The notes: generated from the sequence alone by a model not told the origin. Positions 1-64,000 are shown, counted from the stretch's first letter. The stretch is DNA of 64,000 nucleotides from a virus (IMGVR_UViG_3300012642_000011:1-64000); one strand, 5' to 3'. A program made the numbers and translations.

Positions 1-88
1 TGGAGACGGGAGCACTGGCTTGGTTTCACCAAGTGAAACTCCTGTCTGTGAAGCGATTAGTGAGAGCAAGATTCTCACAATCGCGTAA
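1..88 (+). CDS. tnpB: 3' end of a tnpB gene (IS200/IS605-family TnpB, C-terminal fragment; the gene starts upstream of the window)
   Basis: Frame 2 translates to GDGSTGLVSPSETPVCEAISESKILTIA*. This is near-identical to the C-terminus of the complete TnpB at 46497..47798. Stop codon TAA at 86-88. Confidence 0.75.
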   Translation, partial: GDGSTGLVSPSETPVCEAISESKILTIA

Positions 89-124
89 GCGATAATCTAT
101 TTACTACTATTTAGATTAACGGTT
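1..124 (+). mobile_element. Right end of an IS200/IS605-family (IS1341-like, tnpB-only) element, copy A. It extends upstream of the window.
   Basis: Positions 1-124 match 47711-47834 (the right end of copy B) with only 3 mismatches. Similarity stops abruptly after ...ttagattaacggtt. Confidence 0.8.
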
Positions 125-194
125 TCTTTTTGATGTCTTTGATGGAAAGAATCCTTCTCATATTCCAGAAGTTAGTGATCATGCTGCCAGCGCC

Positions 195-710
195 ATGAGC
201 CATGCTGCCATGAAGGCAGGTTTTTATGCCAGAGCAACTGATTCTTTTTGCAAGTCCATGTCACAGTATCTTTTTGATGATGCTGTTGTCCTTGATCCCA
301 TGGCAGGAAGAGGATATCTTGCACAGGGTCTTTCTGCGCATGGCGTTAACGTGATTGCATCTGATGATTACTCTTGGGATCAGTATCGCCCTGAAGAGAT
401 CCCTGATGGCGTTCATCATATGGATGCTATGGAGTCTTTGAGAACTTTTGCTTCCTCAATCACTCACTTGATTCTTGCTTGGGCACCACCAAAGATCACT
501 CTTGACCTTGATCTTGCTCAGGAAGCCTTGAAGATCAATCCTGATATCACTGTGATCAATATTGGCGAGGTTCATGGATGCACTGGTAGTGATGACTTCT
601 GGGATCATTTTGAGGCTGTAGAAGTCAGCAATGATAACCATGCTTTCATGAGTTATGAAACAACCGCACACCTGTATGATTTCCCCTGTGAAGTGAGAGT
701 CATTCCCTGA
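195..710 (+). CDS. Truncated paralog of the C-terminal methyltransferase-like domain of the 2154..3233 protein (DPMAG[RK]G ... W(A)PP motifs). Probably a 5'-truncated remnant.
   Basis: VVLDPMAGRGY...ASDDYSWDQ...HMDAMESLR...AWAPP aligns with residues ~113-300 of the 2154..3233 product. It lacks the N-terminal Cys/His module. In-frame read-through upstream reaches the IS right end (124) with no ATG before 195. Confidence 0.5.
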   Translation: MSHAAMKAGFYARATDSFCKSMSQYLFDDAVVLDPMAGRGYLAQGLSAHGVNVIASDDYSWDQYRPEEIPDGVHHMDAMESLRTFASSITHLILAWAPPKITLDLDLAQEALKINPDITVINIGEVHGCTGSDDFWDHFEAVEVSNDNHAFMSYETTAHLYDFPCEVRVIP

Positions 711-780
711 TAGTACAAAAAAGATAATGATATTTCTTTTGTTATTAACTTTGTCATTTAAAATAAAAGGAGAGATCATT

Positions 781-1050
781 ATGAGCGGTTCAGTACGAGC
801 AGTTGATGTCACAGACAGCGCTGCAATCACAAATGGAAGAATTCCAAAGACAGATTCAATGAGCATCTATTGCTTGGTTGGTTTTTCTATTATTCTTCTG
901 GTTCTTTCATTGGCGACGACTATGAGCACATGGTTTATTCTTGCTTCCATCATCACGCAGATGGCAACTGTCTATTTGATCAGAAATCACTTCAAGGCAG
1001 AGGCTGTTAAGGGAGACAAGGTGGTTGCTCAGCCAGAAGATATTTCCTGA
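781..1050 (+). CDS. small membrane protein (2 predicted TM helices)
   Basis: RBS GGAGAG 6 nt upstream of ATG 781 (the ORF track starts it at 727). Hydrophobic segments IYCLVGFSIILLVLSLATT and WFILASIITQMATVYLI. Confidence 0.45.
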   Translation: MSGSVRAVDVTDSAAITNGRIPKTDSMSIYCLVGFSIILLVLSLATTMSTWFILASIITQMATVYLIRNHFKAEAVKGDKVVAQPEDIS

Positions 1051-1083
1051 TCATCATTTAAAATCATCAATATGATGGTTTAA

Positions 1084-1116
1084 GGGGAAAGTGATTATTT
1101 CATTCTCCCCTTTTTC
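1084..1116 (+). terminator. rho-independent terminator candidate
   Basis: ggggaaagtga / tcattctcccc imperfect stem followed by ttttt. Confidence 0.45.
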
Positions 1117-1176
1117 TTATTAGCCTGCTCTATTTAGAGAAGTTCACATACATTGGACATAGAAAGGGTGGGTGAA

Positions 1177-2157
1177 ATGAAGTATCACATTAATCCAGAT
1201 ACGGGCAATCATGGCAAATGCTCCGCTGAAGAGGGGAACTGCCCATTTATTCATGGAGACAGTATTCAAGAGGCTCGAAGTAATTATGAATCTGAAATGG
1301 AAAAGAGCATTGGGGTTACAACTTCTTTGAAGAAGTCTGCACCAAAAGACAAAGCGGACAACAATGATCACCCCTTGGCTATGAAAGCATCAGAGCCAAT
1401 GACTATGAAGTTCATGAGAAACCCTGTATCATCTCAAAACTTTTCTATTAACCATTATTTTGGACAAGACATAGAACCTGCTGGACGATACATGTCAGAA
1501 CAGAATCCTATCGGCAGAATCCCTGATGGATGGGAATCTGGAAGTATAGAATTCAAAAAACCGCTTCACATTGCATGGGGAGAAGGCGGGTATGAAGATG
1601 ATGACAACTGGAAGCAAAGGCTATCCAAGCACTACGGAGGCAAGAAAGGAAAAGCACTTTCTACTGCATTAAGGAAAGATGGATATGATGCCATCGTGAC
1701 ACACGATAAATATGGCACCAGTGAAACCATTGATCTCACAGGTATTCCCGCTCCTAAAACAAAGAGCACACCCAAAGGTCCGACATGGAATCGTAGAAAG
1801 AAGTATCCCCCTAAAGAGGCAAAGAATTTCGCTAAGTTCATTGAAAGCAAGCATGAAGGAGTTCAGATCTGGCTAGACGGTAAACAAGATGATGATTCCT
1901 ATGTGACTTTAGGAAAGATCATCATTCCTAAAGAGCAAAGAGGAAAAGGAAAAGGCAAGAAGATCATGGATGAGATTATCAAAGAAGCCGATAGGAACAA
2001 TTGGAAACTTGCTCTCACGCCAGATGACACATGGGGATCTTCTGTTCCACGATTGAAACGATTCTACTCTGAATTTGGTTTTGTAGAGAATAAGGGTAGA
2101 AATAAAGACTACACGACTATGGAATCCATGATCCGACCACAAAAGAGTGAAAAATGA
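1177..2157 (+). CDS. N-terminal Cys/His module protein with C-terminal GNAT-like acetyltransferase domain
   Basis: The ORF track starts at 1153, but ATG 1177 follows RBS GGGTGGGTG and matches the N-terminus of its paralog. N-terminus MKYHINPDTGNHGKCSAEEGNCPFIHGD. C-terminal QRGKGKGKKIMDEII...NWKLALT...FYSEFGF looks GNAT-like. Its stop overlaps the next start (ATGA). Confidence 0.5.
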   Translation: MKYHINPDTGNHGKCSAEEGNCPFIHGDSIQEARSNYESEMEKSIGVTTSLKKSAPKDKADNNDHPLAMKASEPMTMKFMRNPVSSQNFSINHYFGQDIEPAGRYMSEQNPIGRIPDGWESGSIEFKKPLHIAWGEGGYEDDDNWKQRLSKHYGGKKGKALSTALRKDGYDAIVTHDKYGTSETIDLTGIPAPKTKSTPKGPTWNRRKKYPPKEAKNFAKFIESKHEGVQIWLDGKQDDDSYVTLGKIIIPKEQRGKGKGKKIMDEIIKEADRNNWKLALTPDDTWGSSVPRLKRFYSEFGFVENKGRNKDYTTMESMIRPQKSEK

Positions 2158-3233
2158 GCAAATATCATGTCAACCCAGAAACAGGAAATCACGGCAGGTG
2201 CTCCGCTGAAGAGGGGAACTGTCCATTCATTCATGGTGACACAGTAGAAGAAGCAAGAAAGAATTATGAATCCTCTATGGAGGGTAAAGAAACCACTACT
2301 TTTCATAGTAAGAAGAAGATTTACTCACCTGAAATCAAGATTTCTCCAAGCACTGTAGTAGATGATGGTCTTGACGTAAACATGATGCTTACATTTGAAC
2401 CCCTCAATGAAAGGCATATTAAAGAATCAGAAGAATTCATTGCTTCAGTAGGAAACGGAGAAATCCCTGAATCTTTTCCTCAAATCGAAAATGTTATGTC
2501 TGATTTCACTATGCATCAAAAACTCATGTCCAGAGGTTATTTCGGAAGAGCAACCAAAGAATTTGCTCGTTCTTTCAAAAAGGAAGTAGGTGATAACGCA
2601 GTTATTCTTGACCCCATGGCAGGCAAGGGATTCATGGCTAAAGCATTCCAAGAACAAGGGTTGAAAGTCATTGCATCAGATGATTTCTCATGGGAGGCTG
2701 TTCAAGGAGATCACATTGGTGTCAAAAACATGGATGCCATGGAATCTGTGAGAAAACACGCTAAATACGCTACTCATATGGTGGTATCATGGCCCCCTAT
2801 GGAATCAACCATTGACAGAGACATCATGGACGCAGCAAGAGAAGAGAATCCTGACATCACACTTGTTTACATTGGCGAAGAAGGTGGCTGCACAGGAAGT
2901 GATGAACTATGGGAATCATATGATGTAGAAAAAATCATACCTGGCTACAAGACATCTTATTCAACAGTCAGTGACAATGCCTACATCATGAGAGCATTGT
3001 CACCAAAGGAATCAGAAGCAAGAAAGACCCAACGAGAAGAAGATTACTACAGCATTTACGATGACTACGATGAAGATTATGATGCCTACGATGACGATGA
3101 TGAAGATTTAGATCTTCTAAGAAGCAAATTATTCAGCGATAAGAATAGATTTGAACAAGAAGATACCATCGACAACAAGAAAGCAAATGACGCAATGGAT
3201 AGACTGAAAGAAATTCTTAAAGAAGATGAATAA
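2154..3233 (+). CDS. N-terminal Cys/His module protein with divergent SAM-methyltransferase-like domain and Asp/Tyr-rich acidic tail
   Basis: N-terminus MSKYHVNPETGNHGRCSAEEGNCPFIHGD. VILDPMAGKGF resembles MTase motif I and VVSWPPME resembles a (D/N/S)PP(Y/F/W)-like motif IV. Tail DDYDEDYDAYDDDDEDLDLL. Confidence 0.5.
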   Translation: MSKYHVNPETGNHGRCSAEEGNCPFIHGDTVEEARKNYESSMEGKETTTFHSKKKIYSPEIKISPSTVVDDGLDVNMMLTFEPLNERHIKESEEFIASVGNGEIPESFPQIENVMSDFTMHQKLMSRGYFGRATKEFARSFKKEVGDNAVILDPMAGKGFMAKAFQEQGLKVIASDDFSWEAVQGDHIGVKNMDAMESVRKHAKYATHMVVSWPPMESTIDRDIMDAAREENPDITLVYIGEEGGCTGSDELWESYDVEKIIPGYKTSYSTVSDNAYIMRALSPKESEARKTQREEDYYSIYDDYDEDYDAYDDDDEDLDLLRSKLFSDKNRFEQEDTIDNKKANDAMDRLKEILKEDE

Positions 3234-3284
3234 TTTACACAGTAATTCATACCGCGTTTAACCATATTATTTCTTCCTTTGCCA

Positions 3285-4091
3285 TCAAAGAGAATTCATA
3301 ACACCTTCCCATACTTTACGACAAGAGTTTTCACTCAGACCTGACATTGGACCATCGTTGAGTTCAATGACTTCCCATGAACCATCTGGATACTCTGCTA
3401 CATCAATTACATAAAAACGCGAAAGATGAGAAGTCTTCTCAATTGCTTCATTCAAGCAGGTATCGAACTTCTCCCTGTTAAGAGGGGAGGGATCATTGAA
3501 CCCGCTCCAATAAAACGCTTCAGAGATCACTTTGCCATCCATGATGAATACTCTTCTTTCATTGAAGACAGGTTGACCATTGACAGCCGTATCAATCTGC
3601 CTGAACTTTCTGAAGGGCCTGATGACAATGCTCTGTGTTCCCACATATTGATCATTGAGTACATTGCCTACTACTGTGATCAATGATTTCTTATCAGCGG
3701 CGTAAGCAGATGAGAACCAATTCTTCTTGATGGAGTTTGTTTCACCTTTAACGAAATACTCTCCTTCAGGAAGAGAGGGGATATCTTCAAGGGAGAATGC
3801 AGGAGCAGTGAGATCTTCCAAAAGATAAGCCCAGTTTCTCAAGTCAGCAATGCTTCTGTGCTGATAGTAGGTGTTGATTAATTCTGAACCCAATGCTTTT
3901 ACATCTTTCTCCAATTCCTTCCCAAAGGGAATAGATCGGAAACGAGGGATGACAATGTGATCTGGTTTAATTTCTGTGATGAGATCGCTAACGTTATCTT
4001 CACCAAAGATTTCCTTGATCACATCGAGGTCATCCCCACCTACATTGATGTTTGATTGAGAGTAGAGGAAGAAGGGTGTCTTTTTCACCAT
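3285..4091 (-). CDS. ATP-grasp-like protein (putative)
   Basis: C-terminal FYVIDVAEYPDGSWEVIELNDGPMSGL resembles ATP-grasp C-terminal strands. RBS AAGGAGA lies upstream of ATG at 4091 (the ORF track extends to 4130). Confidence 0.35.
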   Translation of the reverse strand: MVKKTPFFLYSQSNINVGGDDLDVIKEIFGEDNVSDLITEIKPDHIVIPRFRSIPFGKELEKDVKALGSELINTYYQHRSIADLRNWAYLLEDLTAPAFSLEDIPSLPEGEYFVKGETNSIKKNWFSSAYAADKKSLITVVGNVLNDQYVGTQSIVIRPFRKFRQIDTAVNGQPVFNERRVFIMDGKVISEAFYWSGFNDPSPLNREKFDTCLNEAIEKTSHLSRFYVIDVAEYPDGSWEVIELNDGPMSGLSENSCRKVWEGVMNSL

Positions 4092-4682
4092 GATGCAGGT
4101 CTCCTTTGATGTATGTTGACTTGCTATCATTGTAGCATTTCATCATGAAAATAGATTCGAGAATTAAATCACACCTAAGAGTAGGCAACTTTAACACCCT
4201 GCTCTTGTTATAGTAGTCCCTGTAAGCATTGAATCGTGTTTACCAGCGTGGAAAGCCTGCCGTTGCTGCCAATCATCTCAGGCGCAGTTGAAAATACCCT
4301 CCCTTAATGTCAGTGAACTGCCACAGACAAGTGATCAAATGCATGTGATTGCTCAGGCTATAGCAAGAGACGCTCTCATAATTGGGAGGGTCTATTTGCC
4401 GTGGATGAATGTCGCAGAATGAGGGCGGGGGCTTCGGGTTTTGTGACGGAGTGAGGGATCAAGACCACACCTCTCACGCACGTGAGTCCTTTTGTTCACA
4501 TGGTTAACAGGGGAGCATTGATCACATCATATATACCCACCAGTTACCTTTTAAATAAGACTACTACTGTATAGTGTAGAGAGCATGAGTATGCATGCAT
4601 TGTATACACTGTTCCCATTGTGAGCATAGACAACATCCCTACATGATTATTAAATAACAATGACCATGGAATAGTTGCTTCA

Positions 4683-5065
4683 TTGAGGCAAGAGATACAT
4701 CATTCACTTATACTGGAGGAGCATGCTCTGCCCAATGTCATCAGGGAGGTATCTGTGAGTGTGAAAGCCACAGTGACCAAGACAGATCCTGTGGACGAGA
4801 AGCCAACTCCTAAGCCTGTGAAGCCTGATAGCACTGTGGATGTTGTGACACTTGTAGAAAGCCAGCGAAGGCTCCTATTGACTCAGTAGAGGCTCCTGTA
4901 GGTAAAGAAAAGAGAACACCTGTTGTGCAGGATAAGGACAATGATGCTGTCATGGTGAAGACAGGAGAGCAAGTTGACAATGATGGTGCTGATTTGGGTG
5001 CTGGACTTGTCAGATTGAGTGCATTGCTTGGCATTATCTTTGGTTGGAGGGAATGGAAGAACTGA
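4683..5065 (+). pseudogene. Degraded remnant of a cell-surface (sortase-anchored-like) protein, frameshifted
   Basis: Frame 0 (4683-4889) encodes Pro/Thr/Lys-rich KPTPKPVKPDSTVDVV. Frame 2 (4832-5065) encodes ...VKTGEQ...GAGLVRLSALLGIIFGWREWKN*, an LPxTG-like tail with hydrophobic segment and basic end. Stops and a frame change separate the two pieces. The surrounding ~1 kb is noncoding and GC-richer than neighbours. Confidence 0.3.
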
Positions 5066-5107
5066 TTCCTAACACCTTACGCCAAAATCGTGGTTTATGA
5101 TCTTCAA

Positions 5108-5146
5108 ACAAAAAAGTTGACCTGATAACTCGGGTCAACTTTTTGC
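5108..5146 (-). terminator. bidirectional rho-independent terminator (serves minus-strand gene 5197..5568)
   Basis: aaaaagttgacc-tgataactcg-ggtcaacttttt. Perfect 9-bp stem flanked by an A-run upstream and a T-run downstream. Confidence 0.65.
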
Positions 5147-5196
5147 TTTCAATAAATAAAATAATATACAACTGAATTATTGTGTATGTCGATTTC

Positions 5197-5568
5197 TCAT
5201 CTATTCAAGAAGTCGCTAAGGTCTTCATCACTCATCGTGCTGAGAGAGATCGTCTGACCCATTGCTTTCATTGCCATGAACTCATTCCAGACCTTCTTTC
5301 TCTTTTCATTGACGTTCTTGTTCCCAGTGTCTTCTGTGGTATACTCGTAAAACATCCCCGTGGCGAAAAGATCGTCATAAATATGCTGTGAGGTTTCATC
5401 ATTTTCTGCTTCAATGAGGAAGAGTGTGTAGAAGTCTACGTCGCCCATAGAGATCAAGTACTTTTCATCAGCATAATAAGCGCTGAAGAGCACTTCTGAA
5501 ATTCTTTCAATAATTCTGTCAAAGTCTTCGTTTCCTGCAAACATCAATCCATATCGTATATCGTTCAT
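5197..5568 (-). CDS. hypothetical acidic protein
   Basis: 123-aa ORF followed by a terminator. No recognisable motifs. Confidence 0.4.
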   Translation of the reverse strand: MNDIRYGLMFAGNEDFDRIIERISEVLFSAYYADEKYLISMGDVDFYTLFLIEAENDETSQHIYDDLFATGMFYEYTTEDTGNKNVNEKRKKVWNEFMAMKAMGQTISLSTMSDEDLSDFLNR

Positions 5569-5635
5569 GATTCTCCTTTTTCTGTTAGCCTTCGTTTATG
5601 CTATCAATCCAACTACATGATGCTTTCTGTAGATC

Positions 5636-6316
5636 TCACATCTTTTCTTCGAGGTCATTCAGGATGTCAGTGGAATTAAGAACCCTTACGTCCCACTTGA
5701 TGTTGTGAATATCCTTCAGCAAGTCAGTGACGATACTATCGATTTCATGCGTGTTGAGATTGTTTGACTTATCTACAGGGGTCCAGATCACCGTCATCTC
5801 ATGGGTGTCGTTGTGGGCTGTACTAAAGTCCATGTTCAACCATGTGCTATTGTTAATCTCAACTGAAATCAACTTGTTGACAATGGCATCAGTGATCTCA
5901 TCGAACTCCTGATCGGATACGAATCTCGTCATTCTGATGTTGATCTCAGGGAAGAGGAGATTGCTATCATCAATCTCATCGTACTCATAGTCATCCATAT
6001 TCCTGACAAGGATGCTATCCACACCAGCAAGCATGGCTGCAATAACTCTGTGCGTTCCGTCATTGACAACGAGGTCTTCGTTTGAGATAGAGACAGGCTC
6101 TCTAAAGGTTCCCTTGTCCTTGAGATGATTGATAAGAGACTGCACAGTTCGATTGTGGTCTTCATCCTCAAGGAAGTGCTGAGCAAGAGCCTTCCAGTTG
6201 TCCATGGGCGCGTTGCCATCATAGACGTGTGCATATGTGGTGGTCAAGTCTTTGACGTTCATCAGGAAAGTGTTGTTCATGATCACTACTCTATCGTGTT
6301 CAGCAGCAGGTGTCAA
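5636..6316 (-). CDS. ParB-like nuclease domain (ParBc/Srx fold) protein, putative
   Basis: LVVNDGTHRVIAAMLAGVDSILV fits the ParB/sulfiredoxin DGxHRxxAxxxxGxxxIxV motif. The true start may be the internal MDNWK. Confidence 0.35.
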   Translation of the reverse strand: MTPAAEHDRVVIMNNTFLMNVKDLTTTYAHVYDGNAPMDNWKALAQHFLEDEDHNRTVQSLINHLKDKGTFREPVSISNEDLVVNDGTHRVIAAMLAGVDSILVRNMDDYEYDEIDDSNLLFPEINIRMTRFVSDQEFDEITDAIVNKLISVEINNSTWLNMDFSTAHNDTHEMTVIWTPVDKSNNLNTHEIDSIVTDLLKDIHNIKWDVRVLNSTDILNDLEEKM

Positions 6317-6479
6317 ATCACATATGTATTTCGTAATTTGAGTGTGTTCCTGATCAAACTGTGTTTTGTCATATAGCGAACAATAGTAAGTTATTGTTCA
6401 TATCTGATTGGATTGAGAGTAGTGTTTGGGGGTCTGTTTGCACAGTTAGCAGAATTGTTTTTATTTCGTTAGGCCATAA

Positions 6480-6530
6480 AGAATGGTACAGGCGGGATAG
6501 GTAGCAATTCTATCCCGCCTGTACCATTCT
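6480..6530 (-). terminator. Perfect 21-bp inverted repeat (9-nt loop) immediately 3' of ligA. Terminator or protein-binding hairpin.
   Basis: agaatggtacaggcgggatag / ctatcccgcctgtaccattct. On the minus strand it is followed by TTTAT. Confidence 0.5.
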
Positions 6531-8482
6531 CAGATTCTGGATTCGAACTCTTCTGCAGTCATAGTCTCAATATTGAGACTTTCTGCCTTGTTCAACTTCG
6601 ACCCTGCCTTGTCACCATAGATGACAAGATCAGTAGTGGAGGAAACAGATGATGAGATAGTGCCTCCATTGTTCTTCACCCATGTTTCTACGCCTTTACG
6701 GCTGAGCGTGGGGAAGACTCCTGTTACCACAACCTTTTTGCCGTTGACGAAATCATTGGTATCAGTGGAGACAACTTCTACCTTCTTCTCTGGCGTGGGC
6801 GTGAAATCATGTTCTGATTTGAGTCTTTCTGCCCATTGTGCAATCTCTTTCTGGTTGTCATAGACAGTTTGAGCGTTGGTCTGTCCGAATCTCTCCAATG
6901 TCATCAGATCCATCAGGGAAGCGTCAGCAAGTGCTTCCAGTGAGCCAAAGGCTTCTTCTAGGATGGGAGATTTGGTCTTGGCGATCAGTCGCATTCCGAT
7001 AGCGGCAATCCATCTCCACAGAGGCGCTTCAAAACTCTTCTGAAGGGCGTTGTAGACGTTGCTGGACGCCTTTCTTGGCTTGTCGTACCCCATTGCTTCA
7101 GCAATCTGGTTTTCGTCAAGTACAAGGATGTCAAGGAAGTTCTTTGCATTGGAGTATTCAGACAAGGATTCAATGATTGCAGGGCCAACACCCTTGATGT
7201 CAAGAACGTTCAAGGAGTTCTCAATCTTGGCAACCACAGGCTCAGGCGCTTCCTCATGTGCAAACAACTCTAGTCCTGTTGCGGAGAGTTTTGTCTTGAG
7301 TCCACTGCCTTCTGGGAACTCTACTGGTGCTACGAAAGCGTCATCGTCTGATCGTGGGTGTGCTGGGTCAACACCAATGACAAAGGGGATGACACCATTT
7401 GCTCTGATGACGAGAATGTGATCATTCTTATGAAGATTCAATCTTTGGAACTTGGCGAAGTTGGCAAGGGATGCTTTGGTTGTCTTAGCGTTTCCTGTAA
7501 GGGTGACCTCATCAAAGATAGCAATGGGTGTCAGTTTTCCTGTTCTTCTTTGACTCCATACGATATCTCTGATGATGGTGCTGGAAGGAGAATCCTCATA
7601 CTTGTATGCCAGTGCCCATTTGGGGTTCTTTGATCCACGTCCAACCTGTTCTCTGTCTTCTGTGGAGGCATCGATCTTGATGACAGCACCATCTGTTTCG
7701 AAGTCGAACTTCTTTCTCTGCACATCAAGGTCAAAGAGTGTCTCCATCATCTCTTCTGTTCCATCGAGATGCTTGTAGAAGTGATCCTTGGGTGTGAGGA
7801 ATCCCCATGAGGACAGAGTATTGATGTCATCATCTGTTTGTGCATCAGTCTCATAAGCGACAAAGGAGAGATACTTGATGGTTTCGGGGTCATTCTTTCT
7901 CAGGACACCTGCTGCTGCGTTGCGCTCAGAAGAGTACTTCTCCTTTCGGTGACCATCGTTTTCAATGAAATCGTTGAGGGCTGCGAAATCAGTGTATGTG
8001 ATGATGATCTCACCACGTACATGGGTGGTGCCTTGTGCGTTGATCCTCTGTGGAATAACAGATGCCTTACTCATGGCAAGAGCGGCAAGGGTCATGTCAT
8101 CTCCCTTGACATGATCTCCTCTGGTAGCAGCCTGATGCAAGTTTCCGTCTTTGTAGATCAGGGAGAGTCCGAGACCATCATACTTGGGCTGGATAACAGT
8201 GTGCGTTGTGGGCATGGTATCCAGCCATTTGATGATCTGGTCCAGTGTCTTTGCTTTGGCAAGTGACTGCATGGGGTAGGCATGGTAAACCTTTTCTCCG
8301 GTAGGCTCGTAACCATGTCCAATGATCTGTTCAACGCCTCTGGAATCAAGTTCTTCCAGTAGTGCGTCGAATTCCTTATCACTCATGATGACATCTGTCT
8401 GCATTCCGTAGTAGGCGGTTGCAGCCTGTGTTCTCAGCGTGATCAGTTCGTCTGTGCTCATGTTGTTGTATGTAGTATCCAT
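6530..8482 (-). CDS. ligA: NAD-dependent DNA ligase LigA
   Basis: KxDG adenylation motif (QPKYDGLGLSLIYKDGNL). Typical LigA N-terminus (DKEFDALLEELD) and domain order. 650 aa. Confidence 0.85.
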   Translation of the reverse strand: MDTTYNNMSTDELITLRTQAATAYYGMQTDVIMSDKEFDALLEELDSRGVEQIIGHGYEPTGEKVYHAYPMQSLAKAKTLDQIIKWLDTMPTTHTVIQPKYDGLGLSLIYKDGNLHQAATRGDHVKGDDMTLAALAMSKASVIPQRINAQGTTHVRGEIIITYTDFAALNDFIENDGHRKEKYSSERNAAAGVLRKNDPETIKYLSFVAYETDAQTDDDINTLSSWGFLTPKDHFYKHLDGTEEMMETLFDLDVQRKKFDFETDGAVIKIDASTEDREQVGRGSKNPKWALAYKYEDSPSSTIIRDIVWSQRRTGKLTPIAIFDEVTLTGNAKTTKASLANFAKFQRLNLHKNDHILVIRANGVIPFVIGVDPAHPRSDDDAFVAPVEFPEGSGLKTKLSATGLELFAHEEAPEPVVAKIENSLNVLDIKGVGPAIIESLSEYSNAKNFLDILVLDENQIAEAMGYDKPRKASSNVYNALQKSFEAPLWRWIAAIGMRLIAKTKSPILEEAFGSLEALADASLMDLMTLERFGQTNAQTVYDNQKEIAQWAERLKSEHDFTPTPEKKVEVVSTDTNDFVNGKKVVVTGVFPTLSRKGVETWVKNNGGTISSSVSSTTDLVIYGDKAGSKLNKAESLNIETMTAEEFESRI

Positions 8483-8504
8483 AACTCTATTCTAACACAT
8501 CTTC

Positions 8505-9371
8505 GTGTACTTGACTACTGTCTCATTATGTACTACTATCATCTTAAAGTCAACAATGGACAGCATGGAGAACATTGATATGGAGATGGGTGTGGTAGAT
8601 CGTGGCGCAATGGATAAGAAAGCGGTAACAATAGAGTCGATGTCAGAACTTGAGAGAATGAAGAGGGAGATTAGACAGGAAAATCTCTCATGGATGATGA
8701 AGCGCCCAAATGACTGGTGGAGTAAGATCGTTATGCGGGGGATGCCGCGACAGGGTGTTATTGGAGAGATCCCGCTTCGTGAAGATTACAATGGAGAACT
8801 GTGGAGAAATAGGTTTCTTTCATCTGTGACTGTTCTGATTCCGATTTCGATGATTCTTGTTTGCGCTCAGTTTCTTCCTTTTCTCTCTAAGTCTCCTGTG
8901 ACCGCAGTAGCAGGAGCGGTGGATACTTCGACTTCTTCTACTATCGGAACTACAGTATTGTCTTTGGGTTTTATTGTTTTATGGGCTGTTGTTGTGTTCT
9001 TTTCGATCAAGGGCTTAATCAATGGAAAGTTGTATAACTTCTTCTATGATGCTGCGTTGGCAGAAGAGGCGTGGTTCAGATATGGTTCAGAGAATTGGAG
9101 TATGTGGCAGAGGATCTCATCTTGTATGAGGTTTGGTGTTATTCATTTGATGAACTTGATCGTTGCTTTCATCACTTTGGGTGGTTTGGCTATTGTTGGT
9201 GGTGTTTTCATGAAGGTCTATCTTGATGAGTACAAGAGAAGTGGTGACAGAGTAAAGGCGATGCACACATCAGCACAGTTTCATGCTGACTACAACATGG
9301 TTGCATTAGGTTTATTTTTTGCATCATTCAGTTTGATCACGATTGTGGTTGTGGCGTCGATGTTCTCTTGA
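8505..9371 (+). CDS. polytopic integral membrane protein (start uncertain: GTG 8505 or ATG 8556)
   Basis: At least 5 hydrophobic helices. Divergent from ligA. Confidence 0.4.
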   Translation: MYLTTVSLCTTIILKSTMDSMENIDMEMGVVDRGAMDKKAVTIESMSELERMKREIRQENLSWMMKRPNDWWSKIVMRGMPRQGVIGEIPLREDYNGELWRNRFLSSVTVLIPISMILVCAQFLPFLSKSPVTAVAGAVDTSTSSTIGTTVLSLGFIVLWAVVVFFSIKGLINGKLYNFFYDAALAEEAWFRYGSENWSMWQRISSCMRFGVIHLMNLIVAFITLGGLAIVGGVFMKVYLDEYKRSGDRVKAMHTSAQFHADYNMVALGLFFASFSLITIVVVASMFS

Positions 9372-9385
9372 ATTTTTCGAAGTGA

Positions 9386-9430
9386 ATAGAGGGGAGTCTC
9401 CTTACTTGGGGGATTCCCCTCTATTTTTGA
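9386..9430 (+). terminator. rho-independent terminator
   Basis: atagaggggag...ctcccctctat stem (1 mismatch) followed by ttttt. Confidence 0.55.
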
Positions 9431-9489
9431 TAAAATACAATAAACTAATAATTTGTGTTTTAAGCAGAATATGAACAAGGAGGCCAAAA

Positions 9490-11622
9490 TTGGCAGAGAA
9501 CAGTAATGCGCATGAATACACAGCATCCAGTATTAAGAACTTGAGTCCTCACGATCACCTTTTGAAGAGAATTTCCCTTACTTTTGGAACAGAGAATGCA
9601 GGATCTGAGCATTCTTCTCAGAAGGGTGTGGCTATCAGAGAGATCATTGATAATGCCATTGACGAGGTGAGGGCTGGGTATGGAAATAACGTGCGATTGT
9701 CGTTCTTCAAGGATGGGTCTTTCGAGGTTCAAGATTCTGGTCGTGGTATTCCTGTAGATGTGGGGCATGATGCTAATGGCAGACCTATGTCTGGTATTCA
9801 ACTTTCCCTTGGAGTGATTCAGTCTGGCGGAAAGTTCAGTACGGATTCTTCCCGTTACTCTTCAGGATTGAATGGTGTAGGTGCTTCTTCTACTATCCAC
9901 ACATCTAAGAGAAGTGATATCACTGTGTTCAGGAATGGGAGGAAGTATTCTTTGTCATTCAAGGATGGTACGCCTGGTTTCTTTGATGTTGATGCAGACC
10001 CTGATTCAAACTTCACAGAGTTGGAAGATTACACTTATCTCAAAGAAGAAGATGATAACAGGTCTGATGAGGAGAAGGAGAAGTTCCCTACAGGAACTAT
10101 TGTTAAGTGTTGGTTGAATGATTCTGTTTTCCCCTCTAAAAAGAAGTACAGTCATCAAGACCTGATTCAAAGACTTAAACTGACAGCATTTCTTGTTCCT
10201 TCATTGAATGCTGAAGTATACAATGAATTGAATATTGTGGAAGACTTTGAAACGGGGGAGAAATCTCCGCAGAGAGAACATTTCCATTTCCCTGAGGGTC
10301 TTAAAGCGTTGGTGGACTATAACCAAGTTGATACGCCTATCACTCCTGTGATTGTTATAGAGGCTAAGGCGAAGTATGTAGAGAATGCCGCTGTTTACAG
10401 TGAGGATGGGGTTCAGTATAAGGACGTTTCTCGTGTGACACCATTGAGTTTTGCTTTCAGGTATGGTGATAAATTTGAAACAGATAACATCAAGACTTTT
10501 GTGAACACTATTTACACGAAACTGGGAGGTGTCCACCAGAATGCCTTGGAGAAGGCTATGGTGAAGGCTTTCAATGCGCGTTTTGAGACTATGAAGGGGT
10601 TGATAACTAAGTCAGATAAGTCAGATCGTCCTATTGCAGAAGATTTCAAAGAGGGCTTGAATGCCGTCTTTGCCATTGAAGTTTCAGAACCTTCTTTCAC
10701 CTCACAGTCTAAAGAACAGTTGGATGGTGATGAACTTGAAAAGGGCATTCGTACTACTATGGTAGACGCATTGACACAATGGATCAATGACAAGGAGAAT
10801 GCTGATGTCCTCAATGTGATTGCAAATAAGGTCGTCACTGCTATGAGGAATAGAGTGAAGGCAAGAGATGCTAAAGAACTCAATAGAACAAAGAATAAGG
10901 TAGCCACTTCATCTATGCCAACAAGACTGTATGACTGCAGAAAGGCTGGAACAGAGGATGCTGAGTTCTATATCTGTGAGGGTAACTCTGCTTTGACATC
11001 AATGAAAAGTGCTCGCAGTGCTGACTTGCATGCTTTGCTTCCTATCCGTGGTAAAATCATTGGAGCACATGACGCTGCGGCTAAAGAAGTCCTTGCTAAT
11101 GAGGAATTCCAAGACATTGCTAAAGCGTTGGGTGCTGGAATTGGAAATGATTTCAACTCCGACAACCTGAGGTACGGTAGAGTATTCCTTGCCGTTGATG
11201 CTGATTATGATGGTAACCACATCGCGTCATTGTTGTATGCCCTTTTCTGGCATTACTTCCGACCTGTGATTACAGAAGGAAGACTTTTCAAGTTACAGTT
11301 GCCTTTGTATGTTATTGCTACTAAGGACAAGGGAACACAAAAGTACTATGCAAGGTCGGAGAAGGAGAGGGATATCATCGTCTCTGATTTGAAAAAGAAG
11401 GGGAAGAAGGTTTTGATTACCAGATTGAAGGGTCTTGGTGAAATGAATGCTGATGACTTGAGCATGCATGGATTCGATCCCGCTACCCGTGTGGTTACAC
11501 AGATCACTGCTGGTGAGGCTGAGGAAGTTACTCGATCACTTGATTTGATTTTCTCCAAGGACAAGACTGACGCTCGTAAAGAGTGGATCGCTACTTTTGA
11601 TTTCGATGAGAGCGAACTGTGA
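9490..11622 (+). CDS. type IIA topoisomerase B subunit (GyrB/ParE family). Orphan: no A subunit in the window.
   Basis: GHKL ATPase motifs (IIDNAIDEV, GLNGVGASS). TOPRIM EFYICEGNSALTSMK...LLPIRGKI. C-terminal LKGLGEMNADDL. TTG start preceded by RBS AAGGAGG. Confidence 0.8.
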   Translation: MAENSNAHEYTASSIKNLSPHDHLLKRISLTFGTENAGSEHSSQKGVAIREIIDNAIDEVRAGYGNNVRLSFFKDGSFEVQDSGRGIPVDVGHDANGRPMSGIQLSLGVIQSGGKFSTDSSRYSSGLNGVGASSTIHTSKRSDITVFRNGRKYSLSFKDGTPGFFDVDADPDSNFTELEDYTYLKEEDDNRSDEEKEKFPTGTIVKCWLNDSVFPSKKKYSHQDLIQRLKLTAFLVPSLNAEVYNELNIVEDFETGEKSPQREHFHFPEGLKALVDYNQVDTPITPVIVIEAKAKYVENAAVYSEDGVQYKDVSRVTPLSFAFRYGDKFETDNIKTFVNTIYTKLGGVHQNALEKAMVKAFNARFETMKGLITKSDKSDRPIAEDFKEGLNAVFAIEVSEPSFTSQSKEQLDGDELEKGIRTTMVDALTQWINDKENADVLNVIANKVVTAMRNRVKARDAKELNRTKNKVATSSMPTRLYDCRKAGTEDAEFYICEGNSALTSMKSARSADLHALLPIRGKIIGAHDAAAKEVLANEEFQDIAKALGAGIGNDFNSDNLRYGRVFLAVDADYDGNHIASLLYALFWHYFRPVITEGRLFKLQLPLYVIATKDKGTQKYYARSEKERDIIVSDLKKKGKKVLITRLKGLGEMNADDLSMHGFDPATRVVTQITAGEAEEVTRSLDLIFSKDKTDARKEWIATFDFDESEL

Positions 11623-11657
11623 TCTTGATGTGATATAGTTCTTCCTATCAAATACGA

Positions 11658-11697
11658 TGGCCGGAAGGGGCAAAAACCCCTTTCCGGCCATTTTTGT
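11658..11697 (+). terminator. rho-independent terminator
   Basis: ggccggaagggg-caaaaa-cccctttccggcc followed by atttttg. Confidence 0.7.
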
Positions 11698-11936
11698 TGC
11701 AAAACTGTTATAGAAATTGTCACACCCATTTTTGGCATCTTAAAAACCGCATTATTTCAACAGTTTTAGTCAAACACCTTTGTTGTCTGAATCAATGGGA
11801 TAACATTCAATGGATACTGATAACGAGTAAAACACTGGATAAAATTGTTTTCTGATTGATTTATGTGATAATATGTTCTTATAGAAGAGTTTCGATTTAG
11901 AGAATATTCTAAGACAAAGGGATTTGAAATAGGGAG

Positions 11937-13220
11937 TTGATTTTCGTGGCTAAATGGCACATATCATCAGAAGGAAAAGTTGAAAGGTGCAGAGCCTTTT
12001 TTCGCCCATGCCCTTTGACCAATTACGATACTGAAGAAGAAGCGCAAGCAGTTCTTGACAAGAAGGAAACAAAGAGTCTTTCCAAGAGCCGCACTCCCAC
12101 AAGGAGTCTTGCAGAAAGATTGCACAGGGAAGACTTTCCCAGTGCGATGCTGCGATATGACACCAATGATTCAATGGGAATCCAGCACACGATAAGTCAC
12201 TTCTCACGTTACACCAAAATGATGGGAGAAAAGCCCCTTACCCATCATGTGACTTTTGAAGTTGTTGACGAACTAGGGGACAAAGTGACATTTACCAGAT
12301 CCTCTTCTCTGAATAGAGAACACACCAAAGTGATTCCTCAGTGGTACATGAAGAGTGTGAACAATTATTCTCCTAAGAATAGAACTCTTAACATTGATGG
12401 CAATTATCACGAGGAAATGCAGAGTGTCCTCAAGGAGACCAAGGACACATTCTCCTATGCCAAGTCCTCCCGTAGATCCATTGCGGAAAAGGAAAGAGAC
12501 GGACAGCGGGCCGCAGAGATGTTCGCTTCTCTGGTCAATGCCATTGATGAGAGGGAGATCGGCCCTTATGAGATGGCAAGGAAACACCCCAAGAGAATGA
12601 CAACGTTCAGGAAGAGTGTTGATTCCACAATCGTTGATGTTAACACTATGCTTCAGACCAGTAATCTTGATGGTGAACTGTTGAAGGACTTCCTGAAACA
12701 GAATCCTGCAACCAGTGGTGGAAGAATCTTTGATGCCCAGATCAGAGTGTGGGATAATAGACATCAGGGTGCAGGAAAAGACGGATGGGCCATGTCTTAT
12801 GACAATGGTTACTGGAACTTCGAAAAAGGCAACGTATCTGAGCAAGGAAAATCAGAGAGTAAAAGAGTATCATCTGCACAGGATATGAAGAATCATGTCT
12901 ACAATGAGTTGATCAGTATGGGTGCCGACAAGAAAGAAGCAAAGGCAAAGGCTGACTATGCATTCAGAATGGTCAATGAGATCAATGATGCCATTGATGT
13001 CAGCATGGATGAGAAGCAATCTCCTGTCCTTGCAGAAAGGATTGCTGAACAGAAGAAAAAGGAATATGAGGATGAGAGTCGCGTTAAGAGTGCAGAAGAA
13101 AAACTCTTCTTCACATCTGAAAGGAAGAATCCCACACCTGTGAGAAACAGAATCTCATCTGACCCTTACGCGGAACAAAGTTATGAGGAGAAACTGGCTG
13201 AACTTCTCCACAGAGGATGA
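11937..13220 (+). CDS. N-terminal Cys/His module protein (degenerate copy), C-terminal domain unknown
   Basis: AKWHISSEGKVERCRAFFRPCPL...EEEAQAV has the same [YW]H-x-[NS]...C...C-P-[FL]...EEA pattern as 1177 and 2154. Probable start GTG 11946, 9 nt after AGGGAG. Confidence 0.4.
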   Translation: MIFVAKWHISSEGKVERCRAFFRPCPLTNYDTEEEAQAVLDKKETKSLSKSRTPTRSLAERLHREDFPSAMLRYDTNDSMGIQHTISHFSRYTKMMGEKPLTHHVTFEVVDELGDKVTFTRSSSLNREHTKVIPQWYMKSVNNYSPKNRTLNIDGNYHEEMQSVLKETKDTFSYAKSSRRSIAEKERDGQRAAEMFASLVNAIDEREIGPYEMARKHPKRMTTFRKSVDSTIVDVNTMLQTSNLDGELLKDFLKQNPATSGGRIFDAQIRVWDNRHQGAGKDGWAMSYDNGYWNFEKGNVSEQGKSESKRVSSAQDMKNHVYNELISMGADKKEAKAKADYAFRMVNEINDAIDVSMDEKQSPVLAERIAEQKKKEYEDESRVKSAEEKLFFTSERKNPTPVRNRISSDPYAEQSYEEKLAELLHRG

Positions 13221-13319
13221 TGCCAAAATCTTGTCAATCCATATCTGAAACCCAATGATGAGATAAGTTCTCTAGAACTCCATCATTGGGTTTTTGATAT
13301 GCTGTTGTGAGTTTTCTTT

Positions 13320-14198
13320 TTGAAGTTCTCAGAAAAACTGATGCCACCAGAGAAAAAGAAGAGGACAATGGCGAAGAAACAGATAGAATATGATCGTACT
13401 GCATTCATTGCTCAAATTAATGGTCAATACAAGATTGCAAGAAATCACCTCCCTAAAGTAATCGGAAGATCAGATAGATCTTACTTCATGGGAAATATGG
13501 TTGGGTTCAATGAGTACGCAAGTGATCACAATAGTGACACCCCCAATCAAAACACCATTACTACAATCAACCTGATGAGACAAACTTATGATGTCACTCT
13601 TCTAGCAGGCCCCAATGAGATGGCATGTTTGCATTATCCTGACGAGTACACATCAGACACGACTATTGAGATTCTTTCTCATTGGTGGTTCGCTAAGAAC
13701 AATGTTCTTAAGGTGGCAGCAGCAGACAGAGGAAGACTGATTTCTCATGGGGGATTGACTTATCTTGCATGGAAAGAAATAGGCTCCCCTAAGACTGCTG
13801 AGCAAGCAGCAGAATTGATCAATGAGAAGTATGGTAAGAGTGAGAGACATACTTCAGCATATCAACTTGGATTCGCCCCATCTTACAGAGCATCTCCTGT
13901 ATGGGCTGATCCCTTGATGGAAACGTACCCATCATGGATCACATCTGGTGAACCAATGCCTTTTCCACAGATACATAGCAGAACATCATTGTCCTCATTC
14001 GTGGGTAGGAAGAAAATGAATGATGAAGTTGACCCCTTGTACTTTTTGGAAAAGAAAAAACTGTATCCTACGTTTGGTTCCACTGCGACCATTTCAGGGA
14101 AACAAATGACCGCCATTGATCTTGACATTGGTGATAAGATTTTGACATCTATACCGAAACCTAAGAATTTCTTCATTGAGAAGAGAGTCAAGGACTGA
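13320..14198 (+). CDS. hypothetical protein (possible start ATG 13368)
   Basis: ORF with RBS-like AGAGGA before 13368. No confident motif. Confidence 0.35.
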   Translation: MKFSEKLMPPEKKKRTMAKKQIEYDRTAFIAQINGQYKIARNHLPKVIGRSDRSYFMGNMVGFNEYASDHNSDTPNQNTITTINLMRQTYDVTLLAGPNEMACLHYPDEYTSDTTIEILSHWWFAKNNVLKVAAADRGRLISHGGLTYLAWKEIGSPKTAEQAAELINEKYGKSERHTSAYQLGFAPSYRASPVWADPLMETYPSWITSGEPMPFPQIHSRTSLSSFVGRKKMNDEVDPLYFLEKKKLYPTFGSTATISGKQMTAIDLDIGDKILTSIPKPKNFFIEKRVKD

Positions 14199-14287
14199 GA
14201 TCAAGACCACAATATCTGTTATAAATGAGAAAAATTCTGATCTTTAGATAAGAACATTGGTACAATTACCAAAGGCACGCTTACAAT

Positions 14288-15346
14288 ATGAGCATGAAGA
14301 CGATGAAGGAGTCTACAATAATGAATCACGTATATGATTTTGACAGTTTCGATATCTCCAACAACGAGGGCACAGGGTACTTGGAGGTGACATATACTGA
14401 TCCACTGTTGAAGGGCTATAAAGTTATCATCGCAGCAGACAGTATTGTTGATCCTGATGAAGAGGATTCACGTTTGACGACAATGATAGCCGTCTTCCCA
14501 CGCTGTGTTCTTGCTGAATTCAATACACATAGAGTATTCTCAAGAAACTCTGCATCTTCAAGAGCAAGGTCTATGAGAGTAACACTTGAAGCCATTATGA
14601 AAACACCTTACATCCCTCTGTTCACCAAGAATCAGAAGGGTATGAGCGGAGACTTCATGACAGTGGAGGAAGCACAGCAAGCATCTGAGATCTGGTTAAA
14701 GGCACGCGATCATGCTACAGCAGCAACATTGAGACTCCTTTTGGGTGATCAGTTGCCAGCAAAGTACACAACAGATGAGCAGATTGTTGCTGATTATGCT
14801 GAATTGGTTGATTTCTATCAGAATGAGGTCTATGGCGAGGAGAGTTCTTCAGCATTATCAGTTCACAAGCAGAATGCCAATAGACTGCTTGAACCTTTCA
14901 TGTGGCATGAAGTTGTTGTCACATCATCTTATTGGTCAAATTATTTCGACTTGAGGACAGATCTTCGATATGCACAGCCTGAGATTTATGCTATTGCTGT
15001 CTTGATGCAGAAGGCATACGAGTTGTCTCAGCCAGTAACAAGAGATCAGCATACACCTTTTGTCAATGTTGATGATTATGATACATGGGATGATCTTATT
15101 GATGGGATGATGGTTTCTTCAGGAGAGGCAGCGCAGGTCTCCTACGTTGACAAGTCTAAGAGGGTCGGAACCTCTACTGTTGATTTTGGTAGACGATTGA
15201 TGTCATCAGGTCACCTGTCTCCTGCGGAGCATGCAGCCATTGCTAACAAATCTAAGTGGTCAGGTGAGTTCATGGCTGTAGATGGAAATTATTCTGAGCA
15301 TTGGACGCAGTTGAGAGGACTTTACGAAACAGGTCAATTGGACTGA
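14288..15346 (+). CDS. flavin-dependent thymidylate synthase ThyX-like protein (divergent, larger than typical)
   Basis: EFNTHRVFSRNSASSRA matches the ThyX RHRxxSxxxxSxR(Y) signature with T for the first R. An alternative start is ATG 14321, after AAGGAG. Confidence 0.4.
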   Translation: MSMKTMKESTIMNHVYDFDSFDISNNEGTGYLEVTYTDPLLKGYKVIIAADSIVDPDEEDSRLTTMIAVFPRCVLAEFNTHRVFSRNSASSRARSMRVTLEAIMKTPYIPLFTKNQKGMSGDFMTVEEAQQASEIWLKARDHATAATLRLLLGDQLPAKYTTDEQIVADYAELVDFYQNEVYGEESSSALSVHKQNANRLLEPFMWHEVVVTSSYWSNYFDLRTDLRYAQPEIYAIAVLMQKAYELSQPVTRDQHTPFVNVDDYDTWDDLIDGMMVSSGEAAQVSYVDKSKRVGTSTVDFGRRLMSSGHLSPAEHAAIANKSKWSGEFMAVDGNYSEHWTQLRGLYETGQLD

Positions 15347-15440
15347 TTTTGACCTTTAAAAGACACTCCCTTGTTTTTGTTTTGGACATTCTTTAGAAAA
15401 AACATAAGAAGTCCAGAAAAGGAAGCGAGGGAGTTTTTCT

Positions 15441-15737
15441 ATGGCAAGATACCATATCAGCCCTGACATCGGGCCTAGTAAGTGCTTTGCTGAATCAGAT
15501 GCCACATGCAAGTTCAGGGATTCAAGTGATCACTATGACTCCATTGAAGAAGCTTCGCAAGCCTACGCTGATAAACCAACCATTCCTACTCTTTCAAAGT
15601 CAGAGGTGAAAACAGAGACTTTAGCGAAAACAAAGAGTCAGAAGTTGGATTCTCTTTGTCCCTTTTCTAACCCAGATAAAAAGAACACTCTTGATCCTGC
15701 CTCTTTCATGATGCTGAAAGAAAAAATGGCAAGTTGA
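15441..15737 (+). CDS. small N-terminal Cys/His module protein (98 aa)
   Basis: MARYHISPDIGPSKCFAESDATCKF...IEEASQAY. RBS GGAAGCGAGGGAG upstream. Confidence 0.45.
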   Translation: MARYHISPDIGPSKCFAESDATCKFRDSSDHYDSIEEASQAYADKPTIPTLSKSEVKTETLAKTKSQKLDSLCPFSNPDKKNTLDPASFMMLKEKMAS

Positions 15738-15803
15738 ATCAAAAAGATTTTTAATTGAAATTAAAATTAGCGATATTCAATCTTTACGAAATGAGTTTAA
15801 AGA

Positions 15804-16085
15804 TTGAGGGGTAGTAGAATGCCTACAAACATCAACAGGTTAGCAGACATCATCATGTCACATAACGTGAAGATTCCTGACAATAACCCTGTTGATATGG
15901 AAGGATTATGGGAAGTGTTTCAAAACGTTCTTTCCACCAATGCTTACAATATTAATGGCAATGAAGAAATCCTCAATCATTTTGCGGAACTGGCTGTCAT
16001 CGACTTCATGATTGAAGCAACAGAGCAAGGGTATTCTGCACATGAGATCAAAGTTTTCCTGCAGGGGATAAAAAATGGCTTCTAA
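15804..16085 (+). CDS. hypothetical protein (probable start ATG 15819)
   Basis: RBS GAGGGG before 15819. Its stop overlaps the orn start. Confidence 0.4.
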   Translation: MRGSRMPTNINRLADIIMSHNVKIPDNNPVDMEGLWEVFQNVLSTNAYNINGNEEILNHFAELAVIDFMIEATEQGYSAHEIKVFLQGIKNGF

Positions 16086-16638
16086 GGAAAACAAAAAAGA
16101 ATATATTATTTGGATAGACGTGGAAACCTCAGGGGATAACCCTGACATACACGATCTTCTTGAAGTGGCTGCCTGCATGACAGACATGTCTGGAAACATG
16201 ATCGGAAGCGAATTTGAATCTCTCGTCTTTGTACCTCACCTTTCCGAAGTCATGTCAAAAGCAGAAAAACAAGTTCTGAATATGCATGAGAAATCAGGAC
16301 TATGGATTGATCTATGGAATTCAGCAAACTTGAAAACACGACAAGAAGTTGACAGTGCATTATTTGAATGGATCAAATCGAAAGAGATTCAAGGAAATCT
16401 TCTTTTTGGCGGAAACTCCATCACTTTGGATAGGAACTTTGTCAGAGTGAACCTTCCCTTGACGCACTCCTTGATCTCTCATCAATCAGTAGATGTGACA
16501 AGTATCTCAAAAGCGCTATCAGAATGGATACCTTGCCGACCTTATGCTGCCTCAGAACACAGAGCACTTCCCGACATCAGAAGGTCTATTAATGACTACA
16601 AGTGGATCAAGTCTACATTGCACGCAAAGATGGCCTGA
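16075..16638 (+). CDS. orn: oligoribonuclease (DEDDh 3'-5' exonuclease, Orn family)
   Basis: IWIDVETSGDNPDIHDLLEVAACMTD (exo motif I). GGNSITLDRNFV (motif II). HQSVDVTSI (motif III). Size 187 aa. Confidence 0.75.
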   Translation: MASKENKKEYIIWIDVETSGDNPDIHDLLEVAACMTDMSGNMIGSEFESLVFVPHLSEVMSKAEKQVLNMHEKSGLWIDLWNSANLKTRQEVDSALFEWIKSKEIQGNLLFGGNSITLDRNFVRVNLPLTHSLISHQSVDVTSISKALSEWIPCRPYAASEHRALPDIRRSINDYKWIKSTLHAKMA

Positions 16639-16713
16639 TCTGAACAGGGCACTTACTTGTTAGATACTCCTTTCCCGTTTGTTATAATTCATCCGAAACG
16701 ATAAACAAGGAGT

Positions 16714-17034
16714 ATGGCTATGAAGGTTGAGATTTACAGTAAGAATGATTGCCCCCAGTGTGAAAGTGTTAAAAGGCCATTGATTTCACGCGGTGTTGAG
16801 TACGTTGAAACCAATAGGGATGAAGTTGATGATCCACAGTCTGTAACAGACTTTCTGAAGTCACGTGGAATACAGGAGTTCCCCTACGTTGTTGTCAGTG
16901 AACTCAAGGATGAAGAAGACTTCTCCTTCTCTGGAAGTGCAGCAAAAGGAAACAATGCTGCTTTGATCAGAAAGATTATTGACATTCATATGGATGAGAA
17001 GGCTGATGCTGATTCTGATACATGGGATTTCTGA
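16714..17034 (+). CDS. nrdH: NrdH/glutaredoxin-like redoxin
   Basis: VEIYSKNDCPQCESVK: a CxxC thioredoxin fold, about 80-aa core plus acidic tail. Confidence 0.6.
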   Translation: MAMKVEIYSKNDCPQCESVKRPLISRGVEYVETNRDEVDDPQSVTDFLKSRGIQEFPYVVVSELKDEEDFSFSGSAAKGNNAALIRKIIDIHMDEKADADSDTWDF

Positions 17035-17132
17035 GAATATAAGGTAAACAATGTTGACAATGCCTACAAGTAATCACTTGTGGGCATTGATTTAATATAA
17101 AGATTTCAATGATCAGAAGAATGTAGCAATAG

Positions 17133-18995
17133 TTGTGGAGGATGAAGATGGCTACGGATTTTAAAGAAGTTATTGCAAATGTGAAGAATGCCTATGACAT
17201 AGTTGACTTCATCACCGTACAAGGAGGAATTGATCTTCACGGATCAGGAGACTCTTTGAAAGGTCTATGCCCATTCCATAATGAATCTACACCTTCTTTC
17301 AGTGTAAGAAGGAATTTCCAGACTTATCGTTGCTTTGGCTGTGGCGAGCATGGTGACATTATTTCCTTCTATATGAATACAGAGAACTTATCATTCATTG
17401 ATGCTCTGAGAAGGCTTGCAGAAGACAAAGGCATCGAATTTGTAGAATCAGAATCTACTGGTATCAGCATCAGGCAGATTAAAGAATGCGTAAAGAAGAC
17501 AGCAGTCTTCTTTGTGAAGAGGTTCAGAGACTTAGATGACGAGCATCCTGCAAAACAAGAAATCCTCAAAAGAGGATTATTGCTCAATTCTCTGAAGTAC
17601 GGTTATGCACCTGAAGGGAATGATACTCTCTATAGGTATTTGAAAGATGAAGGATTCGAAGATGATGTCATCTTGGAATCAGGTGTTTGCGCCAAACTGA
17701 AGAAAGGCGTCAATGAAGGAAAGATTGTTGATAGATGGCGCGGAAGGTTGATGTTTGTCATTGGTGATGTTTCAGGAGCACCAGTAGGGTTCTCAGGAAA
17801 GAAACTCTTTGACACAGACAAGATGGGAAAGTATGTCAACTCCCCTGATACACCAGTGTTCAATAAAAGCAAACTTCTTTTCAATGCCAGTAGCGCAAGG
17901 AAAAAGGCTGCAGAGCAAGAGAAACTGTTCGTCGCTGAAGGACAGTTTGATGTTGTGGCATTGAAGTCTGCTGGTGTGGAGAACTCTGTTGCAGCACTAG
18001 GAACAGCGTTTACTGAATCCCATGCGCAGATGTGTAGGCGAATGGTCAACAGTGGAAAGATTGTGTTCTGCTTTGATGGTGATGACGCTGGTATTGAAGC
18101 AGCAGTGAAAGTATTCAAGAAGATCCCATCTATCCATGCTCAATCCTATGTAGTCAGGTTCCCTGATGGGCAAGACCCTTGTGATTATCTGCAGAATCAC
18201 GGAGAAGATGAACTGAAGAAACTCATTGAGGAAAATCAAATACCTTTGATGAAGTTTGTTCTTGATGTCATCAAAGGAAAGCATGATATCTCATCTGACA
18301 TGGGCAAGTCAGCATATCTTGAAGAGGCTGTTGCTACGTTAGCTCTGGTGACAAATGACAGTCTTATTGATTCTGCTGTAAGAACAGTCTCATTGGTTTC
18401 TTCTTCTCGAATCGATCACATTAAAATGATGATCTCAAAGAACAAGAAGGATAAGACAGAGCATGTTTTCATCGAAGATGATGATTCTTCTGATTCCAGA
18501 CCTGAAATGAGCACCACATCTGATGATGAAGAGATGATCGTCAAGAAGATTGAGAAATCAAGACTTTATCATTTGTCAGCTATTATCTGCACACTTGCTT
18601 TACGAATAGACTTAGATGAGGACATGTTCCAAAAAGTACAGTCATCTATCCCGAAATCTCTTAGAGGAATCTTGGACCAAGCAAAAACTGCTCGCAATGA
18701 AGGAAAACCCATCATTCCAGAAGCGTTTGATATGCCTGCTGTTGCGAGCATTCTTCTCAGTGATGAATTGGTTCCTACTGAGGCAGATTTCAATGAAAAT
18801 GATGCCAAGAGTTTGCTATTGAAGAACATTGATAGGCTTGAAAAAGAGAAGGTTGCACTCCAAGTAAGAAAAATCAAAATGGAGACAGCAAGGCTTCTTG
18901 ACGGGGCATCCAATGAATCTCCTGAGTACCTCAAAGAGTTAATGGAGAAAGAAAAGGAGCAGATCGCCTCTTTAATGGTCACTGATGACTCCTGA
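17133..18995 (+). CDS. dnaG: DNA primase DnaG
   Basis: CHC2 zinc finger CPFHNESTPSFSV...RCFGCGEHGD. TOPRIM EGQFDVVAL...DGDDAG. Confidence 0.85.
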   Translation: MWRMKMATDFKEVIANVKNAYDIVDFITVQGGIDLHGSGDSLKGLCPFHNESTPSFSVRRNFQTYRCFGCGEHGDIISFYMNTENLSFIDALRRLAEDKGIEFVESESTGISIRQIKECVKKTAVFFVKRFRDLDDEHPAKQEILKRGLLLNSLKYGYAPEGNDTLYRYLKDEGFEDDVILESGVCAKLKKGVNEGKIVDRWRGRLMFVIGDVSGAPVGFSGKKLFDTDKMGKYVNSPDTPVFNKSKLLFNASSARKKAAEQEKLFVAEGQFDVVALKSAGVENSVAALGTAFTESHAQMCRRMVNSGKIVFCFDGDDAGIEAAVKVFKKIPSIHAQSYVVRFPDGQDPCDYLQNHGEDELKKLIEENQIPLMKFVLDVIKGKHDISSDMGKSAYLEEAVATLALVTNDSLIDSAVRTVSLVSSSRIDHIKMMISKNKKDKTEHVFIEDDDSSDSRPEMSTTSDDEEMIVKKIEKSRLYHLSAIICTLALRIDLDEDMFQKVQSSIPKSLRGILDQAKTARNEGKPIIPEAFDMPAVASILLSDELVPTEADFNENDAKSLLLKNIDRLEKEKVALQVRKIKMETARLLDGASNESPEYLKELMEKEKEQIASLMVTDDS

Positions 18996-19099
18996 CTTTC
19001 CCTACAGTCAGTTTGTTCTTTGAATGACTTGTTGCCCCTCTCTGGATTTGGTTGATATAGATATTCATGTGAAAGAATCAAATCATTTTCAGAGAGGGA

Positions 19100-20623
19100 T
19101 TGCACATGAGACTCTTCAGTAAAAAGAAACAATCTGATCACGCATCTCCTGATGTGCTCAGAGATAGCGCAGATGAGATCATAGAATCAAGAGAATACAA
19201 TAATGCCACTGAAGAAGTGTCTCTTTATATTGGAAGAAATACCACAGATGCAAAGTGCGTGTTCATTGCTTTCAAAGACAATACGAAAGCAACAGTACTA
19301 GTATCATTAAGTGAGATTAAAGGAGTTCTTACAGATTACAAGCCTTATTCTTTGAAGAAGAGGTTAGTGATCAACGGGTACTCTGAAGATGACGCTGAGA
19401 GGATTTCCCGTATGGAGTCATCTTCAGAGTGGGTTGATTTCCCAGAATTGCTGAGAAACGAAATAGGTGAGACTCTGGCAAGAGAGTACTTAGAACATAC
19501 TCTTGTTGCGCAACTGCATTACTTGAACACAAAAGAGGTTACTGAATCCTATATTGATTTCCTTTCTGAAGAGCAACAAGAGGCTCTTCAATCTTGGAAT
19601 GAGCCATCCATTGCTGCACATGAGTTAAGTGACATGGTGGAGTACACTTATACAACAAGAATGACGCAATCCAAAAGAGTTGTATCAGCAGATTACGATG
19701 ATGCAGAAGTAATACTTACCATTACCACTGACATTAATGATACCTCTTCCCCTATTCTTAAAATTATTGATCAGATGGACGATCCTGTTACAATTGATAG
19801 TATCATTAAGAACACAGAGGACTACTATCCTGCATATTATGTGTATGAGAATATTTCCTCCCTTGATGCTTCAGGAGATATTGAGATCAGATTCCCTGAC
19901 TCATTAGAAGACAATCTTCCAGAAGATGAGCCAATCGCTGAAACAATTGATGAGTTGACTGATAATGATGGCGAAAGTACTCAAGAGCACATTGATGACT
20001 TGATTTCAGAACAGGCAGGGACAGATTGGTTCATGGAGAATACTTCAACAGGATCGTTGAAGGAAGTATCTGCTTTTGATCTTTCTACATTGATCAGTCG
20101 AGACCCATCATGGGATCACCTTCTTCCTTATGCAAGAAATAACTCGTTTGATGAATCATTGATCAATGACATTGAGTATTTGGATAATCTTGAGGATCAG
20201 GTTGTTCAAAGAGAATCTGAACTGTCTTCAATGGCAAGACAGTATCTTGAAGGACTAGAAGATTATTCCTATTTCGATAACAGCCAGAGTGCTTCTGAGA
20301 AGAAAGATGACATATCTGACTTGTTCTTCCAGATGGAAACACTGGAAACAGAAAGAGACCTCTTGAATGAAGAGAGAATGACTTATCTTAAAAAACTTTC
20401 ACACTTGTTTACTGATGAGACAATTTCCAAGAGGATTGACGCTATTGCCAATGTAGAGAGAATTGCCAAAAGAGACAGCAAGGAAGACAAGTTGGTGGAA
20501 GCAGAGATGTCAGAAGATATGAGATTTGTCAGATCTGATTACACACCTGAAACAAACCCATTGTATTACAAGATATCTAAGATAATGGGTGTAGAAATTT
20601 TTGAGGAGAGCATTGATGTCTGA
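19100..20623 (+). CDS. hypothetical highly acidic protein
   Basis: 507-aa Asp/Glu-rich ORF. No motif recognised. Confidence 0.4.
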   Translation: MHMRLFSKKKQSDHASPDVLRDSADEIIESREYNNATEEVSLYIGRNTTDAKCVFIAFKDNTKATVLVSLSEIKGVLTDYKPYSLKKRLVINGYSEDDAERISRMESSSEWVDFPELLRNEIGETLAREYLEHTLVAQLHYLNTKEVTESYIDFLSEEQQEALQSWNEPSIAAHELSDMVEYTYTTRMTQSKRVVSADYDDAEVILTITTDINDTSSPILKIIDQMDDPVTIDSIIKNTEDYYPAYYVYENISSLDASGDIEIRFPDSLEDNLPEDEPIAETIDELTDNDGESTQEHIDDLISEQAGTDWFMENTSTGSLKEVSAFDLSTLISRDPSWDHLLPYARNNSFDESLINDIEYLDNLEDQVVQRESELSSMARQYLEGLEDYSYFDNSQSASEKKDDISDLFFQMETLETERDLLNEERMTYLKKLSHLFTDETISKRIDAIANVERIAKRDSKEDKLVEAEMSEDMRFVRSDYTPETNPLYYKISKIMGVEIFEESIDV

Positions 20624-23171
20624 AGAGAACAAAGTTAAAGAAGAAAACGTCGATTACAAGCCTACGATACTTTTCATTCTTGCCATTCTGTTTGCACCTG
20701 GTGTTATCTTGGGCATTCTTCAGCACCATCTCATGTTGAGGCAATTCAGGCAGAGACTCATCATTATTGGGATAACATCATTGGCAATGATTCTTGCCGG
20801 AGTGATAACTATTATCTCCACGGATGCTTTCTCAAAGGCTATGGGATTCTTCACCAGTATTGGTAAACCCCATAATTCATTTGGAGACTTGATTCCCCTC
20901 GGCATTGGTGTCAACCTTATTGTTGCAGCCATCATAGGGTTCTCATTGAGTGTTGAAAGAGTTAAGATGATGAAGGATCAACCGCACTTGACGCACCTGA
21001 AATCAAGCGGTTGGATGTATAATTTCCAATTCAGAAGAACTCCATTTGAAAGCATGAAAAGAAAGAAGACTGTAGAGAGTCTAAAGAATTCAGAGTTGAC
21101 AACAGAGGACGCTTCTCCTTTAGGTATCAGTGAAGAACATAAATCTAGAGACAAAGTTATTTGCAGGTATATGGAAGAAGCCAACAGAGGAACCATTGTC
21201 ACAGGTGGTGTAGGTTCAGGTAAAACAATCACATTGCTTTCTATGGTTCTTGCTGACATGATGGCAAACAGGTCAGTAATATATATTGACTTTAAATCTG
21301 ATCCATCCAATGCTGCGGTCATGGCGAAATGGGCTAAAGAATTCAATATGAACTTCTATCATTTTATTGGTGGATCAGCAAAGAATTATAGGATTCCTAA
21401 TTCCGATGGTCAGTCTCCTTATGACCCGCTTGTATCAGGTGGATCTTCCAAGGCCGATATGTTGCTTGGCATGAGGGATTATGATACTAATGCCGCCGTC
21501 TACAAGGAAGCAATGAGGCAGTTGCTTCAAACATTAATCAATGGTCTTAGTGTTGCAGACAGGAAAACCGCTCCTCATATTGATTGGGATCATGGTGAAA
21601 TATATAAGGTTTATTCTGCAGTAGAAAGTGACTCAAGTTTTATTACTCTTGGTGAGAGTGTTAAAAAGCATCATCCAGAAATAGGTATCCCATTCATGCA
21701 GGTTGCAGAAGCAATCCAGTCGTCTAAGAGCACATTGCATCAGGCTTTTGGAGAACTTCAGGGAACGTTGAGAACAATGATTGCTTCAGGATATGGTCAA
21801 TGGCTGAAAACATCTTCAGAAAGCACAAACAACATCAATCTATTTGAATTGACCAAGACTGGTGGAAATGTTGTTCTTTTCTCCATTGACGCTGATGGTT
21901 CTCCTGACTTTTCAAAGTATTTTGGATCTTTGATCATGGCAGATCTTGCTCAGGTATCTGCAAAGAGAAGAAACAATACTATCAATAATCAGGTTTGTGT
22001 GTACATTGATGAGTTCCAAGCAGTTGACCCCCAAGTACTCAGACCATTGTTGGAGAAAGCACGTTCATCTTATCTTGCTATGACTATTGCTTCTCAGTCT
22101 TTTGAGCAGGTCATTGCTGCAGCAGGCTCTAATGGAGAAGCACAGTTGAACTCTATTCTGGATACAGTGGCAAACTATTTCATTCATGGTGGTTCAGCAC
22201 AAAGTTCAGCAGAGCGAGTTAGTAAAGTCATTGGTCAGGAAAGAGTGACGCGATACTCTCAAACCAATATGTCAAAGACAGGATTCTTCTCCCTTAACTT
22301 CAAGAACAAGAGAAACAACAATGTGAGGATTGAGGAAGTCGAGGATTGGAAAGTTCCGCCAAGAAAGATGATGGGACTAAGCATGCCTAACCCAAGTAAC
22401 GGTTGGAAGGCCACTGCTATCATTGTGAAGAAGTCTTCTGCTGACCCAAGGCATGATGGCATTGTCGGCGCTGTTGCTGAAGAGTGCTGGATGATCCCTG
22501 CATCCAAGGTTCTTGAGAGAGTTGAACTTCCTCCTGTTGTAGATGAGGACGGAGATTTCGTTTCTGAAAACGGTGATCACTATGATGATTCAGATTTTGA
22601 TACCGCATATAATGATGTTGATGCAGAACATGTATCTCAAGTGAGTTATGATGAGTATTATGGTCAGATGAATGAAAGTGATGAGATCATTGATGATGAT
22701 GATTTCACCATTTCTCGAATAGAAGAAGGTGAAATCATCAATGAGGGCATAGAGCAGATTGATGACACAGAGTATCAGCCTTCCAAAAAGGAACCGGAGC
22801 CTCTTGTAGATTCTGGTAATTTCTTTGAATCTCCTGATGCTGCACAGCATATTATAAACCAAAGAAAAGAAAGAGTTAAGAGGGAATTGCCCGCAAAGGA
22901 ATCTTTGATTTCTGATTCAAGGAGAAGCACATCTTCATCTGAAAAGAAGAGTGATCCCACGGTTGCAAAGACGGAGGAGGAGATTTTGAGTAAGGAAAAG
23001 ATGGATTTTTCTGCTCTTTCAGAATCTCCTTTCAAGTCTCGTGCTGATTCTTCTCGTCATGATCAGAGTGTGAGTAGCGCAGTTGATCATTCAGCAATGC
23101 GTTCTGTGTCTACTTTGAGTTCTATGTCATTTGATGATGAAGAAAGTGATGATCTTCCAGATGATGATTAA
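20601..23171 (+). CDS. FtsK/VirD4/TraD-like type IV coupling protein (TcpA-like). N-terminal TM helices, acidic C-terminal tail.
   Basis: Walker A TGGVGSGKTIT and Walker B VYIDEFQ. N-terminal membrane segments. A likely start is ATG 20616, after GAGGAGAG. Ends ...SDDLPDDD. Confidence 0.65.
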   Translation: MRRALMSEENKVKEENVDYKPTILFILAILFAPGVILGILQHHLMLRQFRQRLIIIGITSLAMILAGVITIISTDAFSKAMGFFTSIGKPHNSFGDLIPLGIGVNLIVAAIIGFSLSVERVKMMKDQPHLTHLKSSGWMYNFQFRRTPFESMKRKKTVESLKNSELTTEDASPLGISEEHKSRDKVICRYMEEANRGTIVTGGVGSGKTITLLSMVLADMMANRSVIYIDFKSDPSNAAVMAKWAKEFNMNFYHFIGGSAKNYRIPNSDGQSPYDPLVSGGSSKADMLLGMRDYDTNAAVYKEAMRQLLQTLINGLSVADRKTAPHIDWDHGEIYKVYSAVESDSSFITLGESVKKHHPEIGIPFMQVAEAIQSSKSTLHQAFGELQGTLRTMIASGYGQWLKTSSESTNNINLFELTKTGGNVVLFSIDADGSPDFSKYFGSLIMADLAQVSAKRRNNTINNQVCVYIDEFQAVDPQVLRPLLEKARSSYLAMTIASQSFEQVIAAAGSNGEAQLNSILDTVANYFIHGGSAQSSAERVSKVIGQERVTRYSQTNMSKTGFFSLNFKNKRNNNVRIEEVEDWKVPPRKMMGLSMPNPSNGWKATAIIVKKSSADPRHDGIVGAVAEECWMIPASKVLERVELPPVVDEDGDFVSENGDHYDDSDFDTAYNDVDAEHVSQVSYDEYYGQMNESDEIIDDDDFTISRIEEGEIINEGIEQIDDTEYQPSKKEPEPLVDSGNFFESPDAAQHIINQRKERVKRELPAKESLISDSRRSTSSSEKKSDPTVAKTEEEILSKEKMDFSALSESPFKSRADSSRHDQSVSSAVDHSAMRSVSTLSSMSFDDEESDDLPDDD

Positions 23172-23234
23172 TTATAAGGGTACCACATCAATGATATTGT
23201 TTTCATCAGATTATTTATCCATTTAGGAGCAGGA

Positions 23235-24830
23235 ATGGCACTTCCAAAGAAAAACGAAAGAAACTTTAACCTACCTCAGCCAAGTAGGCCAAAGATGAAT
23301 GAAGGATCGGATTTCCATATTGAATTTGAGGATGATGATCTCCCTGATGACACAATCAATTTGAAGCCTAGGCCAAAAACGCCATATGATGAGACTCCTG
23401 ATGTACCTGATGTGAAATCAAGAGAAGATTCTATGGTTGATGAGTCAAGTGATAATGATGAAGATGCTTTTGAATCAATTTCTTTTGATCAGTTTGAGCA
23501 AGAGGAAAAAGATTTCAACGATAGTGTTGAATATAGCAAACAGACATTGGACGAAATTGCGAGGATGCGTGAGGATTCAAGAGATGCCCCTGATCAGGCA
23601 AAGATCAACAGGGTGAGGAAGCAACGAGATTTAAGGCAAAGAGAAGGGACATCTAATGCTTTGAAGGAAACTAAGGCTTCTTTGAAGCAGAAGAGTCCTT
23701 CTTCAAGAGGCAAAGATCCTCAAGGAAGAGATGAGTTCATTGATAAGGACAAAAAGAAGATCCTCCCCTTTGGTGGCATGGTTGTCAGGGAAAGTCGATA
23801 TGACACCCGAGAAAATCTTGAGAAGAAGCGTAAACTTGTCAGAAATCTTGTCCTAGGATTGATAGCACTTATTGCGGCTATAGTGCTTAAGAATGTTTTT
23901 TTCCCTCCAAAAAACTATAATGAAGAAGAAATCAGAGGCATTGCTAATAGTGAGTTTGGTCGAACAGGATTCCCTGTTGAGGGTGGTGGAGCATTCGCTA
24001 CTCAATTCATTGAAGCATATTTGACAAATGGCAACAAGGGTACTGATAGTATTCTTTCAGATTATCAGAACGGTCAATCTGCTAATGGTTCTGCGCGAAG
24101 AAGTATTGGTGCAGGGATTAAACAATCTCCTGTGGATGGTGCTGTTATTTACCAACAGAATGCTTTAAGCCCTAACAGTGCAAGTTATATCATTGGTGTA
24201 AATGTGCAGAGAACTATCACTACTGAGCAGGCTTCAAACTCCAAGTCAAAGCCAAAGACAGAGACTGTAGTGGACAGAGAGTTCTATAACGTGAATGTGT
24301 ACTACAACTCCGTAACAGGAATGTACTCTATTGCTGAAGGTTCTCCTACATTGGTTGCGCCAGTGGGAATTGGATCTCCTGCCGATAATCCAAAGGCTTT
24401 GATGGTTGGAAATGGAACCGCCAATTCTGAAATTGGGGAAGATGCAAGAGCAACTGTAGAAGGATTCGTCAAGGCTTACATGTCATCATCTCCTCAAGAC
24501 TATAAGAGTCTTCAGCAGTATACTGTATCTGATCCTCCCGTCACGCTGAAGAGCGGTTTTGACAATGCTTATCAACTGGGTTCAGAAACAATTCAGTATA
24601 CATTGTATGAGACAGATGATCCCACTGTGTTCAAGGTTGTTGCAGATCTGAACTTGAAGAAGCAGGTTACTCCTGCAGGAGAAAAGCCTGCAGCCGATGA
24701 TAATAGTGGAACTAACACTACTTCCCACAGTTCTAAATATGTAATCACTATAAAGAAGGGTGGAGAAAAGTATTTGGTGAGCGATTTTAGACCTTATTTG
24801 TATATTGCTGATCCAAATACAGAAAATTAA
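23235..24830 (+). CDS. bitopic membrane protein with acidic N-terminal cytoplasmic region and large extracytoplasmic domain (possible transfer-apparatus component)
   Basis: TM LVLGLIALIAAIVL. N-terminus contains EDDDLPDDT. Sits directly downstream of the coupling protein. Confidence 0.4.
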   Translation: MALPKKNERNFNLPQPSRPKMNEGSDFHIEFEDDDLPDDTINLKPRPKTPYDETPDVPDVKSREDSMVDESSDNDEDAFESISFDQFEQEEKDFNDSVEYSKQTLDEIARMREDSRDAPDQAKINRVRKQRDLRQREGTSNALKETKASLKQKSPSSRGKDPQGRDEFIDKDKKKILPFGGMVVRESRYDTRENLEKKRKLVRNLVLGLIALIAAIVLKNVFFPPKNYNEEEIRGIANSEFGRTGFPVEGGGAFATQFIEAYLTNGNKGTDSILSDYQNGQSANGSARRSIGAGIKQSPVDGAVIYQQNALSPNSASYIIGVNVQRTITTEQASNSKSKPKTETVVDREFYNVNVYYNSVTGMYSIAEGSPTLVAPVGIGSPADNPKALMVGNGTANSEIGEDARATVEGFVKAYMSSSPQDYKSLQQYTVSDPPVTLKSGFDNAYQLGSETIQYTLYETDDPTVFKVVADLNLKKQVTPAGEKPAADDNSGTNTTSHSSKYVITIKKGGEKYLVSDFRPYLYIADPNTEN

Positions 24831-24957
24831 TAAGGAAGTTATTAGAAAATAAATCGCATTCAATAAATCTTCTTAGATATTGTATGTAGGGGATTCTGAA
24901 TGGCGCTGATGAGGAAGACCCTTTCTGATCAGAAAACTATTAACGGAGTGATAAACA

Positions 24958-25245
24958 ATGGAAATTCTTGCAATTGCAAATGACCTTATCTTTGTACAGG
25001 GACAGGGACTGGGAAACCTTACCAACACTGTCATCAGTGACTGGCTTGGACCAGCTTTCATCGCCATCATCGCTGTTATTGCCATCACGCTTGCCGTGAG
25101 GAAACAGGTTATGGGCTTCCTGACATTCGCACTTATCGCTGTGATCGCGTCTCTCTTCATCTTCAGTGGAGACTCACTCTTTGGCGAGAAGGGAAACCTA
25201 TCAGGTGCGGGTAAGAGCGTTATAGATGAAGTAAGTGGTAACTGA
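24958..25245 (+). CDS. small 2-TM membrane protein (VirB2/TrbC-pilin-like size and topology, speculative)
   Basis: 95 aa with two long hydrophobic helices. Confidence 0.3.
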   Translation: MEILAIANDLIFVQGQGLGNLTNTVISDWLGPAFIAIIAVIAITLAVRKQVMGFLTFALIAVIASLFIFSGDSLFGEKGNLSGAGKSVIDEVSGN

Positions 25246-25271
25246 TTCGTCTCATAATGCGGATAGATAGT

Positions 25272-25306
25272 GGAGAGGTGGCATTTAGCCACCTCTCCTT
25301 ATTTTA
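25272..25306 (+). terminator. rho-independent terminator
   Basis: ggagaggtggc-attta-gccacctctcc followed by ttatttta. Confidence 0.65.
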
Positions 25307-25355
25307 TGATATTGATTTTTATCATGGAAAATATTGATTTTTAAGGAGAACAGGG

Positions 25356-26741
25356 ATGGCAGGAAGAGATAAGGCCAAGAGCAAAAATCGTGAGCCAAGG
25401 AAGAAAGGAAAGGTGCTAGACATTGCCATCAATGGAATCATAGACAACATCACATTCTCCAAAAAAGATGTTTATGCCTATTACAAAATCAGTACTATGT
25501 CCTTTGACTTTCTTGATATACAGCAGCGAATCTCAACAGCATTGATGACAGGCAGGGCGCTATCTTCCCTTGCCCTCAATTCTGATCAAGAACTCGAAAT
25601 CCAAATTATTGCTACACACGTCCCTATTGACATTGATGCATGGAGAGCACAGATTGAAGTGGAATCTGAAGGATGGGAAACATCTCCTGAACTAAGCAAC
25701 TACCTTGATGCTCAGGATGCATTCCTTGAAAGAGAGGCATTTACTAAGAAGACAACATACATTGGAGTGAAGATTGCCAATAGAGGTGCTCTTGACATTC
25801 CCAATGTGTTTGAAGCTGGATTGGTAGAAGCAAAGAATTATATTTACGATCTCATTGATAAAATCGCTTCCCCACCTGGCAGCAAAATCTCAGAAGAAGA
25901 AGAAAGAGCAATGAGAAGAAGAGAACAAGACTTCTTTAGAGTGATCAGCACAGGCGACTTCAAGGCGGAAAGAGCAACAACAGAAGAAATCCTCCTCATG
26001 GTTAAAAGACCACTTTATCCTGGTATGCCTTCCCCTTACTTGCTTGTCAGCGATAAGACCAGAGTGGGTCCTGGAGACATTGCCAGAGAGGTCGGATCTC
26101 ATATTGAAAAGAAGTGGAATCACTTGAAGTTCACTCAAATGTTTGAGGACATTGAACTTGAAGGATACAGAGCATCTCTTGTTTTTGAGAAGTTCCCAGA
26201 CACTTTCAATTTCCCTGGTATGCCACCATTTCTCTACTACTCTTCCATGCTCAGGGAACCATTCACCTGTTACGGCAGATTTATTTTGGTCCCATCCTCA
26301 AAGATGAGAAGGGAAGTAGAGAAGAAAAGAAAAGAACACAAGGACGAGATGAAGAACATTGAGGCAGGACAGGATAGATATGATGCCCAGATCACGGGAA
26401 TACCATCAGATGCTTACAAGTCTCTCTCTGACATCAATATTCTGAGTGACATTTTGGCATCTGATGCAAGCCCATGGATTGAAGGAAAATTCAGAATTGC
26501 TGTGGAAGCAAGCACCCTTGAAGATTTGAACAAGAAGTGTGCATCCATTATCTCATCTTATGAAAGACACCAAGTGAAGTTGAGAAGGACAGGTGCCGAT
26601 CAAGTAGATGCTCTGCTTGAGCAGATGCCTGGTGACAGGATGAGAGACAAAGACTTTGTTCAACATGCCAACCTTGCCTTCATGGCAACATCGGGATTTA
26701 ATTTCAATTCAGAGGTTGGCGACGAAATTGATGTTGCATGA
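25356..26741 (+). CDS. hypothetical protein (461 aa, no NTP-binding motif)
   Basis: Good RBS AAGGAGA. No recognisable catalytic motif. Sits inside the transfer cluster. Confidence 0.4.
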   Translation: MAGRDKAKSKNREPRKKGKVLDIAINGIIDNITFSKKDVYAYYKISTMSFDFLDIQQRISTALMTGRALSSLALNSDQELEIQIIATHVPIDIDAWRAQIEVESEGWETSPELSNYLDAQDAFLEREAFTKKTTYIGVKIANRGALDIPNVFEAGLVEAKNYIYDLIDKIASPPGSKISEEEERAMRRREQDFFRVISTGDFKAERATTEEILLMVKRPLYPGMPSPYLLVSDKTRVGPGDIAREVGSHIEKKWNHLKFTQMFEDIELEGYRASLVFEKFPDTFNFPGMPPFLYYSSMLREPFTCYGRFILVPSSKMRREVEKKRKEHKDEMKNIEAGQDRYDAQITGIPSDAYKSLSDINILSDILASDASPWIEGKFRIAVEASTLEDLNKKCASIISSYERHQVKLRRTGADQVDALLEQMPGDRMRDKDFVQHANLAFMATSGFNFNSEVGDEIDVA

Positions 26742-26760
26742 GAGGAGAATGTGATCACAT

Positions 26761-27552
26761 ATGGCAAAGAAGTCTTCAGGAATGGGTTTGGGTAACGCGA
26801 TCACGAGTATTGTGGCGTTATTCTTGGTAGGCGGTTTAGTTTACGCTGCCATGAATGTAAACAACGTCAAATCTTCAAAGGATCTCATAGAGAACCTAAG
26901 GAGTCAATCTGATCGATGGTCTCAGTGTGTTACCAGCTGGTTTAAAGATTGTGATTACATTGAAGGCTCTTTGAAGCCAGGTGGTAAGGACAGCAAAGAA
27001 TCTCCCGCTCCAACAAAAGAAGAAGTTGGCAAGATGGAGAACAAACTTAAGGGAATTGCTGTTTCGGCACCAGTGACACAAGGTTATAGCAGATCCGATT
27101 GGAAGCATTGGAGTGATCCAGATGGTAACGGCTGTGATTCTCGACAGGACACCCTTAAACGTGACGGAACTAACATTGCAATGCGATCAGGCACTGCATG
27201 CAGAGTTGAGTCAGGTAAATGGGTTGATCCGTACAGCAATGTAGAGATTACAGACCCAGGTGAACTTGATATTGATCACATCATACCCCTTGAGTACGCA
27301 TCATCTCATGGTGGAGTGAGTTGGGATAAAAATACGAAAGAGTCATTTGCCAACGATCCTTTGAATCTGATTGCTGCATCAGCATCAGAGAACAGAAAGA
27401 AAGGAAGCAAAGGCCCCTCTGAGTACATGCCACCCAATAAGTCACTCCATTGCGATTATGCTGTCTCATGGATCACTGTGGCAGATAAGTACAAAGTATC
27501 CGTCACAGAAGACGATAAAAAGGAATTGTCTAAAGCTCTTGCTACCTGCTGA
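26761..27552 (+). CDS. membrane-anchored secreted HNH/DUF1524-type endonuclease
   Basis: N-terminal signal anchor ITSIVALFLVGGLVYAAM. ...DIDHIIPL...W...NL...ASENRKKG is an HNH-like motif set. Confidence 0.5.
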   Translation: MAKKSSGMGLGNAITSIVALFLVGGLVYAAMNVNNVKSSKDLIENLRSQSDRWSQCVTSWFKDCDYIEGSLKPGGKDSKESPAPTKEEVGKMENKLKGIAVSAPVTQGYSRSDWKHWSDPDGNGCDSRQDTLKRDGTNIAMRSGTACRVESGKWVDPYSNVEITDPGELDIDHIIPLEYASSHGGVSWDKNTKESFANDPLNLIAASASENRKKGSKGPSEYMPPNKSLHCDYAVSWITVADKYKVSVTEDDKKELSKALATC

Positions 27553-27572
27553 GTTTTAAAAAGGAGATAAGA

Positions 27573-28460
27573 ATGGCTACTATGACTAAGAGATCAAATT
27601 CACGTGTGGAGAAGATCAAATCTGATTTGAGAAAACAGAAATCTCAAGAGGAAGCAGAAAGTAAAAAATATACTGTTGCTACTGAAGAGATGGATGTCAA
27701 TGCCAAACTTGAACTTTTGAAAAGGTACAATAGGGAAGACCTTGCAGAACTTTTCAAAGAGGAATGGAAGCCAAGAAGATCTCCTGCTAAAAAACGAGGC
27801 GCTCCCCTCGATCAGAGAGTTACTATCACAGTTACTGATTCAGAGAGGACATCTTTAGACAATGAGATTGAAAAGATTAAGAAGATTGGCGAGAAAACCT
27901 CTATGGCCGAGATCATCAGATCAAGGTCCATTGCCAGCATCGATCTCCCACATTGGAGAGATAGGGCAGAGAAGGCTTTAGAGGAACTAGACGACATTGA
28001 GAAGAACAAGAACGCTCTTCAGAAAGAACGTTTTGCTGCCTATGACATGATGGACAACGAAGAAGATGAAGATGAAGTATACATGCATCAGAAAAGGATC
28101 AGCGAAATCGATGATAAACTGGGTAAACTTATTTCACAAAAAGTAAAAAGATCCAATCGTCTTTCTGGAAGAATGTCCACAGCAGAAGCAGAGACAATCA
28201 AATGGAGAGCACAGAGATTAATGATCTCATCATCTGATTACTTAAGAATGATGATCTTCGCTTTGGAACCTAATAGTATCTCTGATGCCCACCTTAGTCT
28301 TGACGCAAAAAGAAGGTTCTACATATCTATCATTGATGTGGCCGAGAATGGTTGGGGAGATGTCCCCAAGATCTACAATTGCTCACAATGCATGAATTAT
28401 TTAGATCTCATTAGGAACCTTAGAGAAGAACTTGACAAGATCAAGAAGTTTGGAAATTGA
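27573..28460 (+). CDS. basic coiled-coil protein with two ribbon-helix-helix (CopG/MobC-like) repeats
   Basis: RVTITVTDSERTSLDNEIEKI...SMAEIIRSRSIA and RMSTAEAETIKWRAQRLMISSSDYLRMMIF resemble RHH strand-helix-helix units. Confidence 0.3.
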   Translation: MATMTKRSNSRVEKIKSDLRKQKSQEEAESKKYTVATEEMDVNAKLELLKRYNREDLAELFKEEWKPRRSPAKKRGAPLDQRVTITVTDSERTSLDNEIEKIKKIGEKTSMAEIIRSRSIASIDLPHWRDRAEKALEELDDIEKNKNALQKERFAAYDMMDNEEDEDEVYMHQKRISEIDDKLGKLISQKVKRSNRLSGRMSTAEAETIKWRAQRLMISSSDYLRMMIFALEPNSISDAHLSLDAKRRFYISIIDVAENGWGDVPKIYNCSQCMNYLDLIRNLREELDKIKKFGN

Positions 28461-28491
28461 TCATTGTTTCTGCCATGGAGGATAGCACACA

Positions 28492-29073
28492 ATGAAACAA
28501 AGAATTATAGATAGGTTCAAGGATGATACAGGTGACTCTTTAGTGAGTTTTATCATTGTCATTGCCATTTTAGCGGTCATGGTGTTCACCATCCCTGATT
28601 TTGCGATCCTTCAGAAAAACCAAGCGGCTATTCAAACGATTGCAAGAGATGGTGCAACTACTGTTGCTGTCCTTGGTGGTAATGAGTCAAGTAAATTGTC
28701 TAAAACTGTAGGCGTAAATGATAACTGTGAAAATTTGAATACAAAGTTGTACAAGGGAAGCACTGTTGGAAAATCTGCCACTGAATGTGAAATCATCAAT
28801 AGGATCTCAGCAGTTGAAGGAAAAGGAATAGGAAACATTGTGATTCACAATGTTCACTGTGCCCCTCGCACAACAACAGAAGTCAATGAGTTGACTTTCT
28901 GTGAAGTAGAATGGGAAAGTCCTGCATTGGCAGGAAGCCTTAGGGCAGCATATCAAGCGATGGCTCCTAAGGCAAAACATTCCAATCTTACATGTGGAAC
29001 AGCAGCAGCAGAAGTGGCAATGAATCCTAATGGTATCAAGTCAACAGAGAAATGTTCTACTTCTGTTGCGTGA
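28492..29073 (+). CDS. TadE/TadF-like pseudopilin
   Basis: N-terminus ...DTGDSLVSFIIVIAILAVMVF. G-D-S-L-V-S precedes a single hydrophobic helix. 193 aa. Confidence 0.5.
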   Translation: MKQRIIDRFKDDTGDSLVSFIIVIAILAVMVFTIPDFAILQKNQAAIQTIARDGATTVAVLGGNESSKLSKTVGVNDNCENLNTKLYKGSTVGKSATECEIINRISAVEGKGIGNIVIHNVHCAPRTTTEVNELTFCEVEWESPALAGSLRAAYQAMAPKAKHSNLTCGTAAAEVAMNPNGIKSTEKCSTSVA

Positions 29074-29118
29074 ATTAGATATTAAAGTAATATAAACCTT
29101 ATTTAATGGGGGATCAAA

Positions 29119-29718
29119 ATGATTTCAAGAATACTTAAAAAACTTAAAAGCGATAGGGGTGATACCCTTGTAAGCATGCTGCTGGTTGTTTTCCCTATGA
29201 TAGTATGTGCTATAAGTCTTCTTGATTTCCACGTATACAATACCAATTCCACTGTGATGACTTCTCTTGCCAAATCAGGTGCTGACTCTGTTGCTTCTTT
29301 CGGATCAACGAAAGCGGAAGATGTTCCAGAGGTGTATACCAAAGTTTCTTATGAACAAGGCGGCATGAAGGGGGCGTGTGATGGGATTGGAAAGAAGAAA
29401 TTCCCAGACGCTGTTGCTTCTAAACCTGTTGAATGTGGAGTATTGAACAGTATTGCCAACGCTGATGGTCATGGAATGGTGAACATTGATGTGAACAAAG
29501 TTGCTTGTGGTCCAGATCAGTCAACAGGCGTAGGTTCAACAATGTGGTGCCAAATTGATTGGACATATGGATCATTCCCTCTTTCATTCTTGAGTTTGCA
29601 AAATGCAATTGAAGGTGAGGAGACAGTTCAACGTACATGTGCTACTGCAGGATCTGAAGTGAAGTTGGCTAAGGGAGAATCTTCTACAACAGAGATGTGC
29701 GGAGGAAAGAATAAATGA
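29119..29718 (+). CDS. TadE/TadF-like pseudopilin (paralog)
   Basis: ...DRGDTLVSMLLVVFPMIVCAISL. Same architecture. Shares Cys-containing C-terminal motifs with 28492. Confidence 0.5.
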   Translation: MISRILKKLKSDRGDTLVSMLLVVFPMIVCAISLLDFHVYNTNSTVMTSLAKSGADSVASFGSTKAEDVPEVYTKVSYEQGGMKGACDGIGKKKFPDAVASKPVECGVLNSIANADGHGMVNIDVNKVACGPDQSTGVGSTMWCQIDWTYGSFPLSFLSLQNAIEGEETVQRTCATAGSEVKLAKGESSTTEMCGGKNK

Positions 29719-30446
29719 AATACTTTAAAGAGACTATCCAGCATAAATTCAAAGACGGAAAAGATGATGGTGATTCTGTCCTCACCCCCTTCCTGATTGG
29801 CATCCCATTATTGGTTGGAATGTGGGTCATGGGAATGTCAATTTCAGATCAGGCTGTTAACGCTGCTACACAGAGGTCGCTTGCACAGAATGCTGTCAAC
29901 AGGGGAGCATCCCAAATCAAAGGCGATGGTTTTATTCATAAGAACAAGGCTATCAATGCTACTATTAGTGCGTATGAGAACTCCGATCAAACAAGGACAG
30001 TAGGACAGGCATCTGCAGAAGGCGTTTGTGATACGATTGATTTGAAGGGTACTGTTGGTCTTGATGGACAATTAAGAAAAGATTCAAAAGTGGTGAGTGC
30101 TCCCTATTATGAATTCCAGCTAGTATCATCTGGTGTAAGTGGGAACCTTTCTGACAGGATCAATGATAATGGACTTGTGGAAGGTCGAGGATCTTATAAG
30201 GGATATGGGGGAACTACAGCTTCCGGTATAGTACCTCTTTCACATGGCGCGGCAGAACTTCCTGAAAACGAGGCTTCATCAGGGTCTTATGACATCTTGA
30301 GAGTAAAGATCTATGATGCTTCACAGAGTATGTTCCATCTTGAGCCATGGGTATCTACTTGTAATGTGCAGGAGGCTGAAGTCAGCGCTGCTATTTCTAT
30401 GAGCACGGATGCTTATAGTGAGTCTTCTGAATCGCCATCTCCATGA
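29715..30446 (+). CDS. TadE/TadG-like pseudopilin (paralog)
   Basis: ...DDGDSVLTPFLIGIPLLVGMWVMG. Its start overlaps the previous stop. Confidence 0.45.
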   Translation: MKYFKETIQHKFKDGKDDGDSVLTPFLIGIPLLVGMWVMGMSISDQAVNAATQRSLAQNAVNRGASQIKGDGFIHKNKAINATISAYENSDQTRTVGQASAEGVCDTIDLKGTVGLDGQLRKDSKVVSAPYYEFQLVSSGVSGNLSDRINDNGLVEGRGSYKGYGGTTASGIVPLSHGAAELPENEASSGSYDILRVKIYDASQSMFHLEPWVSTCNVQEAEVSAAISMSTDAYSESSESPSP

Positions 30447-30517
30447 TCTCTATCATTAGAGAATAAAGTATCATCATTGACATTCATGATATGATGTGAT
30501 AGCATTAAAATATTGAA

Positions 30518-30583
30518 ACCGAGGCTAACAGATCAGGAGGTTATTAAAACTTCTAAAGAAAAATCTGTTAACCTCGGTTTTTC
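30518..30583 (+). terminator. Long-range hairpin (16-bp stem, ~30-nt loop) followed by T-run. Terminator or small structured RNA.
   Basis: accgaggctaacagat ... atctgttaacctcggt (1 mismatch) then ttttt. Confidence 0.35.
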
Positions 30584-30684
30584 TATGGTCAAGATGCTAT
30601 GATGTCTATAGTACAACTGAATAAGCAATACGGCGCGGAACTTTGCCGAGAAAAGTTCAATAGTCTATTAGATAGGGAGAGTCC

Positions 30685-32142
30685 ATGATCAACGATAACA
30701 ACACCAAGGTTTCCGAATTTCTCAAGGAAAAGGAGGTGGTTGTCGATACATCAATTCTTCTTGATTTCAGCCCCTCCATGTTGCAGGAATTCAGCAATTG
30801 CGTTTTTGTGATTCCAGCAGTGGTGATCAGGGAGTTGGAGGAAAAGAGATCACACAGCACGCTTGGCTATTCTGCAAGAGCATGGTTGCATCTGATTGAG
30901 GATACTCTCATCTCTGATGGTAAGGATAATTTTGAAAAGGGTGTATTGATCCCAGAAACAGATAATGTGTATCTATCTATTGAGATGAATCACAAGAATC
31001 AGAGCACACTTCCACTTCCTCTTCAGGATGGAAGCAATGACAGCACAATCCTTGCCGTCCTTAAGAATCGATCCGAAGAGGAAAAAGCCAAAAGCGCAGA
31101 TGAGAGAAAAGATGTAGTGCTTCTTTCAAGAGATCTACCTATGAGGATCAATGCCAAGTTGCATCTTGAAAAAGATGCTTATGATCTTTCAACTGAAGTG
31201 CGACCTTTCGATGGTGTTTATCATGTAAACCTCTCCGATGAGGAAGTCAACATGGCCTATGATGAGGATGATAGTGGTGTGGTCTCTGCTGAGTTCCAAA
31301 CTCTTGTTCTCAGTAGACTGCCAGAGGGCGCTGCAAGTAGTGCTCTCATCGTGATAAATCAGAACAAGGCAATGACCTATTTGATGGTCAATAGGAAGAT
31401 TGTCAAGAATCTTTCTAGTGAAGCATGTAGAATCAAAGCAAGGAATAATAGCATCAATATTGTTCCAAGATCAATTGAGCAGAAGGCATTGGTGGAATAC
31501 ATCAATGAGTCATCAGATAGCATTCCTGTCGTCTCTGTAGGTGGAAATGCAGGTGGTGGAAAGACGATGGTTGCTCTTGCTGCCTCTATCGCTCAAGTAA
31601 AAGACGCGCATACGCCTTACAGAAAGGTGCTTGTCTTTAGGAGTCTTCACGAGATGGGTCAGGGTCAGGAGATGGGATTCCTGCCAGGTACTATTGAAGA
31701 CAAGATGGCACCATGGGCAGGTGCTATTGATGATGCTTTGGAATCCATTGCCACAATTTCCAATGAGTCTAAGAATAAGAGTACATCAAAGGAGAATATT
31801 AATAAGGAGAAGGAGAAACTGTATGAGTTCATTGAAGTACAGCCTATCACTTACCTCAGAGGCCGCTCCATCTCCAACGCTATTTTGATTATTGAAGAGG
31901 CGCAGAACTTCTCTTCTTCAGAGTTGCTGCACATTCTTTCCAGAGCAGGAAAGGATTCTAAGATCATCCTCACTTTTGATGCGGCTCAGGTAGATAATAA
32001 GTACTTAAGGTCTGGTCAGAATGCTGATGTGTGGAAGTTGATCGACCAGCTTAAGGACAAGGGCGTTGCTGCTCACATCACATTGAAGAAGACAGAGAGG
32101 TCTAAGATTGCAGAGGTGGCATCTGCTATCTTGGAAAAGTGA
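30685..32142 (+). CDS. PIN-domain PhoH-like ATPase (YlaK/PhoH2 type)
   Basis: N-terminal PIN (VVVDTSILLD). PhoH P-loop VSVGGNAGGGKT. Confidence 0.7.
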   Translation: MINDNNTKVSEFLKEKEVVVDTSILLDFSPSMLQEFSNCVFVIPAVVIRELEEKRSHSTLGYSARAWLHLIEDTLISDGKDNFEKGVLIPETDNVYLSIEMNHKNQSTLPLPLQDGSNDSTILAVLKNRSEEEKAKSADERKDVVLLSRDLPMRINAKLHLEKDAYDLSTEVRPFDGVYHVNLSDEEVNMAYDEDDSGVVSAEFQTLVLSRLPEGAASSALIVINQNKAMTYLMVNRKIVKNLSSEACRIKARNNSINIVPRSIEQKALVEYINESSDSIPVVSVGGNAGGGKTMVALAASIAQVKDAHTPYRKVLVFRSLHEMGQGQEMGFLPGTIEDKMAPWAGAIDDALESIATISNESKNKSTSKENINKEKEKLYEFIEVQPITYLRGRSISNAILIIEEAQNFSSSELLHILSRAGKDSKIILTFDAAQVDNKYLRSGQNADVWKLIDQLKDKGVAAHITLKKTERSKIAEVASAILEK

Positions 32143-32192
32143 TGCTCTTCAGATCAAATAACTGAATAATTCAGAAGGCCGTTGACCCTATT

Positions 32193-35100
32193 GTGATATT
32201 GAAAATAGAGTCAGCGGCCTTCTCTTTTTGTGTCTATTTAGAGAAAACTGATACCAGAACCAAAAAGACGAGCAGGAGAATAACCTTGAGCGGGAATGCA
32301 AACTACCTGAGTTCTCAGTACACTTCACCAGTTGAGACGAAGAAGATCACATCTGTTTTCAATGCAGCCAGTGCGATTGCTCTGGCCTTAATTGTGCTTG
32401 TGATGACCTTTCTTCCTTTAGGTATTTCTTCTCTTACAAATAATAATTCAGGTTCTCCCGATCAGCATTCTGTTTCTGTAGGTCAGGCAGAGGCATCATT
32501 GTTCTGTAGCCCAGGACTAGGCGTTGGAATGGGTGATAAAAATGATTGGACTACACCACTAAGTACTTTCCCTAATGGAGAATCAGAGAACAGAGTATTC
32601 ACTGCACAAGAGGCATTTGCTAACAACGCTTTCTTTGTCAACTTTTATGGTGAGAATGAGAACCCTGGCTGGTTCTTCTTTGCAAGAGATGTGAACCAAG
32701 AGGCATGGGGTGAGAACCCACGCATGGAAGACATTCAGAGTTCACGAGGTGGCGCTGGGTGTATTATAAACCCTCTAGGAAGAACTGTTGCTAATCTTGG
32801 TCTTGCACTTGCCAATGGATTCTCGTTTGTCTCAGGAGCGGTTATCAGTTGGGCGTTCAACCCTGAATTCATCTGCCAGCCAAATGCCCCAGAAGGCACA
32901 GTATGCTTTAACCTTCTTGGATTTATTGGTGGAGATGGAGGAAGTGAAGAAGGTCTGATCGCTTCTCTCACCAAGAGTATTTATTTCCCTCTCCTTGTTT
33001 TGATGTCTGTGCTTTCTGGAATGTGGATTATTTGGGAAGGAGGCAAGAGACGAGTAAGGTCAGCACTAGGTGGAGCATTGTGGTCTATTGTCGTGGTTAT
33101 GCTCGGTATTGGATTCCTCGGTAACCCACAACTTCTTGCACGTGCCCCTATGGAGATCACTAACACCATGGCATCTTGTGTAATTGGCGTCATGGGTGGA
33201 GATAACTGTTTGACAGGAGAACGTGGTGTATCTTTGGTGCCTGAGAATGGTACATCATCAAGAGATAACCTGTGTGTTTCCTCATCAAATGGTTCTGGAA
33301 TTGGATCAGGAAAAACCATGTCCATGACAGTCAATTCCATTAATTGCCAAATTTGGAAGAGTTTTGTTCTTAACCCCATTTCCTACGGATCTTTTGGTAC
33401 AAGTTTTGAAAGACTTGATGCATATAGTCCTCAGGTTAGACCATTGATTGAGAAAGCAGGATATAGTCCAGAAGATTTCTGTGTCAACATGGGGTCAAGT
33501 AGGTCTGCTGACAGCATGAAGAATGGTATTCTCGTTCTAGACAAGTCAGATGTGCAGATTTGTAACTTGATGATCTATCAAGCATTCTTGTCTTCAAAGG
33601 CTTCAATGCAACCAGACATTACCATAGATGCTCTCAATAATCCTGAATCAAGAGACGCTGATTGGTATAAGTTGGTCAACGTCATTGCCCAAGATCAAGG
33701 AATGTGGTCTTCATGGAATTCCAATAATTCAATGGGATTCACAGAAGACTTGACCATGAGTGGATTGGCTGTCTTCATGTCCATTGTTGGTGGGCTGATC
33801 TTGATGGCTATTGGACTCTCTGCCCTCATGTTCTACATACTGTCTTTGATCATGTTGATCTTTGCTCCCTTCTTCTTGCTCTTTGCAGCACATCCAGGTA
33901 GAGGAAAGAGGATCTTCTTCGGCTGGCTTGAGAATGTTGTTGGCTACCTGATCAAATATGTCGTATCCGCTTTGTTCTTGGTCATCACTATAGCATTCTA
34001 TGGTGCAGCACTTGCAGGCATGGACAACATTTTGATGACTATGATTTTCATCATCCTTATCAGCCTTGTTCTGTGGTACTACAGGTCAGAAATAATGGAA
34101 CTCATTGGTCGTGTCAATATGGGTGGAGAACAGATAGGACGTAAGACCACTGATGCGCTTAAGCAGAGGTTCGGCAACGATGGAGAACGTTGGAAGAGAG
34201 TCAGCAGAAGTGCAATGGGCGGTGCTGTGGGATCAGCCTTTGCTGGTGGAAGCCTCAAGGCTGGAGTTGTGGATGGTGCAACCAGAGAACTCAAGAAGGG
34301 CAACACCACTCTGGCAGCCACTATGCGTGCTATGGATCGTACAAGCCTTCAGAACAGGAAAGAACTCAAGGCCAAGATGGAGCAGTCTGCAAATGCTGTC
34401 AGAAATGCAGAGGCTACACACAATGCAGCAGTCTCTTCTTACAACACTGTAAAGCAGGATGCAGAGGGAAGATCGGAATCTGTACGAGATCATCAGGCAA
34501 AGCTTTCTTATCTTGACCAGAACAAGAAGGCCAACGATCAGGCTGCTCAGGACGTACTCTATGACATGCAAGAATCCGAATACAATAAGCATCAACAATT
34601 CATTAATGACATCAATAATGATGAATCATTGAGTGATGAAGAGAAGCAGGAGGCCATCTCCCAGTTCGAGCAGACCAGTTCTACCAAGAGCAACCAGCAA
34701 ATGTATGCTGACCTTGCCGAGTTGAAAGAACTTGAAAATGCTATCCGTGACATGAAGTTGAACATTCAAGTTGCTGAAGCCAACGGCGAAGATACTACTG
34801 CGCTTGAGAATCAGTTGCAAGACCTCAAGGATGAGAAGCAAGAACTCATGGGAAGGCATTCTACTGAAGAATGGAACAATGCCAAGGAGAAGTTCGAGAT
34901 GGAGTTCGAAACCGAACTCTCTATCAGAGACATTGAGCGCTTTGATGCCGATTCCGAATCCGCAATGGTTGAGCATGTTGTGAAACTTGCTGAAGACAAA
35001 GAAGCACTTGCAAACATCTCTGATGATGTAACAAGTCGTGGAAATGATCTTGCTATTGCAGCATCTACATTGGCAGCATCAAAGATTGCTCATGATGCTT

Positions 35101-37976
35101 ACTCCAACAAATACTATGATTTGAATGCATCTGATCTGTACACCCACAAGGATGTTGAGAGGACAGAAAATGAAGTCATGAAGAGTCAGGATGTTCAAAG
35201 AGTCATTGATGGACAAATGACACCAGAAGAGTTCGCTGAGAAGTGGAACGGTGAAGACTACATGGACACCAACTACTACCAGAGATTCAGAGATTCTGAG
35301 AGAGTTATGGACCCTGAAGATGAATACGATGTTCAAGACTTCAAGGACAAATGGGGAAATGATGCTACACCATTGAACACTAATGCTCTCAAGGATAATG
35401 CAAATCTCTCTCACATAGAGGATGCTGATCGTTTTAGAAGAACATCTGAAGGTGTGTCTATTGATGAGTTTGACATGGACACCGCTTCAAGAAGAGACTT
35501 CAATTGGGAAGACACCATTGATCCTCGCGGTAATGATGATCCAAACGATCTCCCTAACGATGATGATCTAAGAGATCCTAACGGAAACGACGATCCAAAC
35601 GATCTTCCTGACGATGATAATGTCAACAGTGGTGATAATGAGGGTCCAAGAACACGCGACTATGAGCGCCCACTCGATAGCGATAGGACTACAGGCAGGT
35701 TTAATACCGCTGCTGATGATGAGCCTATTGATTACGAGATGCCTACGCCTGAAACCATGCCATATGGTTATGATGACTCTTATAGTGATGATCTGCCTGA
35801 TGATGACGATGCGCCATTCGTTGATCCTGTTACAAATGAGAATTATACTCAGGAAGAAGTCGAAGAGATGCAGGCTGCAGGCTACCAGTTCTCCACTCCT
35901 GATACTGACAAGCCATATACTCGTGAGGACTTGTCAAGATACAGTGATGAAGAGATCGCAGAAATGTATCCTGATCCTGCTGTATCTGAATCTGCAAGAG
36001 ACTTTGATGCTCCTGCACGAACCGCTGAGGACTTGTCAAGGTACAGTGATGAAGAGATCGCAGAGATGTACCCTGATCCTGCTGTATCTGAATCTGCAAG
36101 AGACTTTGATGCTCCTGCACGAACCGCTGAGGACTTGTCAAGGTACAGTGATGAAGAGATTGCAGAGATGTATCCTGATAACAGACCTGAAGTTTCATCT
36201 TCAACGGATCTTCCATCTGCAACAACACCTGTTGATACACGAGCAGAGACAGTACCACCTGTTGTTGTTCCTGTTGATCCAGTACAACAGCCACAGGACC
36301 AGCATGTTGATGCATCTTTTGACAGTACCTCAAGTCAGGACAGAAATGTGGACAGCGTACCTGAGGTGGAGACTCCTGTTGAAACCGACACAACAACTGC
36401 CCGTAACGAAAGACCAGTTCGTGATCAGGGACCAGTTCGTGACGAAGTACCAATGGCTGTTCCAACATCTGAGGACAGAAGAGTTCCTTCAGGAGAGATG
36501 CCTGATGTTATCCCTTCAACACCTGTAGAATCAATCGTTGACAGGCCAGATGAGACTCTGACACGAGTGGAATCTGCACCAGTTGAGGGAACACGAGATC
36601 CAGTGCAAACAGAGGAAGTTCGCACACCACGCTCATCTGATGAGACAAGTCGTGTAGTGAATGAGAACAATGATCGTGTGGTTCCAAGTGTTGACAACTC
36701 TGATGATAGAGCAGTCCCAACTCAAAATGACAATAATGTCTTGAGGGATGCCGAAAATGAGTTGAGAGATGCTGATGTTGCTAACAGAAATGCACAAGAG
36801 TACTTGAGGGCTGAGGCTGAAAGACTTGCTAGGGCACAGCAGGCAAATACTGATACTGTAGCAGACAGGGCGGTAGTAGCAGATAGCCTTTCTGAAGGGG
36901 CGATAAGAGATCTCCCATCAAGGTCTGACAACATGAATGATGCTGTTGTAGATAGAGAGGGTGTTGCTCCAACTATTCCTGTTAGGGAAGCCCCTGTTGC
37001 CTCTGAGAAGCGTCAGAATGAGTTCAGCGCACAATCACGTCAAGATGATGTGAGAGCGCCGCAGATCGATAGCAGTGCTCTTCCAGAGAACATTGTGGTA
37101 GATGATGCATCTTCTGTTGCTCCTACTCCATCTGTGGATCGCAATGTGGCAACTCCTGTAAACAACGTTGACACAACACCTGCTGAAAGCAGAAGAAGCA
37201 ATGTGGATGCAACAGAAGCAAGACCTGTAATTAACGAGACAAGGCAGGTTCCTTCTGAGAAGCCAGCAGTGGTAGAAAACAATGAGTCTGCACCTAGAGT
37301 GAATGACAGAATCGACAATGTAGTGATTGATAGAGATGCATCAGCAACTCCTTCAGACACCAGAACTGAGGCACCTAGAGCAGAAAAGGTTGAAACAGTT
37401 AAACCACAGCGTGATACACCTGTTGAGCCAAAGGTAGTGACTGTAGAGAAGGAAGTTCCTGCCGTTGTTGAGAGGACAGTTCCTTCAGAGAATAATGCAT
37501 CGCAGAGGGTAGTTGAGAATGATTCTCAGACACGTCCTTCTGGCGAGGGTTCTTCACAGAGACGTGATGGTGAGGAGACAACGTTGGCTGATAGAGTTGG
37601 ATCTTTCTTCAGAAGTAAGGATGAATCTTCTACTGCTGGAAATGATAGAAGAAGTGAAAATGTCGATTCTAACAGAGGTGAGAGCGATTCTACGAGACAA
37701 AAAGCAAGGTCTATCTCTGATAATGCTAGAAGAATCAGAGAGCAGGCAGAGGCGGCTTTGAGAGAGGCTGACAAGATCGGTTCTGAAGCAGACAGGGTAG
37801 AGAGAAATGTGGGAAGTCGAAACGTGGACCCACGAGGAACAATGGCTGATAGGGATACGGATTCTGAGGTAAGAAGATATATGTCTGAAAACAAATCTGA
37901 ACCTGACAATAAGCCTAAGTTGAGAAGGGTTGCTCCCAAGGTGGACAGAAGAATGAAGGAAGAGCGTGATTCGTGA
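32193..37976 (+). CDS. Giant (up to 1927 aa) polytopic membrane protein, VirB6/TrbL/TcpH-like. N-terminal extracytoplasmic domain, TM cluster, coiled coil, long disordered acidic/Pro-Val-Thr-rich tail.
   Basis: TM block FAPFFLLFAAHPGRGKR is paralogous to LPFVLLVGILPGPGRR (54976) and FAPVVLLVGCFPGQGWE (59166). The start is uncertain (TTG 32285 after AGGAGA is plausible). Contains 102-bp tandem repeats. Confidence 0.55.
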   Translation: MILKIESAAFSFCVYLEKTDTRTKKTSRRITLSGNANYLSSQYTSPVETKKITSVFNAASAIALALIVLVMTFLPLGISSLTNNNSGSPDQHSVSVGQAEASLFCSPGLGVGMGDKNDWTTPLSTFPNGESENRVFTAQEAFANNAFFVNFYGENENPGWFFFARDVNQEAWGENPRMEDIQSSRGGAGCIINPLGRTVANLGLALANGFSFVSGAVISWAFNPEFICQPNAPEGTVCFNLLGFIGGDGGSEEGLIASLTKSIYFPLLVLMSVLSGMWIIWEGGKRRVRSALGGALWSIVVVMLGIGFLGNPQLLARAPMEITNTMASCVIGVMGGDNCLTGERGVSLVPENGTSSRDNLCVSSSNGSGIGSGKTMSMTVNSINCQIWKSFVLNPISYGSFGTSFERLDAYSPQVRPLIEKAGYSPEDFCVNMGSSRSADSMKNGILVLDKSDVQICNLMIYQAFLSSKASMQPDITIDALNNPESRDADWYKLVNVIAQDQGMWSSWNSNNSMGFTEDLTMSGLAVFMSIVGGLILMAIGLSALMFYILSLIMLIFAPFFLLFAAHPGRGKRIFFGWLENVVGYLIKYVVSALFLVITIAFYGAALAGMDNILMTMIFIILISLVLWYYRSEIMELIGRVNMGGEQIGRKTTDALKQRFGNDGERWKRVSRSAMGGAVGSAFAGGSLKAGVVDGATRELKKGNTTLAATMRAMDRTSLQNRKELKAKMEQSANAVRNAEATHNAAVSSYNTVKQDAEGRSESVRDHQAKLSYLDQNKKANDQAAQDVLYDMQESEYNKHQQFINDINNDESLSDEEKQEAISQFEQTSSTKSNQQMYADLAELKELENAIRDMKLNIQVAEANGEDTTALENQLQDLKDEKQELMGRHSTEEWNNAKEKFEMEFETELSIRDIERFDADSESAMVEHVVKLAEDKEALANISDDVTSRGNDLAIAASTLAASKIAHDAYSNKYYDLNASDLYTHKDVERTENEVMKSQDVQRVIDGQMTPEEFAEKWNGEDYMDTNYYQRFRDSERVMDPEDEYDVQDFKDKWGNDATPLNTNALKDNANLSHIEDADRFRRTSEGVSIDEFDMDTASRRDFNWEDTIDPRGNDDPNDLPNDDDLRDPNGNDDPNDLPDDDNVNSGDNEGPRTRDYERPLDSDRTTGRFNTAADDEPIDYEMPTPETMPYGYDDSYSDDLPDDDDAPFVDPVTNENYTQEEVEEMQAAGYQFSTPDTDKPYTREDLSRYSDEEIAEMYPDPAVSESARDFDAPARTAEDLSRYSDEEIAEMYPDPAVSESARDFDAPARTAEDLSRYSDEEIAEMYPDNRPEVSSSTDLPSATTPVDTRAETVPPVVVPVDPVQQPQDQHVDASFDSTSSQDRNVDSVPEVETPVETDTTTARNERPVRDQGPVRDEVPMAVPTSEDRRVPSGEMPDVIPSTPVESIVDRPDETLTRVESAPVEGTRDPVQTEEVRTPRSSDETSRVVNENNDRVVPSVDNSDDRAVPTQNDNNVLRDAENELRDADVANRNAQEYLRAEAERLARAQQANTDTVADRAVVADSLSEGAIRDLPSRSDNMNDAVVDREGVAPTIPVREAPVASEKRQNEFSAQSRQDDVRAPQIDSSALPENIVVDDASSVAPTPSVDRNVATPVNNVDTTPAESRRSNVDATEARPVINETRQVPSEKPAVVENNESAPRVNDRIDNVVIDRDASATPSDTRTEAPRAEKVETVKPQRDTPVEPKVVTVEKEVPAVVERTVPSENNASQRVVENDSQTRPSGEGSSQRRDGEETTLADRVGSFFRSKDESSTAGNDRRSENVDSNRGESDSTRQKARSISDNARRIREQAEAALREADKIGSEADRVERNVGSRNVDPRGTMADRDTDSEVRRYMSENKSEPDNKPKLRRVAPKVDRRMKEERDS
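35925..36180 (+). repeat. Tandem repeat of period 102 bp (about 2.5 copies), in frame, encoding 34-aa repeats DLSRYSDEEIAEMYPDPAVSESARDFDAPARTAE
   Basis: Near-identical units start at 35925, 36027 and 36129. Confidence 0.85.
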
Positions 37977-39391
37977 TGGCTTTGAAGGATGATCTAAAAT
38001 CAAAGGCCGTTGATGCTGTTTCTTCTAATTCAGAAAGAATTCAGAAAACAAGAGATACGATTCGTCGTGCTCGGAAAGTTGCGCAACTTTCAACTTCCAC
38101 TTTCTCCAACTTGGCTTCTGTTTTAATGAATCCTGCAACATGGGTCGCTGCTCTCGTTGTGGCTCTTTTATTCAGTATTGTCGTTGGCGGAATGGCTGTT
38201 TCTCAAACTTTTGGAAGGAATGAGAATGCTGATGGTTGCTTTGGAATCGGTGGTCCCAGAGGCAAAGGAGGCGGAAGTGTAAACGTTCCCGATACAGGAG
38301 ACATGTGGGGAAATGCTAATGCTATTGCTACATGGCTATTGTCTCATAACTTTGCTGTTCTGGGAAACAAGCCAATGACTTTGAATCAGGCTGCTGGAAT
38401 CCTTGGAAACTGGGGTCAGGAGTCAATGTATAACCCTTCTGCAGTTCAGCCCGGTCAATCAAGGCCAGATTTAAGCAATGAAGAGATCCTTTCATGGGGA
38501 GATGTCGGAGGAAAGGCTATTGGTCTTGCTCAGTGGGATGGTGTTCGTCGTCCACGATTAGTCCAGTTTGCTCAAGAGAGGGGTGTTCAATGGAATGATA
38601 TGTCAATCCAACTTGAATTCTTTGCTTATGAACTTGAGAATGAGATGTCTGTGATGACTTTTGAATTTGGATTCAATGACATCACCAAGAATGCAGAAGA
38701 AATGGTGATTGCATTTGAGAAGGGATTCGAGCGAGCAGGAAAGCCACACTATGAAAGAAGAATCCAGTTCGCCAATGACTTCCTTGCACAGTTCAATGGC
38801 GGTTATGCTGGTGGAACATCAGGTGGAAGTTGTACTATGAATTCTGCCAATACTTTAGATACATCTGATGTTGCACAGTTGGCTGCAAGACTGTCATACC
38901 CAACATCAGGTCAATCTTATGTTGATCCTAGTGATCTCAGTGGTCAGTCTGTGGCTAAAGCAGAGTATATTCAGGCTAAGAAGCAGGCTATGGATACAGC
39001 AGACAGAGATCCTTTGGAAACCCTGTATGCGTCTTGTGACCGATTTGTTGCTACAGTATTAAAACTTACTGTGGATAAGAATGTCCCATGGGGAGCAACA
39101 AGTCATCAGACTGAGTACTTTGCTAATTCTCCTAACTGGGAGAGGTACACAAAGAAGTCTGAAGCAAAGCCGGGAGACGTTTGGGTAACACAAACAAGTG
39201 GTCACATCATCCTTTATATTGGTGATGTGAACGGAACTGACAGTATTGCCCATGCATCTTATCAGGATAGGGTTGCTGGAATCGATCCATCTAGTTATTT
39301 GAATGAAAATTTGGTAGATACAAGTGGTAGAGCATACTACGGTTACAGGTTTGTGGGAGAGAGGTCTGGAAATGGCGAACTGGTTTATTGA
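37973..39391 (+). CDS. Secreted peptidoglycan hydrolase: phage-tail-lysozyme-like domain plus C-terminal CHAP/NlpC-P60 domain
   Basis: GNANAIATWLLSHNF...AAGILGNWGQESMYNP (tail-lysozyme-like). YASCDRFVATV and SGHIILYIGD (Cys and His of a CHAP-type fold). N-terminal TM. Translationally coupled to the giant gene. Confidence 0.55.
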   Translation: MMALKDDLKSKAVDAVSSNSERIQKTRDTIRRARKVAQLSTSTFSNLASVLMNPATWVAALVVALLFSIVVGGMAVSQTFGRNENADGCFGIGGPRGKGGGSVNVPDTGDMWGNANAIATWLLSHNFAVLGNKPMTLNQAAGILGNWGQESMYNPSAVQPGQSRPDLSNEEILSWGDVGGKAIGLAQWDGVRRPRLVQFAQERGVQWNDMSIQLEFFAYELENEMSVMTFEFGFNDITKNAEEMVIAFEKGFERAGKPHYERRIQFANDFLAQFNGGYAGGTSGGSCTMNSANTLDTSDVAQLAARLSYPTSGQSYVDPSDLSGQSVAKAEYIQAKKQAMDTADRDPLETLYASCDRFVATVLKLTVDKNVPWGATSHQTEYFANSPNWERYTKKSEAKPGDVWVTQTSGHIILYIGDVNGTDSIAHASYQDRVAGIDPSSYLNENLVDTSGRAYYGYRFVGERSGNGELVY

Positions 39392-40331
39392 TGAATCAGG
39401 CAAGACAAAAGTGGTGCCCGCTGCCATTTTGAGCATTGTGATCGTCGCTATAGTGATAGGTGTTACTATTTTAGTGACCAATCTGATGGGCGGAGATGAA
39501 GAGAACATCAAAGCTGAACTCTCTTCTGATCAAATCAGTGAGGCTAAAACGGAGGCTTCTGAATTCATTCGTGAGGATGGAACTTTTGGTATCAGGTTGG
39601 ATTCTCTCAGTGATAAAAACGTCTGGGAAGCATCATCTGTAATCAATCATGATGGTGTTGACGTTGATCGATACTATGTTTCGCGTTCAGATGTCTATGA
39701 GTCCTTGAGATCAAGGATTTTGAATAATTCTCCTGTGTCTTACAGCACAAATGCTGTTTCTCAGTGGGATAGGCTTGAGGCATCTAAGATGACTGGTTTT
39801 AAAATTAACAATGTCTCTTCTGAAGTTGTTTCTGATCCATATTTCCTTTCTCAAGGAGAAGGGAAGAATACTATTGCAGTTGATATCAAGGTGAATTTTG
39901 AATCACTTCAGAGAGAGTTTCAAAAAACTGCTGATGATGTGAGTTGGGATGGTAAGTTCAATGTGAATGAGCAGACATATAATGATTCTGCAGTGTTGAC
40001 AATGACTTCAGCAGGAAATGGATGGAATGTTTATAATGTTAAAGATATTCAGCATCCTTTCCTTTTGGCTACATGGTCGAACCCCAATATCTCTGACATG
40101 AGTGAAGGGTATGGAGAATTCATCACTGTAGAGCAATGGCAGAGTTCTGCTAAGAAGTTGGAACCTTCTGATCTTCCTAAGCCAACATCAGTTCCCAGCC
40201 CCAATTCCACGTATACAGGTTCGGGTTATCCAGGTATGAAACCTTCAAGTACTCCTTCTAAGTCTGACGCAAAGCCAGAGCCTGCAAATACGAGTTCCCC
40301 ATCCCCTTCTTCAAGCAAAGGAAGTAATTGA
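39372..40331 (+). CDS. membrane-anchored extracytoplasmic protein with Ser/Pro-rich C-terminus
   Basis: Signal anchor VVPAAILSIVIVAIVIGVTILV. C-terminal PSPNSTYTGSGYPGMKPSSTPSKS. Confidence 0.4.
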   Translation: MANWFIDESGKTKVVPAAILSIVIVAIVIGVTILVTNLMGGDEENIKAELSSDQISEAKTEASEFIREDGTFGIRLDSLSDKNVWEASSVINHDGVDVDRYYVSRSDVYESLRSRILNNSPVSYSTNAVSQWDRLEASKMTGFKINNVSSEVVSDPYFLSQGEGKNTIAVDIKVNFESLQREFQKTADDVSWDGKFNVNEQTYNDSAVLTMTSAGNGWNVYNVKDIQHPFLLATWSNPNISDMSEGYGEFITVEQWQSSAKKLEPSDLPKPTSVPSPNSTYTGSGYPGMKPSSTPSKSDAKPEPANTSSPSPSSSKGSN

Positions 40332-40332
40332 C

Positions 40333-40857
40333 ATGAGTAATATTGAGAACAATGAGGAAGAGAACAAGGAAAGAGATCTTTCTATTGATGAGTTCAATTC
40401 CATGATGGGAGTAGAGGAAGTTGAAGTCGTAGAGGAAGAGGAATCTGATCCTTATCTGGAAGATGATTTGAGAAGGTTGAACTCAGATGACTTCTTGATT
40501 GATGGTGATGATTACTCTGCTATTATTGATCAGTATGATGGCATTATCTCGTGGAGGCTTGAAGGCTATAGGGACCAAGATACAGGCGATATCGTCAGTG
40601 CTAAAAAAATGAGGAATGATCCTCCTACATTGATTGTTGAAAACAACAACGGGGATGTTATCAATTTTAAAATCACTCAGGAACTTGCAAGAACACTTTC
40701 CTCATCATTGAATGACATATATGAAACAATGTCAGGGAAGAAGAGAGTGAGTCATTCTACTGACAAGGACATCATTGAGTGGTTGTCTAAAAATAAGATC
40801 AAAACCGGCTTTCTTCTTGCTTTCATTATCCTTTTGATCTTCATGATAGTCATCTGA
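40333..40857 (+). CDS. acidic protein with C-terminal TM anchor
   Basis: C-terminal GFLLAFIILLIFMIVI. RBS AAGGAAG. Confidence 0.4.
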   Translation: MSNIENNEEENKERDLSIDEFNSMMGVEEVEVVEEEESDPYLEDDLRRLNSDDFLIDGDDYSAIIDQYDGIISWRLEGYRDQDTGDIVSAKKMRNDPPTLIVENNNGDVINFKITQELARTLSSSLNDIYETMSGKKRVSHSTDKDIIEWLSKNKIKTGFLLAFIILLIFMIVI

Positions 40858-40893
40858 TATTTCGTTTCAAAGAAGCAATGAAGGATAGATAAA

Positions 40894-41439
40894 ATGTCTC
40901 AAACACGAGTTTCCAAGACGGCTGTCGCAAAATTGAATGTCTCTATTATTGTCAAAACAATTACATTCTCTATTGTGTTAGCGTTCTTGCTGTATACAGT
41001 GATGTCACTGACACTTCTTAGAGTAATTCCTAACACATCTGGTGTTGGTGCATTAGGTGGTCATGTAGCACCTGTGAGGAATAACATTTTCCCTGGAGGA
41101 AATATTACAGCAGGTAATTTTGCAATTGTGAACACTACTCAAGAACAGGGTGAAAGCATTGTTGATCGTGCCCGTCAGTCTTTCATTCCGCAGAAAAACG
41201 TGGCAAAGGTGGAGATTCTTTCTGGACCATTTGGGAAGATCTCTGAATCAGGTGATGGTGCTTTCACTGTTGACAATGTTCCTATGGATGGAGTATTGCC
41301 CCAGTCAGCAGAAGGAAAGAAACTTCTTGATAATGAGTATGTTGCCAAGTGTGTTGAGGGAGCATGTAACAAGGGAGAATTGATGATTCTTCCTGCAAAC
41401 AATGTGTATGGTTTACCCTTAGATGAGGAGGTAAAGTGA
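40894..41439 (+). CDS. secreted or membrane-anchored protein
   Basis: N-terminal TM IVKTITFSIVLAFLLYTVMSL. Confidence 0.4.
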   Translation: MSQTRVSKTAVAKLNVSIIVKTITFSIVLAFLLYTVMSLTLLRVIPNTSGVGALGGHVAPVRNNIFPGGNITAGNFAIVNTTQEQGESIVDRARQSFIPQKNVAKVEILSGPFGKISESGDGAFTVDNVPMDGVLPQSAEGKKLLDNEYVAKCVEGACNKGELMILPANNVYGLPLDEEVK

Positions 41440-41673
41440 ATGAGGTTTGAAGATCTTGTAGGTGAGAAACAAAAAGAGCCTGAGAAGAGAGTAGTTCAAG
41501 ACCTGAAGAGGACAGATAAGAAAGTCAAGGGGATTAAGAAGTACCGTTCATCCTCTGTTAAGCCAAGCACTTTTGTCTTGAACGTGATTTTTGTCAGAAC
41601 CGTTGCTTCTTTGATTGCAATCGGTTTGATTGTATGGTTCGTATGGTGGATGATTTCTCTTTACTCTGGCTGA
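41440..41673 (+). CDS. small membrane protein
   Basis: 77 aa with a C-terminal TM. RBS GAGGAGG. Confidence 0.4.
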   Translation: MRFEDLVGEKQKEPEKRVVQDLKRTDKKVKGIKKYRSSSVKPSTFVLNVIFVRTVASLIAIGLIVWFVWWMISLYSG

Positions 41674-41721
41674 GATCAAAGTTGACAAAACCACAGTGTA
41701 AGGTTATCGTGATGATGAGAC

Positions 41722-42177
41722 ATGAGAAAGGAGGGGGATGTGAACAAAGAGAACATACACAGTATGACTGTCTTGGATACTTTGGTTGCAATGAGATCTT
41801 CCTCTCAAGACGTTTCTTCTGTTAAACAGTTGACTGATCATCTCGAAACTCTTTCTCGTAATAATGAGACTAAAGTACAGCAACATCTCTATTCTTACTT
41901 GAATCAGATCATCATGAATGCGTTAAAGAAGAATAAAGTTGATTCTTTTCTGATTTCCGATATGGAGATCAGAGTGAGGATATATGAGATCGATGGTCAC
42001 TATCGTTGCGCTTTGGCTTTGGCAATTATTCCTTCTTTAGATTTTCCTGTTGATTCTGATGCTATTTTGAAGAGCATTGTTTTTGCTGTGAAGAAGTTGG
42101 GATTGCAGTATTTTGTCAACGATATCTGTATTAATGATAAACAGGCGATACTACGAGGTGATCTGGATGAGTACTGA
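41722..42177 (+). CDS. hypothetical protein
   Basis: ORF. Possible GTG start at 41740 after AAAGGAGG. Confidence 0.35.
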   Translation: MRKEGDVNKENIHSMTVLDTLVAMRSSSQDVSSVKQLTDHLETLSRNNETKVQQHLYSYLNQIIMNALKKNKVDSFLISDMEIRVRIYEIDGHYRCALALAIIPSLDFPVDSDAILKSIVFAVKKLGLQYFVNDICINDKQAILRGDLDEY

Positions 42178-42460
42178 TCCCATTGAGGAGTTCTCGAAGA
42201 ATTCTCTGCCCCCTAAGTTGACAGAGGTAAATAGAAATGCTATTGATAAGATCAACTATCATTTGAAAGAGCATGGGGTTCTATCTCGGGAATCAAGAAT
42301 CGAGTTCGAGGATGATGATGATTGCACTATTGAGGAACTCATTAATGATGCAATGAACGATGCTGTTCATTTTAGCAATGATCTTCATTCTTATAACTCC
42401 ATTAAAATAGAAAAAGAAGAGATGGAAGAGGGAATAGATTACTTCGATGAGGAGTTTTAA
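42167..42460 (+). CDS. hypothetical acidic protein
   Basis: Its start overlaps the previous stop. The ORF track extends to 42113. Confidence 0.35.
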   Translation: MSTDPIEEFSKNSLPPKLTEVNRNAIDKINYHLKEHGVLSRESRIEFEDDDDCTIEELINDAMNDAVHFSNDLHSYNSIKIEKEEMEEGIDYFDEEF

Positions 42461-42467
42461 CATGTAG

Positions 42468-42496
42468 TTGACAGAGAACTCTGTTAGCGATACAAT
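42468..42496 (+). promoter_or_regulatory. sigma-70-type promoter (TTGACA-17nt-TACAAT) upstream of the sigma factor gene
   Basis: Exact -35 TTGACA at 42468-42473, a 17-nt spacer, and -10 TACAAT at 42491-42496. Confidence 0.55.
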
Positions 42497-42553
42497 GTAA
42501 GTTCAGTAAAAGCGGAAACACGCGAGTTAGGTATAGGAGTAGTGGTCTGAGAT

Positions 42554-43489
42554 ATGTCTACTGTAAAGTATGAGTCTATCAGTAAGTTGGATAAGGAAGA
42601 GCAGCTTCGTTTAGGGGAGATTGTTCAGAAGAACTTACCTTTCTATGAGAAGTCTATTGATCCCAATCTGAGTAGTGAAGAGAAAGCAGAACTGCGTAAG
42701 AAGTACTACCATGAGATCAAAGCGTACAATGATGCAACAGAGACTCTCATTAAGGCTAATGTTGGTTTAGTTACGTCTCAGGTTAAGGCTTTTGCAAGCA
42801 AAATTCCATCCTCAACCAGTTATGACGAGGATGACATGATTCAGTGTGGTATGAATGGACTCTTTACTGCTATTCGAAAGTATGACCCATCTAGAGGAAA
42901 TAATCTCTCCACAGTTGCAACATGGTGGATCTATCAGGAGATCACTAGAACCTATAACAAGGAAGCAAAGTTGATCAGGCTTCCAGAGAACAGAGTTGCT
43001 GACAACTCTTACCTGCAGAGTCTTCATAGGGATTTCCCCGAATTGTCCACTGCAGAGATCGAAAGAATGGCTTTTGAAGAGAGAAATCTGACCAGAGAAG
43101 ACATTACTGTGATTTCCAATGCATCTTCTTCCACTATCTCACTGAATGGTTTCTCTGCTGATGGTGATGAGGAGAAAGATATTACTGATCTCATCTCTTA
43201 TAAGTATGCGGATGATAATGCTATGGAGGCTGCTGAGCGAGCAGACGTGAACTCCAAGATCAGGGATTGCTTCCTTTCATTGACTGAAAAAGAGCAGGAT
43301 TGTATTCGTGCTCTCTTCGGTTTAGGAGATGGAAAGAAGAAGGGCGTTGTTACCTTAAAGAAGGTTAGAGCAAAGAGTAAGTATAAATTTAACACGCCGG
43401 AGGAAGTTGAAGAGTTTGGGAAGAAGTCTCTTGTTAAACTTAAAGTGGCACTTGAAAAAAACGGCATTACAAAGAGTGATGTCTTGTGA
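42554..43489 (+). CDS. sigma-70 family RNA polymerase sigma factor (divergent)
   Basis: Region 2-like LSTVATWWIYQEITRTYNKEA and KANVGLVTSQVKAF. Region 4-like ...DCIRALFGLGDG... Confidence 0.5.
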   Translation: MSTVKYESISKLDKEEQLRLGEIVQKNLPFYEKSIDPNLSSEEKAELRKKYYHEIKAYNDATETLIKANVGLVTSQVKAFASKIPSSTSYDEDDMIQCGMNGLFTAIRKYDPSRGNNLSTVATWWIYQEITRTYNKEAKLIRLPENRVADNSYLQSLHRDFPELSTAEIERMAFEERNLTREDITVISNASSSTISLNGFSADGDEEKDITDLISYKYADDNAMEAAERADVNSKIRDCFLSLTEKEQDCIRALFGLGDGKKKGVVTLKKVRAKSKYKFNTPEEVEEFGKKSLVKLKVALEKNGITKSDVL

Positions 43490-43505
43490 GATGAAATTTT
43501 GGTGA

Positions 43506-43814
43506 TTGCTTATGAGTCCAGACAGCAAAAGGATTGATGCTTTCTTTGTATGTATTAAAGTTCCGCAAGAGGAAACACAGTCTTCTGCCGATGCTGTAAT
43601 TTCCAAGTCATTATCCCGATTGTTCTCCCAGCGTTGGGACAGGGTGACAGAGAGTTCAGGATTCGGTGGAGAAATTGTCTATCAGATAGATACTCCTGGC
43701 AGAATGTCTGAGAAGAACTTGAATGATTTCTTCGTTAAGATGGACATCTTCTTAGAAACGCATAAAGAGAAATTTCTTCCACGTTTTGTTCAGAAAGAGG
43801 GTATTGACTCATGA
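43506..43814 (+). CDS. hypothetical protein
   Basis: 102-aa ORF downstream of the sigma factor gene. Confidence 0.35.
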   Translation: MLMSPDSKRIDAFFVCIKVPQEETQSSADAVISKSLSRLFSQRWDRVTESSGFGGEIVYQIDTPGRMSEKNLNDFFVKMDIFLETHKEKFLPRFVQKEGIDS

Positions 43815-45097
43815 GTAACAATAAACCATTGTTCACTAAAGAAACCTTTAAACTTCAACCGATAGAATTCAGGATAGGCGCTATCTTTTCTGATGGTATG
43901 TGGTATACCAAGGAGAAAATCGAAAAGTATACAAAGGCATCCTATGATGAAATCACAGAATGGATTGATCAGGCTGTAAAAGATGGTGTAGTAATCCCAG
44001 CATCTGATGGCTCAAAATCATATCGTATGTCTTATGATTCATTGGTCAAATGGATGAAGGAAAACCGTATAGAGATGGGTTCTCAGATTATCAGTGACAT
44101 CTTCCCTTCACGTGTTTGGGATAAGAAAACTGAAACAGAAGGATTCATTGATGCTCCGCTAAGAGAACTTGGCGTGGTTTCCTTCCAAGCATCCCCTGAA
44201 GCGTTGAAAGTGATTCAGGAAAGATTAAAAGGTATAGCAAAGATTAGAAGCCAAGAGATTCCTGGCAAGTACAAGGCATTCTGTTTGAGTTCTACATACA
44301 TTGCTCCTATCATCAAGTCCACACTTGCTGAATTAGGAGAAGGTAAGGCTAAGACATATGCAAGAGCGATCACCATGAGAAGAGAACTGGTTGATTTCTC
44401 TACTGCATTCTCCCATGGGATCATTGATTTCTATTCTAAGTTCGGGAAGACGTTAGTCAGAAAAGAAATGGACACTATCAAGATCTTCCTTCCTGAACCA
44501 GAGGATCAAGATTCACAGATCATGACGTGGGTTATTGATGCTATTGAAAAGTTCAATCAAGACGCTCCCGTACCATTCTCAGGATACTTGCATTCAGTGC
44601 TGTCAAAAAGGCCCTATGATTTGCCTGTGATTTATCTTGGTAAAGAACTTGCTGAGTTCCAAAAAAACAGGTCAAGAAAAATCAAAGAGATGAGGAAGCA
44701 GCAAGGCAAGCCTGATGACCACGTGTTTTCCAATGAGGAAGTTGCAAGAGCAATGGGACTTCCTATCATTGAGTTCAAGGATTTGGAAGAGCAACACAAG
44801 ATGTGGGTTGAGACTAGGAAGAACACCCCATTGACATGGGATGAAAGTTCCGAAGAAAAAATGGTGGAGTCTTCTATCTATGGAGGTCCAGTCTTTAGCC
44901 ATGAATCAGATGACATCCTTGCTTCAAATATTTCCCATGCTATCATCAAGACAGCGTTGATGACAAGTCGATATGATGAAGCAATCAAAATGATCAAACA
45001 AATGGGCACCAGTGATATTGATATGAATTCTATCAGGACTATTTCCCCCGAGTTTATTGAGTCACTGGGAAGGCACATGGGAGTTGATGATCAATGA
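43811..45097 (+). CDS. hypothetical protein (428 aa)
   Basis: ORF with coupled start. No motif recognised. Confidence 0.4.
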   Translation: MSNNKPLFTKETFKLQPIEFRIGAIFSDGMWYTKEKIEKYTKASYDEITEWIDQAVKDGVVIPASDGSKSYRMSYDSLVKWMKENRIEMGSQIISDIFPSRVWDKKTETEGFIDAPLRELGVVSFQASPEALKVIQERLKGIAKIRSQEIPGKYKAFCLSSTYIAPIIKSTLAELGEGKAKTYARAITMRRELVDFSTAFSHGIIDFYSKFGKTLVRKEMDTIKIFLPEPEDQDSQIMTWVIDAIEKFNQDAPVPFSGYLHSVLSKRPYDLPVIYLGKELAEFQKNRSRKIKEMRKQQGKPDDHVFSNEEVARAMGLPIIEFKDLEEQHKMWVETRKNTPLTWDESSEEKMVESSIYGGPVFSHESDDILASNISHAIIKTALMTSRYDEAIKMIKQMGTSDIDMNSIRTISPEFIESLGRHMGVDDQ

Positions 45098-45699
45098 CCT
45101 CAAGAAGCAGAGAAGATATGGATTTTATTGAAGAGTCCAGAAGAAGGGCTAAACTCGCATCCGGTGAAGTCACATCAGAAGATGAGGTACTTTATTCTAC
45201 TGCTGAAGAATACAATAGAATCCCATGGTGGAAGAGATACATTACATGGTCTGCTTTCTTTTTCATCTGCGCTCTAGTGTCATCTGGTGCCACTCTTGCT
45301 CTCTTCATGGCTTTGGAAAAGGTCTATAGTGTTGATACTATCAAGTACATTCTTGAAAGTGGAGGATTGGTTTACGCTAAAGAGACCAAGGATTATTTCC
45401 TTCTCTCCATTTATGATTACAAGTGGGCGATTATTCTTGGTCTCTTTGCTCTGTTCCTCATGCTTTCCATACTCATGCTGCTTCTTGAATTGAGAAGGAT
45501 TAAAAAGATAGATGATAAAAATATGCTCCTTCAAGAATCCGATAGCGTAGAAGATTCAAAAAGTGATTCTTTGAGTGATGAGGAAGAGCAGTATATGGAT
45601 TCTTTCAACACAGTAGACGAAGTTGAAAATGAGTTTCCTGCAGAAGACACTGATATCGAAAAGTTTTTAAATGATCAGAAGAATAGGAACGGTCAGTGA
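45094..45699 (+). CDS. membrane protein (2-3 TM) with acidic C-terminus
   Basis: FFFICALVSSGATLALFMAL and IILGLFALFLMLSILMLLL. Confidence 0.4.
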   Translation: MTSRSREDMDFIEESRRRAKLASGEVTSEDEVLYSTAEEYNRIPWWKRYITWSAFFFICALVSSGATLALFMALEKVYSVDTIKYILESGGLVYAKETKDYFLLSIYDYKWAIILGLFALFLMLSILMLLLELRRIKKIDDKNMLLQESDSVEDSKSDSLSDEEEQYMDSFNTVDEVENEFPAEDTDIEKFLNDQKNRNGQ

Positions 45700-46391
45700 G
45701 TAACAGGACAACAAAGCAAAAACAGGACTTGAAGATAAAGATTCTAATCGGTATTTTAATTGCATTCCTCATCATCACGATTGGCTTGATTTTCCTTGTC
45801 ATCAATGGTGTCAATAAAGACAGTGTAGTGAAAGACAATAGCGAGAGCAGTCCTGCCAGTAGTAGTCAACAGGTGGATCAGATAAGCAGAACACTGTCGG
45901 GAAAGACTGTTGAAGAAGACAAGAAAGATGCTGTAGAGTCCATAAGAAGAATCATTGAAGAGGCTGCTAAAAACCCTTCAAACAAGCCAGATTTGATGTC
46001 TCAAGTTGATGCTATCGAAAAAGAAGAAGATGGCGTTGTGACAGATGATCTCAAGTCAATGATCAGAACTGATGGATTTGATCCTATTACTAAGAATATA
46101 AGAACTGTCAATACATTGCAGTCTTTGGTTGTTGTTGCTGATGCAGTCAAGGACGAAAAGGGTAAGGTCAATCTTGTCCAAGATGATGCTTGGAATCAGG
46201 CTTTCGTGGATCAGGAAGCAGGGTATGCTCTTGTTCCATTGACAGTATTCCATTCAACAGGAGCATTTGATTTCCATATGGTTTACGTTGAGGGCAAATG
46301 GGAGTTCGCTCCCAAAACATTCATTGATGATGTTGCCAGATTCTCCCAGCAAGCATCTGAATCCCAATCTGAATCCTCCCCATCTTCGTAA
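45696..46391 (+). CDS. membrane-anchored secreted protein
   Basis: GTG start. TM ILIGILIAFLIITIGLIFLVI. Confidence 0.4.
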   Translation: MSNRTTKQKQDLKIKILIGILIAFLIITIGLIFLVINGVNKDSVVKDNSESSPASSSQQVDQISRTLSGKTVEEDKKDAVESIRRIIEEAAKNPSNKPDLMSQVDAIEKEEDGVVTDDLKSMIRTDGFDPITKNIRTVNTLQSLVVVADAVKDEKGKVNLVQDDAWNQAFVDQEAGYALVPLTVFHSTGAFDFHMVYVEGKWEFAPKTFIDDVARFSQQASESQSESSPSS

Positions 46392-46394
46392 GTC

Positions 46395-47834
46395 GAGGAT
46401 TAAATAAGGGTTGGCAACTGTTGCCCCAGATAGTATTCTAAAGTAATTTTGCTATACTATAAGATAAAGACATCAGAACAAAAGAAGGGGGAGAGAATGA
46501 GCACCATTGTTTTACAATATGCCCTCAACCCCACCACAGAACAAGAAGAAAAACTCAAATCCCACAGCGGAGCAGTAAGATTTGCATACAACTGGCTTCT
46601 CAATGAAATACTTGACAACTGGGCAAAAGTCAAAAACAGTGAAACTAATGAGTACCTCAACACCTCATCCTACGCACTGAGAAATCACTTGAACGCCCAC
46701 AAAGAAGAAGTAGCACCATGGTGGAAAGAAAACAGCAAGGAAGCCTTCGCCACAGGAGCCAATAATCTCTCCCTTGCGCTGAAAGGCTACTACAATAAAC
46801 GCACTGGACTCCCCAAATTCAAGAAGCGAGATCTGAATCACTCTGAAGGTGTGACTTTCACAACCGGAACCAGACGTTTAGAGCAAGGGGATAAACACAT
46901 CACCCTGCCACGTTTAGAAACCATCAAACTCCACGAGAAAGCCACTAAAGCGCGATGGTTACTCAACCACGGAGCAAAACTCACTCTCGCCAGTGTTAAA
47001 TATTCGAGAACCCGATGGTTCGTCACTCTTACTTTCAGAGTAAATGAGGATTTAGAGCAGCAATACCACTTGAAGCGCACTAAGAAAGACAAAAAGAGAT
47101 CCGCCATTGGTGTCGATCTCGGTGTGAAGAATCTTGCTGTGTTCTCGGACGGAACTGTGATCGAGAATCCGAGAATATACGAGAAATACTTGAAAAAACT
47201 CCGCCGTTTGAACAAGAGGCTGTCACGTCGTCAAGGTTTGGACAAGAAAACGGGGCAGATGCCTTCACGCCGGTACGAGAGGGCGAAAGCAGATGTGGCA
47301 AAAATGCATGCTAAAATCGCCAATATTGAGGAGGATAATCTTCACAAGTTAAGCAAGAGGCTGGTGGATGATTACTCATTAATTGGCTTGGAGGACTTGA
47401 ACGTGGCGGGTATGGTGAAGAATCATCGTTTGTCTCGTCGTATTGCTCATGCTCAGTTTGGCAAGTTGCGTCAATTGGTGGCGTATAAGTCTGCATGGTA
47501 TGGGTCGAAAACTGTCCTGATTGACAGGTTTTACCCGAGCACTCAAGTGTGTTCTCAATGTGGTGCAAGATCGAAAGTCAAGATCTTGTTGCATGTGAGA
47601 GTATTTGAGTGTGATAATTGTGGTGTTAGGATCGATAGGGATCTGAATGCTGCGATTAATATTGAGAAACAAGCCGTCGCCCAGAGTTGCGGGGAGACGT
47701 TAAACGGTCGTGGAGACGGAAGCGCTGGCTTGGTTTCACCAAGTGAAACTCCTGTCTGTGAAGCGATTAGTGAGAGCAGGATTCTCACAATCGCGTAAGC
47801 GATAATCTATTTACTACTATTTAGATTAACGGTT
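46395..47834 (+). mobile_element. Complete IS200/IS605-family tnpB-only element (IS1341-like), copy B
   Basis: A left-end subterminal imperfect palindrome (ggcaactgttgcc, 46414-46426) lies just after the upstream stop at 46391. The tnpB gene follows. The right end is identical to window positions 1-124. No tnpA (Y1 transposase). Confidence 0.75.
46497..47798 (+). CDS. tnpB: TnpB (OrfB) RNA-guided nuclease, IS605/IS1341 family
   Basis: N-terminal MSTIVLQYALNPTTEQE...FAYNW. C-terminal zinc finger CSQCGARS...CDNCG and RuvC-like ...DRDLNAAINI. RBS GGGGGAGAG before ATG 46497 (the ORF track starts at 46449). Confidence 0.85.
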   Translation: MSTIVLQYALNPTTEQEEKLKSHSGAVRFAYNWLLNEILDNWAKVKNSETNEYLNTSSYALRNHLNAHKEEVAPWWKENSKEAFATGANNLSLALKGYYNKRTGLPKFKKRDLNHSEGVTFTTGTRRLEQGDKHITLPRLETIKLHEKATKARWLLNHGAKLTLASVKYSRTRWFVTLTFRVNEDLEQQYHLKRTKKDKKRSAIGVDLGVKNLAVFSDGTVIENPRIYEKYLKKLRRLNKRLSRRQGLDKKTGQMPSRRYERAKADVAKMHAKIANIEEDNLHKLSKRLVDDYSLIGLEDLNVAGMVKNHRLSRRIAHAQFGKLRQLVAYKSAWYGSKTVLIDRFYPSTQVCSQCGARSKVKILLHVRVFECDNCGVRIDRDLNAAINIEKQAVAQSCGETLNGRGDGSAGLVSPSETPVCEAISESRILTIA

Positions 47835-47850
47835 GATCATGGACTCGATC
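47640..47850 (+). ncRNA. Putative omega RNA (reRNA) of TnpB. It overlaps the tnpB 3' end and the right end. The guide would be the flank immediately after 47834.
   Basis: By analogy with IS605 TnpB systems, where the omega RNA derives from the 3' end of tnpB plus the right end. The right-end sequence is conserved between the two copies. Not directly demonstrable from sequence. Confidence 0.3.
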
Positions 47851-47915
47851 AACCCTTATTTTTGTTAAGATAGTGGTATCGAAAAGAGTATCCTATTAAT
47901 ATAAAGAGGGGCATT

Positions 47916-50219
47916 ATGTCATTAACCTTGGCTAGAGTAGAGTTGAATAATTTCAGATTGCATAAGAATGTGGTTTTTGAACCTAAACAGACAGGTTTAG
48001 TCACTATCACAGGTCCTAATGGGTCTGGAAAGTCTTCTATTGTCAATGCTGTGGAATGGGCCTTATACGGCACAAAGCATAAGGGCATCTCTAAGAACTC
48101 TGATCTGATTCGAGAAGGTGTTGATCCGAAGAAAACAGAGGTCTTTGTCAAGGTAGATTTCATTTCAGGAGACACTGTTTACAGAGTGATCAGGACAATC
48201 AAAAGTGCCTCTCTGACAGAAGCAGAAATTTATCGTTCCCCCTCATTGGAGGATTATAAGAATGATAAATCCGAAGGAAAAATGGAGATTGAGGATCGTG
48301 ATCCCTTTGCTGCTGGTGTCTCCGATGTATCCAGAGAAGTCAAGAGAATCCTTGGCATGGACGAGAAGGGTTTTCTTACTGCCGTTAAGGTAGCCCAAAA
48401 GGAAGTTGACGGAATTATTCTCAGCGGTAAGGCTGAGCGAGGAAAGGTCATTGAGGATCTTACGGGTATTTCATCGTTGACTATTGCTTTAAAGAAGGCT
48501 AGAGAAGAGCATCGTGATCTGAAGAAAACAAGTGAATTCTTCACGGCCAGCAGGGATGACTTGAATGCGCTGCAGGCAGAGGTAGATGCACTGATTCCAA
48601 AGGTAGGAGATAAGAGAGAAGCACTTGTATCTGTCAGGGATGATGCTAAAGAGAAGAAGGAATCCTTTGATCAATTAAAGGAAGAAGTTCGTCAGCAACA
48701 GGAGATTGTTGATCAGAATAAGATGAATTCCGAGAAGATCATCGAGATCAAGGGAAGAATTAAAGCTGGTGAAGTCACTGTTTCTGATCTTCTCCAAGAG
48801 AGACAGGATAAGAAGAAAGAACTCACTGTCTTTGGTCATTCACCTATGACTTTGGATGCGGCAGAGAAAGCCATGTCTTCACTGAACGCAGAGATGTCTT
48901 CATTGTCATCAGCAAGGATCAATCTTGAGTCTAGGGTTTCTTCTATTGAGAGTAAGAAGAAATCTTTAGATGAATCTATTGCAAAAAAGGGCTATGAGAA
49001 GATAGAAGATCTCATAGGTGAGATGAGAACTCTCAAGGCAGACTCCGAATCATTGCAAAATGAAATCAATGATCTTCAGGATCAGTCTTCTTCAGTTGTC
49101 TCAGAAGGAAAGAAGATCAATGTTGCTATTGATGCTTTGACGCAAGATGATGGAACTTGCCCCACATGCTTGCAGAGAGTTGCTGATCCTTCAGAAGCAG
49201 TTGAGTTGCTTCAAGGGCAGGTGGCTTCTTTGAGGAAGAAAAACAAGGAGATCAAGTCCTCTATTGAAGAGAAGAAGGCGCTTCTTGCAGAGAAGAAAAC
49301 TAATTTTGATGAGTTGAATCAGATCAGAGTGTCATGGAAGTCCATTGCAGAGGACATTGAAACCATTGAGTCCATGAAGAAGGAGATCATGGATTACGAG
49401 TTCAAGGAAAAGATTGTTTCGAACAAGATCAAGAGCGCGGAATCTGATCTTGCTGATGCAAGGGATTTGAAGTCGAAGAAGGATGAGTATGACAGAATTA
49501 TTGCTCGCTACAATAAGGCTGATGAGGTACTGTCTGGTTTGAAAACACAGCTGTCCTCTTTGGAAGAGTCAATAGGTGAAAATAAGCCATTGAGTGAGGC
49601 CAAAATGGCTTCTTTGAGAAAGAAGATGGATGCTGCATCTGATGCGTACATCAAGGTCGCTGAGAAGTATTCATCTGACAAGGCTGATTACAAAGAGATT
49701 GAGGAAAGTCTGAAGTACAAGCAGAAAGAACTTGATGCTATGAAGGAAAGCGTTGAGAAGTACGAGAAGTCTTTGCTTGCTGTGGAGAGGTCTGTGTCAG
49801 CATTGAAGGTTGTTGAAGAGTATCGTGAAGATAGAATCTCTGAATCAATTCCTTTGATTGAAGCACATGCGTCTGAAATGATGAACCGTTTTACTTCTGG
49901 AAAGTTCACTCAGATTCTGATGGATCATAACTTCAATGTATCCATTGTCAGAGCAAATGGTGTAAAGGTTCCTATTGGTACGTTGTCAGGTGGAGAAATG
50001 TCAGCAGCAGCCATTGCTATCAGGTTGGCTATTGCTATTGTTTTGGACACAAGTCTTCTCATTCTTGATGAAGCATTGGTTTCACAGGATTTGGAGAGAT
50101 CTGAGAGGATTCTTTCTGTAGTCAAGGATTATTTCCATGGTCAGATCATCTTGATTGCGCATAGCAGTGTTATCCATGAGGTTTCTGATCAGAACTTTGA
50201 ACTGAACAGGGATGATTGA
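47916..50219 (+). CDS. SbcC/Rad50-like SMC-family ATPase with central CxxC zinc hook (orphan, no SbcD/Mre11 adjacent)
   Basis: N-terminal Walker A ITGPNGSGKSS. Long coiled coil with a central DDGTCPTCLQ hook. C-terminal signature LSGGEMSAAAIAIRLA and D-loop LILDEA. Confidence 0.7.
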   Translation: MSLTLARVELNNFRLHKNVVFEPKQTGLVTITGPNGSGKSSIVNAVEWALYGTKHKGISKNSDLIREGVDPKKTEVFVKVDFISGDTVYRVIRTIKSASLTEAEIYRSPSLEDYKNDKSEGKMEIEDRDPFAAGVSDVSREVKRILGMDEKGFLTAVKVAQKEVDGIILSGKAERGKVIEDLTGISSLTIALKKAREEHRDLKKTSEFFTASRDDLNALQAEVDALIPKVGDKREALVSVRDDAKEKKESFDQLKEEVRQQQEIVDQNKMNSEKIIEIKGRIKAGEVTVSDLLQERQDKKKELTVFGHSPMTLDAAEKAMSSLNAEMSSLSSARINLESRVSSIESKKKSLDESIAKKGYEKIEDLIGEMRTLKADSESLQNEINDLQDQSSSVVSEGKKINVAIDALTQDDGTCPTCLQRVADPSEAVELLQGQVASLRKKNKEIKSSIEEKKALLAEKKTNFDELNQIRVSWKSIAEDIETIESMKKEIMDYEFKEKIVSNKIKSAESDLADARDLKSKKDEYDRIIARYNKADEVLSGLKTQLSSLEESIGENKPLSEAKMASLRKKMDAASDAYIKVAEKYSSDKADYKEIEESLKYKQKELDAMKESVEKYEKSLLAVERSVSALKVVEEYREDRISESIPLIEAHASEMMNRFTSGKFTQILMDHNFNVSIVRANGVKVPIGTLSGGEMSAAAIAIRLAIAIVLDTSLLILDEALVSQDLERSERILSVVKDYFHGQIILIAHSSVIHEVSDQNFELNRDD

Positions 50220-50235
50220 TCTCTGACTTCATTGT

Positions 50236-50275
50236 GCGCCTTCTCGTATTGGTCGAGAAGGCGCTTTTCTTTTCT
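50236..50275 (+). terminator. rho-independent terminator
   Basis: gcgccttctcg-tattggt-cgagaaggcgc followed by ttttcttttctt. Confidence 0.7.
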
Positions 50276-50380
50276 TCAGCAGTCAGGATTCTGGGTTGCT
50301 AATATGCTTTTGATATGCTGAAAACACCTTTGGATTCATGATATTGAAAATAGTTATAAGGCACCAATATAGGAGTTATC

Positions 50381-51661
50381 GTGAGTCTTTCTTTTGAATC
50401 AAATACTATCTCAAAATACAAGATTGTGGAGAATGATGCATGGAATGATTGCTTCAATCTTCTTCTTGATCCTTCTGTCTCTGAAATCGAAGCCAATGGC
50501 CCTGATAAGTTTTTTATGAAGAAGAATGGTAGAAGGATTCATATTTCTCATATTAATATGACAGAAAAACAGTACAATGAAGCCCTTGAAGAGACTATGA
50601 AAAATAAAAAGGTCATGAGGGCATATGGTGAATTCTCGTGGGATGTATCACTGTTCGAAGGCATCCTTATGTATAATGTTCCCGATGCCAAGACAAGAGT
50701 CAGGGCAAGATGCCACGTCGTATTGCCCCCTGCTGCAACATATGCTCCTCAGGTGACCATTGCTAAGAAGAGTATCTCATTGAGCACATTGGATTCCATT
50801 GCAGGGCAAGGGTCCATGTCAACAGAGATGAAGAACTTCTTAGAGTGTGCTGTAGCATCTGATCTCACTGTGGTGTTTAGTGGTGGTACAGGTGCAGGAA
50901 AGACCACGATGATGGAAGCAGTGACGAAAATTATTGATCCAGAGTATAGAATCGGTATTGCTGAGGACTTGCCAGAACTTGAGTTGATCCAACCAAACGT
51001 TTCTTACCTTCAGTCGGTGCCTTATTCACCTGGTATGGATGTCAACAATGTGGTTACTCTTGAATGGGTTATCCAGCAGTTCCAGAGAATGAGAACAGAC
51101 AAACTTCTCGTTGGTGAGATTAGAGGTAAAGAGTTCTCATCATTCCTGATTGCCGCTAACTCTGGTATGGATGGATCTATGACCACAATGCACGCTGACA
51201 ACCCAAGAGCATGCTTAACAAAGATGTCAGAGTTCACATCTGCGGGCAGGCCAGGATCAAACATTAGAATGGTTAACCAATCCATTGGTGCATCTGTTGA
51301 CATTATTGTTCAGTTGGTCAAGCATAAAGACAAGCACAGGGTCAGCCACATTGAAGAAGTCTTAAGAGGTGTTGGTCAGGGAGAGGACGCAAAGATGACT
51401 TCCTCCACGCTTTACCAGTGGGATGAAGAAAAGGATGTCTTCTTAAAGAAGAGTCAGTTCAGTGATGAACTCCGTGAGAAGTTGCAGAAGAAATCTGCTG
51501 ACATTCAACAGTTCTTGGACAGCGCGCCGAATGTTCCACAACCTGCACATATGTCAAGGCCCACTCACTATGACCCAGCATCAGCGCACAAGACATCAAC
51601 ACCTTTGAGTAACATTGGTAGCAATCCATTTAAAACAGGTGGTAGCGGAAGGACAATATGA
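50381..51661 (+). CDS. CpaF/TadA/VirB11-family secretion ATPase
   Basis: Walker A GGTGAGKTT. LVGEIRG. His-box GMDGSMTTMHADNP. GTG start after TAGGAG. Confidence 0.75.
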   Translation: MSLSFESNTISKYKIVENDAWNDCFNLLLDPSVSEIEANGPDKFFMKKNGRRIHISHINMTEKQYNEALEETMKNKKVMRAYGEFSWDVSLFEGILMYNVPDAKTRVRARCHVVLPPAATYAPQVTIAKKSISLSTLDSIAGQGSMSTEMKNFLECAVASDLTVVFSGGTGAGKTTMMEAVTKIIDPEYRIGIAEDLPELELIQPNVSYLQSVPYSPGMDVNNVVTLEWVIQQFQRMRTDKLLVGEIRGKEFSSFLIAANSGMDGSMTTMHADNPRACLTKMSEFTSAGRPGSNIRMVNQSIGASVDIIVQLVKHKDKHRVSHIEEVLRGVGQGEDAKMTSSTLYQWDEEKDVFLKKSQFSDELREKLQKKSADIQQFLDSAPNVPQPAHMSRPTHYDPASAHKTSTPLSNIGSNPFKTGGSGRTI

Positions 51662-52707
51662 GAAGATCAGATAGGATCACCGTAGAGGATTTAAGACACT
51701 ATGTTCCCATCTTCCAGCAAGCAGATCATGCTATGGATTTATTGTTAGAAGAAGACCTTGATCCTCATGAGAGGAACAGGTTGGAATCAGTGGCTCGTAT
51801 GAGGTCAATTGCTATCTCTAGGATCAGCGACTTGTGCGCGCCATTGATTGTAAAAGAAGTGGCTTCAATTATTAAATCTTCTAGAATCCCCATTTCTCAA
51901 GATCCCACTATCTTCGATACTGTGTACCAAGCTGGAATCGGTGGAATGATCAGGGGTTTGAGAAAGTTTGATGTAGACAAGATCAATGTCTCTTCTACTA
52001 ATTATCTTCTTCAGTGGATCACTACTTATAGCAAGAAGGAGATGCTTTCTTTGGAAACACCTGAAGGCATTGCTCCTAGTAGGTATCAGAAGATGAAGAA
52101 GATTGCTGCTGTAAGATCGAAACTTTCTTCGGAGCGTGGAAGAGAAGTCTCCAATGAAGAAGTGCTTGAGTATTTCCATTCTGGTTCTGCTGACATTGAA
52201 AACAAGAATGGACGCGTGGGTTCTTCAGATGTTGCTTATGAATCCAATAAGAAGATGACTATTGATCTCATTGAAGAGCAAGAAGCATTGTATAAAGGCG
52301 ACATGGGCGTAGTGTCCATTGATACTCAGGATACTGTCTCTACAGGTTCTTTCTCTGATCATGACAGCGAGATTTTAGGGGAGAGTCTTTTTGGCCGTTT
52401 TCTTGAGACAGGAGATTTCACAGATCAGGCTAAAGCCGTTCTTCTTTCTGAGATGAATGTGCCTTCTATGGGTGATTATCTTTTAAATGTGGTGTCAACA
52501 ATGACGCCTTCTGAGTACAGATCTTTGGCTACGGTATGGAAGAAATACCTTCGTGATCCACATTCTCTCTTCTTCTCCTTCCTTAAGGATCTTGAGAAAG
52601 ATCCTCATGAGGAGTTCCATGTGGGAGCGTTGATATCAAGGATAGAACAAGAAAGCGAGACGAGGAATACGAATTATTCCAAACTCTTTAATAAAGGAGC
52701 GAAATAA
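51658..52707 (+). CDS. sigma-70 family-like factor (divergent second copy)
   Basis: YQAGIGGMIRGLRKFDVDKINVSSTNYLLQWITTY resembles sigma-70 region 2.1-2.3 (QEGNIGLMKAVDKF...FSTYATWWIRQAI). The region 4 match is weak. Confidence 0.4.
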   Translation: MRRSDRITVEDLRHYVPIFQQADHAMDLLLEEDLDPHERNRLESVARMRSIAISRISDLCAPLIVKEVASIIKSSRIPISQDPTIFDTVYQAGIGGMIRGLRKFDVDKINVSSTNYLLQWITTYSKKEMLSLETPEGIAPSRYQKMKKIAAVRSKLSSERGREVSNEEVLEYFHSGSADIENKNGRVGSSDVAYESNKKMTIDLIEEQEALYKGDMGVVSIDTQDTVSTGSFSDHDSEILGESLFGRFLETGDFTDQAKAVLLSEMNVPSMGDYLLNVVSTMTPSEYRSLATVWKKYLRDPHSLFFSFLKDLEKDPHEEFHVGALISRIEQESETRNTNYSKLFNKGAK

Positions 52708-52949
52708 TGAATGCTATACCTACGAGTCTGATTGTGCAGTGGGGGATGTATGCGTTATGTGCAATCATCATCATTGTTGCCATAGTAGTCATTGTACTCA
52801 CTGTGAAGAGGAGGTATGATGACCTTCACGATGTCCTTCCTGATGAGGATGGAGTAGTAGAAAAGCCTCAGAAAAAGGTCGTTATTGAGGAAGAAGATGA
52901 AGAATCTGTCTTCTTCTTGGAAGATGACGAGATTAATACCATCAAATGA
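52707..52949 (+). CDS. small single-TM protein with acidic C-terminus
   Basis: TM YALCAIIIIVAIVVIVLTV. RBS AAAGGAG. Confidence 0.4.
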   Translation: MNAIPTSLIVQWGMYALCAIIIIVAIVVIVLTVKRRYDDLHDVLPDEDGVVEKPQKKVVIEEEDEESVFFLEDDEINTIK

Positions 52950-53090
52950 TATCAATGCTATGATAATTGTAGGCAAAATGGCAAAGTTTTGATATTATGT
53001 AGTGTCATGTGAGTGATTCTCATGATGAATTGATACACTGAATGTGATTCAGGAAGTTCCTGATGAACTAAAAAGACAAAGGAGAAGCTT

Positions 53091-53381
53091 ATGGCTGAGA
53101 CTTACACAAAGGCAGATCTTGTTGCTGATGTTGCAACAAAGAAGGACATCTCCAAGGCTGAGGCAGCACGCATTGTTGACCTCGTAATTGACTTGATCAA
53201 GAACGAGTTGGGCGATGGCAACGACGTGAAGATTAGCGGGTTGTTCACTGCTAAGGTCTCCACCAGCGAGGCACGTAAGGGTGTTCACCCACGTACCCGC
53301 GAGGAGATTGATATTCCTGCCAAGAAGCGAGTCAAGTTCACACCTGCTGCTGTTATCAAGCGCACAGTTGCTGGCGAGTGA
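53091..53381 (+). CDS. hup: HU/IHF-family DNA-binding protein
   Basis: Typical HU length and motifs (...LGDGNDVKISGLFTAKVSTSEARKGVHPRTREEIDIPAKKRVKF). Codon usage is distinct from neighbours: all Arg codons are CGN and third-position GC is higher. Confidence 0.8.
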   Translation: MAETYTKADLVADVATKKDISKAEAARIVDLVIDLIKNELGDGNDVKISGLFTAKVSTSEARKGVHPRTREEIDIPAKKRVKFTPAAVIKRTVAGE

Positions 53382-53414
53382 TCTGAGAATAACTCAACAA
53401 CAATTTAATATGTA

Positions 53415-53447
53415 AAGAGGGAGGAATTATTTCCTCCCTCTTTTGTT
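53415..53447 (+). terminator. rho-independent terminator
   Basis: aagagggagga-attatt-tcctccctctt followed by ttgtt. Confidence 0.65.
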
Positions 53448-53518
53448 ATATTATGGGAGGAAATAGAAGATATAAATATTTTTTGTTTTCCTGATAAGCG
53501 TAAACAGACAGGGGCGAT

Positions 53519-53965
53519 ATGAGACTGAACAATAAAGCATTCATCAACATTACACTTCCAGAGCATTATGTCGATGATCTCAAACTTGCTGCATACGAAG
53601 AAATGAGAACTGCGTCAACAAAATATAAACTCAATTTGACTTCTGAGGAAAAAGACAACATTTTCTATCATTCATTCAAACAATTGGAATTCAAAGTTAA
53701 AGAAATTGCAAGAACTGACTGGGAAATAGGCCAAAAGAAAGTGTCTATCAGAGTTGATCATTACGAAGACATAGAAATAGACATTCCAGAAGATCTCGGT
53801 TCTCATATGAACAAAAGCGTTCTACGAGAGAGCAAGAAATGGTCCTTTGACTATGAGAACAACAAGGGATCAATCCCATTGAATGAATTGCAATCAGAGA
53901 TTATGACTATGCTAGATAAGTTCTTGAGAACAGCAATCATGTATGGAGTAGGATCATATGCCTGA
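53519..53965 (+). CDS. hypothetical protein
   Basis: 148-aa ORF. Coupled to the next gene. Confidence 0.4.
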   Translation: MRLNNKAFINITLPEHYVDDLKLAAYEEMRTASTKYKLNLTSEEKDNIFYHSFKQLEFKVKEIARTDWEIGQKKVSIRVDHYEDIEIDIPEDLGSHMNKSVLRESKKWSFDYENNKGSIPLNELQSEIMTMLDKFLRTAIMYGVGSYA

Positions 53966-54311
53966 GCCAAGGAAAGCAACAGGAAACACAAGAGAACTTG
54001 CAAGAAAAGTCTCAACTCATGTTGGAATCAGGCCGGATATTGTCCATGATGTGATCGATGGGACCATTGATATCATTGTTGATGAAATCATGAATAATGG
54101 AGAATTAAAGATACCAGGATTCATTGAGATCACGAGTTATGAGCATAATAAGTCAACATATGGGAAGTCCAAAAGGCTGAAAACAAGTTTGAGTTGGAAG
54201 ATCAGACAACTGTGGAAACTCATGAACAATGGAAAGATTGATAAGCCAACAAAGGACACGTGGAGACAATTAGCATTAGATCATGTTATTCCTAATACGA
54301 AGCAAAAATGA
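53958..54311 (+). CDS. second HU-like DNA-binding protein (divergent)
   Basis: ELARKVSTHVGIRPDIVHDVIDGTIDIIVDEIMNNGELKIPGFIEI follows the HU helix-helix-beta-arm pattern. Confidence 0.4.
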   Translation: MPEPRKATGNTRELARKVSTHVGIRPDIVHDVIDGTIDIIVDEIMNNGELKIPGFIEITSYEHNKSTYGKSKRLKTSLSWKIRQLWKLMNNGKIDKPTKDTWRQLALDHVIPNTKQK

Positions 54312-54381
54312 TCAATAAAAGAGCACACCCATCTATGATATTCAACAATATGATTAGGATAACACAGAAAAGAGAGAAGAA

Positions 54382-54933
54382 ATGACGGCAAAACTCACAT
54401 ATAATTCTCTTCCACCAGAGATCAAAGCGATAGCCAACGAGTCCTTGGGTGCAGGTGTGCTCAAGTCAATGTTTGGCAGCTATGCTCATACATACCATAT
54501 GGTCATTAAGATTTCCAACGGGGAATTTGTGGGTTTTGGACTTTACCATTTTAAAAATGTAAGGATTCCTGGAAAAGGAACCAAAACAGTAGGAGTCATT
54601 GACTGTGTTTGCGTATCGACACCTTACAGAAAAGATGGATTTGGGACTCTGATCACTTTCAGTGTGCTAAGGAAGATTGCAAGTTATGGTGCAAGCAGAG
54701 TAGAACTTATTCTTAAGACACCAAGAGTTGAGGACAGGGATGGTGAACCAGGCGTACCCTTAATCGGGAACCAACAAGTGCTACAAACGCTTGGTTTCAG
54801 AAGAGTGAAAATTCAAGATGGATACTTTGCTGAGAATTCAAAGAGATGGGGATATGAATGTCGCTTCTGTGGCAACTGGCCTGATACATGCAAGGGGATC
54901 ACTTACGTCATTGACGATGATTCATCTGAATGA
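54382..54933 (+). CDS. GNAT-family acetyltransferase-like protein
   Basis: VGVIDCVCVSTPYRKDGFGTLITFSVLRKIASYGASRVEL resembles GNAT motif A. Confidence 0.4.
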   Translation: MTAKLTYNSLPPEIKAIANESLGAGVLKSMFGSYAHTYHMVIKISNGEFVGFGLYHFKNVRIPGKGTKTVGVIDCVCVSTPYRKDGFGTLITFSVLRKIASYGASRVELILKTPRVEDRDGEPGVPLIGNQQVLQTLGFRRVKIQDGYFAENSKRWGYECRFCGNWPDTCKGITYVIDDDSSE

Positions 54934-54975
54934 TCATAAAACATCATCCCATTAGAAAATTGATATAAATAATGG

Positions 54976-57900
54976 GTGCTACAGGAGATTAATATATCTA
55001 TGTCTAAGAACAAGGGATCAGTATATCTTGAAAAATCTGTGATAGAAAAAACTTCTATCATCAGACCTTTCTTTTTTATGCTCTTTTCCCTTTTAGCGGT
55101 TATCTCCTTCGCTTTTGTAGGATTGTCATCCAGTATGCAAGCCACTACAGCATCCGCACAAAGTTCTGAATCAGACAAACAAGAAAGAGAACTACAAAAC
55201 AAAGTCAGAGAGGCTTTCAACAATTATTTCAAGGAATTCAAAGACCCTGACCAAGAAGGCGAAAAGCCAATATTTGATTATGTAGACCCGACTCAGGAAA
55301 GAAACACTATTGGTGGTGCCTTGGCTAGAGTTGCAGGTGCAGGAAAGTACCTAAACCAAGCTCCCCTAGCATATACCAGTAAAGACACTCCCACAACAGT
55401 CAATAAAAACTTCATGTGTAATGTTGACGACAAGTGGGCAGGAACGCCTCTCTATCACAACTGTGACATCCCTAACGTTCCTACAGAGATGCTTCAAGAT
55501 CTTATCTCCTTCATTGGATTCACAGGCCCCAAGGGTGCAAACGTGACCTCTTCTAAAATTGACACTCCTGCATTCGGAATGCCTAGTGCAATTACTAAGG
55601 CTATGGAACCCTCTTCAGATCCAAGCAAAAGATACTACAAGTACTCTGGTCTTGAACTCTTCGGATACAACCTAAGATACACCAACTACTACGGTGAATG
55701 GGACCAGATTAGAGTTGCTACATCAGCAAGAATGCTTTCTAACTTCGGTATGATGGACATGATTGGTATGTCAGGAAAAGCAGCATTTTCCGGCGTACAT
55801 AAAGGTTTAGGAATAGCCGGTGAAGAATTCATCAGTGGAATGAAAAAGGGCGACATCATTGGCGCTATCGGCGGTCTCTACTCTGGATTTGTCATTGGAT
55901 CTGTCACAGATTCTGTGAATACTGTTCTGGACACATCAGATTATAATGTTGTCGCAAACTACGCATGGTTTAGGGACAATTATGGTTCCACGCTCTATAA
56001 CGCCAGAGAACTCTCCAATGAAGAAATCTCCCGTGAGGCTGTAAAACAACTTGTTGCTATGGTCATGGGTACAACTCCAGAAGAGGCAAAAGTTCCCGCT
56101 GATCTTCTGTCCATCTCCAGTCCACCACAGGGTCCAAAAGAAGGCATCTCTTACTGTGAATATGCTGATCGTAATGGGAAAGTAGTCAAGGTCAAACCCT
56201 CTAGAGCACCTGGCATCAGTGAGGAAGCATGTGCGTCCAGAGCAAAAGATGCTCAAGGTGCTGTTGACGTTGACGATGCAAAGTATACATGGTCAGAAGA
56301 TGGAACCCAAAAAGCAGAGTCATTGAAAGAATGGGTTGCTAGAGACAAGGCGTTCTCCATCGGTGAGAAGTATAACATGGCATGTAAGCCTAATCTGGAC
56401 GTAAAAGACGAAGAGGCTGTGGCTGCAGAAGTTGCCAAGGTTGTCAATTGCTGGTCAGAGGAATGGAACAAGGCCAGAGATGAAGCGCTGATTAAGTCTG
56501 AAAAAGAAGTCACTAAAGAGTGGACTAAAGATGCTATCAGTAGCCAAAAGTTCCTTAAATGGATTCAAGAAGATCCCGCTAGAAACTTTAATGCTCCATG
56601 GAACAGGTTTGTTTGCCTTGATTCCTCAGGAAAAGACCTCAGGATAAATGGTCACAATGTTAAGGTATTTAACCCAGACGGGTCTTTGAATGACCAGTGT
56701 GGGGGAGGTGCTCCACGTCCTCCTATTCAAAATGGCTTCTTCGGAAACGGATATGTTGATGGGCAGTCAAAGCCTGACGTAGATACAAGAAACACATTGT
56801 CACAAAAGAGTATGTTTGAGGTTATTTTCCCTATCGACCTCATTTTCAGCAGTATTGCCAAATCTGGTCTCGACATTGCTATTTTCTTCAACAGAATTGC
56901 CAACACTGTCATCAATCTTTCCTTCATGCCTATTGGAGAAGAGTTGGGAATCAATAAGATTGTTGTCAGCCTAATGGAATCATATAGAGATGGCATCTTC
57001 TTCCCTATCAGCGTCATCATAGGTGCAGCAGTCGGCGTGATCATGATTTTCCAAGTTATTATCAAGAGAAACTTCAGAGAGCAGTTCCTCAACGCTTTGC
57101 TTGCTATGCTCACTATGATTGCAGGAGTTGCGCTGTTAACTAGGCCAGCAGAAACCATCAAAGCAGTAGAGACCATTCCTACCAACTTTGAGTCATGGGT
57201 TATGGGAACTATCTTTAATTTTGGAAAATCACAGGATGTCTTGTGTTCTGTCACAGGTGAATCCATGTCTGATAGCACTGTTGGATTTGATGGAGAAGCA
57301 ACAGGAAACAGTGTTCAGGGTAACGTGAGATTCTTGATGTGTGAAAGTTGGAGAGCATTCTCATTCACACCATGGGTTGTAGGCCAGTGGGGAACTTCCT
57401 ACGACGAACTTTATGCCAATGGAACTGAAGGCGTCAAGGGAACCATGCAGAATTCCAATGAGCAACTTGTAGGATCTGCTCCTGTAGAAATGGGCGGCGG
57501 AAAAACTGTGAACAACTGGGCTTTGTACCATTTGAGCACAATAACCAGCGGAACTGCCTATGAGAAGGATCTGACAGAACCCAATGGTTCTATTGATCCC
57601 GATTTCTACAGAATTGTTGACATGCAGGCAGGTCCAAACAACGGTGCTGGAACAGATGGACGATACTTCAGCGCATGGACAGGTCAAGACTATGGCAGCA
57701 GGATAACAAGTGGTCTCTCTGGTGCTGTGACATCTGTAGTGTCATCTGTGGTGATCATTTCCTATTCTGTAGTCAAGATACAGATTTCTATCATCACAAC
57801 AATAATGCTGATCATGCTTCCTTTTGTTCTGCTTGTTGGAATCCTCCCCGGACCAGGTAGAAGGATGCTTAGAGGCTATGCTGCAACCATTCTGGGCTTG

Positions 57901-59169
57901 ATGATTCAGCGTGTTGTTTTGGTTGTTCTCATGTCTCTTATGTTCAAAGTTTTGATTGGGTTCGCCAACTTCGGCGGTAGCCCGCTGATTTCTCTTGTCC
58001 TTGTATGTATTGGAGCAGTAATCTTCTATTCACTCAAGAAGGAAGCATTAGAAGGGGCGTTTAACATCACCAATGGCATAGGAAGGCATGTGGCTGCCGG
58101 AATTGCAAATGAGCCTATCAAGTCTACAATTAATGTTCTTGGTCAAAACAGGTTCATCTCTAATCGTGCAGAGCACACTAAGGCTGCGGCCAAGGGCGTG
58201 GTTTCAGGTGGAATTGGTTCTTACATGTCTGGAAGCAGAGACCTCAAGGGCGCTCTTGCAGGGGCAAAGGCTGGCTACGATTACGAGACAGGAAAGGTTC
58301 ACAAGAACCAGAGGAGGCGTGGATTCTCTGCACTTGAGTCCTTCGGAACTGCATATTCTTCTACAAGTAATAAGATTAGAAACGATCTTGAAAACGAGAT
58401 GAGAGAGAATGGCGCAGTAGATGAACTTTACGGAACAAAGAAAGACTTCGAGGAGCAGAAGGGTGATGAGAATAAGAGAAATTCAACTATGAGTATGTAC
58501 GACTATGGAAAGAATCTCTCTGCATACAATGACCTCTCTACCAAGGAGAGAGTTGATGAAAATGGCAAGAAGTTCAAAGTCAACCCAGCTAATGAGGATG
58601 ACATTGACTTTACACGAGGACTTGCTGGAATTCCAGAGAGTTCAAGGATTTACAAGCCATCTAACCCTAAGATTGACATCAACTCTGCTTCTGAAGCAAG
58701 GGCTGCTAGAAAGTACATGGATGCTAGGGCTAAAAAGAGGGATGAGGAAATAGATAAGATTGCAGAAGATGACTCTTACTCAACAGATTTCTCATCAGTT
58801 TCTGAAGCAAGGGCTGCCTATAACAAAGCCAACGCAGATCAAGGTGATCAGCAGCAGGATGATACATCTACATCCGGTGAACAGATGAACAATCAACATC
58901 AGCCAGAGCAGGATGAAACAACATCCCCTGTTTCAACACCAGACGTAGAGATTACTGGAAAGGTGAAGGTGCGTCGTCTAAGGATCATCAAGAAGAGAAG
59001 GACATCTACAGAAAAGATGGAAGACGCAATTAAGAAGTTCAGGGCAAGTCAGGACTTCAATTACGCATTGTCTGATCTTATCTTGGGGGAGAAAGAGAAA
59101 GAGATCAGAATCCTTCAAGAAGCAAAAGAGTATGAGAACAATAAGAAAGATGAGGGAGGGGATCAATGA
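54976..59169 (+). CDS. Giant (1397 aa) VirB6/TrbL-like polytopic membrane protein, paralog 2. Signal peptide, ~550-aa extracytoplasmic Cys-containing domain, TM cluster, hydrophilic C-terminus.
   Basis: TM block ...IMLPFVLLVGILPGPGRRMLRGYAATILGLMIQ is paralogous to the 32193 and 59166 products. The start is uncertain (GTG 54976 or ATG 55000). Confidence 0.55.
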   Translation: MLQEINISMSKNKGSVYLEKSVIEKTSIIRPFFFMLFSLLAVISFAFVGLSSSMQATTASAQSSESDKQERELQNKVREAFNNYFKEFKDPDQEGEKPIFDYVDPTQERNTIGGALARVAGAGKYLNQAPLAYTSKDTPTTVNKNFMCNVDDKWAGTPLYHNCDIPNVPTEMLQDLISFIGFTGPKGANVTSSKIDTPAFGMPSAITKAMEPSSDPSKRYYKYSGLELFGYNLRYTNYYGEWDQIRVATSARMLSNFGMMDMIGMSGKAAFSGVHKGLGIAGEEFISGMKKGDIIGAIGGLYSGFVIGSVTDSVNTVLDTSDYNVVANYAWFRDNYGSTLYNARELSNEEISREAVKQLVAMVMGTTPEEAKVPADLLSISSPPQGPKEGISYCEYADRNGKVVKVKPSRAPGISEEACASRAKDAQGAVDVDDAKYTWSEDGTQKAESLKEWVARDKAFSIGEKYNMACKPNLDVKDEEAVAAEVAKVVNCWSEEWNKARDEALIKSEKEVTKEWTKDAISSQKFLKWIQEDPARNFNAPWNRFVCLDSSGKDLRINGHNVKVFNPDGSLNDQCGGGAPRPPIQNGFFGNGYVDGQSKPDVDTRNTLSQKSMFEVIFPIDLIFSSIAKSGLDIAIFFNRIANTVINLSFMPIGEELGINKIVVSLMESYRDGIFFPISVIIGAAVGVIMIFQVIIKRNFREQFLNALLAMLTMIAGVALLTRPAETIKAVETIPTNFESWVMGTIFNFGKSQDVLCSVTGESMSDSTVGFDGEATGNSVQGNVRFLMCESWRAFSFTPWVVGQWGTSYDELYANGTEGVKGTMQNSNEQLVGSAPVEMGGGKTVNNWALYHLSTITSGTAYEKDLTEPNGSIDPDFYRIVDMQAGPNNGAGTDGRYFSAWTGQDYGSRITSGLSGAVTSVVSSVVIISYSVVKIQISIITTIMLIMLPFVLLVGILPGPGRRMLRGYAATILGLMIQRVVLVVLMSLMFKVLIGFANFGGSPLISLVLVCIGAVIFYSLKKEALEGAFNITNGIGRHVAAGIANEPIKSTINVLGQNRFISNRAEHTKAAAKGVVSGGIGSYMSGSRDLKGALAGAKAGYDYETGKVHKNQRRRGFSALESFGTAYSSTSNKIRNDLENEMRENGAVDELYGTKKDFEEQKGDENKRNSTMSMYDYGKNLSAYNDLSTKERVDENGKKFKVNPANEDDIDFTRGLAGIPESSRIYKPSNPKIDINSASEARAARKYMDARAKKRDEEIDKIAEDDSYSTDFSSVSEARAAYNKANADQGDQQQDDTSTSGEQMNNQHQPEQDETTSPVSTPDVEITGKVKVRRLRIIKKRRTSTEKMEDAIKKFRASQDFNYALSDLILGEKEKEIRILQEAKEYENNKKDEGGDQ

Positions 59170-62100
59170 TGAAGAATAATGCAGTGTATATGGATGCATC
59201 TTCATTTAAGAAGACGAAACCTGCATCATTCAAATCAATATTCTCCTTCTTCATGGCAGGATTTTTCATTGTTGTTGCTTTGCTTCCTACTATGACTTCT
59301 TTGACAACTTTCGGCAACAAGAATGAACCTACAGTAAGTTCAGCATCTGCACTGGAATGGAATAAGTTCATGATGTGTGAGGTGTTCCCTGAGCCTGCAG
59401 ATAGAATCTATCAGTATGCTTCTACCACTGATCTTCAGTTTGCTTTCAGGTCGAAGAGTGCTATGACTTCTGGTGCAGACAAAGTAGATTCTTTTTTGAA
59501 CGGTATATTAAATCTCACTTCTGTTACCAACATCAATGAACTTAATAGCCATATTCTTGGCTATAATGTGACAGAACTCACTGAGATGAAATACCCTGTG
59601 GACATGGAACTTGATCCAGAGGAAAGGTTCAATAAGGGCGCGCATATCAACCCATTCGATAGGTTCGGTGTTGCTGGACTTACTTTCAGTGGTTACATGG
59701 GTGAATGGAGGCATGTGGTCATTGATGCATGTGCTCAAAATACTGAACCATCTGATCCTAAAGCGGGATTGTTCTATGAGGACAGGCTAGAACCACGAAG
59801 CGTGTGGGCTGACATCAACGACAGTAAAGATCCTAGAACAAAGATCTTCAATAAGGGTTATCCTCCTGTGGGCGTAGCGTTCATGAACATTGTTGCTAAC
59901 TGGATTTTCACGCTGGCAAAGATTATTGTAGTTTTGACGGTTGCTCTTGTTGGCATTGCCTTCAGTGACATCATCACTTTGATCGGTCTTGACACACTAT
60001 TGGGATCATCAGGTGGTTTCATCACTGCTCTCTTCAATAGCGTGTTCATGCCGTTCATTGTCCTTGTCTTTGTGTTTGTTGGTATTAGCATCATCCGTGC
60101 AGGAGCCAGTGGCAAGACGAGACAGGCCCTCTCAGAGACGATTAGATCCATTGTGCTGTTCTTCCTCGCCATCTTCATTTCGTTCTCTCCAGGATGGGTT
60201 ATCACGCTTCCCAATAACCTCTCTATGATCATTCAGGCTGTCACTCTTAGCGCTATGAATAATAGTCTTTCTGGTGGTGGCGGAATGTGTGCTACAGACA
60301 TTGGAAGCTTTGAAGGAAAGATTCTTAGTTCATCCATTGATGTTGACTATGCAATTGACAATCCAGAAAAGACTATGAGCATCATTGATCAAGCATCTAC
60401 CACCATCAGGTCATCTGTAGGGTGCCAAATGTGGCAAATGCTTCTTCTCAAGCCATGGGCACAGGCACAGTATGGCACAGATTGGAATAATCTTTGGGCA
60501 AGAGGAGAAATTCCTGATTGGGCACCTAATGGCGCAACAGATCTGGAAAACAGAGATGAAAACGCTGAAATGGTAGGAGATGCTGCTGTTCCTATGGGTG
60601 ATGGAACATTCATCCATAACTGGGCATTGTTCCAAATCAGCACACAGACCAATGTCCACGCTCCTATCGGTCACGAGGGAGATGTTGCCAAAAAGACTAC
60701 TGGACTTGCAAATGATTGGTGGAGAGTTGCGGATGTCTTGAGTGGATACTACGAGAAGAGTGTTCCTCCTTCTGGTGAACCAGGCGAGCCTACAGATGAA
60801 TACAAAGTGATCGCTGATGACATCAACGTTTCTCCTTATTGGGACACATGGACTGGTGGAAACACTATGGAGAGGATTTGGGTGGCAGGTAGCGCTGTCA
60901 TCATTGCAGCAGTCGGATCTTCTGGTATCATCATTTTTGCATCTCTTTCAGCAATTTATGCTATCGGTGTGACATTGATGATTGCGTTTGCCCCTGTAGT
61001 CCTCTTGGTCGGTTGTTTCCCAGGTCAGGGTTGGGAGATCTTTAAGAGTTGGATCACCTTGATAGTGCAAGCAACTGGTAAGCGTATTGCTGCAGGAATT
61101 CTTCTTGTCCTTGCTATTGCCTTCACATCAGCAGCATTGAAGATGATGGAAGATATTGGATGGATACAGGGAATCCTTCTTCTCATTGTTTCCATGTTGG
61201 CATTGATCAAGGGAAGAGAAATGGTCTTCAGAACAATGTCATCCTTCAGCTTTGCAGGATACAGCATGACGCGTTCTGCTCAGAGAGTATCTGCAGGAAT
61301 GAAGAAAACTGTAAGCAAGACAACTGTTGATCCAACAGTGGCAACAGGAAGAATGATTGGATCTGTCGCTGGTGGTGCTGCAGCAGCAAGAGCAAATGGT
61401 GGAAGCACATTGAATGGTCTCGCTTATGGTTTCAAGAATGAGATGACGAACATCACTTATCGTAATAAGCACTTGAGAAACATTATTACTCAGTACGAAA
61501 TCTCAAAACAGAACATGGGCCATGCATCAATTGGTCAACATACATGTGGAGGTTGTGGTGAACCACTTGATCGAGACGGTTCAGGGGTGTTCTATGGAGG
61601 TAGAGATGCATCTGGAAAGTACTTCTGCAACACCTGTCTTGAAGAGGACACAGCAGGTCTTCTCTCCCCCGTTACAGCAAAGGTAGGTAAGAAAGAATAC
61701 CACTGCAACAGATGTGGACAAGACCTCTCTCCTGACAGTGGAACCTTTAACTTCAAGGGCGGCAAGGATGCTGCTGGAAACCTTTATTGCAGACGCTGCT
61801 TCTTTGATGAGATGGACAGTACTGTTGAAGGCGTCGATGGAAGATCTAAGATTGCAGAGTATGAAGGTTCAGAAGTCAAGTACCATGAGGAAGTTTTGAC
61901 TCCTGAAAGGGTTGTTAAGGATGCAAGGGAAACAGCACGAATAGAGAAGAAGATGCTACATAAGCAACAAAAGCATCAAAGGAAGACTGCAAAGAACCAG
62001 AATAAGGTCAACAGTAGAGGAAAGTTGACACGTGAGCAAGCAGAAAGAATCTATGCTGCCATGAATGATGCCAACAACAGGGCTAAGCACGTCAAGACTG

Positions 62101-62483
62101 AATCTTTGAAAGAAGATAATTTCTACGCTAAGTATCAACAGATGATCAATGATGCTACAGACAAGAGGAGACCATACATTGAAGAGAAGGTAAGAAATAC
62201 TTTTGAGCGCAAGATCAATGAGGTTGACAGAAGGATTGTAGAGCATAGGGAAAGCGGAGATGAAAACAAGGATAGTTTGATCCCAACGCTTCCTGAGGAA
62301 ATCAAGCCTTATATTGATGAGCAGGAGTACAATAAACATTGGGTACTTGGAAACTACAATGCTGTGCGATCCATGTACATCACTGCTTATGCTGATCGAT
62401 TCAGAGATCAATTCAACGAGAACGTTATCAATGACGAGTTCCTGTTGTCTCTTTACGAGAAGAAAATTGAAACAGAGAGGTGA
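59166..62483 (+). CDS. Giant (1105 aa) VirB6/TrbL-like polytopic membrane protein, paralog 3, with C-terminal tandem CxxC...CxxC zinc-ribbon pair
   Basis: TM block IAFAPVVLLVGCFPGQGWEIF. C-terminal CGGCGEPLD...CNTC and CNRCGQDL...CRRC. RBS GGGAGGGG. Its start overlaps the previous stop. Confidence 0.55.
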   Translation: MMKNNAVYMDASSFKKTKPASFKSIFSFFMAGFFIVVALLPTMTSLTTFGNKNEPTVSSASALEWNKFMMCEVFPEPADRIYQYASTTDLQFAFRSKSAMTSGADKVDSFLNGILNLTSVTNINELNSHILGYNVTELTEMKYPVDMELDPEERFNKGAHINPFDRFGVAGLTFSGYMGEWRHVVIDACAQNTEPSDPKAGLFYEDRLEPRSVWADINDSKDPRTKIFNKGYPPVGVAFMNIVANWIFTLAKIIVVLTVALVGIAFSDIITLIGLDTLLGSSGGFITALFNSVFMPFIVLVFVFVGISIIRAGASGKTRQALSETIRSIVLFFLAIFISFSPGWVITLPNNLSMIIQAVTLSAMNNSLSGGGGMCATDIGSFEGKILSSSIDVDYAIDNPEKTMSIIDQASTTIRSSVGCQMWQMLLLKPWAQAQYGTDWNNLWARGEIPDWAPNGATDLENRDENAEMVGDAAVPMGDGTFIHNWALFQISTQTNVHAPIGHEGDVAKKTTGLANDWWRVADVLSGYYEKSVPPSGEPGEPTDEYKVIADDINVSPYWDTWTGGNTMERIWVAGSAVIIAAVGSSGIIIFASLSAIYAIGVTLMIAFAPVVLLVGCFPGQGWEIFKSWITLIVQATGKRIAAGILLVLAIAFTSAALKMMEDIGWIQGILLLIVSMLALIKGREMVFRTMSSFSFAGYSMTRSAQRVSAGMKKTVSKTTVDPTVATGRMIGSVAGGAAAARANGGSTLNGLAYGFKNEMTNITYRNKHLRNIITQYEISKQNMGHASIGQHTCGGCGEPLDRDGSGVFYGGRDASGKYFCNTCLEEDTAGLLSPVTAKVGKKEYHCNRCGQDLSPDSGTFNFKGGKDAAGNLYCRRCFFDEMDSTVEGVDGRSKIAEYEGSEVKYHEEVLTPERVVKDARETARIEKKMLHKQQKHQRKTAKNQNKVNSRGKLTREQAERIYAAMNDANNRAKHVKTESLKEDNFYAKYQQMINDATDKRRPYIEEKVRNTFERKINEVDRRIVEHRESGDENKDSLIPTLPEEIKPYIDEQEYNKHWVLGNYNAVRSMYITAYADRFRDQFNENVINDEFLLSLYEKKIETER

Positions 62484-62491
62484 GACATAAT

Positions 62492-62836
62492 ATGGATGAA
62501 GAAAGCAATATTGTTACATGGGAAATCATTGCCAAAGTAGCTGCATTGAAACCAGTGTTTAATATGCATATGCAATTAGTACAGCAAGGTTTTGACCTCT
62601 CAGAGATGGATGACTGGTATCCATCAGAAATTATCAATTATATTGACTTAAGAGAATCTACGAGAATGTGGGATGAGTCTGATTATGATGGGCTGACACT
62701 TGAGTTCATTCAAGGATGGATCAGACTGTATGAGGGGAATTTGGGTGTAGACATCACAATGACTCCTTCAGAGATTTATCGTAGATCAGAGAAATATGAC
62801 GAACAAGATTTAGAAGAAACACAAGAAGACCTGTGA
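62492..62836 (+). CDS. hypothetical acidic protein
   Basis: ATG 62492 follows GAGAGGTGAG. The ORF track starts at GTG 62480. Confidence 0.35.
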   Translation: MDEESNIVTWEIIAKVAALKPVFNMHMQLVQQGFDLSEMDDWYPSEIINYIDLRESTRMWDESDYDGLTLEFIQGWIRLYEGNLGVDITMTPSEIYRRSEKYDEQDLEETQEDL

Positions 62837-62889
62837 TGACAGTGATATTCATTGCACAATTCATCCACTAACTAATCAAAGGAATAACA

Positions 62890-64000
62890 ATGGGACTTTT
62901 GGATAAGGCAAAGAGTAAAATTCAGGCTTATAGCGAGGGGTTTGGGGAAGAAACTATCCGTCGTGTAGATTGGAATGACCCCAGAAATGAATATAATGAC
63001 GAAGAAGAGACCATTGAGAATGATTTTGATCAGTATGATGACGACGATGACGATCAAAACTATGTAGACTATGATGACTCTGACGTTCATGATTATGATG
63101 AGGAAGAAGATTCCTTTGATGATGAAGAGTACGAAGAGGAAGACCCTGATCCTGTTGCTAAACCAGAAAAGCCAAAGAAGGAAAGAAAGAAGGTAAACTT
63201 TGGGGAGAAGATCAATGCTCTCAAATCATCTTTACCTACACCTAAAGTGAAAGAAAAGGAAGAAGAAACAGAATTTTTTGTAGAAGATAATCATGATGCC
63301 TTTGAAGGCATTGAATTCAATACTGAAGAGGGCAAGAAGAAGAGGGCAAGTGACATACTTGAAGGCTTTAGTATCCCTGAGACATTTGAAATCCCCAATG
63401 ATGTTTTCTTAAGAGAAGATCTCGATGACCTTGAGCTTGATTTCCAAGTTCCCAAAGGCTACGACATTGCACAAGTGAACAGTTTCGTCTCAAGGGTAAA
63501 AGCGTCTGTAGGATTTCTTCAAGATAAACTCAAGGAGAGAAACAAGCATATTGTTGTGCTTGCTAACATTATTGACAGACAGACCATTGACTTGCATAAC
63601 ATGAGATACGATTATGAAATGGTGTCAAAAAACAATAGCGTGAGTGTTATGGCAGGCGAATCCAACGATGAACTTCAGACTAAAGTTAACTTGTTATTTG
63701 CCGAAAATGCCAAGTTGAAAAAGGAAAAGAATGCACAGATCGAGAAAATGATTGCTACACAGAGTGATAGCGAAATTCAGAAGAAATACTCTGATCTCAA
63801 TAAGAAGTATAAAATTCTTGAAGATAATTATTCCCTCTTGTTGTCACAACTTGAAGAGATTGAAAAATCAAACCATGAACTTCAAAACGAACTCAATTAT
63901 CAAGAAGAGAAGAGAGAAGATGAAATTTTATCTTCTGATGAAAGAAGAGTTGTTCACGATGATGACTTTGATCTTCCTGATGTAGATGATGACGATTCAT
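62890..64000 (+). CDS. DivIVA-domain coiled-coil protein (3'-partial; it continues past the window end). Not in the supplied ORF track.
   Basis: Open frame from ATG 62890 to the window edge, read by hand. FQVPKGYDIAQVNSFVSRVKASVGFLQDKL matches the DivIVA N-terminal F-x-GYD...V..F...V motif. Downstream coiled coil and acidic DDDFDLPDVDDDD. Confidence 0.5.
   Translation, partial: MGLLDKAKSKIQAYSEGFGEETIRRVDWNDPRNEYNDEEETIENDFDQYDDDDDDQNYVDYDDSDVHDYDEEEDSFDDEEYEEEDPDPVAKPEKPKKERKKVNFGEKINALKSSLPTPKVKEKEEETEFFVEDNHDAFEGIEFNTEEGKKKRASDILEGFSIPETFEIPNDVFLREDLDDLELDFQVPKGYDIAQVNSFVSRVKASVGFLQDKLKERNKHIVVLANIIDRQTIDLHNMRYDYEMVSKNNSVSVMAGESNDELQTKVNLLFAENAKLKKEKNAQIEKMIATQSDSEIQKKYSDLNKKYKILEDNYSLLLSQLEEIEKSNHELQNELNYQEEKREDEILSSDERRVVHDDDFDLPDVDDDDS

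Follow-up and report, generated by a model that had tools for sequence, protein, structure and literature searches.

The 64-kb stretch of DNA analysed here, called the window below, has a GC content of 42 % and carries, among others, genes for a ligase, a GyrB-like protein, ThyX, a primase, sigma factors and HU, with TnpB copies at 46449-47798 and immediately left of it. Between 17 and 41.7 kb lies a cluster of intact, closely packed genes, with an SSB gene as well as the primase in its neighbourhood, and three related genes follow further downstream. The features are as follows.

17133..18995, + strand, DnaG-type primase (Pfam Zn_ribbon_DnaG 3.6e-28, DNAG_N, Toprim)
19100..20623, + strand, 507-aa acidic protein, conserved in position and not in sequence
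20616..23171, + strand, VirD4-type coupling protein (T4CP) with three transmembrane (TM) segments, a P-loop ATPase and an acidic tail
23235..24830, + strand, TcpC/VirB8-like bitopic protein with a disordered N-terminus, TM 205-223 and an extracytoplasmic domain
24958..25245, + strand, candidate small VirB2/TrbC- or TcpD-like protein, 95 aa, 2 TM
25272..25298, + strand, strong terminator-like hairpin directly 3' of the small 2-TM gene
25356..26741, + strand, stand-alone VirB4 N-terminal domain, 461 aa, without Walker motifs (TcpF, Foldseek)
26761..27552, + strand, membrane-anchored GmrSD_C/HNH (His-Me) nuclease (GmrSD_C 6.3e-14)
27573..28460, + strand, NikA-like ribbon-helix-helix protein of relaxosome-accessory type (PF21983 1.9e-6, residues 192-240)
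28492..29073, + strand, TadE-like pseudopilin 1 (leader DxGDS-LVS, then one TM, 4 conserved Cys)
29119..29718, + strand, TadE-like pseudopilin 2, paralogue of 1 with identical leader motif and cysteine pattern
29715..30446, + strand, TadE-like pseudopilin 3, second subfamily, same leader motif and a different C-terminal domain
30685..32142, + strand, PIN-PhoH (PhoH2-type) nuclease/ATPase (PhoH 1.1e-36, PIN_4 1.7e-14)
32193..37976, + strand, giant VirB6/TrbL-like channel protein, 1927 aa (TrbL PF04610 6.5e-10)
37976..39391, + strand, membrane-anchored cell-wall hydrolase (Phage_lysozyme2 4.1e-27)
39372..41673, + strand, four small membrane proteins, each crossing the membrane once, following the hydrolase (319, 174, 181 and 77 aa)
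50381..51661, + strand, CpaF/TadA-type secretion ATPase (T2SSE 4e-25)
54976..59169, + strand, second giant TrbL-domain paralogue, 1397 aa (BLASTP 1e-22 to the TrbL region of the 1927-aa protein)
59166..62483, + strand, third giant TrbL-domain paralogue, 1105 aa (BLASTP 1e-25 and 3e-24 to the other two)

The primase is the left-hand neighbour at the same position in 7/7 related loci (phmmer 2e-74 to 5e-163). The slot next to it, filled here by the 507-aa acidic protein, holds an ORF of 530-710 aa in the relatives; the protein in the window matches nothing in Pfam, NCBIfam or PHROG and is detectably similar only to that of contig L023 (8e-7). The coupling protein has the features of the VirD4-type component of a monoderm T4SS, namely matches to TrwB_AAD_bind (2.6e-9), TraG-D_C (4.3e-9), SXT_TraD (7.7e-18) and the CD1115 family, three N-terminal TM segments and the Walker A motif GGVGSGKT. 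Since metagenome gene calls give it 851 aa, we placed its start at the ATG at 20616 instead of 20601. The product of 23235..24830 has no direct Pfam match, and its assignment to the VirB8/TcpC-like component of such systems comes from its single TM segment and from its family, in which PF12642 TpcC was found in 5/8 members (best 7.4e-12) and to which it is tied by phmmer at 1e-34 to 3e-63. The 95-aa protein is tentatively VirB2- or TcpD-like: NCBIfam TcpD scores E = 0.04, the homologues carry the TrbC/VirB2 pilin domain PF04956 in 2/8 cases (2e-3) and T4SS_pilin in one, and the family conserves a W(I/L)(G/T)P motif and two TM segments. The hairpin behind it, with an 11-bp stem of which 8 pairs are G-C, followed by a T-run, is the best such site within 16.5-36 kb and may act as a terminator.

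The next gene carries the central finding. Its 461-aa product matches NCBIfam TcpF at 1.2e-11 over positions 3-429 of an 813-position model, and phrog_24614 over 6-430 of 815. An AF2 model (pLDDT 81.5) retrieved TrwK/VirB4 structures as all of the top 14 Foldseek hits (E 1e-13 to 6e-11), the next hit lying at 0.7. Searched against 1.84 billion representatives, the protein gave ~47 leading matches mostly of 440-490 aa, the shorter entries among them looking like fragments and one (P0187) reaching 1148 aa; after these came full-length VirB4s of 805-850 aa, which align via residues ~4-440 and have Walker A and B. The homologues form 33 clusters, every one of them 451-489 aa long, and the truncation point is the same in 33/33 even where identity falls to 33 %; 29 columns are invariant. 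These alignments indicate that the gene is no pseudogene and that the N-terminal-only VirB4 is a fixed trait. Within the 64 kb only four proteins have a Walker A motif, and none of them is VirB4-like. The statement in the preliminary description that VirB4 is lacking is thus right for the ATPase domain and wrong for the N-terminal domain.

A separate ATPase half was found in the relatives. A stand-alone VirB4 ATPase gene of ~395 aa (PF12846 at 2.4e-49; 380-407 aa, at least 275 clusters) is present in 9/9 long related contigs, 90-207 kb downstream; each of these nine IMG/VR contigs has one N-terminal and one ATPase gene on the same strand, and both halves (P0017 and P0349) also occur on one 727-kb contig. 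The two halves co-diverge, their pairwise identities correlating at r = 0.99, and their nearest plasmid relatives are the same unsplit 847-aa Nocardiopsis genes, all plasmid matches to either half being monoderm. The ATPase half adjoins TcpE inside a Tad pilus operon of T2SSF, T2SSE, T2SSF, TcpE, RcpC/CpaB-like and ParA/TadZ-like genes, in which the pilin-like genes share their leader motif with the TadE-like proteins of the window. For the element studied here the ATPase half was not found, four candidate loci belonging to other elements.

Between the VirB4 half and the giant channel protein lie six genes of other kinds. The HNH nuclease has a basic N-terminal tail, one TM segment and a G/S linker, so that the positive-inside rule predicts its catalytic domain to lie outside the cell membrane. 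Its Cys pairs and DIDH(V/I)IPL motif are conserved across 8 lineages; in L017 the catalytic His is lost and the remainder kept. An extracellular nuclease is an odd companion of a DNA-export machine, and this counts against a transfer reading. The NikA-like protein, the only relaxosome-type component in the window, has its domain in 8/8 homologues, matches its relatives at 7e-50 to 2e-101 (phmmer) and is one of the cluster's best-conserved small proteins. The three TadE-like proteins have no Pfam match of their own; PF07811 is found on homologues only (phmmer 1e-32 to 1e-15), such as L021:13315-13893, which is linked to pseudopilin 1 at 1e-32, and pseudopilin 3 has orthologues in 5 relatives. 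Together with the TadA/CpaF ATPase, these three TadE/TadF-type genes, with their shared leader followed by a TM segment, represent the Tad system in the window, Glu+5 not being conserved in their leaders. PIN-PhoH is conserved in 6/7 lineages and occurs as an identical protein on 20 metagenome contigs.

The 1927-aa protein has TM 60-78, five TM segments in residues 255-630 and an acidic, repeat-bearing tail of ~1270 aa, its gene containing a 102-nt tandem repeat at 35924-36179; orthologues are 911-1483 aa (6e-60 to 6e-146). With 5-6 TM segments and two paralogues besides, it represents the VirB6/TrbL component of a monoderm T4SS. Both paralogues have 7 TM segments, and the 1397-aa one has no Pfam match of its own. 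The hydrolase, whose ATG overlaps the TrbL stop codon (TGATG), provides the expected peptidoglycan hydrolase through its lysozyme domain and membrane anchor, its family profile matching phi29 gp13 at 7e-6. It had been described as a translationally coupled tail-lysozyme and CHAP protein; the overlapping start and the lysozyme domain hold, and the CHAP domain was not confirmed, as there is only a Cys...His pattern (conserved motif SCDRF...GH; NlpC_P60 E = 0.14); its second domain is possibly a papain-fold Cys peptidase. The four small proteins behind it have one TM segment each and no family matches. The ATPase at 50381 is closer to CpaF (6e-38) than to VirB11 (1.4e-16) among PDB entries, the NCBIfam VirB11 and TadA families both scoring ~1e-38, under their curated cut-offs. 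The domain matches therefore agree with most of the earlier assignments: the VirD4-type coupling protein, the ribbon-helix-helix protein, the three TadE-like pseudopilins (by way of homologues), the membrane-anchored HNH nuclease, PIN-PhoH, the 1927-aa VirB6/TrbL-like protein, the CpaF-family ATPase and the two giant proteins, which are true paralogues in the TrbL membrane domain.

Several parts of such machines were looked for and not found. The claim that no HUH relaxase is present extends to relaxases of any type in the window, none being detectable in any ORF (NCBIfam; Pfam at E <= 0.01, and at E <= 5 for ten proteins without assignment). The element either encodes its relaxase in another part or has one of a type that is not recognised. 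The preliminary description had named a canonical VirB4 and relaxase directly beyond the window as grounds for giving up its reading; the 10 kb past the right end contain neither. TadB/TadC platform proteins, CpaB, TadZ and a Flp pilin are missing from the window and all stand beside the VirB4 ATPase half in relatives, and no prepilin peptidase (TadV/A24) was found in the window or in the loci examined. A polytopic protein of 180 aa encoded shortly beyond the right end was considered for this role and rejected, having no A24 match and a GAEDYK motif that is not conserved in its L038 homologue. That the window is without relaxase, prepilin peptidase and TadB/C platform genes counts against a transfer reading, as do the missing ATPase half of this element, the absence of the family from species genomes and the placing of its relatives among viral contigs by IMG/VR. 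More than 80 % of the element lies outside the window: its right part was found on a 332,269-bp contig beginning near 47.5 kb, which implies a length of at least ~380 kb.

The transfer-gene order is repeated in at least 7 divergent relatives with GC contents of 27-64 %, and as it is kept at only 33-46 % identity, the cluster is far beyond chance. The family was absent from the 185,579 species genomes searched. Along the operon the backbone runs coupling protein, TcpC/VirB8-like protein, small VirB2-like membrane protein, VirB4, VirB6/TrbL and wall hydrolase, and into it are inserted the TadE-like pseudopilins, the outward-facing membrane HNH nuclease, the NikA-like protein and PIN-PhoH. This is a known system in altered form, a Tcp-like T4SS backbone with an apparently split VirB4 and Tad parts. 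The preliminary description had held that the layout does not fit the Gram-positive Tcp type; the core does fit once three genes that it had overlooked are identified, at 23235-24830 (TcpC/VirB8), 24958-25245 (VirB2/TcpD-like) and 25356-26741 (VirB4 N-terminal domain). Its reading as a hybrid of T4SS and Tad is borne out by the component identities, which on sequence evidence indicate a DNA-transfer or secretion machine mixing both kinds of parts and not a textbook system. We consider it probable that the genes between 17 and 41.7 kb form the main operon for mating channel and coupling on a giant, plasmid-like extrachromosomal element whose host is a monoderm, and that they descend from a compact Firmicutes/Actinobacteria T4SS of which pCW3 Tcp is an example.

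In such an apparatus, the two VirB4 halves would come together at the membrane, without a covalent link, as a functional VirB4 motor, and the CpaF-type ATPase, the platform proteins, a pilin of ~100 aa and the three TadE-like pseudopilins would build a surface fibre that makes or stabilises contact between donor and recipient. The NikA-like protein would bind the transfer origin and pass DNA to the coupling protein, and the hydrolase would open the cell wall. The HNH nuclease and PIN-PhoH would be lineage-specific additions, candidate roles being surface DNA processing or exclusion for the former and cytoplasmic DNA/RNA processing for the latter. A bolder version, to which we give a limited chance, is a hybrid nanomachine in which the VirB4 domains, now separate subunits, physically link the T4SS channel to the Tad pilus motor, with PIN-PhoH processing included; taken jointly and with the same limited chance, the N-terminal domain would sit with the VirB8-, VirB2- and VirB6-like channel proteins, and the ATPase domain and TcpE would dock on the Tad motor. 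If true, the Tad fibre would extend and retract through or beside the conjugation channel, replicons of 0.3-0.8 Mb would be moved between monoderm cells, and PIN-PhoH may process DNA in place of a classical relaxase.

Other explanations have to be weighed against transfer. The cluster could be a DNA-uptake machine, in which the Tad pilus captures DNA, the HNH nuclease cuts or strips it and a T4SS-derived channel imports it, in analogy to EndA/NucA of Gram-positive competence, Helicobacter ComB and archaeal Ced. Transformation of Micrococcus luteus depends on Tad pili, and with ComB a T4SS serves uptake; a conserved extracytoplasmic, membrane-anchored nuclease inside the operon, TadE-like pseudopilins with a CpaF-type ATPase and the lack of a relaxase in view would all suit this function. 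We nonetheless judge uptake unlikely, because VirD4-type coupling and NikA-like origin-binding proteins are hallmarks of export and the relaxosome and are kept in 7/7 related lineages, the unsplit relatives are ordinary conjugation clusters, and the L017 nuclease is without its catalytic His, the rest being retained. The same NikA-like and coupling proteins indicate a DNA substrate, and together with the plasmid conjugation systems as closest relatives and the primase and SSB genes nearby they make it quite improbable that the machine serves adhesion, biofilm formation or protein-effector delivery via Tad fibre and T4SS channel, with the acidic tails of the three giant VirB6-like proteins as surface or effector modules. 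For that function speak the very long, variable tails of the three TrbL paralogues, the numerous single-pass membrane proteins without assigned function and, again, the missing relaxase.

A huge phage or phage-plasmid using the T4SS and Tad genes for virion-independent spread or host manipulation is suggested by the relatives, which IMG/VR lists among viral contigs and which measure 108-420 kb, by the jumbo-phage-typical replication and transcription genes of the window (ligase to HU, as given above) and by the phage-tail-lysozyme domain of the hydrolase. However, hydrolases of the Phage_lysozyme2 type are frequent in the T4SSs of Gram-positive bacteria, no PHROG structural match was obtained with the ten large or unannotated window proteins tested, and GenBank phages have no similar coupling protein or ATPase half except in ICE-like inserts. 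Inocles, giant extrachromosomal elements of oral Streptococcus (Kiguchi et al. 2025, PMC12340149), are moreover cell-associated and not in the filtrate (PMC12340149), and we hold a phage to be very improbable. A decaying remnant, with the 461-aa gene as a truncated, dead VirB4 in a defunct cluster, would account for a window without VirB4 ATPase domain or relaxase. It is hardly credible in view of the identical truncation point and invariant columns in all 33 clusters, the confidently folded AF2 model, the retained and co-diverging partner ATPase gene (r = 0.99) and the intact, densely packed genes.

Compared with known systems, the transfer reading shares with Streptomyces TraB/FtsK-like dsDNA transfer a membrane-anchored, P-loop, DNA-translocase-like protein and the lack of a relaxase in view. 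In TraB systems, however, a single FtsK-like translocase suffices, whereas the ATPase of the window carries domains specific to VirD4 and stands beside VirB4, VirB6, VirB8-like and hydrolase components, none of which TraB systems need; the TraB-like reading offered earlier is thus not supported. With Tad/Flp (type IVc) pili the window shares the CpaF-type ATPase and three TadE-like pseudopilins, to which relatives add two T2SSF, T2SSE, CpaB-like and TadZ-like proteins and a short pilin that shares this leader motif with the pseudopilins. In contrast to classical Tad/Flp loci, the Tad genes are here interleaved with T4SS genes at two loci, leader position +5 is usually Ser and not Glu, and the context is monoderm, with neither prepilin peptidase nor secretin found.

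Judged by published description, the host replicon appears to resemble the "Inocle" class in being giant (245-368 kb), IS-bearing, mostly unannotated and missing from isolate genomes; L034 and L035, IMG/VR metagenome contigs of 244 kb and ~27 % GC, match the size and composition stated for Inocle-delta. Inocles are reported with VirB4 and VirD4, and the paper describes no split VirB4 or Tad genes (PMC12340149). The window differs in its GC content (32 % and 24 % in Inocles) and is without InoC (about 454 aa), whose PF13814 replication-relaxation domain found no match in it; the gene may stand in another part of the element.

The component set and core order are like those of pCW3 Tcp of Clostridium perfringens (TcpA, C, D, E, F, G, H), the equivalents here being VirD4/TcpA, TcpC/VirB8, a VirB2/TcpD-like protein, VirB6/TcpH and a TcpG-like wall hydrolase. 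As in pCW3 Tcp and the Firmicutes/Actinobacteria T4SSs, there are no outer-membrane core proteins, and the nearest plasmid homologues are all monoderm. Unlike in pCW3, VirB4 is, as seen in the relatives, two genes far apart, TcpE (a VirB3-like partner) travels with the ATPase half and not in this operon, and HNH nuclease, NikA-like protein, three TadE-like proteins and PIN-PhoH stand between VirB4 and VirB6; VirB6 itself is 2-3 times larger and present as three paralogues, and no TcpM-type or other relaxase is seen in the window. Closest to both VirB4 halves among full-length proteins are those of contig L094 (P0198, 817 aa; profile E ~1e-90) and of Nocardiopsis plasmids (for instance NZ_CP074136.1, an 847-aa 'ATP-binding protein'; tblastn 4e-18 and 6e-46). 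These unsplit relatives share NikA-like, TrbL and hydrolase genes with the window and also have TcpE adjacent, the order in L094 being NikA-like, TcpE, VirB4, TrbL and hydrolase; they differ in their single-gene VirB4 and in a compact cluster of ~10 kb without Tad components, HNH or PhoH. L094 and the Nocardiopsis plasmids represent the compact ancestral arrangement.

The preliminary description had grouped a coupling ATPase, an RHH protein, three TadE-like pseudopilins, a membrane HNH nuclease, a PIN-PhoH protein and a giant VirB6-like protein translationally coupled to a tail-lysozyme hydrolase, together with a more distant CpaF/VirB11-family ATPase and two further giant VirB6-like paralogues, and had recognised neither a VirB4 nor a relaxase. 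Most of the listed components held up, and the Gram-positive T4SS core was completed by three overlooked genes that separate the coupling protein from the nuclease.

Features of the window (from 8.5 kb on, nearly all genes lie on the + strand)
3285-18995, 42554-43489 and 47916-54311: DNA/transcription toolkit
20601-23171 (probable start 20616): VirD4-type coupling ATPase with three N-terminal TM segments, Walker A GGVGSGKT and an acidic tail
23235-24830: putative TcpC-like protein (531 aa) with a disordered N-terminus, one TM segment and an outside domain
24958-25245: 95-aa protein with two TM segments, tentatively VirB2/TcpD-like
25356-26741: 461-aa protein, VirB4 N-terminal domain alone
26761-27552: GmrSD_C/HNH nuclease, preceded by a basic N-terminal tail and a single TM segment
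27573-28460: protein with a NikA-like RHH domain
30685-32142: protein with PIN and PhoH domains
32193-37976: 1927-aa protein with a TrbL/VirB6 domain and, after it, an acidic tail of ~1270 aa that bears repeats
37976-39391: hydrolase with a phage-tail-lysozyme domain, its ATG overlapping the TrbL stop codon
50381-51661: ATPase nearer to CpaF (6e-38) than to VirB11 (1e-16)

The TcpC-like assignment of 23235-24830 was made through homologues rather than the window protein itself, five of eight family members matching the TcpC family (PF12642; best 7.4e-12). For 24958-25245, the TcpD and TrbC/VirB2 signals were both weak, and the region's strongest terminator-like hairpin lies directly behind this gene. 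The TrbL membrane domain has two genuine paralogues, in the proteins of 1397 aa and 1105 aa (1e-22 to 1e-25). The gene for the 1927-aa protein contains 2.5 copies of a 102-nt unit at 96% identity (window 35924-36179), the unit encoding ...EDLSRYSDEEIAEMYPDPAVSESARDFDAPART...; the product measures 1862, 1896 or 1927 aa across metagenomes, which suggests repeat-number variation in its acidic tail. The CHAP domain named for the hydrolase in the preliminary description was not confirmed: the protein carries a conserved SCDRF...GH pattern, its NlpC/P60 match is weak (E = 0.14), and the single-sequence AF2 model of its C-terminus has a pLDDT of 35, too low to be used.

VirB4 is regarded as the sole signature protein that all T4SSs share, always as a single chain, and serves as the marker for finding conjugative elements. 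The earlier statement that no VirB4 is present was correct for the ATPase domain but not for the N-terminal domain, which makes up the 461-aa protein. This protein matched positions 3-429 of 813 in the TcpF VirB4 model (1.2e-11) and an 815-position PHROG over 6-430. PDB sequence searches with it, with the 531-aa protein and with the coupling protein gave no match, and structure comparison identified the 461-aa protein where the sequence search had not. With its AF2 model, built from 32 homologues (pLDDT 81.5), the top 14 matches were TrwK/VirB4 chains of the R388 T4SS (E 1e-13 to 6e-11), the next match having E 0.7. No Walker motif was found in the protein. The window has four Walker-A proteins, namely the coupling protein, PhoH, the SMC-like protein and the CpaF-like ATPase, and the ATPase domains of full-length relatives matched the P-loop of the coupling protein alone.

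Judged from the sequences of its homologues, truncation to the VirB4 N-terminal domain is fixed: each of the 33 homologue clusters is 451-489 aa long, and when 1.84 billion representatives were searched with a profile, the first ~47 matches were mostly ~445-490 aa, the exceptions being shorter entries, which are probably partial, and one 1148-aa protein (P0187). Later matches, of 805-850 aa, were aligned over their own residues ~4-440, and their second halves contained the motifs GSPGGGK[ST] (Walker A) and IDEAW (Walker B). P0187 itself has an extra N-terminal-domain sequence copy ahead of a complete VirB4, and the profile matched it in four stretches. A literature search for 'split VirB4' found no papers.

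We then scanned IMG/VR with an alignment of ATPase halves, the separate VirB4 ATPase-domain genes of related elements. A stand-alone ORF of 394-401 aa (AAA_10, 2.4e-49) was present on 9/9 long contigs (245-420 kb) carrying the N-terminal gene; each of the nine has a single copy of either half, on the same strand, with the ATPase gene 90-207 kb downstream. Both halves (P0017, P0349) also occur on a 727-kb contig. The ATPase-only family comprises at least 275 clusters, and the 120 listed span 364-407 aa. In comparisons among eight elements, the pairwise identities of one half closely followed those of the other, with r = 0.99 (for example 0.71/0.67, 0.52/0.53, 0.46/0.49 and 0.36/0.36), the pattern expected if VirB4 split once, long ago, and the halves were then inherited together under selection. 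Since all nine long related contigs have the ATPase half, this element probably encodes one as well. It did not emerge from two cluster listings, and look-ups of P0306, P0392, P0388 and P0428 led to other elements (GC 35-49%, different samples); its expected identity to the query, ~47-49%, falls below the best 120 of at least 275 clusters.

A split intein joining the VirB4 halves was rejected: both break at the inter-domain linker without intein-sized extra sequence, which makes trans-splicing unlikely. Also rejected as the missing ATPase was an ORF (L007 22316-23318) that lies ~8.5 kb to the right of the window: all of its homologues, at least 196, stop ~15 aa after GGGTGGGK(S/A), with unrelated downstream ORFs. 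Its family (P0034-P0153, at least 196 clusters) is a highly conserved ~336-aa membrane protein with the P-loop-like motif SPMV(L/F)I(A/G)GGTGGGK(S/A) and no ATPase body in the following ORFs; about one-tenth of the family (474-487 aa) has an intein (PF14890/PF07591) exactly before this motif.

In related elements, the ATPase half lies in a Tad operon at a second locus. In every relative read, the order is T2SSF, T2SSE (568-626 aa), T2SSF, a ~200-aa protein, TcpE, VirB4 ATPase, SAF/RcpC (CpaB-like) and ParA/CbiA (TadZ-like), with a RadA-like gene upstream and a ligase close by. Pilin-like genes of ~100 aa upstream of the operon encode the leader DRGD-LVQT followed by a hydrophobic helix, in agreement with the leader of the three proteins in the window, (K/R)SD(R/K)GD(S/T)-LVS followed by a TM segment. 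These three proteins lack a Pfam match of their own and appear TadE-like through homologues, linked at 1e-15 to 1e-32, that match PF07811. With pseudopilins in the T4SS operon, and TcpE and the VirB4 motor in the Tad operon, Tad and T4SS genes are interleaved at both loci.

A 180-aa polytopic protein past the right end of the window was rejected as TadV. Past the Tad operon of relatives, the minus strand (L083-L097) carries one more ATPase of the T2SSE family, 529-840 aa long, together with a partner protein of 690-780 aa. In L097/L098 this pair directly adjoins the ligase gene; these elements thus encode several secretion-type ATPases. Core ATPases of relatives are in places interrupted by inteins or homing endonucleases: at one locus (L089 1-893, 4680-7823), both the 1047-aa Tad T2SSE ATPase and the 915-aa RadA-like gene contain LAGLIDADG/Hom_end domains, and an unsplit VirB4 (P0201, 1090 aa) has an intein in the Walker A region.

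By the positive-inside rule, 26761-27552 would be a type-II anchored protein with its nuclease outside the membrane. In eight lineages, its family conserves pairs of cysteines as well as the motif DIDH(V/I)IPL. In a 63% GC lineage (L017 9667-10437), DF replaces the catalytic DH (NLDFVVP) while the other operon genes are intact, and this nuclease may therefore be inactive.

The evidence is best accounted for by a monoderm (Tcp-like) T4SS of the conjugation type that has changed in three respects: its VirB4 has been split into two polypeptides, it has become genetically entangled with a Tad-type pilus, and it has acquired an outward-facing nuclease and the PIN-PhoH protein. The comparisons establish the component homologies and the conserved, co-diverging split of VirB4; from these we infer that the two VirB4 halves assemble, that the fibre plays a role in mating contact and that DNA is the substrate. 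DNA uptake by a pilus, a surface nuclease and a channel is the most serious rival, but the conserved coupling protein and the NikA-like protein speak against it. The reported lack of a relaxase in the window was borne out and extends to the 10 kb right of it, more than 80% of the element lying elsewhere. For a conjugation-type T4SS, the ATPase half inside the Tad operon and the Tad pseudopilins inside the T4SS operon suggest pilus-assisted conjugation in monoderms; to our knowledge, conjugative pili are not an established feature of these bacteria. For VirB4, the N-terminal domain and the ATPase domain must each be capable of working as a polypeptide of its own, a natural experiment on domain roles. 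Searches that use VirB4 as a marker will mis-score such elements, in which it is stably divided between two co-evolving genes separated by about 100-200 kb.

The window has a GC content of about 41-42%, about two-thirds of its ORFs had no family match, and tRNA and Rfam scans of the whole window gave no match. On the DNA side, the toolkit contains an R2K ATP-grasp protein, NAD-dependent ligase, divergent GyrB-like protein, ThyX, RNase T-like exonuclease, glutaredoxin and DnaG primase; the remainder is a sigma-70-type protein, a weaker sigma-like one (51658), an SMC/SbcC-like ATPase, HU and a weaker HU-like protein, and an SSB gene lies just beyond the window. Window proteins each have identical copies on 17-22 metagenome contigs. 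A 332,269-bp contig (ENA ERZ27289831 k141_11150) covers the right part of the window from ~47.5 kb, at a TnpB gene, so the element measures at least ~380 kb by arithmetic on the reported ranges. This IS605-type TnpB (Cas12f-like TNB, OrfB_IS605; 46449-47798) and a second TnpB-like fragment immediately left of window position 1 (L012 3-683) both coincide with breakpoints of the element's short-read contigs. Relatives reach 828 kb, with GC 27-64%. Two independent, highly specific markers found none among 185,579 species-representative genomes, and megablast found no nucleotide-level relative of the cluster among 72,556 plasmids or 50,697 phages. GenBank phages held nothing comparable, and a phage origin of the element is without support in the phage comparisons. 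The carrier is a widespread uncultured family (0.2-0.8 Mb, GC 27-64%) missing from genome catalogues.

Inocle elements, giant extrachromosomal elements of oral Streptococcus, are 245-368 kb long, IS-bearing and lost on culture, with 'VirB4 and VirD4 in all' (PMC12340149). Compared by description only, the profile of this element resembles theirs, and two of its relatives, at 244 kb and ~27% GC, agree with what is described for Inocle-delta. Unlike Inocle, the window lacks the InoC domain, and its GC of 42% differs from theirs; we offer the Inocle link as a hypothesis, short of established membership in that family. Plasmid matches of both halves all come from Actinomycetota or Bacillota; for both, the nearest homologues are 847-aa genes on Nocardiopsis plasmids that are unsplit and have 'conjugal transfer proteins' as neighbours. 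An unsplit relative lies in a compact cluster of a 93-aa protein, a NikA-like protein, TcpE, VirB4 (817 aa), TrbL and an M23 hydrolase.
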